The notes below the pieces were generated by a model. The model was not told where the DNA came from, ran no database searches, and worked only from the letters and a program-made list of their open reading frames with translations. 41,648 nucleotides of DNA, from positions 1-41,648 of the forward strand of contig JAWOFP010000009.1 of assembly GCA_046497485.1 (NCBI GenBank), given 5' to 3'. The position numbers and the translations under genes were made by a program. The stretch comes from Candidatus Nanohaloarchaea archaeon. GTDB lineage: Archaea; Nanohalarchaeota; Nanosalinia; Nanosalinales; Nanosalinaceae. How positions within the stretch are numbered: the stretch's first letter is position 1; the number at the start of each line of letters is the position of its first letter. Shown in pieces: positions 1-41,648 of this stretch.

Positions 1-113
1 ATTCTTACTTCAATATCCAATGAGAGATTAAAATCCATATTTTTTAACTCTCAACTAGGCCTAGACTTGGAGAAGTGAAAGTTGATTTAAGGTTTCCAGT
101 CCAGTTTTTTATT

Positions 114-1115
114 ATGGATACTGAGGACTTAATCGAGAAGGTTGTGGAGGCCTCCGAGCTTGAAAAAGATGAATTAGAGGAAAAAGTGGAGGAAAAAATG
201 GAGGAGTTTGAAGGCCTTGTAAGTGAAGAAGGCGCTGTTCATTTAGTCGCTAAAGAGCACGGCGTAGATCTTTCAGAGTCAAGCGCAGCCGACCTAAAAA
301 TTGAGAATATTGTTCCTGAGATGCGTAAAGTTATCATCAAAGGAAAAGTCCTCAATGTTTCCCAGATGAATACTTTTGAGAGAGATGACGACGAGGAAGA
401 CGGAAAAGTCCAGAACTTAGTCCTTGGCGACGATACAGGAACTATAAGAGTTACTTTATGGGACGAACAGACTGAAATCGCTCAGAATGTTGATGAAGGG
501 GATGTAATTGAAATGTCAGGATGCTACACTGTAGAAGATGACCAAGGTAGAGCAGAGTTAAGACTTGGTGATTCCGCACAGGTTAAAATGGTTGATGAAG
601 ACGAAAAGGAAGACTTCGACGATATAGAGCTTCAGTCTACTTCCGAAGTGGCTATCTCAGAGGTAGCAGGTGAAGGGAACAGCTTCAAAATAAACGGAAT
701 GATAATGGCCGTCTACACATCCAACCCATTTTACAGAGTTGATCCTGATTCCGGAGATACAGTCAGGGAAGACGACGATGGAAACTATGTTACAGATGAC
801 GGAACAGAAGTAGATGATCCAGAGGGAAGACTTGCAGTATCCGCAGTTGTAGACGACGGAACAGAAAATATTCGAGCTGTATTCTTCGGTGAACAGGCAC
901 GAGACATGTTAGGCCTGACCGAGGAACAGGAAAAAGAGATGGATACTGACGCAGTTGAAGACGCAGCCGAAGAAGTAAAAGGTAAAGAAGTAGAAGTCGA
1001 AGGAAGAACCCGTTACAACGACTACTTCGGAGCAGTAGAGATACTGGTAAATGAAATGAATGAGTCAAAAATGGAGAACAAGATTGAGGAAATGCTTGAA
1101 ATTCTTGAGGCCTAA
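114..1115 (+). CDS. rpa: Replication protein A / ssDNA-binding protein (DUF2240-like N-terminus plus OB folds)
   Basis: N-terminal EFEGLVSEEGAVHLVAKEHG; OB-fold motifs GDDTGTIRVTLWD and VDDGTENIRAVFF; adjacent to radA. ATG at 114 preferred over GTG at 75 because ATTTAAG at 85-91 sits about 26 nt upstream. Confidence 0.9.
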   Translation: MDTEDLIEKVVEASELEKDELEEKVEEKMEEFEGLVSEEGAVHLVAKEHGVDLSESSAADLKIENIVPEMRKVIIKGKVLNVSQMNTFERDDDEEDGKVQNLVLGDDTGTIRVTLWDEQTEIAQNVDEGDVIEMSGCYTVEDDQGRAELRLGDSAQVKMVDEDEKEDFDDIELQSTSEVAISEVAGEGNSFKINGMIMAVYTSNPFYRVDPDSGDTVREDDDGNYVTDDGTEVDDPEGRLAVSAVVDDGTENIRAVFFGEQARDMLGLTEEQEKEMDTDAVEDAAEEVKGKEVEVEGRTRYNDYFGAVEILVNEMNESKMENKIEEMLEILEA

Positions 1116-1153
1116 AAATTATATTATGAATAACAAGGAGGGAGTTTTTTGAT

Positions 1154-2098
1154 ATGTCAGACGACGTTGAATTAGAAGACATTAAAGGAGTAGGAGGGAA
1201 GACGGCTGAAAAGCTTAGAGATGCAGGTTATGAAGAGCTGATGAGTATCGCAACCATGAGTTCCGGAGAGCTATCTGAGATCGCAGATCTTGGAGACAAG
1301 AAGGCTCAAAGCATCATCACAGAATCCCGAAAACATCTTGACATCGGATTTGAAAGCGGAAAAGACCGTTTCGATAAAAGAAAACAGATGAAGAGAATCA
1401 AGACAAGCAGCGAAAACTTTGATGAGATTCTAGGTGGCGGAATCGAGACTCAGGCTATTACAGAAGTATACGGAGAGTATGGATCTGCAAAGACCCAGAT
1501 CTCACACCAGCTAGCTTGTAATGTCCAGCTTCCAGAGGAAGAAGGAGGCCTTGGACGAGAAGCAATCTACATCGACACCGAAGATACTTTTACGCCTACA
1601 AGAATTGAGCAGATGGCGGAAGCAAACGGCCAAGATGTTGAGGAAACTTTAGAGAACATTCATGTAGCGAGAGCATTCAACTCAGACCATCAGATGCTTC
1701 TAGCAGATGAAGCACAGGAGATCTGCCAGAACAATGATATAGGCCTGATTGTAGTAGATTCACTGACCGCACAGTTCCGATCAGATTATGTAGGTCGTGG
1801 AGAGCTAGCACCTCGACAGCAAAAGCTGAACAAGCACATGAACACATTGTTGAGATTAGCTAATGCACACAACCTGGCTGTACTTGTAACCAACCAAGTC
1901 ATGTCTAACCCAGATCAGATGTTTGGGGATCCTACAAAGGCTATAGGAGGCCACATTGTGGCACACAACTCAGCAGTAAGGCTTTACTTGAGAAAAAGTA
2001 AGAAAGACAAGAGAATCGCCCGTCTAGTAGACAGTCCTTACATGCCTGAAGGAGAAGCCGTCTTCAAAGTCAAGGACGAAGGAATAATCGACGGATAG
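1154..2098 (+). CDS. radA: DNA repair and recombination protein RadA
   Basis: N-terminal HhH (IKGVGGKTAEKL), Walker A GEYGSAKT, YIDTE, Walker B IVVDS, GRGELAPRQQKL, VTNQV, RIARLVDSP; purine-rich SD-like GGAGGGAG upstream. Confidence 0.98.
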   Translation: MSDDVELEDIKGVGGKTAEKLRDAGYEELMSIATMSSGELSEIADLGDKKAQSIITESRKHLDIGFESGKDRFDKRKQMKRIKTSSENFDEILGGGIETQAITEVYGEYGSAKTQISHQLACNVQLPEEEGGLGREAIYIDTEDTFTPTRIEQMAEANGQDVEETLENIHVARAFNSDHQMLLADEAQEICQNNDIGLIVVDSLTAQFRSDYVGRGELAPRQQKLNKHMNTLLRLANAHNLAVLVTNQVMSNPDQMFGDPTKAIGGHIVAHNSAVRLYLRKSKKDKRIARLVDSPYMPEGEAVFKVKDEGIIDG

Positions 2099-2123
2099 AG
2101 TTTACACATATCTGCATTTTTTC

Positions 2124-2477
2124 TTATTTTCTTGGTTCTTTATCGAAGTCAGCAGGTTCCAGCGCGTCAATAATCCCATACTGCGCACTCATCATGCTTT
2201 CTATCGTACTGACATGAACTGTGCCTATGCTTTCCGATGCAACCCCAAATCTTGATGCAGAATTACCTTCTATGGATACCCGATTAGAGTCAGAAATATG
2301 ATACACAGTTATTTCATTTTTTCTATTATCTGTTGTCCAAAGGCCTGAAAATGCTTTATCTTCTAAATAGTATTGAAAGTTTTTCTGAGAATAGTCTTCT
2401 TCATCTAAAATAATTTCAAGGGCGTTCTCAGCCCTTCTAAGATTAGGTAGAAATTCGCTGTAATCAGGTAAATCCAT
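2124..2477 (-). CDS. Hypothetical protein
   Basis: 117-aa acidic ORF filling the gap downstream of the PRC-barrel gene; no recognised motif. Confidence 0.65.
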   Translation of the reverse strand: MDLPDYSEFLPNLRRAENALEIILDEEDYSQKNFQYYLEDKAFSGLWTTDNRKNEITVYHISDSNRVSIEGNSASRFGVASESIGTVHVSTIESMMSAQYGIIDALEPADFDKEPRK

Positions 2478-2486
2478 TAACAGGAT

Positions 2487-2744
2487 CTACATGATGTCGT
2501 CTTCTGAGACTATTACAAAGTCTCCTACGGACTTAACTGCGCTGAACGGGATGATATTACGACCTTTCTTATCTTCCTGAAGCTCTGAATCATCTAAGTG
2601 CTTCGTAGTATTGGTTACGAGCAGGTTCATCAGTTCTCCTGATCCTGCGACAAATGACATGTCTTGGACTTTGCCGAATTTTTTACCGTGTTCTTCTGAT
2701 ACAACTGTTCTTCCCGTGATCTCCTTTGCGCGTGGATTAGCCAT
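2487..2744 (-). CDS. PRC-barrel domain protein (CdpB-like)
   Basis: ITGRTVVSEEHGKKFGKVQDM and IIPFSAVKSVGDFVIV match the archaeal stand-alone PRC-barrel pattern. Confidence 0.88.
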   Translation of the reverse strand: MANPRAKEITGRTVVSEEHGKKFGKVQDMSFVAGSGELMNLLVTNTTKHLDDSELQEDKKGRNIIPFSAVKSVGDFVIVSEDDIM

Positions 2745-2802
2745 TATTCAAGTTTACACCTGTTAACAAACAAATATTAGTGAGGGACAGTTAAAAGAAT
2801 GT

Positions 2803-3333
2803 ATGACGCGGGCATTCACCGCAATACCCTTACTAGAAGAACAAACCAAGAAACTTAGGAGAATCCAAGAAAAATTAGATATTGGAAGGCCTGTACCGCA
2901 GGAGAAAATGCATATCACATTCGAATTCTTTGAAGACTTAGATGAGTTGGAGATTGCTGAGATCAAAACCTACTTGGAGTCAATAGAGACAGAGCCTTTA
3001 AACATTCGGATTAAAGGCCTTGGCGCATTTCCCAGTAAGAAGTTTGTCAGAGTGCTCTGGGCAGGGATAGAATCAGAGAATATAGAAGATTTATTCAGAA
3101 ATGCCTCGGATCACGAAGTAGAATCCGACAACGACCACAATTTCAGGCCTCATGTAACATTGAATAGAGTGGATGAGTTGAGAGCATTGGAGAAAAAACA
3201 TGTGCACGAGATAATGCAAGAATACAATGGGAAACTTATAGGAAGCTTTCAGGCCTCAGAACTTGTATTTTATGAGTCGGAGATGACTTCTAACGGCGCC
3301 AACTACAGGAAAATGTATGTGAAAAATCTATGA
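2803..3333 (+). CDS. thpR: RNA 2',3'-cyclic phosphodiesterase (2H family, 2'-5' RNA ligase)
   Basis: RAFTAI start, two HxT motifs (HITF, PHVTL), GLGAFP, RVLWAG. Confidence 0.93.
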   Translation: MTRAFTAIPLLEEQTKKLRRIQEKLDIGRPVPQEKMHITFEFFEDLDELEIAEIKTYLESIETEPLNIRIKGLGAFPSKKFVRVLWAGIESENIEDLFRNASDHEVESDNDHNFRPHVTLNRVDELRALEKKHVHEIMQEYNGKLIGSFQASELVFYESEMTSNGANYRKMYVKNL

Positions 3334-3668
3334 GTAATATTAGAGAAAAGGATATTTACAGAGCCTGCATAGTTCTCTCTATTATAGGCCTTGGAGTTAT
3401 CCATATCTCGCATTCCTATATTCAACCAGATAAAGTCGGTATAGATCAGATAGATGAGACCTGGATGGGGAACACTGTCCAGATATCAGGAAATGTACGA
3501 GATCATTTTCAGACGGGTAATGCCGCGTTTTTCACGCTTGAAAACTCGTCGCATACTATAAGCGTTGCAGATTTCGAATCAAGAAATATTTCAGACCAAG
3601 TAACAGTTACAGGCCATGTCGATATTTACCAAGGTGATTTACAGATAGTTGCACAGAAAATAGAATAG
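3330..3668 (+). CDS. Membrane-anchored OB-fold protein
   Basis: N-terminal TM helix, then GNTVQISGNV...VTVTGHVDIYQGDLQIVA OB pattern; ATGA overlap with thpR. Confidence 0.75.
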   Translation: MSNIREKDIYRACIVLSIIGLGVIHISHSYIQPDKVGIDQIDETWMGNTVQISGNVRDHFQTGNAAFFTLENSSHTISVADFESRNISDQVTVTGHVDIYQGDLQIVAQKIE

Positions 3669-3686
3669 GAAAAAGATTTTTGAGGC

Positions 3687-5174
3687 CTATAAGTTGTAGA
3701 TTTCCCCGTATTTACTCTCTATGTACTCTAGGAAGTAATCGGGGTTTAATTTTTCTCCAGTAGCTTGTTCAATCAAGTCTTCAGTTTTGTACAAGCTTCC
3801 TTTACTATGGATGTTTTCCTTTAACCAGTTTTTAAGTTCTTCAAACTCTCCTTCACTTATTTTTTCATCCAGACTTTCTATTTCTTCTTCCATTGCTTGA
3901 TAGATTTGAGCTGAAAGCACACTTCCAAGCGAGTAAGTCGTGAAGTAACCTATACTACCCTGATACCAGTGGATATCCTGTAGGACTCCTTCAACATCGT
4001 TTTCAGGCCTCATTCCAAGCAGCTCTTCCATTTTATCGTTCCATTTCTCCGGAAGATCTTCCACTTCTATCTCTCCATTCACCAGTCTTCTCTCCAGACT
4101 GTATCTTAAATAGATATGTAGATGATAAGTTACCTCATCTGCTTCTACACGAATCAGATTCTCTTCTTTCACCCTGTTGATAGATTTCCAAAACTCTTCC
4201 TCAGAACTATCTTCAAAGGCCTCAATTTCCTGAAGCTTAGGCGTAAAGTGATTCCAGAAATCCCTAGATCTTGCTACATGATTTTCCCAGAGCCTTGACT
4301 GAGACTCATGGATTGAGAGATCTCTTGAACTACCTGCTGGAAGACCATAATATTCTTTTGGAAGGCCTAATTCGTATAGAGCGTGTCCAAATTCGTGGAT
4401 AGTCGGCAGAATTGATTTTGAGATATCATTTGTGTTAAACCGTGTTGTAATTCTAGCATCGTGCTGATTTCCTACCGTGAACGGGTGTTCTGAAGTATCA
4501 AGTCTTCCTCGATCCCAGTCGTAACCTAAATCACTCAGAATCTCTTTATTCAATTCTAATTGCCTTTCTTTTGAGACCTCTTTTTCGAAGCAGTTTTCAG
4601 GCCTGACATCTGAACCTTTAATTCTGTCGAATAAATCTGTTAATTCATCTCTTAAGGCCTCCATAACTTTCTGCATGTTCTCGAACTCAATATACGGTTC
4701 GTAGTCCTTGAATAGTACTTTGTAAGGCTCTTCATCTGGATCGATTTGTCTGGCGTACTCTCTCTTTAATTCAATTAGTTCTTCAAGATCTTCTTTAACT
4801 ATGTCAAAATTTCCTTCTTTTCTTGCCTTCTTCCATTTATCTAAGGTTTGAGAAGACTTAGATGAGATCTCCTCAATCAGTTCTTGATTGACACTTGAGG
4901 ACCTATCGTGCTCTCTCTTGATCTCTCTGTAAGTGCTTTCATCTCCTTGATCCAAGGATTCAGACTCAACTTCTTGAAGAATCTGACCCAACTCACTTGA
5001 AACAAGTATTTGGTGGCTGAGGCCTGAAAGAACTGAAAGCTGTTGCTGCCGGGCTTCCACACCTTTCTCCGGCATCATAACTTCCTGGTCCCAGTGCAGG
5101 ATTTCTGAGGCCTCCTCAATATTTGTGATTTTCTTGGACTTGTCCTTCAGTTTCTTCAAAGATTCATCGCTCAT
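3687..5174 (-). CDS. Carboxypeptidase, M32 family
   Basis: HPF, HEFGH (HExxH), HESQSRLWEN, IRVEADE, QDIHW, GYFTTYSLG. Confidence 0.96.
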   Translation of the reverse strand: MSDESLKKLKDKSKKITNIEEASEILHWDQEVMMPEKGVEARQQQLSVLSGLSHQILVSSELGQILQEVESESLDQGDESTYREIKREHDRSSSVNQELIEEISSKSSQTLDKWKKARKEGNFDIVKEDLEELIELKREYARQIDPDEEPYKVLFKDYEPYIEFENMQKVMEALRDELTDLFDRIKGSDVRPENCFEKEVSKERQLELNKEILSDLGYDWDRGRLDTSEHPFTVGNQHDARITTRFNTNDISKSILPTIHEFGHALYELGLPKEYYGLPAGSSRDLSIHESQSRLWENHVARSRDFWNHFTPKLQEIEAFEDSSEEEFWKSINRVKEENLIRVEADEVTYHLHIYLRYSLERRLVNGEIEVEDLPEKWNDKMEELLGMRPENDVEGVLQDIHWYQGSIGYFTTYSLGSVLSAQIYQAMEEEIESLDEKISEGEFEELKNWLKENIHSKGSLYKTEDLIEQATGEKLNPDYFLEYIESKYGEIYNL

Positions 5175-5218
5175 AAGTCAAAAATTATAGGTAGAAGATT
5201 AAATTACTGAGGCCTAAT

Positions 5219-6256
5219 CTAGAAATGGTCTTCAAAACTCTCAAAGGCCTCTCCCATGAAATCTACTGCTCCTTCTGCATCCGACATTTTCAGAACTTCT
5301 ATCGCCGTATGCAAGTGTCTAGTCGGTATAACTACTACTCCTGTTGGGACTCCTGAACGGCTTACGCTGATCTCTCCGGCGTTAGTCTTACCAGTGTTGT
5401 AAAGCTTTCTGTGGTAGTTGAAGTCGTTTTCCGCGCTCTCAATCAGCCAGTTACGAACACTTTCCGGAGTAATTACGCCACGGCCTGAGGCCTCTACCAT
5501 GGTGAGTCCAAAGCCGTCGCCTGTGAACTCGTCAGAGTCATCCAAGTCCATGTTAGGAGTATCCCCTGCTCTAGCTGTCTCCAGCACAACGGCCGCATCA
5601 GGCCTTACATCGAAAGCCGATGTTTTTGCACCTTTCCTGCCCACTTCCTCCTGTGCAGAGAACACAGCAACCAGCTCATAGTCTTCGTCAAAGTTCTTGA
5701 AGGCCTCAATCGCAATAGCACAGCCAATTCTATTATCCATTGCCGGGCCTGTCACATAACCATTAATCATTTCTTTGAAATCTCTGTCAAAAGTAATGTA
5801 GTCCCCTACACGAACACCACGGTCTAGAACATCTTGTCTATCATCTGCCCCGATATCGACGAAGGCCTTCTTCATCTGTGGTAGGTCTCCTTCCTCGCTG
5901 TTCTTAACTAGGTGAGAAGGCTTTCCGCCAATAACTCCTGTAAGCTCTTCTCCTTCAGAACTGTGTACAATTACTCTCTGATTGACTATCGAGATAGGAT
6001 ACGCACCCCCAATCTTTGAAACCCGGATAAAACCTTCCTCTGTTATCCTTCTGACACCCATACCGACTTGATCCATGTGGGCATCAATCATCAAAGTCTT
6101 ATCTCCAGAACCTCTCCTAGCGATTAAATTACCGAAATTATCAGTTTCTATACTATCTGCATAATCTTCTAACTCATTTTCAATTACTTCTCTTACAGCG
6201 CTTTCATCGCCCGAAACAGCAGGAGTCTCACAGAGTTCTCTCAGGAGGTCTTTCAT
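5219..6256 (-). CDS. M42 family aminopeptidase (TET-like)
   Basis: VSGDE, DAHMD, MDNRIG, QEEVG, RHLHT. Confidence 0.92.
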   Translation of the reverse strand: MKDLLRELCETPAVSGDESAVREVIENELEDYADSIETDNFGNLIARRGSGDKTLMIDAHMDQVGMGVRRITEEGFIRVSKIGGAYPISIVNQRVIVHSSEGEELTGVIGGKPSHLVKNSEEGDLPQMKKAFVDIGADDRQDVLDRGVRVGDYITFDRDFKEMINGYVTGPAMDNRIGCAIAIEAFKNFDEDYELVAVFSAQEEVGRKGAKTSAFDVRPDAAVVLETARAGDTPNMDLDDSDEFTGDGFGLTMVEASGRGVITPESVRNWLIESAENDFNYHRKLYNTGKTNAGEISVSRSGVPTGVVVIPTRHLHTAIEVLKMSDAEGAVDFMGEAFESFEDHF

Positions 6257-6336
6257 ACAGAACTATTAAGGATATATATTTTTTAGTTCAACCTTTCAGT
6301 CAAGGCCTAAATATCTAAACAACAAATACTTCTTCT

Positions 6337-7455
6337 ATGAACAAGACCAGAGATCAAAAAATTAGAGAATTCGCCGAAACCCTTGTAGACCACTCAGTAG
6401 AAGTGGAAGAGGGCGAAAACATTTACCTTAAAGCAGAGTCAATAGATGTGAAGCCTCTCTTCGATGAAGTCAGAAAACTGATAATTGAGAGAGGAGCCTA
6501 TCCTCACGAACACTTTATCTACGATTCTCAGATCGGGCGTTCAGGCCTCGATTACGACTGGATCAAACACGGCTCAAAAAAGCAGATGGAAAATGTGTCC
6601 GAGGCTAAAAAGAAAGAGCTGGAGGAGATGGATGCTTTCATAATGATAAGCGGCCGTGACAACGAAAGAGAGTTAAACGGGTTAGACCCAGAAAAGATAA
6701 CTTTGAGGAAAAAAGAGACACAAGAACTGTCGGATATAATTCACGAAGACAGATGGGTTCTAACGCGTTATCCAACAGATGCTTCTGCGCAGAACGCAGA
6801 CCTACCGACACAGGAATACGAAGATTTCTTGCTTGATGCAGTTACAGAAGTAAACTGGGATGAGATGGCGTCTAGAAACGAAAAAATTAAGGCCTGTTTC
6901 GATCAAGCAGATAAAGTTAGAATAGTCTCGGAAGGCACAGATCTAGAATTCAGTTTAGAGGAGAGGGAAGGGATCTCCAGTACTGGGAATCATAATATTC
7001 CGGACGGCGAGGTCTTCTACGCACCTTTAAAGAAATCAGTAAACGGTAAAGTCAGTTTCACCTATCCTGGCGTAAAGAGCGGAAACCAGGTTGAAGACGT
7101 AGTTCTAGAGTTCGAGGACGGGAAAGTAGCGGAGTTCTCTGCTTCAAAAAACGAGGAATATTTAGAGGCGCAGTTAAACACGGATGAAGGCGCCAAATAC
7201 CTTGGGGAGTTCGGAATAGGAACAAATATGCAGATCGACCGATTCATGAATGACCTAGGCCTCGATGAGAAAATAGGAGGTACAGTCCATCTTGCTCTAG
7301 GAAACGCATACGAAGAATCCGTCCCTGAAAACGAGGAGAAGAACAATTCCGCTATTCATTGGGATATTGTAAAGGATTTAAGAGAAAATGAGGATGGAGG
7401 AAAGATCTTCTGTGATGGAGAGAAAGTATTTGAAGACGGAGACTGGCTGATCTAG
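6337..7455 (+). CDS. Aminopeptidase, M29 family (AmpS/AmpT)
   Basis: NIPDGEVF, GEFGIG, DEKIGGTVHLALG, SAIHWD. Confidence 0.94.
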   Translation: MNKTRDQKIREFAETLVDHSVEVEEGENIYLKAESIDVKPLFDEVRKLIIERGAYPHEHFIYDSQIGRSGLDYDWIKHGSKKQMENVSEAKKKELEEMDAFIMISGRDNERELNGLDPEKITLRKKETQELSDIIHEDRWVLTRYPTDASAQNADLPTQEYEDFLLDAVTEVNWDEMASRNEKIKACFDQADKVRIVSEGTDLEFSLEEREGISSTGNHNIPDGEVFYAPLKKSVNGKVSFTYPGVKSGNQVEDVVLEFEDGKVAEFSASKNEEYLEAQLNTDEGAKYLGEFGIGTNMQIDRFMNDLGLDEKIGGTVHLALGNAYEESVPENEEKNNSAIHWDIVKDLRENEDGGKIFCDGEKVFEDGDWLI

Positions 7456-9224
7456 CTTATCTCCTCTTCTGCTTTCTCCAAATACATTTCATACTCTTCC
7501 ATTGCTTTTTCTACAGGCCTTGAAGTGGTTAAGTCTGCTCCAGCTTCCTTTAATGATTCAAGGCTGTACTGGCTCCCTCCTTTCTCTAGGAAATCTAGGT
7601 AGTCTTCCGGTCCTTCTTCCAGTATTTTCTGGGATAGCACGGTGCCGGCTGAAAGGCCTGTCGCATACTTGTAGACATAGAAGTTGTAGTAGAAATGCGG
7701 TATCCGCATCCATTCTCTAGATATAGTGTTTCCTACCTCTGCTCTCTGATAGTAGTTTTTCTTTAGTTCAAGATATTTTTCATCCAGTTTATCAGGGCTT
7801 AAGGCTTCTCCACTTTCTATCTCTTCGTGAATCCATTTTTCGAACTCTGAGAACATTGTCTGGCGGAAAACTGTGCCTCTAAACTTCTCCAATGCATAAC
7901 TCAGTACATGCATTCTGAATTCTTTGTCTTCTACTGTCTCCAGTAAGTGTTTAGTGAGTAAGGCCTCATTTGTAGTTGAAGCAACTTCAGCTTGGAAAAT
8001 AGTATAGCCGCTTTCGTGATAGGCCTGGTTTTCACTGCTTAGCTTTGAGTGCATTGAATGTCCCAACTCGTGAGCCAGTGTGAACATTGAGGAGACATCG
8101 TTCTGATAGTTCAACAGGATGTAAGGTTTGGAGTCGTAGCTTCCTCCGGAATAAGCTCCTGACCTCTTTCCTTTGTTTTCGTAGACATCAACCCATCCGT
8201 TTTCAAGACCTTCCCTAACCTGTTCCACATAGTCTTCTCCCAAAGGCTTCAAAGCTTCGAGTATATGTTCTTTGGCGTCTTCATACTCTATTTCAGGGCT
8301 TTCTGAATCAGCGACCGGCATGTAGATATCATGCATCTCTAACTCCTCTAGGCCTAGAGTCTTTTCCTTTAATTCCAGGTGTCTTTGGAAAAGATCCAAG
8401 TTTTCTCTGACAGCTTCGATTAAGTTATCATTAACTGATTCAGAGATTTTATCCGGCTTGGTTGAGGCCTGACGCGCAGAATCAAAGTCTTTGATTTCAG
8501 CCTCTCTAACATTCTTGTTCACATTTTTCTCCAGCGTAGTCGTGATAGTATTTCGATAGTTTGAGAAGGTCCCGTACATTTCTTGGAATACTTTTTCCCT
8601 GAACTCTCTGTCCTGATGCTTCATGAACTTAGTGAAGTTTCCTTGCGTGAGTTCTACTTTGTCTCCTTCAGGCCTTTCAACTTCTGGAAAAGTAAGATCT
8701 GCATTGGTTAAAATCGAGTAGGTTTCGTGCGCCGCATCAGTCACATCTCCAAGCGATGCAAGAATCCTTGACTCTTGATAAGTCAGCTTATGTTGCTTCA
8801 TTCTGAACAAGTCATTCAGATAGAAGCTGTATTCATCAACTTTTCCTTCTTCCAACCAATTTTCTACTCTGCTTTTATTCTGGACAATTTCCGGCTCAAT
8901 AAAACTTATTGATTTCTCAAACTCTGTGTTCAAGGCCTTGATCTTTGACACAAGCTCTCTAGGCTTTTGCTCTCTTGTATCCTGGTCTCGGAGCATGAAA
9001 GCATACTTTTTCAAGTTCTCAATCCTTCTATCCAGCCCAAACCGTTCTTCCAGTACATCATTCAGTCTTTCAGGCGAATCTGCCGTAGTTCCTTCAAACT
9101 TATCGAAATCCTCTACCTGGCCTTTTACCTGTTTGAACTCTTTACTCCATTCTTCCTCGGAAGAGTACATATCTTCCAGATCCCACTTGTACTCATCTCC
9201 GATCTCCGATCTCTCATCTACCAT
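7452..9224 (-). CDS. pepF: Oligoendopeptidase F (M3B)
   Basis: YKWDL, GKRSGAYS, HELGH (HExxH), AEVAST, RIPHFYYNFYVYKYATG. ATG at 9224 preferred over the TTG at 9245. Confidence 0.95.
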   Translation of the reverse strand: MVDERSEIGDEYKWDLEDMYSSEEEWSKEFKQVKGQVEDFDKFEGTTADSPERLNDVLEERFGLDRRIENLKKYAFMLRDQDTREQKPRELVSKIKALNTEFEKSISFIEPEIVQNKSRVENWLEEGKVDEYSFYLNDLFRMKQHKLTYQESRILASLGDVTDAAHETYSILTNADLTFPEVERPEGDKVELTQGNFTKFMKHQDREFREKVFQEMYGTFSNYRNTITTTLEKNVNKNVREAEIKDFDSARQASTKPDKISESVNDNLIEAVRENLDLFQRHLELKEKTLGLEELEMHDIYMPVADSESPEIEYEDAKEHILEALKPLGEDYVEQVREGLENGWVDVYENKGKRSGAYSGGSYDSKPYILLNYQNDVSSMFTLAHELGHSMHSKLSSENQAYHESGYTIFQAEVASTTNEALLTKHLLETVEDKEFRMHVLSYALEKFRGTVFRQTMFSEFEKWIHEEIESGEALSPDKLDEKYLELKKNYYQRAEVGNTISREWMRIPHFYYNFYVYKYATGLSAGTVLSQKILEEGPEDYLDFLEKGGSQYSLESLKEAGADLTTSRPVEKAMEEYEMYLEKAEEEIS

Positions 9225-9254
9225 GTAAAAAGAATCATCCAACAATATTCAATT

Positions 9255-9635
9255 ATGTTGCGGTACCTGATCGTGCTTTTACTGGTGATGCCTTTCATCG
9301 ATATGTATGTCCTGATAGAGGCCTCATCAATCCTAGGATTCTGGCAAGTAATAGCTTTAGTCCTGGTCACAGGGCTTATAGGTGCAGAACTTATCAGAAG
9401 AGAAGGCCGTCATGTCCTGCTGAAATTACAGCAGTCAGTTACCGCAGGAGAAATCTCAAGAAATATGGCAGAAGGCCTAATCATAGTACTATGCGGAGCC
9501 TTACTATTGACTCCAGGATTCATAACCGATATCCTAGGATTCTTGCTAATTTTCAGGCCTCTGAGAGAAAGACTAGTCGCTCACTTAATGAATAATTTTA
9601 ATTCCGGAATGAATATGGAAATCCGGACCTTCTAA
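9255..9635 (+). CDS. fxsA: FxsA family membrane protein
   Basis: PFIDMYVLI, LVTGLIG, GALLLTPGFITDILG. ATG at 9255 avoids overlap with pepF; only 30 bp separate the divergent starts. Confidence 0.9.
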   Translation: MLRYLIVLLLVMPFIDMYVLIEASSILGFWQVIALVLVTGLIGAELIRREGRHVLLKLQQSVTAGEISRNMAEGLIIVLCGALLLTPGFITDILGFLLIFRPLRERLVAHLMNNFNSGMNMEIRTF

Positions 9636-10330
9636 CGCCTCAAAGATATGAGGATAGATACTCCGAAGAGTAGAGGACCTGCTTCCTGAGGAATATTTAG
9701 ACCCAATAATGACAGGCCTATCAAGAGTAAAACTAGCGAGCCACCATACCTGACATATGTCAAGTTCATGCTATATTTTTTGAGAACAGTCGCCATGTAG
9801 AGGCCTATGGACGCCAGTGCGACTGTAACTAAAGCAGGCTGGACATAGCTCAATGTTAGGCTGAAACCATTCATTCCTTGATATGAAAGTAGTAGGCCTG
9901 TCAGTATTATCGCTGTTGGAGGCAGTCTATCTCCTATATCTATATCAGCTAATTGTAAGCTTATGCTTATGACTGCGAGCGCAGCTGCATACTTTAGTAG
10001 GCCTGTAGCGAAAAGAGATTGGAATATAGGTGCGACCAATGCCACTAGTAATGCACCTGTGAGTACGACAGGTATTACATTGTTCACCATTTGAACTGCT
10101 TCATCTCGCGTCTCTGATTCAGAGTAAAGTACTGCTAATGCTCCTGCTCCTGCGAAGATGGTGACCGCCACATTTATCATCTGGCTGAATGTGCTTACCG
10201 CACCTGTAACTAGTAAAGTAGCGAATACGCCGTCTACAAGCGGAAGGCATAGTATGAAGGCAAGCTCTCTGCTTCCGTCGTCCTTGAGCATGTGCCGTGA
10301 AGCGCCAGCTTTGAGTTGTTCCAGAACCAT
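9632..10330 (-). CDS. Multi-pass membrane protein, DUF5794-like
   Basis: LPLVDGVFATLLVTGA recalls the haloarchaeal DUF5794 family; about 7 hydrophobic segments. Confidence 0.7.
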   Translation of the reverse strand: MVLEQLKAGASRHMLKDDGSRELAFILCLPLVDGVFATLLVTGAVSTFSQMINVAVTIFAGAGALAVLYSESETRDEAVQMVNNVIPVVLTGALLVALVAPIFQSLFATGLLKYAAALAVISISLQLADIDIGDRLPPTAIILTGLLLSYQGMNGFSLTLSYVQPALVTVALASIGLYMATVLKKYSMNLTYVRYGGSLVLLLIGLSLLGLNIPQEAGPLLFGVSILISLRR

Positions 10331-10371
10331 GAAAGAAATACCCTGTGTAGAAAAGCGGTCCCGGGATCAAA

Positions 10372-10473
10372 TTATTTAATCAGTTTGATCCAGGTAAAAA
10401 TGGTATTAGTAAACTTCATAGCAGCTGCTGACATAGAAAAATTACAGACTGAGTTTCCAGCTGCCATACTCAT
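10372..10473 (-). other. Putative 33-aa leader peptide (uORF) with a hairpin over its stop
   Basis: MSMAAGNSVCNFSMSAAAMKFTNTIFTWIKLIK*; TTTTTAATA about 27 nt upstream of its ATG; GGATCAAA/TTTGATCC stem at 10364-10371 and 10384-10391. Confidence 0.45.
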
Positions 10474-10504
10474 GTAACTTTATTAGAAAGGTTAGTATTA
10501 AAAA

Positions 10505-11914
10505 TTAATTGACTTTTCTATGAAGCTCCTTCACAAATTCCGATAGCTCCCGCACATCATGCATTAAGTCCTCGAACTCATCTTCAGTTACATTTTGCTC
10601 GTCCATCCCCTGGATAACCATTTCGACGTCTGAGAGTCTTTCTTCCAAGGTCTTCAGCTCTTCTACCTTCTGCTCGACATCATCTAGATCATCGACTTTA
10701 TGCTCTAGGTACTTCATCGTGTCCTTGAGCCTTCCAAACTCTGAGACTCCTTCCTTATCGATCTCTGCAATTACTTCTTCTACATCATCTTGGCGATCTT
10801 CAAGAGCTTCTAAGGCCTCCCATAAGGCCCTGATTTCTTTGCTTGTCGCATATTTGGACGACATCTTGTCTTTGAGACCCTCTACATCCTGATTGATCTC
10901 TCTCCTGATATCCTCCATTCTTTCATTGAAGCTCTGTTCCTCTACAATATCTTTGGCTTCTAAGTTATCGATGCTCTGCTCCAGCCCGTTAAATTCATTT
11001 TGTACAGACTGAACTTTGTCTCCCATGTTCTCAAGCTTGTCCTCAAACTCTGCTTCGCTCGGCTTGTTGGAATCAACTGTCTCAATCTTATCCTCCAGCA
11101 TTTCTAGTGAAGCCCATAGGCTGCCGACTTCGCTCTTGTCTGGAGTTTCTTCCTCAATATTGTTTGCCTTCTCTTCAACTAACTGTTCTAGTTCATCCTT
11201 GAACTCTGCAATCTTAGTATGTAGCTCTGATCTATCGACTTTTTCCTCAATCTGAATATCTTTAATCTTTTTCTCTAGTGCAGGATGGCCTTCGTTGAAC
11301 TTGCGCTCGAACTCCTCAATCTTATCGTTAAACCGTGACTTATCGACTTTTTCCTCGACGGCTGCAGTCTCTGCCATTTCATGGACTTCTTCAAGTCTAG
11401 ACTCCATAGAATCCATTCGATTTTCTAAGGCCTCATTCTCCTCAATTTTATCCTGAAGCTTCTGCTCCAAGTCTTCCATCTCTTCTTCTAAGGCCTGTTT
11501 CTGACTTATCTTAGTCTCGAGCTCAGCCTCTAAAGTATCGAATCTTTCTCTGAGAACTTCTGCGTCCTGAATCTTCTCCTCCAAACTTTGGAGGCGTTCG
11601 TCTTCAATATCTTCAGCCTGAATATTCATCTCCTGTTCAGGCCTCTCAACTTCTTGGTTCTGTAACTCTTCAACTCTCTCCTCTAATGCTTCAAGCCTTG
11701 AAAGAATCTCCTCAGAGTTAGATGGGCCCTCGCTTTCCTCTGATTCAGAATCCAGCGATTCCGATAGCTCGGAGTGCTTCTGCTTCAAATCTTGCATCTC
11801 TCGCTTCAGTCTATCGATCTCATCGTTGGAGACATCAATATCTGAACTTTCTTGTATCTCTGAAATGCCTTCAGATACTGACTGTTCGAGTTCCGAGGAG
11901 TTGAATAAGCTCAT
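10505..11914 (-). CDS. Long acidic coiled-coil protein
   Basis: 469 aa of heptad-like E/L/K-rich sequence with internal repeats; no ATPase motif, signal peptide or TM segment. Confidence 0.8.
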   Translation of the reverse strand: MSLFNSSELEQSVSEGISEIQESSDIDVSNDEIDRLKREMQDLKQKHSELSESLDSESEESEGPSNSEEILSRLEALEERVEELQNQEVERPEQEMNIQAEDIEDERLQSLEEKIQDAEVLRERFDTLEAELETKISQKQALEEEMEDLEQKLQDKIEENEALENRMDSMESRLEEVHEMAETAAVEEKVDKSRFNDKIEEFERKFNEGHPALEKKIKDIQIEEKVDRSELHTKIAEFKDELEQLVEEKANNIEEETPDKSEVGSLWASLEMLEDKIETVDSNKPSEAEFEDKLENMGDKVQSVQNEFNGLEQSIDNLEAKDIVEEQSFNERMEDIRREINQDVEGLKDKMSSKYATSKEIRALWEALEALEDRQDDVEEVIAEIDKEGVSEFGRLKDTMKYLEHKVDDLDDVEQKVEELKTLEERLSDVEMVIQGMDEQNVTEDEFEDLMHDVRELSEFVKELHRKVN

Positions 11915-11968
11915 ATTTTAACCACTTTTTAGAGTTCTAACCTTGGATTATGTTTCCTTGTTTAAATT

Positions 11969-12922
11969 TCATGCCCGGTCAAGGAACACTGGATCACCTT
12001 CATCCAATACTTTTTCATCATCGAAAAAGACTGTAGGATCTTCTGAGATTGTATCCCAGTGAATTTTACATGGATTAGCACCTTCATCCGTAATGTAGGA
12101 AGTATTATCTCCAAAAGCTATGTGTATCGTACCTAAAACCTTTTCATCCTGTAAGACATTCCCAATCAAGGTTGCTTCTTTATTAGTCCCGAAACCGAAC
12201 TCTGCCACAGTCCTCGCACCTTCAATATTCTCGAAGGCCTCTAAAAGCTCCGATTCCTCGCTGTCAGGATGTCTAACAGCTACAGCTTTATTATCCTTTA
12301 TCTCAATTTCAGTGCCTTGCGGCGCAAAAGGAAAATGATCGACAACTAAGGTTCCATTGGCGTTTACTGCGCCGCCGTCAGCCTCTCCAGCAGGAAGATT
12401 ACCAAACTCACCCGAATCATGGATCAGGCCTGTATCAGTGTGGAAATAATCAATATTGATTTCAAGCTCTAGATCTGTGCCTGAAGGAGTTGTAATCCTT
12501 ACCTTATCCGTATTCTCTAGAAGTTCGTAGACTTTCTCTGAAATATATGCAACCTGATCGTAGTCCGCCTGTAGACTTGTGTTCCAGATCTCTTTATTGA
12601 TTCCTGGCATTGTTGCTACTCGAGCCCCTGCTTCACAGGCCTCGGTTCTAGCATCTGTATGAGAAATCGATTTCTTTGTAGGAGCAATCACGACATCAAA
12701 ATCTTTCATCGCATCAGCGACTTCCTCAGGCGGCTCCTCACCATGGTTCTCCGGCTCATCGTATTCCTTGTAAGCAACTAACTGGGCTTTATCCTGGGCC
12801 TGTTCCATCAATGCATCCAGTAAATCTTGGTCATTTCCATCGTTCAGAATTAAAACTTGTTCATCTTTCTGGATATTCAAGCATTGATTGATTACAGTCT
12901 CCGCTCCTTCTTTCAGACTCAT
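11969..12922 (-). CDS. Aminopeptidase, short M29-like
   Basis: SISHT, ATMPG, GNLPAGEA, AEFGFG, DEKVLGTIHIAFG, IHWD. Confidence 0.9.
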   Translation of the reverse strand: MSLKEGAETVINQCLNIQKDEQVLILNDGNDQDLLDALMEQAQDKAQLVAYKEYDEPENHGEEPPEEVADAMKDFDVVIAPTKKSISHTDARTEACEAGARVATMPGINKEIWNTSLQADYDQVAYISEKVYELLENTDKVRITTPSGTDLELEINIDYFHTDTGLIHDSGEFGNLPAGEADGGAVNANGTLVVDHFPFAPQGTEIEIKDNKAVAVRHPDSEESELLEAFENIEGARTVAEFGFGTNKEATLIGNVLQDEKVLGTIHIAFGDNTSYITDEGANPCKIHWDTISEDPTVFFDDEKVLDEGDPVFLDRA

Positions 12923-12993
12923 ACATAATCTTGTATATCTTTAATTACAAAGGTTTCGATTCTTAAGCTTCAGAAACTAATTTTAAGGCCTCT

Positions 12994-13695
12994 ATGAAAG
13001 ACTCCGAAATTGTAGACGAACCAAGTTTTGAGGCCGCCGAAATAATAAATCAGGGAGAGAAAATATCCGAATCCTTCTACCGAGACATATACAGGAAAAA
13101 TAATGAAGTAGTGAAAGTCTTGAAACAAGGCCTGAGGACCGATCAGATGAAGAGAATAGGAACCTATCTACCTGAAAACCTGGTGCCTGAAACAGTTGTG
13201 AGGACAGAAGACTTATCCGATACAGGGATTTATTCAGGGCATCACACAGTCATATACCAAGACCGCTTTGATGAAAGATTAGATGAAAGACTTGAGGCCT
13301 CGGACCAATGCGAGTTAGGCGATCTAATTTATCTGCTTGACAGGATAGTCGATGAAGACGCAGTTATGACTGACCCTGTAGTTGAGAACTTCAACTACTT
13401 CAAAGAAGATGATGAGTTTCTTGATGGCATGCTTAAGCCCAGCGATATCTGCGATATAGAGTCAATGAAGAAATTACCCGACTCATTCGAGAGAGAAAAT
13501 ATTCAGGAGTCCTATATCGAGGAAGTCGAAAAGATGTATGAAGAAGCCATAATTTCGGTGAACTATAACACAGATCTCACAATGGGAGAAATTGGAGAAA
13601 TATTTGGAGAAACATCTAGATATATACATAAAGTAAGTTTTAGATCTAAGCTAGCTCTTGACGAATGGCCTGAAATTGAGGTATTCCGGCAATAA
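12994..13695 (+). CDS. Hypothetical protein, possibly a divergent protein-kinase-like fold
   Basis: Acidic 233-aa ORF with IYR..VVKV, DPVVEN (DxxxxN) and a downstream SDICD. Confidence 0.6.
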   Translation: MKDSEIVDEPSFEAAEIINQGEKISESFYRDIYRKNNEVVKVLKQGLRTDQMKRIGTYLPENLVPETVVRTEDLSDTGIYSGHHTVIYQDRFDERLDERLEASDQCELGDLIYLLDRIVDEDAVMTDPVVENFNYFKEDDEFLDGMLKPSDICDIESMKKLPDSFERENIQESYIEEVEKMYEEAIISVNYNTDLTMGEIGEIFGETSRYIHKVSFRSKLALDEWPEIEVFRQ

Positions 13696-13700
13696 AAAAT

Positions 13701-13898
13701 TTATCTTAGGCGAGCGCCTGTGCCTCTACCCAAATCTGTGAACTCTAGCTTTCCTTCACGGGCTAACCAGCCTAGCGCCATATTCACTTTTGACTGACTT
13801 CCTTCTACTTCGCGTGAAATCTGGCTTAAAGAGGCCTCTTCAACTTCCTCTAGAAAACTGTGGACTTCTCCTGCAAGCTCTCCGATAGTATGCTCCAT
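13701..13898 (-). CDS. Winged-helix protein (DUF2582-like)
   Basis: IGELAGEV...MALGWLAREGKL signature. Confidence 0.85.
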   Translation of the reverse strand: MEHTIGELAGEVHSFLEEVEEASLSQISREVEGSQSKVNMALGWLAREGKLEFTDLGRGTGARLR

Positions 13899-13937
13899 AA
13901 ACCAAGTTTTCAGTTCTTTAATTAAATAACTAGGCCT

Positions 13938-14153
13938 TTATTCTTTCTCCGGCATTGCGCACTGATCGCACCTACCAGTTCCCCAGCCTAGAATCAAAGC
14001 TCCTAGAACTGTCAGGATCTGAAATGAGGCAGGATGCAGAACAGTTGGATCTACTAGTAATTGGAGGAAGAATCCAATCATAAAGACTGTAAGGCCTATA
14101 GCCATGAAATAACCATGATTGTATTCCATGAGCTTCTTCTGAATTATATTCAT
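13938..14153 (-). CDS. Small membrane protein
   Basis: Two TM helices and a C-terminal CDQC; TTTTATC about 27 nt upstream. Confidence 0.65.
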   Translation of the reverse strand: MNIIQKKLMEYNHGYFMAIGLTVFMIGFFLQLLVDPTVLHPASFQILTVLGALILGWGTGRCDQCAMPEKE

Positions 14154-14189
14154 AACCCTTTATTCGCTAGAGTAGTTGATAAAACCACA

Positions 14190-14208
14190 GATATAACAGC
14201 CTTATATC
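14190..14208 (+). repeat. 19-bp palindromic site GATATAA-CAGCC-TTATATC, copy 1 (dif-like site or operator)
   Basis: Exact reverse complement of 20601-20619; intergenic. Confidence 0.8.
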
Positions 14209-14276
14209 AAGATTCATGACTTCCCTTCTATCAAGATAAATTAGTAAATAAAATTTATCTGACAAAATAAATTCAG

Positions 14277-14612
14277 ATGGCTAAGCAGTCAAAGGCCCAA
14301 CAAATACAATTTTTCGAATACTGTCTACTCCCAGAATACGAGGCAGACACTTCTCAAATTGATTTAAGAGCAGAAGTAGATGCAACACTCACAACTGGAG
14401 AAAACTGGGAAAACCTAGACAAAAAATACGGCATTTCAGGCCTAAACCATAATCGACAGGACTACCAGGAAATGAGCTGGAACCACCTAGCAAACAAAGT
14501 ACTCGACGAGACAGGATACAAACCAGAAACTGAAGAACTCAAAGAACTAGGAAACGAAGGCCTGCTAAACCCTCCACAGAAAGATCAGATAGTCTCAAGA
14601 TTCGCAGACTAA
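14277..14612 (+). CDS. Hypothetical protein
   Basis: 111-aa acidic ORF (IDLRAEVDATLTTGENWENL); no function recognised. Confidence 0.7.
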   Translation: MAKQSKAQQIQFFEYCLLPEYEADTSQIDLRAEVDATLTTGENWENLDKKYGISGLNHNRQDYQEMSWNHLANKVLDETGYKPETEELKELGNEGLLNPPQKDQIVSRFAD

Positions 14613-14655
14613 CACTCAATACATAACATTCACCTATACAAAACTCAAATACTAG

Positions 14656-14730
14656 GCCTCGTTGGCTCAGCCTGGCTAGAGCGGTTCCCTCGTAAGGAAC
14701 AGGTCCCGGGTTCAAATCCCGGACGGGGCT
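14656..14730 (+). tRNA. tRNA-Thr(CGT)
   Basis: Acceptor GCCTCGT/ACGGGGC, D arm GCTC/GAGC, anticodon arm GTTCC-CT CGT AA-GGAAC, T arm CCGGG-TTCAAAT-CCCGG, discriminator T; no intron, CCA not encoded. Confidence 0.97.
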
Positions 14731-15370
14731 AGCCAATTTTTTCTTCTATCTGCTTTCTTGAGGCCTTTATTTTTTCTAGGATTTCTTCTGATCTTTCTGA
14801 TAGGTAGGCCTGTCCTAGTGTTGCGACTATGAGCGCTCCTAGTGAGTTGAACATCATGTCTTTCATTGTGTCTTCTAGTCCGTGTTGGGCGAGCGGCATT
14901 GATGTCTGTGTTATGTCCGCGATTATGTCGAGCCCGAATTCGAATAGTTCCCATACTACTCCGAATGCTATTACTGTCAGGAGGATGAATACGAACATGA
15001 ATTTGTCAGGCAGGTAGATTTCGTCTGAGTGAAGGTCTACTGCTCTTATGACTGTGTAGCCGGCTCCGGCAAGTAGAGAGGCGGAGAGTGCGTGTGTCAT
15101 GTGATCCCACCACCATACCGACCCGTAGAACCCGAAGCTCCCAAGTGCGTGGAAGAACACAGCTGAAGCAATCCAGAGCGATAGGAAAGGATTCACAGTT
15201 ACATCATATCTTCTATTCAACAAAGCGGGTGCAAAAGTTACAACCAGTCCAAGGCCTGCGTTAGTTATTACTTTTGTACTTCCGTTATAGAGGCCTGAAG
15301 CAAAGAGTATAGCTAATAGTGTCTGCATTAATCTCGCGGTTCGGGCTTTATTTTTCTGAGAGTATTTCAT
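14729..15370 (-). CDS. Membrane protein, DUF2238/YjdF-like
   Basis: FFHALG, WWDHMTH, WELFEF, DTMKDMMFN; its stop codon overlaps the tRNA 3' end. Confidence 0.75.
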   Translation of the reverse strand: MKYSQKNKARTARLMQTLLAILFASGLYNGSTKVITNAGLGLVVTFAPALLNRRYDVTVNPFLSLWIASAVFFHALGSFGFYGSVWWWDHMTHALSASLLAGAGYTVIRAVDLHSDEIYLPDKFMFVFILLTVIAFGVVWELFEFGLDIIADITQTSMPLAQHGLEDTMKDMMFNSLGALIVATLGQAYLSERSEEILEKIKASRKQIEEKIG

Positions 15371-15963
15371 CTCTTTATCACCATTCTAATTATTTTTCTG
15401 AAGATTTTATCTCTTCTTGTAAAGTAGAGGTCGAATACTACTCCTGCTAGTAGGCCTGCGGCTGTCGCATTGATGAATTCATACATTAAGTCCTCATTTG
15501 TTGTCAGGAAACCGGTTCCCGTATGAATATCCAGATTATATCTTAGTATTGCCCATAGGCCTGCTACTGCGAGCGTAGCCGTTACTGTAAACATTATCGA
15601 GAATGTATGATTGAACTCGACTGAAGTAAATACTTGAAGCTCTACTGCTATAATCAGTGCCATAGCCGCCATCGCAAAGTAAGTAGCGACCTGATTCGAT
15701 AGGAATGATATCTGTAAGGTCCTGACTATCACCGGTATTGCTGCTAGGCCTAGTACTTCCCAAGGCGGCATCACTCTTGGATTTCTGAAACTGTAAATCG
15801 GTAAAGCAATTAAAGCAGTCATAGCCCCGGTAAAGGCAATCCATAGAATATCGAAGTTTAGTATGCTTTCAAAAAGTGCTGAGACAATCAGAGCGGTTAT
15901 TATCCAGGCAAGATACATGTTGATCTTGGTGTCTCTGAAAAAATCCTCAAAGGCCATAACCAA
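15367..15963 (-). CDS. Membrane protein, probable degenerate paralogue of the neighbour
   Basis: About 6 TM segments; LWAILRY...EDLMYEFIN aligns loosely with VWELFEF...DTMKDMMFN; ATGA overlap. Confidence 0.7.
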   Translation of the reverse strand: MVMAFEDFFRDTKINMYLAWIITALIVSALFESILNFDILWIAFTGAMTALIALPIYSFRNPRVMPPWEVLGLAAIPVIVRTLQISFLSNQVATYFAMAAMALIIAVELQVFTSVEFNHTFSIMFTVTATLAVAGLWAILRYNLDIHTGTGFLTTNEDLMYEFINATAAGLLAGVVFDLYFTRRDKIFRKIIRMVIKR

Positions 15964-16058
15964 AAATTATATTTTAGTAATTTAACCTTCATCCGCTCAC
16001 AGATCTGAGAAAATATCTAGGACATCCATCATTAGTGCGACTATCAGCGCCTATAGCT

Positions 16059-16274
16059 CTAGGCCTGATCCATGTTTGTTACCGCATAGAATGTCGCCAT
16101 AGACCCCATAATAAATGCTGAGACCCCCTGAATATTGGCGGAAACTAGGAATACCGGGATCTGAAAACCTAAATCTATTACAGGCAAAAATGAAGACTCA
16201 TTTGTTAACAGGGTTAGAACTCCGAAAAACTCTAGTACACTTGCAAAAGGTAGAATCATCAGGCCTTTGTTCAT
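16059..16274 (-). CDS. Small membrane protein
   Basis: 71-aa hydrophobic ORF; TTTAAA about 27 nt upstream. Confidence 0.55.
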   Translation of the reverse strand: MNKGLMILPFASVLEFFGVLTLLTNESSFLPVIDLGFQIPVFLVSANIQGVSAFIMGSMATFYAVTNMDQA

Positions 16275-16302
16275 AACTCAGACTTCTAAGATAGATTTTA
16301 AA

Positions 16303-17463
16303 TTATTCATACCTCAGGGCGTCAGCAGGATCCAAGTTGGAAGCTCTTCTAGAAGGAAGATAACCTGAAATAAGACCTAGTAATGTGGCAAATCCAAGCG
16401 CACCTATAATTAATCCTGGAGAATATCCTCTTGCGATTGCTACAGGACTGAACTCTGAGGCCGCATAGACGACTATCTCACTTATCCCGATTCCAATTAA
16501 GACCCCTATAATCCCTCCTATAAGCCCTATGAGGCCTGATTCTATCAAGAAAAGCATTCTTATCTGTCTCTTTGAAGCGCCAATCGCTTTTAGAACTCCA
16601 ATTTCCTGAGTTCTTTCATTGATTGACATATACATCGTGTTCATGATCCCAATCCCGCCAACCAGCAATGCGATGCTTGCAAGGCCTACGACAATTCCCT
16701 GAACAACGCCTAAAATACTGGTTAAGGCCTCCAATACATCTTGTGGAGTGGTCACATCGAAGTCTTCATCCCCTTCATCGACGTTTCTATCCTCCCTCAT
16801 CTCTTCCTCTATATTCTCCCTAACTTCGTCCTGTGTGAATCCTGGATCAACTATCGCCACTATCTGCGATAAGTCATCGTCTGCATCCCAGATATTTCTT
16901 GCTCTTTCTAGGCTGATTATCATGCTGTTCTGGAACTGGGGCTGGCCCGAGCTGTAAGTTCCTTGAACTCTGAAAGTCTCTTCCCGAATAGTTAACTGGC
17001 TTCTGATCCCTGGATCGTCTTCGTATAAACTACCTGCTTCAGTACTCAACATCGCGCTAGTTTTATCCACATTCCTCAGTTTTCTACCGTCCTCCAAAGT
17101 AAGTGGAAGGCCTGAAAAAGCAGTATCGAACTCCTGTAAGTCTGCTCCTGCTATCGTCAATGACTGTGTCTCTCCGCGGTAAGTTACCTGCCCGGTTCTC
17201 TGGTAGATGCCGGTCGCAGAATCTACTCCTCGAGCCCTTTCAATAACTTCTATATCCGAGTCACTTATTTCTCCCTGAACTATAACCTGATTCGACCCTA
17301 GGTCCTGGAACTCTTGAGTGATCGCAACCTCTAATCCTTGACCGAGCGAAACTAGAGAAACTACGGCTGCAATCCCTATGAAGACTCCTATAACCGTAAT
17401 CCAAGACTTCTTTCCTCGTCGCAGAGTGTTTCTAATCGCTAGCTTTGATAGGCCTAGTATCAT
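16303..17463 (-). CDS. ABC transporter permease, MacB/FtsX family
   Basis: TVIGVFIGIAAVV; VGGIGIMNTMYMSINERTQEIGVLKAIGA; RRASNLDPADALRYE. Confidence 0.95.
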   Translation of the reverse strand: MILGLSKLAIRNTLRRGKKSWITVIGVFIGIAAVVSLVSLGQGLEVAITQEFQDLGSNQVIVQGEISDSDIEVIERARGVDSATGIYQRTGQVTYRGETQSLTIAGADLQEFDTAFSGLPLTLEDGRKLRNVDKTSAMLSTEAGSLYEDDPGIRSQLTIREETFRVQGTYSSGQPQFQNSMIISLERARNIWDADDDLSQIVAIVDPGFTQDEVRENIEEEMREDRNVDEGDEDFDVTTPQDVLEALTSILGVVQGIVVGLASIALLVGGIGIMNTMYMSINERTQEIGVLKAIGASKRQIRMLFLIESGLIGLIGGIIGVLIGIGISEIVVYAASEFSPVAIARGYSPGLIIGALGFATLLGLISGYLPSRRASNLDPADALRYE

Positions 17464-18683
17464 TTCTGTCTGATCGCCTCCACAGGTTCAAGGTTCGCAG
17501 CTTTTCTTGCAGGAAGGAAACCGGAGAAAACTCCGAGGAAGAACGAAACAGCTAGCGTTCCTCCTATCAAAGTCCATGAAAAGCTTGGATAAAGCGGCGT
17601 GCCGACGAACTCTCTGATTATAAAGAATGAAATCTCTGTGAGCCCTAGGCCTATACCAATTCCTATTGTCCCTCCTATAAGGCCTAAAACTCCGGATTCT
17701 ATGAGGTATACGGTTAGTATCTGTTTTTTAGTCGCACCCATTGCCTTCATTATTCCAATCTCCTTTGTTCTCTCAGAGACAGACATATACATCGTGTTCA
17801 TGATTCCTAGGCCTCCGACAAATAAAGCGATGGAAACTATTCCCAGAATCACATACTGAACAACATCTAGAATTCCTAGAAATGATTCAAGTATGTCGTC
17901 AGCGGTCGAGACCGTGAAGTCTTCCTCTCCTTCCTGAACATTTCGCTCTCTTCTCAAAGATTCTTCGATATTTTCTGAGGTCTCTTCAGGCGTAGAGCCT
18001 GACGAAGGCTCAGCCAAAATATAATCAATCCTGTCGTCCGCATCCAAGATATCTCTAACCGACTCGATCGGCATCACAAGAGAACGATCGTATTCAGGAT
18101 CTCCTGACTCCGCTAGAAGGCCTACAACTCTGATCTTATTTTCATTAATTGTTATCTGAGATCTCAGGCCTACTTCGTTTTCGTATATACTTCCCTGATT
18201 CAAGTTATGTCCTGCGAGGCCTGAAAGCTGGTCCACGCTCCTGATGTTTCTGCCCGTCTCTACTTCGATGTTGTTAGCCCTCATGACTATATCCTGAGAT
18301 TCATCAGTTGGAACACCTATTAAAGGAACTCGCTGCTCTTCACCTTGGAACTCTCCTGCTGTTTGGGCGTTTATCACCGGACCCGCCACACCTACCCCTC
18401 TAGAATTTCTGACGGCATCTAAGTCATCGTCGCCTAAACCTTCTCCAGCCTGATCAGGTCCGCCGCCTGCAAGCCCTCCAAGGCCTGAACCCGGCAAAAC
18501 ATAGATAACATTAGCTCCTAAATCCTCGAACTGTTGTGTTACGGAGTCTTCCAGGCCTTGACCTAGTGAAAAAAGCGTGACGATAGCTGTGATACCTATT
18601 ATTATTCCTATGATTGTGAGCCAGGATCGCTTACCTCTTCTGAAAAGATTTTTTCCACTGAGCTCTGCTAGGTCAAGGATCAT
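17460..18683 (-). CDS. ABC transporter permease, MacB/FtsX family
   Basis: VGGLGIMNTMYMSVSERTKEIGIMKAMGA; ARKAANLEPVEAIR. Confidence 0.95.
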   Translation of the reverse strand: MILDLAELSGKNLFRRGKRSWLTIIGIIIGITAIVTLFSLGQGLEDSVTQQFEDLGANVIYVLPGSGLGGLAGGGPDQAGEGLGDDDLDAVRNSRGVGVAGPVINAQTAGEFQGEEQRVPLIGVPTDESQDIVMRANNIEVETGRNIRSVDQLSGLAGHNLNQGSIYENEVGLRSQITINENKIRVVGLLAESGDPEYDRSLVMPIESVRDILDADDRIDYILAEPSSGSTPEETSENIEESLRRERNVQEGEEDFTVSTADDILESFLGILDVVQYVILGIVSIALFVGGLGIMNTMYMSVSERTKEIGIMKAMGATKKQILTVYLIESGVLGLIGGTIGIGIGLGLTEISFFIIREFVGTPLYPSFSWTLIGGTLAVSFFLGVFSGFLPARKAANLEPVEAIRQK

Positions 18684-18689
18684 CGGATC

Positions 18690-19868
18690 TTACTCCTTTT
18701 TTCTTCTCTTTCTCCAGAAGTAGACTCCGCCAACCAAAGCTAGAACAACTACGATCGGAACGATTGGCAGGCCTCCATTCCCCCCAGTGTATCTCTGAAG
18801 CTCGCTGCTGGAATACATTTCTCTTTCCACCGTAAAGCTCTCGGTTTGATCTCCTTCCCCAGTCCTGTAATCGACAGTGACTGGCAGTTCGAGAGTTTCT
18901 CCTTCTTCTACATAGAGATCAAATTCCGCAGTCTGGTAGTCATCCGCAATCATTGTTCCGAGATAGATAGAGTCCTGTGAGAGAATCTCGTACTGATCTG
19001 ATTCTTGTAGGCCTACTTCCGCGAATCGTGCCTGGCCTTCTCCACGGTTCAAGATTCTAAGTGTTACTGTTCCTCTTCCCGCGCTTCTGATATCTGACTC
19101 ATCGATCGCGACATCGATGTTCGGATACCCTCCGACACTGACGCCCGTAGTTTGAGTCGTGGTAAATTCTTGGCCAGCCTGGTTCTGATAAGTAATTTCG
19201 ATCGGCAGCTGGTAGAGCTGGTTTTCCGCATCCTGATCCACATTCAAAGTAAAGGAAGCAGTCTCAGATTCTTCAGGGCCTACAGAGCTGATTCTTTTTC
19301 TGGAGGTTTCCTGAGGCGCTACTGGAAGCTCATCTACATTCAGGCTTACATCAATGTTTCTGAAGTTAGAGTTCGCCTGATTCTCTAAAGTAATATTCAT
19401 TTTAGATGAGCTACCTGGCTCAACCCTGTCAGGGAAGCTTAGGTCGCTTACAACCAGAGAACGGTCATCAGTTCTGACTTCTAATGGGATCTGTTCGGTG
19501 ATGAAAGTTTCATTATTGCTGGATTTCCTAATTTTCAGACTATTGTTGCCAAATACTGCGTTTTCATTGACTTTTACCTGGACCCTCATATCGTAGCTTT
19601 CTCCAGGTTGGAGGCCTCCTCTCGGACTCCACTCGCTTTTATCTGTAGCTTGATAAGGAAACTCGTCCACTACCTCAAATGTCGGATTTGAGGCCTCAGC
19701 GTTCCCAGTATTTGTTACACGGATCCATACATCTGCGTACTCTCCTGCCTGTAACGGCACAGGTTCTGTCTGTAGTACTTCCATTTCTAGGTTTGTTGTA
19801 GGGCCTTGCGCTGATGCGAGGCCTGAAAAAATTGTTAAAATTATCAGTATTCCGATTAAGCGTTTCAT
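18690..19868 (-). CDS. COG1361-type S-layer-domain surface protein
   Basis: Signal peptide, repeated Ig-like units (VTNTG, LENQA, ILNRG), C-terminal TM helix with RKRRKK; typical partner of this ABC type. Confidence 0.8.
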   Translation of the reverse strand: MKRLIGILIILTIFSGLASAQGPTTNLEMEVLQTEPVPLQAGEYADVWIRVTNTGNAEASNPTFEVVDEFPYQATDKSEWSPRGGLQPGESYDMRVQVKVNENAVFGNNSLKIRKSSNNETFITEQIPLEVRTDDRSLVVSDLSFPDRVEPGSSSKMNITLENQANSNFRNIDVSLNVDELPVAPQETSRKRISSVGPEESETASFTLNVDQDAENQLYQLPIEITYQNQAGQEFTTTQTTGVSVGGYPNIDVAIDESDIRSAGRGTVTLRILNRGEGQARFAEVGLQESDQYEILSQDSIYLGTMIADDYQTAEFDLYVEEGETLELPVTVDYRTGEGDQTESFTVEREMYSSSELQRYTGGNGGLPIVPIVVVLALVGGVYFWRKRRKKE

Positions 19869-20548
19869 TCTTCCTCTACTCCTGTTTTCCCGTCCACAAT
19901 TTTAATTATTCGGTCTGCGTACTCTGCGTCGTTCTCGTCGTGTGTAACCATGATAATCGTCTTTCCCTCTTCATTCAATTCAGTCAGTAAATCCATTATA
20001 TTTTCTCCAGTCTCAGAATCTAAGTTTCCAGTCGGCTCATCCGCCAAAATAATATCAGGGTCGTTCGCCAACGATCTCGCGATCGAAACTCTCTGTCTTT
20101 GTCCTCCTGAAAGCTCTGAAGGCATGTGATGCAGTCTTTCTCCCAGGCCTACTCGTGTAAGTATTTCTTCGGCACTTTCAGTTCTTTCTTTTTTGCTTAC
20201 TCCTCTAAAAAGCATAGGTAACGCCACATTTTCTGTCGCGTTCATACTTGGAATTAGATTAAATTGCTGGAAAATAAAACCGATTTTCTTTGATCTCAAA
20301 AGCGCTAACTCATCCTCTCCGAGCTTTGAGATGGCTTCATCCCCGACATGGACTTCTCCAGAGCTAGGAGTATCTAAAGCTCCAATCATGTTCATCAAAG
20401 TAGATTTTCCTGATCCAGAAGGACCCATAACTGCGACAAACTCTCCTTCCTGGATCTCGACATTTGAGCCTTTCAGGGCCTCTACTGTGGTATCTCCCAT
20501 CTCATAGATCTTCCTGACATTATCCAGGTCGATGATCGCAGAACTCAT
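19865..20548 (-). CDS. ABC transporter ATP-binding protein (LolD/MacB-like)
   Basis: GPSGSGKS, GFIFQQFNL, LSGGQRQR, ILADEPTGNLD, VTHD. Confidence 0.97.
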   Translation of the reverse strand: MSSAIIDLDNVRKIYEMGDTTVEALKGSNVEIQEGEFVAVMGPSGSGKSTLMNMIGALDTPSSGEVHVGDEAISKLGEDELALLRSKKIGFIFQQFNLIPSMNATENVALPMLFRGVSKKERTESAEEILTRVGLGERLHHMPSELSGGQRQRVSIARSLANDPDIILADEPTGNLDSETGENIMDLLTELNEEGKTIIMVTHDENDAEYADRIIKIVDGKTGVEEE

Positions 20549-20600
20549 GGTAACTATGTGTGGTCGGATAGTTAAATGATTCTTTACAGATCATCTCATA

Positions 20601-20619
20601 GATATAAGGCTGTTATATC
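20601..20619 (-). repeat. 19-bp palindromic site, copy 2 (inverted relative to copy 1)
   Basis: GATATAAGGCTGTTATATC on the + strand; lies in the divergent ABC/HD intergenic region. Confidence 0.8.
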
Positions 20620-20676
20620 CGATGTTTTTGTCTCAAATTCTCAGACCATTTAACTGATAACCCAAAACTTACAGTT

Positions 20677-21816
20677 ATGAGCATTCACATCCAGGACGCT
20701 CTTCACGGATATATAGAGCTAGACTACGAGGAGGAAGCAATTGTCGATAGGCCTGAACTGCAGAGACTTAGGAGAATCCAGCAGCTAGGCCTCTCATCGC
20801 TTGTGTATCCTTCCGCCACACATACCCGTTTTCAGCACTCTCTAGGCGTAATGCACACAGCCGGAAGATTTGCTGACTCACTCGGAATTAACGGAGATAG
20901 AAGAAAAGAACTGAGAATAGCAGGCCTGTTACATGACTCCGGACACGGGCCTTTCTCTCATGCTTCGGAAGTTGTAGCGGAGAAAAACGGTTTTTCTCAC
21001 GAAGAGCTTTCCTGTAAAGTAGTTGATGAACTGGAAGATGAGTTTTCAGTAGATTCTGGAAGAGTAAAGAAAATAATAAACGGAGAACTGGAGATCGGCA
21101 GAGTAGTTGCCGGCGATATTGATGCAGATAGAATGGACTATCTTCAGAGAGATGCTCATGCAACAGGTGTCGAATACGGACAGATCGATGCAGCAACAAT
21201 CATCAGACTAGCAGAAATAGACTCTAGAAGACTGGTATTTGACTACAAAGGAGTACAAGCCCTGGAATCTCTGCTTACTGCACGATTCCATATGCTGAAA
21301 TCCGTCTACCTCCACAACGCGTGTAAGATAGCGGAAAAAATGCTTGAAAGAGCTTTGGAAAACTATGTGGAAGAAAATAAAGTCAAACACATGATGAAGA
21401 TGGACGACTACGAAGCACATACAGAACTCAGAAGATTTGAAAATGAATCAGGCCTTTATACGAAAGTTTCGAACCGAAAACTGTACAAGAAGGCTTTATC
21501 GCTTGATTCAGACTCTTTAAGCAGAGAAACTCTAAAGGAGTTTTCTGAAAAGTCCGAGCAAAAGCTTGAAACAGAGATCTCGGAAGAAGCAGGTCTTGAA
21601 CGAAACCAGGTTATAGTTGATCTTCCTTCCGTACCTGGCTCGACAGATCTAAATGTGAGAGTAAAAAAAGAAGGAGAGATAAGGCCTATGGCAGATTTAA
21701 GCCCGATCCCAGATGCTCTAACTGAGGCCGAATGGCAGCTGGTAAACTTGAATGTGTACTGTCCTGAAACTCATCGTTCAAAGGTTTCTCAAATTGCTAA
21801 GGACATCATTCTATAG
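20677..21816 (+). CDS. HD-domain phosphohydrolase (dNTP triphosphohydrolase-like)
   Basis: QRLRRIQQLG, HTRFQHSLG, LLHDSGHGPFSH, DADRMDYLQRD, VYLH. Confidence 0.93.
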   Translation: MSIHIQDALHGYIELDYEEEAIVDRPELQRLRRIQQLGLSSLVYPSATHTRFQHSLGVMHTAGRFADSLGINGDRRKELRIAGLLHDSGHGPFSHASEVVAEKNGFSHEELSCKVVDELEDEFSVDSGRVKKIINGELEIGRVVAGDIDADRMDYLQRDAHATGVEYGQIDAATIIRLAEIDSRRLVFDYKGVQALESLLTARFHMLKSVYLHNACKIAEKMLERALENYVEENKVKHMMKMDDYEAHTELRRFENESGLYTKVSNRKLYKKALSLDSDSLSRETLKEFSEKSEQKLETEISEEAGLERNQVIVDLPSVPGSTDLNVRVKKEGEIRPMADLSPIPDALTEAEWQLVNLNVYCPETHRSKVSQIAKDIIL

Positions 21817-22356
21817 GCCTAGGAAGTTGAGTATTTTCTGAATTAGAGATGGTTCCGGCTCTTTTTCTACTACCCTGTCTTCCAGTGTTTCAATTTTTTC
21901 GCCGTCGTGTTGAACCTCTAACTGGAATCCTGAGTCGGCCTCAAATTCTGCCTCATAGTTGATTCCTGTAACTACTTCTGCGCAGGCCTGATTGTCGAGT
22001 TCAGCTCTCTCCGTCTGAATATTCAAAGTGTATGTGTCTCCCCCCTCCTTATTGAGTTCGTGATCTATTACATGACACGGCGTTCCCGCTGTTATTGTGC
22101 CGTTAAATTCGACTCTCTGATGATTCTCATAATTAGTATCTCTAACTTGATTGTCTGTCTGATTCGGGTTTCTGCCAGCCATCTCCACTTTGGCACTGTA
22201 CTGCGTGCCGTTCTCATTAACTCCGGTGGTGGCGCCTGCAGAGCTGCCTGATGTTGTGCCTACATCGCTTCCGTCAGAGTTATTGTGGCCTACGACTGCT
22301 GTGGCGAGGCCTGTCATCAATCCAATAGCTGTCAGAAATATAACTGCTCGTTTCAT
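21811..22356 (-). CDS. Secreted hypothetical protein
   Basis: Start MKRAVIFL at 22356 with TTTAAAA at 22381-22387; signal peptide, S/T/G linker, TPC...CAEVV cysteine pair, amphipathic C-terminus. Confidence 0.75.
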   Translation of the reverse strand: MKRAVIFLTAIGLMTGLATAVVGHNNSDGSDVGTTSGSSAGATTGVNENGTQYSAKVEMAGRNPNQTDNQVRDTNYENHQRVEFNGTITAGTPCHVIDHELNKEGGDTYTLNIQTERAELDNQACAEVVTGINYEAEFEADSGFQLEVQHDGEKIETLEDRVVEKEPEPSLIQKILNFLGL

Positions 22357-22417
22357 ACCAATTATAGAAATCCTTGCAGCTTTTAAACCAGGCGAAGTTG
22401 TTCGGAAAAGGCCGAAC

Positions 22418-23209
22418 CTACTCTTCTTTTTCAGGTTCTTCATCTAACAGGCCTGATTCTTTCATCCTGCCAGTGTATCTCTTCAGCACATCGCTTCTAG
22501 CTCTCTTAACTTCACTGGATTTCTTAACCCAAAATGTTGCATCCATATCAAGCTCGTTATTTTCTATCTTCTTGAAAGATATCTCCGGTTTAGGAGATTC
22601 TAGAGTCTCCTCGCTTTCATTTATCGACTCCATCAAAAAATTCGAGGCCTCTTCAGCATTTTTTAAATTGACTTTCGTCTCTATCGAAGCCTTTGTCTTA
22701 TTCGACTTTGTATAATTTTTAACCACTCCTGTTGTCAGCATTGCATTAGGCACTATCTGCTTCTTGTTATTTCCGCCATTAAGAGTAGTAGCCCTTAGAG
22801 AAATATCCTGCACAACTCCTTCAGTCTCATCTACCTTGATGTAATCATTCTTGATAAACGGATTATCCAAGTGGATCAGCAGACCCGCTACTAAGTTAGA
22901 TACTTGGTCCCTCATACCGAATCCTACTGCGACTGTGACTGCCGCGCCTAACGCCGTTATCAACCCTACTAGGCCTCCAAAGCTTCCAGCCTGTAAAGCC
23001 AATGTAAAAGCAATGAAAAGCCCAAATATAACAGTTAGATTTTCCAGAGAATGGAGGGCTTTCTCATCGTCTTTGGGATAAAATCTCTTGACTGTAGGAA
23101 CAAGTACAATTCTTGTTAAAGATGTTCCAATCATCAAAACTACGAAAAACCTGAATAACTGGACATAGATGCTTGAACCGTTCCAAAGCGAAACAAATGT
23201 CTCAATCAT
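22418..23209 (-). CDS. mscS: Small-conductance mechanosensitive channel
   Basis: AVGFGMRDQVSNLVAG, PFIKNDYI, GVVQDISLRAT, IVPN. Confidence 0.92.
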   Translation of the reverse strand: MIETFVSLWNGSSIYVQLFRFFVVLMIGTSLTRIVLVPTVKRFYPKDDEKALHSLENLTVIFGLFIAFTLALQAGSFGGLVGLITALGAAVTVAVGFGMRDQVSNLVAGLLIHLDNPFIKNDYIKVDETEGVVQDISLRATTLNGGNNKKQIVPNAMLTTGVVKNYTKSNKTKASIETKVNLKNAEEASNFLMESINESEETLESPKPEISFKKIENNELDMDATFWVKKSSEVKRARSDVLKRYTGRMKESGLLDEEPEKEE

Positions 23210-23215
23210 AAGCTT

Positions 23216-24313
23216 TTAGGCCTCTTTCTTCTGCTTTCTGGTAATAATCTGGAGTTCGCTGGAGTTCGCGTTATCGGAACGCTTCATACCTGCAATATAG
23301 TCCATATCAAGCTCTTCAGCTTTACTTACCTTGCTTGAATCTACTTCGCCGTCGAGAACTAGTGCCCAGGCCTCTTCTTCCAAGTTTCCAATGTTTTCGG
23401 CCGGGACCCTCTCAACCACTTCTCCGTCTTCTTCGATAGTCATAGCTGCTCTTGTACCGACAAGCTCTTCAAACTGCTTATCAAAATCAGGCCTGTCTTC
23501 ATCTACTTCTTCAACTTTCGCATACTTCACCGGTTTCTTATCTCTCAAGGCCTCATGAACTTCTTTTGATGAAAGATCTTCTACCTCTTTGTTTTCTGGC
23601 GCTTTAGTGTAGTATCTTGGAATACTTTTTTCTTTGAGCTCCTTCATTATCAGGTCGCCGCCCCGATCACCGTCCAAGAAGGCTGTGACATCTTTTTCTT
23701 CCGCTATTTTTTCGATTCCTGTCGGAACTGATGTTCCCCCGACCGCCAAGGCATTCTTGACTCCGTGTTTTAACAGGTTCTTCACATCTGATTCCCCTTC
23801 TACAATCACAACTTCATCAGAGATATCTACATCAGGCCCTGCAGGGAAGCCTCTGAACTCTGTGACCTGTTCCTGTCTAATTTCGGCTTTTAAATCTTCT
23901 TCTAAGGCCTTTCTGTCTGGAGAATCTTCTTCTATCTGTGTAAGTAACTGTTTAGCTCTCTTGACAATGTAGTCTCTCTTTGATACCCTCTGATCTCTTA
24001 TCTCATTAACTTTGATATCAGCGTTCGAAGGCCCTACCTTCTCAATTGTCTCTAGTGAAGCCGCTAGTAGAGAAGTATCTGTAGCATTCATAGAAGTCGG
24101 AATCTTGATCTTTCCTTCTTTACCATCTAATTCGACATTCATTCTGGAGACTTTCCCTTTCTTTCTGAGCTCCTTCAAATTCATTTCTTCGCCCAGAAGG
24201 CCTTCTGTCTGGCCGAAAATCGCACCCACCACATCGCTTTTTTCGACTCTTCCAGAAGTCTTTAATTCTGCTTCAATTACATAATTTGCTTGCTTCATCG
24301 CTGCTTTTGCCAT
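23216..24313 (-). CDS. dnaG: Archaeal DnaG (TOPRIM)
   Basis: VEKSDVVGAIFGQTEGLLG, VIVEGESDV, AFLDGDRGG. Confidence 0.95.
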   Translation of the reverse strand: MAKAAMKQANYVIEAELKTSGRVEKSDVVGAIFGQTEGLLGEEMNLKELRKKGKVSRMNVELDGKEGKIKIPTSMNATDTSLLAASLETIEKVGPSNADIKVNEIRDQRVSKRDYIVKRAKQLLTQIEEDSPDRKALEEDLKAEIRQEQVTEFRGFPAGPDVDISDEVVIVEGESDVKNLLKHGVKNALAVGGTSVPTGIEKIAEEKDVTAFLDGDRGGDLIMKELKEKSIPRYYTKAPENKEVEDLSSKEVHEALRDKKPVKYAKVEEVDEDRPDFDKQFEELVGTRAAMTIEEDGEVVERVPAENIGNLEEEAWALVLDGEVDSSKVSKAEELDMDYIAGMKRSDNANSSELQIITRKQKKEA

Positions 24314-24552
24314 TGTTCCACCTTCTCCTCTAACTCATCTTCAGTAAGTTTAACCTTTAACTTTTTTCTAGGCCTCTTATGACCTTCAATCAATCCAACA
24401 TTAGTATCTAATATATCTGAAAGCCGTTCAACCAGTTCAGTGTTCGCTCTATTATTCTCTGCTTCTTCCGTCAACGAGGCCTTCAACATGTGGCCAGTCT
24501 CTAAATCAAATTTGTCCTGACCCGTCTCGACTTTCACATAGATCTCTGTCAT
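24295..24552 (-). CDS. DUF167 (UPF0235/YggU) family protein
   Basis: IYVKV...AENNRANTELV...GHKRPRKKL. Confidence 0.8.
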   Translation of the reverse strand: MTEIYVKVETGQDKFDLETGHMLKASLTEEAENNRANTELVERLSDILDTNVGLIEGHKRPRKKLKVKLTEDELEEKVEQWQKQR

Positions 24553-24568
24553 AAATAGTAAAAATAGA

Positions 24569-24637
24569 GGCTACCTGGCAACATAGACAGTCATTCCAGT
24601 CCCTCGAAGGTCCTGCCTACTGACTTAACAGGTAGCC
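24569..24637 (-). ncRNA. 69-nt K-turn hairpin RNA, H/ACA-like pseudouridylation guide candidate
   Basis: 9-bp terminal stem, internal pocket, 8-bp upper stem, K-turn (CAG-GA-CC / GG-AAU-GA-CUG); TATTAA about 26 nt upstream and a T5 tract downstream. Confidence 0.7.
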
Positions 24638-24691
24638 AAGAAAACATTAAAGGAGAACTCTTAATACATTTGACAAAACCATACATAGATC

Positions 24692-27600
24692 TTAATTTAT
24701 GGTTGCACATACTTCGTCGCTGTCAGCTTCTCCAGCAACATTATATGGTCTAACTTCAACACATATTTGGTCTCCAGAACCCCAGCTACTATCGGAAATC
24801 TGCTCATTTACTTCTGACGACGGCATATCAACCACATTAGACTCCTTAATCGCGCCAACACCATAATATATATTAAATCCTTCAATATCAGCAGAACTGC
24901 TATAGCTGGCCCAATCAATAGATATAGTATTTGTATCTACTACCTCTATATCCTGCACAGTAAGATTTTGAGCTCCTGCGTCATCTTTGGCCTGCATAGC
25001 AATACTATAGTTACCTGGGCTGGGAAAAGAGCGAGATGTAGTTTCTCCGTTCTCCTCAAATAACCCGTCCTTATCCCAATCCCATTTAACACTAGAGACG
25101 CTTCCATCGAGGTCATTACTTGAAGAAGCGTCGAAAGTTACAGAGCCCCCGACTCTAGGACTACTTGGAGAAAAGTCAAAATATGCTAAAGGAACGCAGT
25201 TCTGCTGTTCTAGCTGGGCAGATTGATTCACATTTTTTAGAATAGGATAGTTATTACAGATACTCTCTGAATCGCCAGATTCTACTACGCTCCAGTTCGA
25301 GTTAAAATTCATATCCCCCATATTATCTTTAGCCGACATACCTTGCATCTCTCCAGTAAATAAACCTGTAGAATTTAAATTACCGCCATTAGTCTGCTCT
25401 GACGAATTTATATCCCAGTAGCTTGAAGTAATGCTCCCCTCATTTTCACCAATTAAACCGCTTACATTTCTTTCCCCGCTGACTTTACCGGTAGAATAAC
25501 TATCAGATATAGATCCATAGCCCTTATGCCCAACTAGACCCCCTACAGTTCTTGAGCCATTTACATCGCCCGTAGCATAGCTATTAGACACAGAACCCTC
25601 AACATTGCCTATTAAACCGCCAGCCCATTCAGGACTATTTACATCTCCAGCAGCATAACTACTAGAAACAGAACCAAAATTTTCTCCTATTAGGCCTCCT
25701 GTAGCATCTTCTGCCCCTGTTACATCCCCGACAGCATAACTATCAGAAACAGAACCATAGTCCTTATATCCGATTAGGCCTCCCACCCCGCTCTCTCCAT
25801 AAACATCTCCTGTGGCAGATGTATTAGAAATAGATGTTCCGCAACAGGAACCTCCTATTAGGCCTCCTACACTGTAACCTGCTCCCGATACGTTTGCGGT
25901 CGAACGACTATTAGATATAGAATCGCCATAATCAAAACCAACATATCCAATTAAACCTCCTGTATCTCCGGAATATTTGCTGGAAACAATACCCCCTGTA
26001 GAAACTGAAGAAATTGTTTCGCCCTCATTATATCCTATTAATCCTCCGACTGAGCTTGCCCCAGTTACATTAATTTTATTTAATGCCACATTCTTTACAG
26101 AAGAATCTCCGCCCAAATATCCAAACATACCGACTTCGCTGCTTCTATAACGGTTAATATACAGACCATTGATCGTATAATTATTGCCTTGAAACCCTCC
26201 TAAAAATTGATTATCATAGTTAGGGCCTACAGGATTAAAACCCAAGTAGGTGTCCATTCCAATTGCATAATTCCAGCTTTCTGTATCAGTACATTCGACA
26301 TCATTACTCAATTCATAATATGCTGATAAATTGTTCTGCATAGCCTGTAATTCATAACATGTGCTTATTGGATACGGATTTGTTGATGAGCCGTCTCCTG
26401 ATGAAAAGATAGTTACTTTTTCGGTTACAGAACCATTATTGTTTCCATCGCTTATAGTTAAATTGATCTCGTATGTACCAGGGCTAGAAAAACTATGAGA
26501 CGCTGTCTCACCGCTGCTAGCTTCTCCATCCCCAAATTTCCAGGTGTAGCTATCAATCGATCCCTCTGGATCTACGCTTGAAGAACCATCAAACTCTATC
26601 GACTGTTCTGGCAGAAAAATCTCGTCAGAGAAAGTAAAATCTGCGATAGGAGTACAATCATTTGTTGAAACCCCACTACTTTGATTAAAACCTTCTAAAT
26701 TAGGATAATCTCCAGAGATGGCAACCCATTTATTTTCAAAGTCCAATCGGTGCATGTGACAGATTGCCGATTCTCCGTGCATATCTGAGGTATTCAAAGG
26801 TTTTCCTCCTCCGCTACCTATCTCTCCGAAAGATTCCAAATCCCAGTAACTTGATGATATACTTCCAGAATAGTTATCCCCAACTAAACCTCCAGGATAA
26901 GCATCAGCAAATACATTACCTGAACTGAAGCTGGAGGAAATCTGCCCAAAACGATTTTCACCTACTAATCCTCCAACATTAGTCTCTCCCGAAACAACCC
27001 CCTCAGAAAAACTAGAGCTCAAGTCACCGCCATTTTCACCCACCAACCCTCCAACATCAGCCTCTCCCGAAACAACCCCCTCAACAAAACTAGACTTTAC
27101 TTCGCCTTCCCAAAGATGACCTACTAGACCCCCAACTCTATCATTTCCCGAAATATTTGCATTTGTCAAACCAATATTCTCTATATCCGAAAAAGAATCA
27201 TCCACGTCACCCATTAGCCCAGTATAAGTGCCGTTTCGGTCGATATATAAACCATCAATAGTATGATAGTTCCCGTTTAAATCGCCCTTAAATTTATGAT
27301 TATCGTGATTTTGGCCTATAGGGTTGAAGCCTAAATAATGCTCTTCTCCTGTTGTATTATACCTTATATATAATTCGGCGGAAGTATCATTTTGAAGCTC
27401 TAAAGTTCCACTTTCTGCATCTACAATATCAACATCAACTTCAGAACGATCATCAGAATCTCTAGCAAGAATTACTTGGTCTATTGGAGCATTAGCTGTC
27501 TCAAATGTGTATCCTGCGTCCAAACCAGCAAAGTTTCCTATTTCTTCCTCATAACCCGAATTCCAGTTTATCGTATCTGAGCAATCAATATTATCAACTA

Positions 27601-27784
27601 ATTCATACTCATCAGTAAGGCCTCCCTCAGACCCATATTCTGGATTCATATTCTGGAGTTGTTGACAGGTAGAAATTTCATATGGATTAGAAGAAGATCC
27701 ATCTCCTCCTTCAAAAGCCGATGCTGAAGTTGTTAGCGATATTGATATTATTAACCCTAATATAAGCTTGCTTCTTAATTTCAT
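24692..27784 (-). CDS. Secreted surface protein: two GLUG-repeat/PKD modules and a C-terminal FN3-like domain
   Basis: Signal peptide; GDGSSxNPYxISTC twice; many VGGL(V/I)G repeats; PKD motifs FDGSSSVDPEG..YTWKFGDG and FDASSSNDLDG..WDWDKDG. Confidence 0.9.
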   Translation of the reverse strand: MKLRSKLILGLIISISLTTSASAFEGGDGSSSNPYEISTCQQLQNMNPEYGSEGGLTDEYELVDNIDCSDTINWNSGYEEEIGNFAGLDAGYTFETANAPIDQVILARDSDDRSEVDVDIVDAESGTLELQNDTSAELYIRYNTTGEEHYLGFNPIGQNHDNHKFKGDLNGNYHTIDGLYIDRNGTYTGLMGDVDDSFSDIENIGLTNANISGNDRVGGLVGHLWEGEVKSSFVEGVVSGEADVGGLVGENGGDLSSSFSEGVVSGETNVGGLVGENRFGQISSSFSSGNVFADAYPGGLVGDNYSGSISSSYWDLESFGEIGSGGGKPLNTSDMHGESAICHMHRLDFENKWVAISGDYPNLEGFNQSSGVSTNDCTPIADFTFSDEIFLPEQSIEFDGSSSVDPEGSIDSYTWKFGDGEASSGETASHSFSSPGTYEINLTISDGNNNGSVTEKVTIFSSGDGSSTNPYPISTCYELQAMQNNLSAYYELSNDVECTDTESWNYAIGMDTYLGFNPVGPNYDNQFLGGFQGNNYTINGLYINRYRSSEVGMFGYLGGDSSVKNVALNKINVTGASSVGGLIGYNEGETISSVSTGGIVSSKYSGDTGGLIGYVGFDYGDSISNSRSTANVSGAGYSVGGLIGGSCCGTSISNTSATGDVYGESGVGGLIGYKDYGSVSDSYAVGDVTGAEDATGGLIGENFGSVSSSYAAGDVNSPEWAGGLIGNVEGSVSNSYATGDVNGSRTVGGLVGHKGYGSISDSYSTGKVSGERNVSGLIGENEGSITSSYWDINSSEQTNGGNLNSTGLFTGEMQGMSAKDNMGDMNFNSNWSVVESGDSESICNNYPILKNVNQSAQLEQQNCVPLAYFDFSPSSPRVGGSVTFDASSSNDLDGSVSSVKWDWDKDGLFEENGETTSRSFPSPGNYSIAMQAKDDAGAQNLTVQDIEVVDTNTISIDWASYSSSADIEGFNIYYGVGAIKESNVVDMPSSEVNEQISDSSWGSGDQICVEVRPYNVAGEADSDEVCATIN
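26954..27094. repeat. Tandem GLUG-unit duplication, 78-bp period
   Basis: 26954-27016 and 27032-27094 match at 56 of 63 positions. Confidence 0.85.
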
Positions 27785-28299
27785 TGCTCTGTCACCACCA
27801 ATTCCGAGCTACTCATTGGATCCGGCAAGGATTGAGTATCTCCTGTAGAAGAACCTGATTCGGTAATTTCAAACCTGCCCGAAATTTCACCTGATACGCT
27901 CAAATTTTCCAACCCGCCAGAATCATAATTAATGGAAACATCTAAATTATTGGCAGAGTCGCCTTCAGTAACATTAGCCAGAACCAAATCTTGAGACTCT
28001 CCTACCGAAATAACTTTATCTCCAGACCATTGAGTCCAGGACTCGCCTAGAGAGATATTTACTGAATTGATCTCCGCATTATCTGAGGCAGAATTTCTGA
28101 TCAATAACTGCAAATTACTATCATTAGTTGTTCCAAAATCTTCTATAGTCAGGTCATCCCCATCAAAACCACTAATTGATTGGATGCTTTGATTCTGTAC
28201 TATCGCAAAAATAGCTGAACCTGTAATTGCAACTACAAGCAGCATCCAGCCATAAGTCATCAAATACTCAATCGCAGACTGGCCTTTTCCTAAATACAT
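27781..28299 (-). CDS. Class III signal peptide (type IV pilin-like) protein
   Basis: KG/QSAIEYLMTYGWMLLVVAI: KG cleavage site, Glu at +5, hydrophobic helix; ATGA-coupled to the GLUG gene. Confidence 0.85.
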   Translation of the reverse strand: MYLGKGQSAIEYLMTYGWMLLVVAITGSAIFAIVQNQSIQSISGFDGDDLTIEDFGTTNDSNLQLLIRNSASDNAEINSVNISLGESWTQWSGDKVISVGESQDLVLANVTEGDSANNLDVSINYDSGGLENLSVSGEISGRFEITESGSSTGDTQSLPDPMSSSELVVTEQ

Positions 28300-28403
28300 A
28301 AATAAAATTTTGTTCTATGTAATTTAAATTTATGCAAACATAGTTTTAGACACATTCAAGATCTAAACTAGCATAAGAAAATAATTTGACGCCTAAAAAT
28401 TCT

Positions 28404-29081
28404 TTATTGGAAGAAAACTCCTTCATCAACCGCAGGCTTGAAAGCTGCTTCCCGCGTCTTGCTCTGTAATGGTTCTTCCCCATGATACTTCCTTATGTAC
28501 TCCATGTATTCGATCAGTTTCTGGCGGGCGAACTCCCCATCATGCTCTATCTGTTCTTCTGCTATCATTTCCAGATAAGCCCATTTGAAGAAACGGTTCA
28601 ATGGATAAGCAAGGAATCTCGGCAGCATCTTGACTCCTCCCGGAATACTGTATTTTATTCGTGCATCGACATTGTACTCAACCATACAGAAATCATTGTC
28701 GCCAGAAGGAGGATACTTGGTCTCGATAGATGGCTCTAGCTTAAACTCTCCCTTCCCGCTGGGAAGATCATCAGAGTTCTCCATATCTGCGGCGAAGTCT
28801 CCCGAATCTAGGTTCTCGAAATAGAATTTTTCATAAGGCCTGCCCATATCGATGTTCCTGAAAACATATTTGTGCTCTGAGTAGATTTTAGGGACATTTG
28901 GGCTTTCATACCATTCTACTTTGTTGCTGACACGGACCCAGTGGCCGTCAAATAAATGGAAGTCGCTCCAGATATTGTCTCTCTCCTCGAATTCTTCTTT
29001 TTCATAGTCGCTCTTGTAAGTCTCCGGAGTTCTAAACCACGGCAGGATATTCTTTTCTAGAAATCCTAAGTCTTCACTCAT
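28404..29081 (-). CDS. Hypothetical protein (paralogue C)
   Basis: Acidic ORF whose C-terminus resembles the two upstream genes. Confidence 0.75.
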   Translation of the reverse strand: MSEDLGFLEKNILPWFRTPETYKSDYEKEEFEERDNIWSDFHLFDGHWVRVSNKVEWYESPNVPKIYSEHKYVFRNIDMGRPYEKFYFENLDSGDFAADMENSDDLPSGKGEFKLEPSIETKYPPSGDNDFCMVEYNVDARIKYSIPGGVKMLPRFLAYPLNRFFKWAYLEMIAEEQIEHDGEFARQKLIEYMEYIRKYHGEEPLQSKTREAAFKPAVDEGVFFQ

Positions 29082-29088
29082 TTTTTAC

Positions 29089-29706
29089 TCACCATGTTGG
29101 GCTGTACTCCGATCTGCCGCTTTGTCCAATGGATTTTTCGACCCCGAATTTCTCTCTCATCAAGTCATGGATTCTCAAACACACTTCTTCAGATTCTTCT
29201 TCATATCTTTCAATTTCTCTATGGTAGAACTTGTTGTGCCATATTCCGACTAGAACTTTGTAAAACTTGCTTCTCTGGAAACGAGATTCGTGTTCCGCCA
29301 TCAGGCCTCCTCCTTTTGGATCTCTGAAAGGCTTTCTCATAGGTGCTTTAGGCTCCCAGGAAAGCTGATTTCTTCCAGGATAATGGCTTATAACTGTTGC
29401 TGAAGTTGTGACACGAGCCTTAAGTATATCGTCGTCTCTATCCTGTTTGTAAATCATTTTAGGGCTTTTTGCACGGAACTCTAAATTATATTCAATTAAT
29501 GTGTGAGGGCTCTTCTCCTTGTAAGCGTAGAGGCGCGTCTTATCCTTAGGGCTGGAGACGCTGAATTCATTACGCATCTCTTCAATTCTATCAACATCAA
29601 ATTCGTTTACAAGCAGGTCTTTCAGGCCTCTATAGATTCTGTTTGGATCTTCCTTTACGAAAAAGTGATCCTGTTTGTAAAAATGGCCGTCCTCAAATTT
29701 AACCAT
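29089..29706 (-). CDS. Hypothetical protein (paralogue B)
   Basis: EDPNRIYRGLKDLL versus EDAESAYSELRDLL in paralogue A. Confidence 0.8.
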   Translation of the reverse strand: MVKFEDGHFYKQDHFFVKEDPNRIYRGLKDLLVNEFDVDRIEEMRNEFSVSSPKDKTRLYAYKEKSPHTLIEYNLEFRAKSPKMIYKQDRDDDILKARVTTSATVISHYPGRNQLSWEPKAPMRKPFRDPKGGGLMAEHESRFQRSKFYKVLVGIWHNKFYHREIERYEEESEEVCLRIHDLMREKFGVEKSIGQSGRSEYSPTW

Positions 29707-29709
29707 TTT

Positions 29710-30156
29710 TTAGGCCTCCAATGTCTCTCTAATTCTTTCCATCAAGGTTTCAAGTTTCTCTTCAACCGCGTGTTCGTATCCGTGTCTAACCCCTCCGTAA
29801 AGAAATTTGTCGAACAGACTTCTGTAGGCGTAATACCAGATAGTTTTCTGGTATGCAAATTTCTCAGGATATTCTGTGACAAGTTTTGACTTTATTTGAA
29901 AGTCTACTTCGTTTTTCGCTGGAGTTATTGTAACATGAATCTCTAAATTTTCAGCTGTAAACTTGTCAAAACCTTCTTCAGTTACAATCTTGGCTCTGAT
30001 CTTTCCTTCATCTACATCGTTGAAATATTTTTCTTCAGCCACATGGTCAAAACTCATCTTTGAGTCAAGAAGGTCTCTAAGCTCCGAATAAGCAGATTCT
30101 GCGTCTTCGACGACTATAGTTTGCCGTCTTCTTTCAACCTCCTCAACTATCTTCAT
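29710..30156 (-). CDS. Hypothetical protein (paralogue A)
   Basis: First of three genes separated by 3-7 bp; TTTTATTT about 27 nt upstream. Confidence 0.8.
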   Translation of the reverse strand: MKIVEEVERRRQTIVVEDAESAYSELRDLLDSKMSFDHVAEEKYFNDVDEGKIRAKIVTEEGFDKFTAENLEIHVTITPAKNEVDFQIKSKLVTEYPEKFAYQKTIWYYAYRSLFDKFLYGGVRHGYEHAVEEKLETLMERIRETLEA

Positions 30157-30198
30157 ACTAGATACATAGTTTAGAAGTAAAATAAAAGGAATGGGTTT

Positions 30199-30732
30199 TT
30201 ACGAACGGCATTCCTCGCAGAGAAGAAGGCCTCCAATGTTCTTCAGATCTTCACTGTAGTTCTCGCATTCCTCACAGTTACCGCTCTGAGATTCAGGCCT
30301 TGGATCAGCTTCAGCGTCCATCTCGATCTCTTCTTCCATGATTTCGGCGAATCCAGGCCATGCACGCAGAATATCGCTCTGTGTCACGATTCCGACAAGC
30401 ATTTCTCCATCGACTACAGGTACTCTGGAGATGTTGTTCTTGGCCATAGCCATCGCTACCTCATCCAAGTATTCGTCTGCTTCCGCTACGATCAGATCTG
30501 TGCTCATCACATCTTCGACAGTTACCTTATCAGGATTGAGGCATTCTGATACTACCTGGTATACTATATCGCGGCATACTATTATTCCTACCGCGTCTCC
30601 TCCGTCCACAACTACAAGACCTCTAATATATTCTTCTTCAAGCAGGTCAGCGGCCTCTCTTATCTTCTTGTCTTTTTCAATTGCTATTACGCCGTCCGTC
30701 ATGACTTCCTGAATCTCAACTTTGTCTTCCAT
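30199..30732 (-). CDS. CBS-pair protein with C-terminal zinc ribbon
   Basis: Two CBS domains (GIIVCRDI, ISRVPVVD..GIVTQSDI) and CEEC-x15-CEEC. Confidence 0.92.
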   Translation of the reverse strand: MEDKVEIQEVMTDGVIAIEKDKKIREAADLLEEEYIRGLVVVDGGDAVGIIVCRDIVYQVVSECLNPDKVTVEDVMSTDLIVAEADEYLDEVAMAMAKNNISRVPVVDGEMLVGIVTQSDILRAWPGFAEIMEEEIEMDAEADPRPESQSGNCEECENYSEDLKNIGGLLLCEECRS

Positions 30733-30846
30733 AATAAATGAGTAAGAGATGAAACCTAATTAATCTTGTGCATTTAGATCTGAAAAACCAGATATATCTG
30801 AAAAATAGAGTTCTAAGAAGAAATTAAAGAAAATTTAAGGCCTTAT

Positions 30847-31227
30847 CTAGTTTCCTGGAACTCCTATGGCTTCGACATCTGTATATCCTGCTCTTTCCAG
30901 AACAAAAGATACTAGAAGTGATGCTAACCACGCGAAGACTGCTATCTGTAAGGCCGTAATCCATCCGCCCGGATAAAGCCAGTTAATAGCACCTAACCAT
31001 GCTATAAATGTTACTGTTGCTCCAATTAATGGAATCCATCCGAAAAAGAAGCTTGCTAATGCCCAGACAACTGCTCCAATAAATGCCGCAACTATAGCTG
31101 TTGAAATACTGGCTTGTCCAAGAGTTATCCATGCTCCTGCATATATTCCTAGGCCTCCTGCTATCAAACCTATTAGAAATGTCAGTAAGCTGTTTTCGCC
31201 TTTACTGTTATTCGCCATAATCACCAT
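30847..31227 (-). CDS. Small 4-TM membrane protein
   Basis: G/A-rich hydrophobic segments, YPGGW motif, AIGVPG end. Confidence 0.75.
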   Translation of the reverse strand: MVIMANNSKGENSLLTFLIGLIAGGLGIYAGAWITLGQASISTAIVAAFIGAVVWALASFFFGWIPLIGATVTFIAWLGAINWLYPGGWITALQIAVFAWLASLLVSFVLERAGYTDVEAIGVPGN

Positions 31228-31322
31228 ATGGCTAATAACTATAAAGAGTTTATTTTAGTTCTAACAATGCATTTTATCGCATTATTACCGCCAACTTACC
31301 TAGAAAACATCTATTAGCGAAC

Positions 31323-32906
31323 TTAAAGTTCTTCCTTTAACTGTGAAATCCATTTATCTGCTAAAAAGACTGTTTCACCAGAAATATTTCTATCGCTGAA
31401 TTCATCGCTTCTGCTTGGCTGTTCGCCAGACCTATGAGAGTCCGAACCAAAAGTGTACTCATCCAACATTTCCCAGAAAACAGACGGATGCTGTCTCTCA
31501 ACACCTTTGCCATTTATCTCGAAGATAAAATTGTCTTCCGACTCAGCAGCTTCTATCATTGGGTCGTAAAACTCTTCAAGAGCTTCTCCAGGATATAAAC
31601 TAGATAAGGCGTTTTGCCCCAAAAAGCCATCTACATCATGCCTAGTAATATCTTTATCCAATACCCTCTCCAAATCATTCCTAATCTCCTCTTTAGTTGT
31701 CAGACCTTGCTCCTCTCTGAAGTGATCCATCAACACTTCATTGCGCTCTATCAAAGTCGGATGAGCACCGACCGCAAATGGTCCGGGCCTTGCTATATCA
31801 AGAGAAAGATTTAATTCCTCCGATACAAACTCTTCATTTTCCCAATCTTCAGACCCATCTAGGCCTCCAAACCCGTAAATAAAGTTCTCTAAATCGCGTC
31901 TCTCAGATTCATCCATTAACTCTTCTGAAACCCTAGGCACCGATAAATCAGCAAGTTTTGGAGCAAAAGACTTGATCTTAGTAATCTCTTTCTCTCTATA
32001 AAATTCTAAAACCTCTTCAATACTCATTCCATCTTCAGAGTCCATATCTTCAAATAATTCATCTTTTTTCACATATTTGGGCGTAAAAAATGTGTTGACA
32101 TAATGCGAGCTAAGTAATACATAGTTGTAACCTGCGTTCGCAGACTCAGCTTCTTTTAAGAAATCTATTAACTCTTCTTCGTAGCTGTCTACTGCTTCTT
32201 GCTTGTTCTCCAGAGCTAATTCGATTGCAGGATTGTAGTCAAGCTCTATACCGTGAGGGATTATCATTGAGTAGTTTAATCCAGCATCTAAAAATGAGTC
32301 AGGCTCCTTTAACGAACTCTCAAGACCTCCATCCGTGCCTACACCCGTACTAGGACCACTATATACTGTATCAGCAGCTTCACCTAGATCCGGTATTATG
32401 TCGAGCGCCTCTAGCAGCTCTCCGGCATAGTAATCAGAAGTATTATAGCGATCGGATAGACCTTGACTTAGCTCGTCTATTATCTCTAAATATTCTTCCG
32501 GACCGTAAGGTTCTGGAACTGCTTTATCAAGCTGTTTTATTGTCTCCAAATCTTCTCTAACTTTTTCTATATCGGTATCCGTAAGAGGTGTCGCCCCCTC
32601 TAAATCCTCCGCCACTTCTCTAATATTCTCAAATTTTCTAACATAACTTTCTTTAGATGTATAAGGAAGATCTTCCCATTCGGAGTCTTTTAGAAAAGTT
32701 GTTGGATGATTAATATCCTCATCAACAGGGTTTCCGTGCTCAATAACGCCTTTTTCATACAACGCATAATTAAAGGCCTCCCGTAGAGACTCACCTATGG
32801 ATAAATTTCCATCTGTGTAATCTGAGTGCGGGTGGTTATCCAACGCCTTTTTTATTGGTAATATGCCTCTCTCAGCTAGAGGGAATCTGGCTCCTTTCTT
32901 ACTCAT
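31323..32906 (-). CDS. PHP-domain phosphoesterase with large insertions
   Basis: DNHPHSDYTDG, GIELDY, LSSHY, AHP, FEING, GSDSH in PHP order. Confidence 0.8.
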   Translation of the reverse strand: MSKKGARFPLAERGILPIKKALDNHPHSDYTDGNLSIGESLREAFNYALYEKGVIEHGNPVDEDINHPTTFLKDSEWEDLPYTSKESYVRKFENIREVAEDLEGATPLTDTDIEKVREDLETIKQLDKAVPEPYGPEEYLEIIDELSQGLSDRYNTSDYYAGELLEALDIIPDLGEAADTVYSGPSTGVGTDGGLESSLKEPDSFLDAGLNYSMIIPHGIELDYNPAIELALENKQEAVDSYEEELIDFLKEAESANAGYNYVLLSSHYVNTFFTPKYVKKDELFEDMDSEDGMSIEEVLEFYREKEITKIKSFAPKLADLSVPRVSEELMDESERRDLENFIYGFGGLDGSEDWENEEFVSEELNLSLDIARPGPFAVGAHPTLIERNEVLMDHFREEQGLTTKEEIRNDLERVLDKDITRHDVDGFLGQNALSSLYPGEALEEFYDPMIEAAESEDNFIFEINGKGVERQHPSVFWEMLDEYTFGSDSHRSGEQPSRSDEFSDRNISGETVFLADKWISQLKEEL

Positions 32907-33003
32907 ATCTGTTACTGAATATATACTTTACTCCCTCTATAGATAATAACTCATACAGAAAAATACATGCAAAGATTTACACCATAGCAAGGGATATCTT
33001 TAT

Positions 33004-33501
33004 TTAGGCCTCTTCAGAAGCTTTAATCTGCGAATAAACTTCTTTGATCTCTATTAAGATAAGCAGTACTCCTGGCACAATTATCAAAGCCATGAATCCG
33101 TTTGTTGTGCCTGCCCAGGCCGTAGCATAACCTAAGAACGGTATTGAAAATAATTTTACCCCTGTTAATTCTCCCGCTGTAACTGTACCTGGATCAGGGG
33201 CTTCATTATTCACTCCTTGTGTCACAAAGGTTATCCCCTCATCCGTATTATTTTTTCTAATTACCTTGTGCGTGGTATATTCGCCGTCTTCTTGGAAGGT
33301 AATAGTGTCTCCGACTATTACTCTTTCAGCGGCTACAGGCCTAGTGAAAAGCAGTGAACCTGTCTCAATCTCCGGCTCCATCGAACCTGAAGTAACTATA
33401 AAACCATCATAAACCGGTATATACTGGCCTAAACCATAAGCGATAAACGGCGAAAGAATTACCAGAACAATTATCCAGAACAGGCCTGATCTGTAATTCA
33501 T
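33004..33501 (-). CDS. sipW: Signal peptidase I, SipW/SEC11 type (S26B)
   Basis: VTSGSMEP (catalytic Ser), GDTITF, TTHKV (His), TQGVNN..PD, IPFLGY. Confidence 0.9.
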   Translation of the reverse strand: MNYRSGLFWIIVLVILSPFIAYGLGQYIPVYDGFIVTSGSMEPEIETGSLLFTRPVAAERVIVGDTITFQEDGEYTTHKVIRKNNTDEGITFVTQGVNNEAPDPGTVTAGELTGVKLFSIPFLGYATAWAGTTNGFMALIIVPGVLLILIEIKEVYSQIKASEEA

Positions 33502-33806
33502 TATTCGATTACTGCCTCTCCACGATGTCTTTCAACTTCTCCATTAGATTTTTCTACCACTAGCGTAACATTATGTCTTCCCTCAGAGAAGTTCTGCCTT
33601 ACCATACTTCCATACGCTGTTTTATTTTCCCCAAACTCCCAGTAAATCTCTTCAATAGAAGGCTCTTCTGTCTGATGTGCGTCGGTGAAGCTGCCAGTCA
33701 GGCCTTCGACAATATTATCTGTGCTGTATAACCCTATTCCTACCAATGTGAACGCAAGAAGGGCTAAAACCAGAATAGCCGAAGGAAGTTTTTTGTCTTG
33801 AGTCAT
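33501..33806 (-). CDS. Small secreted protein with possible SipW-type signal peptide
   Basis: Start MTQDKK at 33806; hydrophobic helix then TGSFTD; PKD-like fragment (YWEFG...GRHNVTLVV). Confidence 0.65.
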   Translation of the reverse strand: MTQDKKLPSAILVLALLAFTLVGIGLYSTDNIVEGLTGSFTDAHQTEEPSIEEIYWEFGENKTAYGSMVRQNFSEGRHNVTLVVEKSNGEVERHRGEAVIE

Positions 33807-33839
33807 ATCAAAAAATTGTTTTGGAAAAGGGTTATGGAT

Positions 33840-33854
33840 TGTTACATTGTAACA
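33840..33854. promoter_or_regulatory. Palindrome TGTTACA-T-TGTAACA, possible operator
   Basis: Perfect 7-1-7 inverted repeat 34 nt upstream of the 33806 start. Confidence 0.4.
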
Positions 33855-33875
33855 TATATCCTTCACTGCTTCTGT

Positions 33876-33924
33876 AAAGAAGAAATAAGGAGAGAAAGAA
33901 GGAGGGGAGGCCTCCTCCCTCTCC
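33876..33924 (-). terminator. Hairpin plus pyrimidine tract after the TasA-like gene
   Basis: Minus strand GGAGAGGGAGGAGGCCTCCCCTCC followed by TTCTTTCTCTCCTTATTTCTTCTTT. Confidence 0.5.
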
Positions 33925-33971
33925 AAAATGGCGTTAAATGAGTTTAAAGTCTCAGCTTGATCGCTGGGACT

Positions 33972-35852
33972 TTATTGTCCAGATTCTGATTCTAGGCCTG
34001 TGATGTTTGCGGTCTCTGCGAACAGAGATGCTGAGGCTGTTGAGTCAGATAGTGTGTCTCCTAGACTGTACGAAGAACTGATGTTCTCCGTTGGAATAAT
34101 GTGTGCTGTGTAGTCTCCGGATCTTTCCGGTCCTTCAAGCTCGATTTCCATTCCATCAAAGTCTTCGATGTTGCTGGCGCCGTGTGCTCCAGCGTTCACT
34201 AAGCCGTCTTCAGATTCGTAAGTTACGAATACTGTCGAGGCCTGGTTAGTTGTTACATCGTTGACTTCTACTGTTCCTTCTTCAGTTACATTCTGATCGC
34301 TGAATGATAGAGTGTCTGATGGTTCTGTTTCTTCATCCATGAACTGGTCGTTGTAAGCCTGATCTACTTCTGATTTCGAGTCAGAGCTTATTTCATCGTA
34401 ATCCATTTCGAACTTATCCTGAGAGATCTCGTCTCTAGTCATAAGATCTCCTAGTTCTAGGCCTTCAGCGAAAGGCTGGTTGTTGAATAGTTCTTCAACT
34501 TCACATCTGGTCTCGCTGCTGAGATCTTCAAAGTCATATCCGTACATTGCCTGTCCGATCTCGTCTGCGGTGTGTTCCATGCTTGAGTTCTGTGGTTCTT
34601 CACATACTGTCTCGCCGTTGTCGTCTCCGTTGTCTCCTTCAGATTCGTTTGGATCTTCTGCTTCGTCTTCACAGCTACCCGGGTTGTCTGATTCTCCGTC
34701 GTTGACATCAGGTATATCTACTGTCATGCAGTGTGATCCTGGACTGAATGTTTCTGTTTCGCTGTCGAAAATCTCTTGTTCGTCAGCTCTATCTTCTATC
34801 CATCCTGCGTAAGGTTTCTCGTAGGATACTAGAGATAGTTCGATGTCTTCACAGCTTGAGTCGTTGTGTACATCAAATTCTACGCTCATTGTGTCTTCAT
34901 CGAGATCTGTAGTGAATGCGTTACTGTCTACGCAGTCCTCTCCTCCTGATGCTGAGAAGACTTGGTCGGATTCTGACTCGTTATCTACAGGGTTGTCAGG
35001 TCCTCCGTGTGCGTACCTTTGCATTCTCTGTGCTTCAGAGTAACTTTCTTCGCTAAGGTCTTCCTGTGGTTCTCCTTCTACGAAATCAACCTGGTAAAAT
35101 TCGTTTTCAGGTGTCTCGTTTACAGGTTCCTCAGGTTCTTCTGTGTCGTTCTCAGAGTCCCATGGGTTATCCGGGTTGTCATTATGTCTTCTCTGCTCTG
35201 TGTAGAACTCTACATCGTAGCTAACTGAGTCTCCCTGAATGTGGTTTCCTGTCTCTAATGGCAGGTTCCATTTCATTCCTATATATCCTGTCTCTTCTCC
35301 TGCGAATGGTTCTGTCTCATTCGTTGATGTGTCTCCGTCAAGAAGTAGGCCTTCTGCTGTGCTCTGTTCTTCAAGTTCCTGTGCTGTTCCCTCGAAGATC
35401 ACATTTTCGTCATCCTGTAGGACATTGTCTCCATCGTCCGCCCAGATAACGAATTCAAGCTCTTCGTCAAGCTCTCCTTCACTTCCACATTGTCCTTCAG
35501 CTTTCCTTTCAGGCTCTGTACATGCGTTGTCCCAGTTAGATGTCTGGTTTAAATTCATCCAGATCCATCCGGGATTGTCTTCTAGGTGAAGACTGATTGT
35601 TGCTTCACCATGGTCTCCTGGCTTTAAGTCTTCAAAGTCGAAGATCGCTCCAGGATCGTTTGTCAAATTTTGTGTCTCTACATGTTCGCCGTTATAACTC
35701 TCTTCCCAATCAACTTTGAGATCAAGTTCTCCGGCCGTAAATTGATTGCCTTGACTGGTCTCCGTATCATTGAACATAGCCATAGTAGTACTTCCTAATC
35801 CTATTCCTACCAGGCCTATAATGATAAGCGAAGCCAGTATATGTTTATTCAT
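33972..35852 (-). CDS. TasA/CalY-like protein with SipW-dependent signal peptide and extra C-terminal domains
   Basis: Start MNKHIL at 35852 with SD GAGGTGAT; TMAMFNDTETSQGNQFTAGELDL, DLKPGD, GNHIQGDS; sipW downstream. Confidence 0.85.
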   Translation of the reverse strand: MNKHILASLIIIGLVGIGLGSTTMAMFNDTETSQGNQFTAGELDLKVDWEESYNGEHVETQNLTNDPGAIFDFEDLKPGDHGEATISLHLEDNPGWIWMNLNQTSNWDNACTEPERKAEGQCGSEGELDEELEFVIWADDGDNVLQDDENVIFEGTAQELEEQSTAEGLLLDGDTSTNETEPFAGEETGYIGMKWNLPLETGNHIQGDSVSYDVEFYTEQRRHNDNPDNPWDSENDTEEPEEPVNETPENEFYQVDFVEGEPQEDLSEESYSEAQRMQRYAHGGPDNPVDNESESDQVFSASGGEDCVDSNAFTTDLDEDTMSVEFDVHNDSSCEDIELSLVSYEKPYAGWIEDRADEQEIFDSETETFSPGSHCMTVDIPDVNDGESDNPGSCEDEAEDPNESEGDNGDDNGETVCEEPQNSSMEHTADEIGQAMYGYDFEDLSSETRCEVEELFNNQPFAEGLELGDLMTRDEISQDKFEMDYDEISSDSKSEVDQAYNDQFMDEETEPSDTLSFSDQNVTEEGTVEVNDVTTNQASTVFVTYESEDGLVNAGAHGASNIEDFDGMEIELEGPERSGDYTAHIIPTENISSSYSLGDTLSDSTASASLFAETANITGLESESGQ

Positions 35853-35874
35853 TGTGTAATCACCTCTTGTTTTG

Positions 35875-36093
35875 TTAAATGCGGTTTTGAATTGGTTCAA
35901 TCTCTTTCTGATTGATATCTGTCTTAGTTTCAATGTGCTTTTCAACACGATCTTTTTCCGTAGATGTGGTCTGAAGTGCTTCGAGTTCTACCTCAAAGTC
36001 TTGAAAATTCGGTTTAATGCTGTCCACCTCCTTCAAATTGTGGAAATTTAAGGTTTTAAGGTGTAGATAAGACTCTACAAGTTTTTCAGGCAT
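35875..36093 (-). CDS. Possible small hypothetical protein
   Basis: 72-aa charged ORF occupying otherwise empty space upstream of the TasA-like gene. Confidence 0.3.
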   Translation of the reverse strand: MPEKLVESYLHLKTLNFHNLKEVDSIKPNFQDFEVELEALQTTSTEKDRVEKHIETKTDINQKEIEPIQNRI

Positions 36094-36215
36094 CCAGAAT
36101 CTATCTCAGGTTTACCTCCATACCTAAACATGTGCATCCTCCTTATAACCAATTATTACAGCTAGAAATAGGCAAATAACCGTATATATACAGTAAAAAA
36201 TATATGAAAATTTAC

Positions 36216-36506
36216 TTAGTTCCGGTTTTCTTCTCTAAAGGCCTCTATTAAATCTAAAAACTTGTCAGAAAACTCTCTACCCTTAGGTGTTAGCTCCAGA
36301 ATCTTTTTCCGGCCTTTTTTCTTACTTCTTACAAAACCGTCTTCTTCCATCCTTGAAATCGTCTTCACAGTGTGAGCATATGTAGTATCTATCTTCTTCG
36401 AAATCATGCTACAGTAGATTTCATCGCGGGCTCTCCTTATTGTAACCAATGCCATCACCGGCTTCTCTTTCAAATAGAAGCTTTGCAACTCATTTGATTC
36501 TGTCAT
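36216..36506 (-). CDS. Winged-helix (MarR-like) DNA-binding protein
   Basis: YCSMISKKIDTTYAHTVKTI...KKGRKKILELTPKG. Confidence 0.85.
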   Translation of the reverse strand: MTESNELQSFYLKEKPVMALVTIRRARDEIYCSMISKKIDTTYAHTVKTISRMEEDGFVRSKKKGRKKILELTPKGREFSDKFLDLIEAFREENRN

Positions 36507-37111
36507 TTGATTAGCTCGCTTGCTTTTTTATCGCGATTTATCAATTCTTTGTTAGGGAACTCTTCCCCCATTCCAACACAGACTCCGAAAACATGCTCTG
36601 CTCCGCCGTCTATGAGCTTTTCAGCACCATGAAGCAATGACATCCCGCTTAACGAAATATTATCAACCAGTATAACATTTTTTCCTTCAACACCCTCTAC
36701 TCCTATAGATCCTTCCAGATTCAAGGTCTTAGCTTTCTCGGTATCAAGCTCATGATTTTCCCGAATAGTCTTAGTCCTCTCTACTACCTGATCATATTTG
36801 ATGCCAAGTTCCGATGCTAAGCTCTTCAAAAGCATTTGCATATGCTGATTTACCTCACCTTGGACATGCGTAGGATATAATGTCATCAAATCCCAGTCAA
36901 TTTCATCATCTATGAACCGGGATTTCAGAAGAGACTTGAGACTTTTATGAAATTCTTTCTCTATCTCTTCATCTCCGTAAACATAGAACCACACCTGTTT
37001 CCTCGAAAACTCGTCCTGGCCCTGATCCTTTTTGTACTCATCTAAGGCTAGAACCGAGCATTCATTTCTATAGTACTTGATGTCTACGGTGCCAAAATAA
37101 TCCTTTTCCAT
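36503..37111 (-). CDS. Phosphoribosyltransferase-fold protein (ComF-like)
   Basis: GKNVILVDNISLSGMSL...GAEHV PRPP-loop pattern. Confidence 0.75.
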   Translation of the reverse strand: MEKDYFGTVDIKYYRNECSVLALDEYKKDQGQDEFSRKQVWFYVYGDEEIEKEFHKSLKSLLKSRFIDDEIDWDLMTLYPTHVQGEVNQHMQMLLKSLASELGIKYDQVVERTKTIRENHELDTEKAKTLNLEGSIGVEGVEGKNVILVDNISLSGMSLLHGAEKLIDGGAEHVFGVCVGMGEEFPNKELINRDKKASELIK

Positions 37112-37163
37112 AATTATATGTTATATAGGAGTATTATAACGATGTATATGGAATATAACATGT

Positions 37164-37787
37164 TTATCTTATCAATTGTATATTATAATATTCTATCTCT
37201 AAGCCTTTTTGGTTTTGCTCATAGCAGCTGTCTGGAGAACTCAGGAAAGGAATTTCTTTAAGATAAAAAACCTCATCGACCACTTTTTCAATGTCTGCCA
37301 TCACATTTCTCGACTTGAAAGGCGCAGCAAGATGAATTTCCTCGAAACCTTTTTTGAGCAAAGACCCCGCAACCGCTGCTTCTCTAAAACCGCTCCCAAG
37401 TCCTTCACTGGCTATAACTGCGCTTCCTTTCGGTTTCAGACTTGTTTTCTGATTCAGGCCTATCGAGCTACCGCCTAAAGAACTTGAAGTCAGTTCAGCA
37501 GACTCCTCAATGTAAGACCTTTCAACACCTAACTCATCAACAAGCCGATCTTCCACCCAGATAGTACCGTCTTCAACGACCGCTCCTACATCAGCGTACG
37601 GTATATCCTCAGCTGAAATAAAGTCCGATAAAAGAACCTCAACATCAGCATTCTGCTCCTTTGCAATCTCCAGGCCTATATCCAAGGCCTCAGCATAAGG
37701 TATAACAACCAGATCGACTTCTGCTTTACCTTTAAGAAAATTTGATACTTCTCTACCTGCATGACTGCGATCATCAAATAAGCTCAT
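37164..37787 (-). CDS. Phosphoribosyltransferase-like protein, degenerate
   Basis: FDDRSHAGR start, GAVVEDG, IASEGLGSG in the place of VDDGxATG, LAAP. Confidence 0.7.
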   Translation of the reverse strand: MSLFDDRSHAGREVSNFLKGKAEVDLVVIPYAEALDIGLEIAKEQNADVEVLLSDFISAEDIPYADVGAVVEDGTIWVEDRLVDELGVERSYIEESAELTSSSLGGSSIGLNQKTSLKPKGSAVIASEGLGSGFREAAVAGSLLKKGFEEIHLAAPFKSRNVMADIEKVVDEVFYLKEIPFLSSPDSCYEQNQKGLEIEYYNIQLIR

Positions 37788-37880
37788 ACCTATAAAATAT
37801 ATTCTCTGTTATAAAACCAGTCTTACAGAGAAATAACTAGGAAGAAATACCTGCATAAATATGCATATGACAGAGAAGGT

Positions 37881-40800
37881 TCATGTGAACTGGCTGAGAC
37901 CTGACTGTCTCTGATCCTTCCCAAATAAGCTTTGAAGCGACCGATTCATCATCAGTACCTGCTGCCTCAAATAAGGAGTAATCTCATACTCCTCAATAAT
38001 ATCCTTAGAAGGCTGCATATACTTCTTGATAGTCCCTTCAGAAATCGTCAGTAATACCTTTCCTCCGCACTCAGGGCACTGAGCCGTAGTCTTACCAGTC
38101 GGAGCAATAGTCTGACTAGTCATAGGCACACGCCTGAACTTCTCATTACAGTCAACACAACGCATCTTCTGTTTCGAGAAACTCCTTAAATTCCCTCTAA
38201 TATCCGGCAAAAAGTGTTTCTGAAGCAGCAGCTCCGCTACATTATTCTCATCTACAGCAGAAATCTTCTCGCCCAATTTGAGCTGTGCACGAGTCTTCTC
38301 GCTCATCTCATCCAAAGTAACATACTCAGACTGATCAGGACCATCATCAATATTCGTAGTCTCATGCGTAAAACCATGAGTAAACGGCTCATCACTATGC
38401 ACAATATCCTCGCCAATCTCAATCTCGCAATCAATCTCCCAGGGCTTCTTATACTCCTGAGTCTCCTCATAAAACTGGAGAGGATACTCACTGACTGTCT
38501 CAATCGCCCAGGCCTCATCATCAATCTCATCAGGATTAAGAACGTTTGAAAGGATTAGTGCGGCATCCATGGTTCTAGCGCCCACCATGTTCGGTAAGAA
38601 GTCTCTTGAGAAGTTTAGAAGCCCATCCATCAGCAATAAGATAGCGTCCTCGTCTCCATCACAGTTTGATGAAAGTATTCTGTTTGTCGTCATGAAATTA
38701 TGGGTTTCTTTAACTTCTATGTCGTACATAAATTCTTCATCAGAACTAACAGTTTCTATTTCCTTGATTTCTTCAAGTTGATCATACCCTTCATTGTCTA
38801 CAATCAGCATATCTCCTTTTTCTAAGCTTCTTCCTCTCTTTTTGCCCTTAGAAGTTTCCATCTTATGGTCTGGAAAGATATCCAGTTGTTTTCCTTCTAC
38901 AGTCTTCACTCTCAATTTAAAATTAGGCGCTTCCATTCTATACGCTTTAACCGCTTTAGAAATTACAAGATTAGAAGCGGATTTAGCATCTTCATCGAAA
39001 GATAGAACCTCAATATCTATATCTTTTTCAATTGTTCCGCTACTATCGGCCTCTTTTGGGTTAGATCCTTGTTCAAAAATCTGCTCCAGTGTTAATCCTG
39101 TAGGCTTGACAGCTACATCTCCAGGAAGACAATTTCTTCTCTTTGCTGCGTGCCAGTATGGGTGTGCGTACATTCCTTTGGCTCTGGTAAATCCTATTAT
39201 ACGCCCTACTGTTCCTCCTGATGTGTGGGGTGCTAGACCTATTACTAGTTCTCCTATTAAATCTTCTTTGGACTCGAAGTTATAGTATGGTTCGACGTTG
39301 TAGAATTTATCCATTAGTTCGTCGATGAAGTTAGCTACCTTTACGAAGTAATCTGAGGCTGCTAAAGATTTATCTGATTCCGGGATTATAATGTCTTGAG
39401 GTTTCAAGGCCACTACCTGGTCATCTGATTCTAGCGGATTTCCGTCTACATCCTCTTCATAACCAAGTTCTTTCAGTCTTTCAACCGGTGCATTAATTTC
39501 TCTTGGCTTAAAATGGGTGATCGGGATGTCTAATGCGTCGTAGCGGACAGTTGCGTCTTTGTTAACATATAGGTCATGTTTTTCTCTTAGAAGGCCTTTT
39601 TCAATAGGCTCTACATGCTTATGCTTTGATGTCATTCCTCTGAATGATTTAAGTAGTTCTGGAGGCTTGTTCATCCCTAGGTTTTCTAGTGCGTCGTCCA
39701 TCATCGATCTTACATCAATTTTGGTCTCTTTATACCTTTGGAACCTTTCATTACCGCAGCTATCGCATTCCTCAGGCTCCTCATCGTACTGATTGAAACA
39801 GCTACTGCAGAACCAGATCGGATCAGCCGGGGCATCGCATTCACGACAGAAAGCATAATGAGTTACTTCTCCGCACTCTGTGCATTTGTTATGGATTATG
39901 TCCTCTTCCACAACTCCTTTTTCTCCATGCATCGTCTGATTATAGGCTGCTGTCAAGTTCCTCATACGGCCTCCTTCTTCCTTTCCACACGGGAACAGCA
40001 TCTGAGGCTTACCAGTCAAAGTCCTCTTCTCTGCTTTCTCAGGCCTACCCATTCTCGCACCCATGTAATGAGTGGACTGATCGCCGATCTTAAGGCCTGA
40101 AACATGTTCTATAAACTCCTTAATATCGTCCGAATTTTCTATATTATCTAATTTATCTGAGTGATCATTTTCTAGGTCTAGAAGTATTTCTAAGGCCTCT
40201 CTATCATTTCCTTCAACTTCCATCTGGTCGTTGTGAGGTATGTAGGCTTGTTCCAGTGCTTTCTTGGCTTTCTCGCTCTTGAAGCTCTCTCCCCTTAACT
40301 TCCTATAAAGCTGTTTGAAGTTTTCAGGTTCGACATCGCTCCAGAAATGTGTCCATCTTGGATGGAATCTGATATCTAAAGCTCTTGAAATCTTTTCAGC
40401 TTCTCTAGGTGACGGATCTCTGTCTGAAAAGTCTTTACCCAGCTCCATATCTTTCTCATCCAATGCCTTTTCAAGTTCTAGATCCCACCATTCGCTGACA
40501 TAAGGGGAAGGAAGTAGTCTCTTTCCGTTTTCTATGAATTCTCCGTAAGTAACAAGCATGTCACCCATGAAGAGTATTTCATCGACTTGGTCTTCGATTT
40601 CTTTTGCTCGTTCTCTAGTATCTACTCTTTCGACTTCTCCGCTTTCAAGCCTTACAACTGGAGGCTCTATACTATCACAAGGGCTTCCAACTGTGGCTTT
40701 ACCAGGATACTCAACTTTTAGCTGTGTTCCAATTGCGATAAATCTCTGGCTTATCTCCATAGTCGCAGGATGGAAGGAAACCGCTGCTAAACCATTGGTT

Positions 40801-41648
40801 CTGGAATGACCGTATCTTAGCCTGAAGCCTCCTTTTTTACCTGGATGCCCGAATACAGGCCTTCCAGCAGTTAACGATCCCAGGTATTTGTCACTAGCAG
40901 TATACTTATGCTCTTCCTCATCTTCGCTTTCTTCGTCATCATCTCCTGAACTGTGGATCTCTTTCTGAAGTTTGAGATAGTCCTTGATCCATTCCCAGTG
41001 TTCCAGTCCGAAGTCGCTACCCCATTTCTCTATTCTCTTCTTGATCTTAGGAGCCTTCAATGGTAGGCCGTCTAAGTAGACTAGACACATACCTCCTCTG
41101 ATTTTGTTGGTCTTAACTCTATCTAAGTCCTTATAATTGGAAACATCGAGATCTTCAGTCGGTGAGCCTGTAACTTCGACAGGAACATTCTCCGCAATCT
41201 TTTTAGTCTCCTCTCTTGTCGGATTATACTGCTTAGCCGTAACTCTATTGTAATAATCTTCTACTTCGGTCGCATACCGGTCAATAACTGTATCAGAAGG
41301 CTTGAACTTGTCAAGATCTACACCCATCCTCACATAGTCTGCGATTAATACGCTCATAGCGGATGCAGTTCCGCCCGCAGAACGGATAGGCCCTGAGTAG
41401 TATACTGCTAAGTATTTGCTTCCATCATTATTTTCCCTAATTTTAACTTCTCCTATACCTTCTAGAGGCGCAGTGGTGATTCCTCCTGTCATGTAACTGA
41501 CCCCTACTCTTAGGCCTGCGTCACATGCTCTTTCTCTCTCATCGAATTCGTGGAATCTTCCTTCGGCTATTTCCCTTGCTATCTGGAAGGCTACACGCTC
41601 ATCATTCTTTCCATACTCTTCTTCCAGTTCTCTTATCCTATCCGGTAC
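37881..41648 (-). CDS. polC: DNA polymerase D large subunit DP2, 5'-truncated by the window edge, intein-containing
   Basis: GPIRSAGGTA, GGFRLRYG, RMGRPEKA, HAAKRRN/CDGDED, zinc-finger CxxC pairs, C-terminal PIP-like QSGLSQF; the frame stays open from 41492 to 41648. Confidence 0.98.
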   Translation of the reverse strand, partial: VPDRIRELEEEYGKNDERVAFQIAREIAEGRFHEFDERERACDAGLRVGVSYMTGGITTAPLEGIGEVKIRENNDGSKYLAVYYSGPIRSAGGTASAMSVLIADYVRMGVDLDKFKPSDTVIDRYATEVEDYYNRVTAKQYNPTREETKKIAENVPVEVTGSPTEDLDVSNYKDLDRVKTNKIRGGMCLVYLDGLPLKAPKIKKRIEKWGSDFGLEHWEWIKDYLKLQKEIHSSGDDDEESEDEEEHKYTASDKYLGSLTAGRPVFGHPGKKGGFRLRYGHSRTNGLAAVSFHPATMEISQRFIAIGTQLKVEYPGKATVGSPCDSIEPPVVRLESGEVERVDTRERAKEIEDQVDEILFMGDMLVTYGEFIENGKRLLPSPYVSEWWDLELEKALDEKDMELGKDFSDRDPSPREAEKISRALDIRFHPRWTHFWSDVEPENFKQLYRKLRGESFKSEKAKKALEQAYIPHNDQMEVEGNDREALEILLDLENDHSDKLDNIENSDDIKEFIEHVSGLKIGDQSTHYMGARMGRPEKAEKRTLTGKPQMLFPCGKEEGGRMRNLTAAYNQTMHGEKGVVEEDIIHNKCTECGEVTHYAFCRECDAPADPIWFCSSCFNQYDEEPEECDSCGNERFQRYKETKIDVRSMMDDALENLGMNKPPELLKSFRGMTSKHKHVEPIEKGLLREKHDLYVNKDATVRYDALDIPITHFKPREINAPVERLKELGYEEDVDGNPLESDDQVVALKPQDIIIPESDKSLAASDYFVKVANFIDELMDKFYNVEPYYNFESKEDLIGELVIGLAPHTSGGTVGRIIGFTRAKGMYAHPYWHAAKRRNCLPGDVAVKPTGLTLEQIFEQGSNPKEADSSGTIEKDIDIEVLSFDEDAKSASNLVISKAVKAYRMEAPNFKLRVKTVEGKQLDIFPDHKMETSKGKKRGRSLEKGDMLIVDNEGYDQLEEIKEIETVSSDEEFMYDIEVKETHNFMTTNRILSSNCDGDEDAILLLMDGLLNFSRDFLPNMVGARTMDAALILSNVLNPDEIDDEAWAIETVSEYPLQFYEETQEYKKPWEIDCEIEIGEDIVHSDEPFTHGFTHETTNIDDGPDQSEYVTLDEMSEKTRAQLKLGEKISAVDENNVAELLLQKHFLPDIRGNLRSFSKQKMRCVDCNEKFRRVPMTSQTIAPTGKTTAQCPECGGKVLLTISEGTIKKYMQPSKDIIEEYEITPYLRQQVLMMNRSLQSLFGKDQRQSGLSQFT
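38664..39131 (-). mobile_element. Mini-intein (156 aa, no homing endonuclease) in DP2
   Basis: Interrupts KRRN|CDGDED; starts CLPGD, block B FPDH, block F MYDIEV..THNF, ends LSSN followed by Cys. Confidence 0.95.

Follow-up and report, generated by a model that had tools for sequence, protein, structure and literature searches.

The iterated palindrome AGGCCT in nanohaloarchaeal genomes and its candidate reading by an AddAB-like helicase-nuclease

Genomic analysis revealed that the palindrome AGGCCT in a Candidatus Nanohaloarchaea genome is a highly iterated word of the HIP1 type, being in excess beyond Markov and codon expectations, present in all reading frames and spacers, conserved at orthologous positions, and accompanied by an end-base variant. 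The link between the word and an AddAB-like pair, drawn from gene subtraction, is new here, and a translocating helicase-nuclease, a class absent from the proposals of an earlier note on this DNA, is the best candidate for its reader. We propose that AGGCCT may be a palindromic Chi-like site at which an archaeal AddAB-type helicase-nuclease is stopped or attenuated, a reading to which we give close to an even chance.

The window, i.e. the whole analyzed stretch of 41,648 nucleotides (Table 1), contained exactly the 144 copies and the 46 within the initial 10 kb counted in the earlier note, with the final copy at 41512-41517, while base composition predicts 6.6 copies, in agreement with the approximately 7 given there. 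Dinucleotide shuffles (n = 100) gave 9.84 ± 3.09 copies with a maximum of 20. The 131 copies inside gene calls used all three codon phases (72 xxA-GGC-CTx, 42 xAG-GCC-Txx, and 17 AGG-CCT) and 200 shuffles preserving protein and codon usage yielded a mean of 16.1 and a maximum of 27, such that amino-acid usage was, as first argued, insufficient as the cause and the excess persisted rather than falling to an observed/expected ratio near 1. Six of the seven copies first placed between genes lie outside the gene calls; the intergenic placement of the seventh (33908) was unconfirmed, as it falls within ORF 33501-33926 if this ORF begins at TTG. Density was uneven, with 14-20 copies per 4 kb to 24 kb and 5-11 per 4 kb thereafter, and the longest gap free of the word spanned 25860-27618. 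Two genes, which we take from their sequence features to be an RPA-like gene (75-1115) and radA (1154-2098), would encode recombination proteins acting on a resected end and are given as context.

Table 1. Coordinates of the AGGCCT copies and related features (window positions unless stated).
Feature	Position	Strand	Basis or remark
Dispersed palindrome AGGCCT, 144 copies, mean spacing about 290 bp	57..41517		counts and shuffles
AGGCCT in spacer, 5' of RPA-like gene	57..62		gene calls
AGGCCT in spacer separating two peptidase genes	5210..5215		gene calls
AGGCCT in spacer	6303..6308		gene calls
AGGCCT in spacer	12986..12991		gene calls
AGGCCT in spacer	13932..13937		gene calls
AGGCCT in spacer	30838..30843		gene calls
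AGGCCT overlapping 5' end of tRNA-Thr(CGT) (14655-14731)	14654..14659		
AGGCCT-poor region (4 in 4.35 kb) spanning a pilin-like gene and one for a 1030-aa secreted protein	24483..28835		
AGGCCT pair 13 bp apart	37672..37690		such close pairs occur at 0.17 of expectation genome-wide
RPA-like and RadA genes	75..2098	+	context only
AddAB-like pair, overlapping genes	G000:C62:17323-19833 and 19830-22499 (locus L189)		outside the window

The source genome (G000; 0.97 Mb in 66 contigs) contained 3,249 AGGCCT copies compared to 220 expected under an order 1 and 512 under an order 2 Markov model. The word was enriched 6.35-fold, the runner-up palindromic hexamer 1.63-fold, and AGGCCT stood ~13-fold above its reversed control. 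Coding copies numbered 2,914 versus 406 in 20 synonymous shuffles (~7-fold), filling 521/670, 992/1,522, and 1,401/2,171 of the codable sites in the three reading frames, and densities were 3.41 per kb in spacers versus 3.33 in genes. Codon or amino-acid usage as the cause was therefore ruled out by synonymous shuffles of both the window and the genome. The excess extended to every one of the 66 contigs (1.83-5.84 per kb), to 12 further genomes such that 13 of 70 in the phylum were word-rich, and to 3/3 metagenome loci fetched by a separate route (79, 49, and 91 copies in 22.5, 13.7, and 16.9 kb). This excludes an assembly artefact and the confinement to one assembly that the earlier note had considered.

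At orthologous sites with identical residues in G000 and a second genome (G010; 169-235 copies per 50 kb), AGGCCT was shared in 255/357 cases compared to 59/554 for ten control palindromes, while 38% of four-fold sites were identical between the two (136 genes). Amino-acid triplets able to spell the word were raised 1.4-1.9-fold, and no fossil excess of such triplets (0.92-1.11) was identified in the word-poor G052. Of nine words differing from AGGCCT at one position, AGGCCC alone had a clear excess in the two rich genomes G000 (2.14) and G010 (3.08), with values of 0.89 and 1.01 in the word-poor G052 and G014, respectively. The earlier reading of AGGCCT as genuine, HIP1-like, set at the level of the DNA, and actively maintained was upheld, as was the assignment of the DNA to an archaeon of nanohaloarchaeal type.

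The copies also followed a spacing rule, in which occupancy of codable sites fell smoothly with proximity of a neighbor over a range of ~150 bp, identically up- and downstream. In G000, occupancy was 0.18 with the neighbor at 6-14 bp (n = 109) and 0.77 with it at 150-199 bp (n = 528); in G010 it rose from 0.43 to 0.85 with growing distance, and none of five control palindromes displayed such a rise. A model based on the product of the two flanking gaps fitted on a par with the best four-parameter models tried, and saturating additive and local-density models fitted equally or better; the rule is therefore not specific. Hard-footprint models were 48 and 58 log units worse and, taken together with additive-odds models, were rejected at 38-58 log units, and helical phasing was not visible. 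A polar AGGCCY half-site model, predicting that AGGCCC neighbors repel at half strength, was rejected (observed -0.03 ± 0.25 versus -1.71 ± 0.08), and AGGCCC had no consistent strand polarity or replichore skew along the complete G010 chromosome.

Subtraction of the genes of G052 from those shared by G000 and G010 left 130 candidates from 1,065 ORFs, of which ~10 were examined further, on a five-genome panel unless stated; these three genomes were themselves the ones that yielded the candidate. The 130 included the AddAB-like pair. Its AddA-like subunit combines a UvrD helicase and a PD-(D/E)XK nuclease (PF00580, PF13361, and a weak PF12705) and scored far below the AddA/AdnB NCBIfam cut-offs. 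The 836-aa AddB-like subunit carries a C-terminal PD-(D/E)XK nuclease (PF12705) and had no sequence match in the PDB; we infer its AddB-like fold from an Atlas model whose neighbors include the “ATP-dependent helicase/nuclease subunit B family.” No convincing rich-specific residues were found in AddA or AddB and none in 13 nanohaloarchaeal AddB N-termini, and the AddA and AddB of rich genomes form no clade. Other candidates were rejected, including Cas3 of the type I-B locus (not found in the rich G005 and G047), a 250-aa ORF (not found in G005), a VRR-NUC nuclease (present also in the poor G014 and G042), and a 111-aa ORF (not found in G005, present in G042).

In the family panel of 50 genomes (13 rich and 37 poor), AddA was identified in 13/13 rich genomes, including assemblies 68-82% complete, and 14/37 poor genomes, and the AddB N-terminus in 13/13 and 16/37. 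The archaeal resection nuclease NurA, searched for as a prediction, was found in 0/13 rich and 21/37 poor genomes; co-presence of AddA and NurA in 3/50 genomes made the two systems nearly mutually exclusive. The one genus split into rich and poor members (g2) had AddA and lacked NurA in the rich G005 and G051, while the poor G050, G052, G053, and G054 lacked AddA and three of these four had a long NurA form, with a nurA-herA-mre11-rad50 operon in G052. Eight of the 11 poor genomes with AddA and lacking NurA had a best AddA copy ending at query residue 749-790 of 889, and in G018, G042, and G044 the frame terminates ahead of the nuclease domain, these three AddA sitting within a clade (100/99) in which every full-length member comes from a rich or intermediate genome. 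Full-length AddA without NurA or AGGCCT enrichment occurred in G007, G016, and G017, a second, longer AddA copy of a divergent type in G044, G046, and G013, and an AddAB pair with only 5-fold enrichment of the word in G004. No alternative iterated word stood out in 6-27 kb of G007, G013, G016, G017, and G018 or in 160 kb of G014; AGATAA in G007 (13 versus 1.7) ranked high in a NurA genome as well and looks like codon use. As the rich genomes fall in one clade (89/90), the association depends on a switch or two within g2 together with one or two truncations of AddA, and counted by genus it was 4/12 versus 0/10 (p = 0.07). For the word, AddAB appears to be required (13/13) yet insufficient (14/37 poor genomes carry AddA), across few independent events.

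Since the word was found solely in relatives with AddAB replacing the archaeal nuclease, AddAB may take the word as a signal to stop. The translationally coupled pair would replace HerA-NurA in double-strand-break trimming in the rich lineages, as their distribution suggests. By extension from bacterial AddAB, the enzyme would load at a broken end, unwind and degrade the DNA up to AGGCCT, and leave a 3' tail for RadA, with the palindromic site being readable from both sides. A new site would be favored by the smaller loss of DNA per break or, alternatively, site-bearing copies would halt degradation and convert site-less copies. The benefit would drop with another site near on either flank, consistent with the observed spacing, and the force would be strong enough to account for the enriched triplets. 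Lineages with HerA-NurA-Mre11-Rad50 or a nuclease-less AddA would fail to keep the word, in line with the association, and reading by the rich-lineage enzyme may depend on a change in AddB or AddA or on a putative partner protein. As expected for a Chi system, AddA-like and AddB-like genes form one unit in G000; counting against it are the small number of independent events, the poor G007, G016, and G017 with their full-length AddA, the failure to find reader residues, the SbcCD-like pair present in G010, and the lack of Chi polarity, the main word being palindromic. The fuller proposition is held a little more tentatively, namely a first archaeal Chi, with nanohaloarchaeal lineages dividing into users of HerA-NurA and users of AddAB, and with one of the latter reading a palindromic stop word under such strong favor that it occupies two-thirds to three-quarters of codable positions and rewrites proteins.

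An unlikely but weighty alternative is that AGGCCT is the site of a putative dimeric DNA-binding protein that organizes or protects the chromosome, each copy serving ~50-90 bp per side, with AddAB merely sharing the clade history. A symmetric reader suits a perfect palindrome that tolerates a single change, at its end (AGGCCC, 2.1-3.1-fold), the failure of AGGCCC neighbors to act as half sites, the fit of saturating coverage models, and the equal density in genes and spacers. However, neither a hard footprint nor helical phasing was visible, and the DNA-binding candidates tested fail, including an AbrB-like protein (32/50 family genomes) common in poor genomes and not found in the complete rich G048; the NurA exclusion and AddA truncations are also left unexplained. 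Improbable is a DNA uptake or exchange process favoring AGGCCT fragments, with the word accumulating through molecular drive in the manner of bacterial uptake sequences. The copies are evenly spaced, and imported genes of G052 (at least 78% identical to G010) keep the word at 0.65-1.11 per kb versus 0.27-0.35 in the rest, such that DNA moves between lineages, but the ~100 bp range is short for uptake fragments, no uptake receptor was among the subtraction candidates, and the ComF-like gene of the window is rejected by its absence from the rich G005 and presence in the poor G042. With regard to the earlier suggestion that the word could mark self versus host DNA, a search for viruses rich in AGGCCT returned at least 122 loci, and the 25 densest among the matches listed had no match to proteins of these archaea; the CRISPR spacers for this comparison numbered only three (106 bp).

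The methylation-coupled mechanism first suggested for this DNA corresponds to a HIP1-type ratchet, which pairs a methyltransferase marking GGCC or AGGCCT with methyl-directed mismatch repair that fixes site-creating mutations. The palindromic word and the single enriched variant differing at an end base resemble HIP1 as described in the available parts of PMC4390886, and Elhai's ratchet likewise predicts saturation close to existing sites (PMC4390886, section 3.4). The ratchet is nevertheless quite improbable, as the rich genomes shared no C5 or N4/N6 methyltransferase, and no cognate orphan enzyme of the kind suggested earlier, and MutS was found in 1/50 family genomes, a poor one. The only C5 methyltransferase of G000 sits in an McrBC-like island on C53, where AGGCCT is sparser than on any other contig; it is present in poor genomes, but six other rich ones, including two single-contig assemblies, contain no PF00145 counterpart. 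The PF01555 match of G000 is a tRNA methyltransferase-like gene below the cut-off, and a strong match occurred in only G047 of five rich genomes. NucS was present in 46/50 genomes, rich and poor alike; as it is non-discriminating and mycobacterial NucS acts through short patches according to the available text of PMC11551744, NucS feeding AddAB is not claimed. Very improbable is a replication priming or loading site spaced like Okazaki fragments; the 250-300 bp spacing and product-of-gaps rule suit any cost growing with next-site distance, but in the subtraction no replication gene separates rich from poor genomes save those at G052 contig ends, the strand polarity of AGGCCC is inconsistent, and the AddAB/NurA pattern is unexplained.

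AGGCCT shares with HIP1 (GCGATCGC) and the alternate HIPs of cyanobacteria (PMC4390886; PMC5861425) its hyper-abundance in genes, spacers, and all frames, conservation at orthologous positions beyond codon effects, tolerance of an end-base variant, and loss in some lineages. It differs in being archaeal, 6 bp long, and present about once per 250-300 bp, with no cognate methyltransferase or MutS found, a strong short-range spacing rule, and tracking of a resection enzyme. Chi sites (AGCGG in Bacillus subtilis and GCTGGTGG in Escherichia coli) are likewise short genome-wide words tied to helicase-nucleases of AddA/AddB architecture, although those described in the accessible sections of 10.1101/2021.07.08.451572 are polar and of an abundance largely explicable by codon use, as in E. 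coli. AGGCCT is instead palindromic, 7-fold above codon-preserving shuffles, and equally dense in spacers, and its recognition by the divergent archaeal enzyme is putative. The AddA-like domain layout matches UvrD-PD-(D/E)XK (pfam12705) fusions of bacteria and mesophilic archaea, which are predicted to be RecB/AddB-like in recombination with no target sequence proposed in the available part of PMC5704561; the AddA-like gene here overlaps an AddB-like partner gene and rarely occurs alongside NurA, unlike the fusions described in that part. The same six letters form a StuI-type restriction-modification site, e.g. in Alcanivorax borkumensis, that is methylated according to the available text of PMC12128166, whereas here no such methyltransferase is shared and the word lies far above its reversed control.

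What causes some genomes to become crowded with a single short palindrome has been a question for decades in the case of HIP1. The nanohaloarchaeal comparison sets word-bearing genomes beside close relatives that lack AGGCCT and trim broken DNA ends with another machine, so that a specific enzyme can be named and tried in a single tube. Regardless of the reader, the near-exclusive distribution of AddAB and NurA in the family was not found in the literature searched. If the Chi-like reading is true, a reader would be identified for a highly iterated palindrome for the first time, with no need of methylation, and AGGCCT would serve as a clock for gene import, as imported genes in G052 retain the word. 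Chi biology would then extend to archaea, with a repair signal strong enough to alter protein sequences.

The palindrome AGGCCT occurred 144 times in the window versus 9.84 ± 3.09 copies expected from 100 dinucleotide shuffles, with 46 copies in the first 10 kb, so that the counts of the earlier note were reproduced. By our own gene calls, 131 copies were coding and fell in all three frames as first described (72, 42, and 17), and the claim that amino-acid usage was not the cause was borne out, with codon usage rejected as well, by the 16.1 coding copies expected from 200 shuffles preserving every protein and its codons. Genome G000, to which the window belongs (967,558 bp, 66 contigs), carried 3,249 copies, including 2,914 coding copies versus 406 in 20 synonymous shuffles, with all contigs within 1.83–5.84 copies per kb and with 3.41 per kb in spacers versus 3.33 in genes. 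The ratio to the order-2 expectation was 6.35, compared to 1.63 for the runner-up palindromic hexamer, and the word occupied 65–78% of codable positions (those whose residues can spell AGGCCT). G000 was assigned to the nanohaloarchaea by its gene content (RadA, RPA, PolD, and acidic proteins) and by a homologue carrying the label Candidatus Nanohaloarchaea. ACGT was strongly avoided in the window (8 versus 51 expected) and in G000 (549 versus 1,129–1,402), possibly as a past or present restriction-modification target, with no avoidance in genomes G010 or G052.

Relative to the reversed word TCCGGA, AGGCCT was enriched 4.3- to 17-fold in 13 of 70 phylum genomes (rich) and at most 1.63-fold in the remaining 57 (poor), the cut-off being placed post hoc in this gap; the enrichment thus extended beyond a single assembly and included three metagenome loci (3.5–5.4 per kb). 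The rich set comprised every genome of genera g1, g7, and g28 plus two of six from g2, with G004 (g1) enriched just 5-fold. In a PolD tree of 23 genomes, a single clade (89/90) contained the seven rich genomes tested together with G004 and with the poor G050, G052, and G053; G005 and G051 were sisters within g2. The word was looser in g28 (G047 and G048), with 2,478 AGGCCT and 1,188 AGGCCC in G047, and both words were strongly depleted in G034, G042, and G056 (55, 97, and 73 versus 344–491 control copies), as if GGCC were restricted there. A viral contig stretch (L239) that was not acidic-protein rich and had no match to these archaea contained 22 copies in 10 kb versus 1.5 expected.

The word was exactly six bases long. 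Among nine one-off variants, AGGCCC alone was clearly enriched in both G000 and the rich G010 (2.1 and 3.1), without enrichment in G052 or G014, and its ratio to the control was 0.83–3.96 in the 13 rich genomes and <0.75 in 37 poor ones. Residue triplets able to spell AGGCCT were 1.39–1.90 times as frequent as in residue shuffles for G000 and G010 and 0.73–1.11 times for G052 and G014, so the proteins of the former two are bent toward the word. In 136 genes from the first 150 G000/G010 orthologue pairs (at least 65% identity), AGGCCT was common to both genomes at 255 of 357 sites with identical residues versus 59 of 554 for control palindromes, and 38% of four-fold sites were identical. AGGCCT-rich patches in the poor G052 fell mostly within genes 80–85% identical to G010 and represent recent imports from a rich lineage.

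Gaps below 15 bp occurred at 0.17 of expectation in G000. Occupancy of codable sites rose with distance to the nearest site from 18% (6–14 bp) to 52% (25–34 bp) and 77% (150–199 bp) in G000 and through 43, 68, and 85% in G010, equally upstream and downstream, and no such rise was found for five control palindromes. It dropped again past 500 bp (0.48 and 0.62), which was read as recently acquired genes. For sites with both neighbors within 600 bp (3,428 of 4,228 and 4,367 of 5,047), the best of three model types multiplied two saturating terms, each of ~80–90 bp, and hard-footprint and additive-odds models were 38–58 log units worse. A left gap × right gap function fitted nearly as well as an additive logit with saturation or a local-density kernel, the kernel being best. 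The benefit of a site therefore depends on the distance to the next, with several processes fitting alike.

Features in the window and in genomes G000, G010, and G052
Feature	Location	Size	Remarks
AddB-like gene	G000:C62:17323-19833	836 aa	C-terminal PD-(D/E)XK
AddA-like gene	G000:C62:19830-22499	889 aa	UvrD helicase and weak PD-(D/E)XK
Defence island (L003)	G000:C53:98-4274		C5 methyltransferase, with McrB-like AAA and McrC-like genes (named by sequence features) oriented divergently
PolD large subunit	window 37881-41492 (-)		~155-aa insert (residues 789-942), intein-like ends; absent or swapped for a longer one in most relatives
Five clustered peptidase-like genes	window 3687-9245 and 11969-12922		Presumably carboxypeptidase, M42, aminopeptidase, and oligopeptidase types, named by sequence
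Ubiquitin-like protein, ThiF-like activator, TtcA-like tRNA thiolase (presumed)	G010:C1:85728, 522111, 820873		Orthologues in G000; missing at syntenic places in G052
AGGCCT-rich patches	G052:C2:4676-7409, C9:11124-12800, C21:12781-14769, C42		
Cysteine-synthase/decarboxylase-like cluster	G010:C1:890000-896000		2 AGGCCT in 6 kb; also in G000:C50; probably a recent acquisition

The earlier note had attributed the word to a methylation-coupled repair or mutation process, or to a binding protein. A single C5 methyltransferase was found in G000, on the contig with the lowest AGGCCT density and beside genes that we take from sequence features to be McrBC-like. Among 31 genomes, PF00145 occurred in seven, six of them poor and the seventh G000, and in none of the six other rich genomes; a PF01555 search gave no hit common to rich genomes, and scanning G000 and G010 for motifs revealed no further DNA methyltransferase. 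MutS was present in one and NucS in 46 of the 50 genomes of family f1; NucS repair has been argued to be short-patch (in part of PMC11551744). The ratchet proposed for the cyanobacterial palindrome HIP1 requires a methyltransferase and a mismatch-repair part (from the available text of PMC4390886), and because both are missing here such a ratchet is unsupported and very improbable. The portions available of two nanohaloarchaeal methylome papers report GDGCHC and do not mention GGCC (PMC10266531; PMC11001535). AGGCCT is a word of the DNA itself, subject to a strong pressure that depends on distance, with no methylase.

Subtraction of 1,065 G000 ORFs against the whole of G010 and 961,684 bases of G052 (51 of ~60 contigs) yielded 130 ORFs that G000 shared with G010 and that matched G052 weakly or not at all, many of them at the ends of G052 contigs, a comparison blind to a reader kept in G052 with altered specificity or absent from the G000 assembly. 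Among them were overlapping AddB-like and AddA-like genes in the AddB/AddA layout. The AddB-like subunit had relatives in haloarchaea and Methanohalobium and Atlas neighbors of helicase-nuclease type, and no sequence match in PDB. Six other candidates were tested and rejected as reader.

HerA-NurA was predicted for genomes without AddAB because G000 appeared to lack Mre11/Rad50. AddA was identified in 27 of the 50 family genomes (13/13 rich, 14/37 poor), the AddB N-terminus in 13/13 rich and 16/37 poor, and NurA in 21 (0/13 rich, 21/37 poor); the two systems were near-exclusive, with both in three and neither in five genomes. Within g2, AddA was present in both rich and none of four poor genomes, three of which had a long NurA form (456–468 aa frames versus 321–363 aa elsewhere). 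G052 carries nurA-herA-mre11-rad50, for which only an ATPase paralogue matched G000 or G010. In bacterial AddAB, the nuclease attenuated by Chi is that of AddA. The best AddA copy stopped at residue 749–790 in eight of 11 poor genomes with AddA and without NurA, three of the eight having a second, longer, divergent copy. In G018, G042, and G044 DNA the frame ended before the nuclease with no separate piece downstream within the locus, and these truncated proteins fell inside a 100/99 clade whose full-length members were G000, the three metagenome loci, G004, G005, and G010. Full-length AddA with neither NurA nor the word occurred in G007, G017, and G016. AGGCCT enrichment was confined to genomes with full-length AddAB and was not seen in any with NurA; the by-genus contrast was 4/12 versus 0/10 (p = 0.07), the rich genomes being kin. 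Neither AddA nor AddB of rich genomes formed a clade, no convincing private residue was found in them, and no substitute word was seen in the small DNA samples examined from poor AddAB genomes.

Reading of AGGCCT by a predicted binding protein, as also proposed earlier, is rather unlikely, accumulation by an uptake drive is improbable, and use as priming sites is extremely so. The word behaves like HIP1, for which selection and kilobase periodicity are described (part of PMC5861425), but without the methyltransferase feature. Polarity marks the Chi sites known so far, and codons account for most of E. coli Chi (available text of 10.1101/2021.07.08.451572); a polar half-site prediction failed here, and the word may act like Chi but without polarity. 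UvrD-nuclease fusions have been described (in part of PMC5704561), HerA-NurA is given as the archaeal route with AddAB/Chi not mentioned in the accessible sections of PMC7690668, and AGGCCT is treated as a bacterial restriction site in those of PMC12128166. A literature search of main texts, largely from non-subscription journals, gave no report of the word in nanohaloarchaea or other archaea, of AGGCCT in methylomes, of AddAB/Chi in archaea, or of NurA in nanohaloarchaea.

Tentatively, AGGCCT may be a Chi-like stop for end trimming by the putative AddAB. The enzyme would trim broken ends up to AGGCCT, and the DNA saved per site would be proportional to the flanking gaps, or the site would convert copies lacking the word.

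Follow-up and report, generated by a model that had tools for sequence, protein, structure and literature searches.

The window, that is the whole stretch of 41,648 nucleotides analysed here, belongs to a genome (G000) of 967,558 bases in 66 contigs, which is 97% complete and whose long open reading frames encode 18.7% Asp+Glu against 10.2% Lys+Arg. A hairpin lies on its minus strand between two genes of the same orientation. Directly upstream is the gene of a 1,030-residue protein with PKD and GLUG repeats (24692-27784); in G002, a different sequence stands in its place. Downstream comes a DUF167 (YggU family) gene (24295-24552), with its start codon 16 nt past the hairpin and its stop codon overlapped by the gene of a DnaG-like Toprim protein (23216-24313). 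An Rfam scan of the entire window returned one tRNA only, and no match at E ≤ 1 at the hairpin locus.

Read on the minus strand, positions 24637-24569 form a hairpin with every element of the preliminary description in place, the structured core of a candidate single-hairpin pseudouridylation guide as judged from folding, homologues and covariation. The lower stem P1 has nine Watson-Crick pairs, between GGCUACCUG (24637-24629) and CAGGUAGCC (24577-24569). Above it opens a pocket with a 5′ strand of 8 nt, UUAAGUCA (24621-24628), and a 3′ strand of 5 nt, GUUGC (24578-24582). The upper stem P2 (5′ strand 24613-24620, 3′ strand 24583-24590) has eight pairs, G-U included, and is continued by two G-A layers. 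These belong to a K-turn (GA/GA, AAU bulge, CC/GG) that is closed by an 11-nt apical loop (24591-24612) and is a predicted L7Ae site. The resulting geometry of 10 layers, 5 nt and 9 pairs is termed productive in PMC4652768. Downstream of P1, a run of five U (24564-24560) may be a terminator or the 3′ end. Upstream, the TATA-like element TATTAA (24666-24661) lies about 25 nt from P1; TTAAGAGTTCT is common to G000 and G002. The preliminary description had reported this layout, G-U pairs that work on the minus strand only, the TATA element and the T-tract; all are present, the roles of the last two being putative.

The 69-nt hairpin folds with -28.0 kcal/mol on the minus strand versus -22.0 kcal/mol on the plus strand. 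For a 75-nt stretch the folding z-score is -2.84, two of 200 shuffles being equally good, and for a 141-nt stretch it is -1.71. A descriptor scan of the G000 genome found eight such hairpins, one of them with an rRNA target; three shuffles gave 6, 6 and 2 hairpins, with 1, 1 and 0 rRNA targets. The hairpin pattern is near chance within one genome, and we count the hairpin as real because it is conserved across genomes. A further guide with an rRNA target did not turn up in G000 with the same strict descriptor, which would miss stem-less and K-loop guides.

DUF167 follows the guide in 37 of 47 loci, and of the 36 loci where the distance was measured, 20 have its start codon at most 20 nt past the hairpin; the guide is also kept where DUF167 no longer follows (e.g. 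in G024, G036 and G014). Given these short distances, the guide may be co-transcribed with DUF167 and dnaG and then cut out, or it may end at the U-run with some read-through. AT-rich TATA-like pentamers show a weak positional enrichment, with 15 of 47 loci in the -30 to -21 bin versus 3-8 in other bins. A sigma-70 promoter scan, with a model unsuited to archaea, returned nothing. As a separate matter, one DnaG-like protein query had no match in 18 of the 57 genomes of the order, as expected from incompleteness alone, yet the match is also missing in the single-contig G018 and G024 and in all eight genomes of family f4; the observation concerns G018, G024, G036, G030, G004 and this family of the order.

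A BLAST-type DNA search finds few homologues, and collecting them beyond that search needed dnaG-anchored loci and a covariance model. Thirty loci around dnaG yielded 28 guide copies, to which the DNA search added two. The covariance model trained on these 30 copies has one match each in 47 of the 57 genomes of the order, the training set making up 30 of the 47. In the phylum sample of 70 genomes, all of one order and probably Nanohaloarchaeota, it matches 58, one of them twice; among high-quality genomes, 26 of 28 carry the guide. The model has no match in four outgroups, in the sole genome of the phylum of G060, upstream of dnaG in three genomes of genus g23, or in 17 rRNA loci. The ten non-syntenic guide loci hold no Rfam RNA, and thus no copy was seen inside an intron. 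A loose pocket pattern applied to all genomes was discarded as noise, since it gave about 11,000 stretches, mostly in unrelated bacterial records.

Both stems covary. The model-fitted alignment contains 146 cells with double-sided changes versus 47.8 in shuffles, and an unfitted MAFFT alignment 62 versus 21.4; relatedness inflates these counts, and nonetheless pairing falls from 89.6% to 31-43% in slid controls. P1 is 96% paired, with six of its seven pairs covarying. The pocket strands are nearly invariant while the stems vary: the 5′ strand has GUCA in 46 of 47 homologues and the 3′ strand GUUAC in 44, GUUGC occurring solely in G000. GA is found on both K-turn strands in 43. Covariation, a kept pocket and K-turn, and homologues near dnaG and DUF167 are points that the preliminary description had named for checking.

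The 23S rRNA of G000 is absent from the assembly, where only 16S pieces were assembled; for this reason its target was taken from relatives. Helix 69 is exactly GTAACTATGACCGTCTTAAGGTAGC in 16 of the 61 genomes searched, including the same-genus G003. The complete 23S of G003 lies in a region with 1,988 T positions, and at only one of them, the U of GUAAC-UA-UGAC, does the G000 pocket reach at least 4+5 pairs. In G010, two sites among 1,779 T positions reach this threshold, the second one with four G-U pairs. The guides of G002 and G006 form 12 pairs at the same helix-69 U; G000 pairs more weakly than most copies, with nine pairs, including one G-U, and a 5′ pocket pairing of 4 bp. The rRNA target sequence is invariant across these genomes. 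A helix-69 loop U had been named as the target at the outset, and in G003 the fit to it is unique. GUUGC would pair with GUAAC and GUCA with UGAC, leaving UA alone unpaired, and the target U would lie 14 nt from the box slot. We take this U to be U1915 in E. coli numbering. The second U of the UAUG loop, two bases on (U1942 in Haloferax), is paired in this register, so a single modification is predicted and the second U should be left unmodified by the guide. The first U of the loop corresponds to U1940 in Haloferax (PMC7075261).

The slot of the ANA box (24566-24568), occupied by AAA, AUA or ACA in most homologues, reads UCU in G000, and UCUAUUUUU, directly after P1, contains no ANA, in agreement with the preliminary description. 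Counting down from the top of the pocket, 38 of 47 homologues have an ANA at 14 nt and two more at 15 nt; at offsets 18-30 the count is 1-3 of 47. Besides G000, six of the 46 others are box-less (G002, G012, G027, G018, G030 and G037), the seven copies belonging to four genera. A Cbf5 tree built from 30 chosen genomes, whose bootstrap is not yet settled, requires five changes of the box label, at least three of them forced by well-supported branches, and in it G000 groups with G004, a carrier of AAA. The absence of ACA is genuine, but a local loss. Cbf5 of the box-less genomes has its catalytic motif and PUA domain intact, with no shared change visible by eye. In G037 (L148), the Cbf5 match contains one TGA and its frame ends a few residues early; the guide there is also box-less.

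Whether such a guide needs its box is disputed. Muller et al. 2008 state that ANA is required for Cbf5 binding (PMC2377435). Majumder et al. 2020 report a typical single-hairpin guide whose activity, in vitro as well as in vivo, does not require ACA, and an engineered U1940 guide that gave comparable pseudouridine in vitro after its ACA was changed to UGU (PMC7075261). Since typical guides work without ACA there, the loss of the box calls for no special mechanism. In this typical geometry the box would be dispensable, and for that reason, we propose, it was lost more than once.

As expected for an H/ACA guide, Cbf5, Nop10 and L7Ae are all encoded in G000 and score over cut-off; the GTLD motif of its Cbf5 is intact and the PUA domain present. 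Cbf5 was found in 30 of 30 and in 4 of 5 genomes tested, and Nop10 over cut-off in 50 of the 57 genomes of the order. The genus g23 (G038, G041, G049, G053) has the guide in none of four genomes and no full-length Nop10, with Cbf5 intact. This is suggestive of a co-loss of guide and Nop10, and only suggestive because it concerns one lineage with genomes 85-91% complete and because three other incomplete genomes have the guide and no Nop10 match. In g23, Cbf5 may act alone.

Gar1 has no Pfam match in any genome of the order (57, of which several are single-contig); the sensitivity of this search is limited, since it matched three of four outgroups and missed Sulfolobus. Further searches with two NCBIfam models and a single protein query, each against five genomes, gave noise-level scores only, as did a custom profile on 9,277 frames of G000, the best E-value over these further searches being 0.096. 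No Gar1-like ORF lies upstream of TFB. Two candidates in the window were rejected: the match at 13498-13707 (E 0.012) covers a stop codon as well as an unrelated ORF, while 2490-2747 (E 0.51), the best one of the custom profile, resembles a PRC-barrel protein by eye. The lineage may have a very divergent Gar1, or the guide particle may consist of three proteins. A gar1 deletion of Thermococcus kodakarensis is without the 23S pseudouridines 2589 and 2592, which depend on the RNP proteins (Fujikane et al. 2018, PMC6138745). Classic particles lacking Gar1 retain some activity in vitro (PMC11077068, presumably Li et al. 2024).

Compared with the canonical archaeal H/ACA layout, the G000 copy has a lower stem in the range of 7-9 bp, a pocket, an upper stem, a K-turn with tandem G-A pairs 9-10 layers above the pocket, and a bipartite complementarity around an unpaired UN, judged on the 23S of G003; the three proteins above are encoded. 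It lacks an ANA 14-16 nt from the target, and Gar1 was not found in the lineage. By its layout the RNA would act as canonical archaeal guides with a single motif do, and all RNA features of this type are present in 40 of 47 homologues.

The closest likeness in target is stem-loop 2 of Haloferax volcanii sR-h45, a K-turn guide of the same type directed to the helix-69 loop UAUG, including U1940 (PMC7075261). There, two hairpins are present, UAUG is left unpaired, both U1940 and U1942 are modified and the ACA is needed, whereas the present guide has one hairpin, UA alone unpaired and a 14-nt spacing, the comparison being one of layout and target. It resembles rather the engineered '1940 guide' of the same study, active with UGU for ACA. 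The Pyrococcus guides Pab91, Pab160 and Pab21 (PMC2377435, PMC4652768) share its 9-bp lower stem, pocket, 10-layer stem with GA pairs and K-turn, and Pyrococcus single-motif guides have the same 14-15 nt spacing of the 10/5/9 fold. Unlike them, the G000 copy has no ANA and no Rfam family match, and belongs to a lineage where Gar1 was not found.

The likeness to atypical Pyrobaculum guides seen in the preliminary description is a loose one. Pyrobaculum sR203-sR210, Sulfolobus islandicus sR109, sR563 and others also combine a K-turn upper stem and guide strands with the lack of a canonical ACA. In those guides the lower stem is mostly or wholly missing and activity in vitro depends on Gar1 (PMC4652768, PMC11077068), whereas here a full, covarying lower stem is kept and the box alone is lost. 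With Nanoarchaeum equitans (PMC3491384), the system has in common an apparently sole H/ACA RNA, a reduced genome, a promoter, putative here, and a T-stretch; the N. equitans RNA differs in being 159 nt long, with two hairpins and two ACA motifs. The openly accessible literature searched has no description of the guide RNA or of a loss of Gar1 in the lineage. The five ncRNAs given by Reva et al. 2023 (PMC10266531) are without GGUCAG and by eye are not the guide RNA. A nanohaloarchaeal RNA of 266 nt is reported in bioRxiv 761684.

It is thus highly probable, on the strength of the sequence comparisons, that the locus encodes a conserved K-turn hairpin that guides Cbf5 to one helix-69 loop U for conversion to pseudouridine, in G000 without an ACA box. 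L7Ae would bind the K-turn, and Cbf5-Nop10 the stems. The G000 copy itself could be decaying, because it pairs more weakly than the others and has no box. The family would then work while this guide modifies little or nothing, its box lost and its pocket weakened. The absent ANA, the GUUGC unique among 47 copies, the 4-bp pairing of the 5′ pocket strand and the Gar1 that was not found all fit such a decay. We regard it as unlikely: the nine pairs of P1 are perfect and show compensatory changes, neither the K-turn nor the spacing is disturbed, and the box has been lost repeatedly, in four genera whose Cbf5 is intact. Other copies that pair through GUCA only (G004, G020, G005, G031, G019) retain the box. 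Very unlikely is a role mainly in cis, in which the hairpin would serve as a K-turn leader and let L7Ae control the translation of DUF167 and dnaG. The close and frequent succession of DUF167 agrees with it, and control of translation by L7Ae is reported in archaea (PMC5539422), but it leaves unexplained why the pocket strands are invariant and match helix 69 and why the ANA is fixed at 14-15 nt, and the guide persists in loci without DUF167 downstream. The RNA may have both roles, guide and cis leader.

The preliminary description had rightly noted that the 5′ arm of P1 is complementary to rRNA sequence just past the target, and had proposed that strand invasion stands in for the ACA. The 5′ strand of P1 would exchange its partner for the rRNA downstream of helix 69, either replacing the ACA anchor or helping substrate loading or release. 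In two box-less copies, G000 and G002, GCUACCU indeed gives a duplex of seven Watson-Crick pairs with this rRNA segment; with G-U counted, all six positions can pair in 31 of 45 homologues. Yet the perfect Watson-Crick complement is found in only two of the 45, while 13, none in the family of G000, pair at four or fewer of the six; the UUAAG stretch is not conserved in G002. Of the seven box-less copies, two have the perfect complement, four have two G-U pairs like their box-bearing relatives and one barely pairs. All 45 show an energetic cost for the exchange, from +3.8 to +17.1 kcal/mol by rough sums over the duplexes that include neither the fold of the rRNA itself nor proteins; G031 and G005, included in the counts out of 47, are omitted here because their 3′ pocket strand differs. 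Moreover, the changes in P1 covary with the guide's own 3′ strand, the intact P1 stem is what Cbf5 binds (PMC7075261), and 40 of 47 homologues possess an ANA box. Strand invasion in place of the ACA is not borne out. With +3.8 kcal/mol for G002 and +4.9 kcal/mol for G000, these two belong to the five least unfavourable cases, for which reason we leave strand invasion a small probability and call it quite unlikely.

For the preferred reading, a box-less guide to helix 69, both the way of guiding and the site targeted are already known, and the missing Gar1 is a more surprising lead than the loss of the ACA. A phylum-wide RNA gene is missing from Rfam. We put forward, tentatively and at somewhat less than even chances, that the phylum possesses a stripped machine of Cbf5, Nop10 and L7Ae without Gar1, with a single guide for one helix-69 uridine and an ACA dropped several times. 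If true, it would be the smallest natural H/ACA system and would demonstrate that Gar1 and ACA are both dispensable in vivo; should Gar1 really be absent, the particle would be a minimal one of three proteins. The prediction is sharp: a pseudouridine at the first U of the helix-69 loop, and none at the second by means of this guide. For the disputed ACA requirement, sister genomes that have the same guide with and without the box are natural test cases.

Several single genomes depart from the common pattern. In G023 and G035 (L109, L112), an insertion lengthens the 5′ pocket strand to about 15-18 nt and its pairing end is kept. The copy of G016 (L125:547-636) has CUACA and not GGUCA in this strand, so that this side misfits helix 69, and AAA is kept. 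The 23S of G014 breaks off just 3′ of helix 69, at a match to group I introns (RF00028, 61.7 bits, L294:1841-2091). Its helix-69 stem has a compensatory A-U pair, which the guide still fits by G-U.
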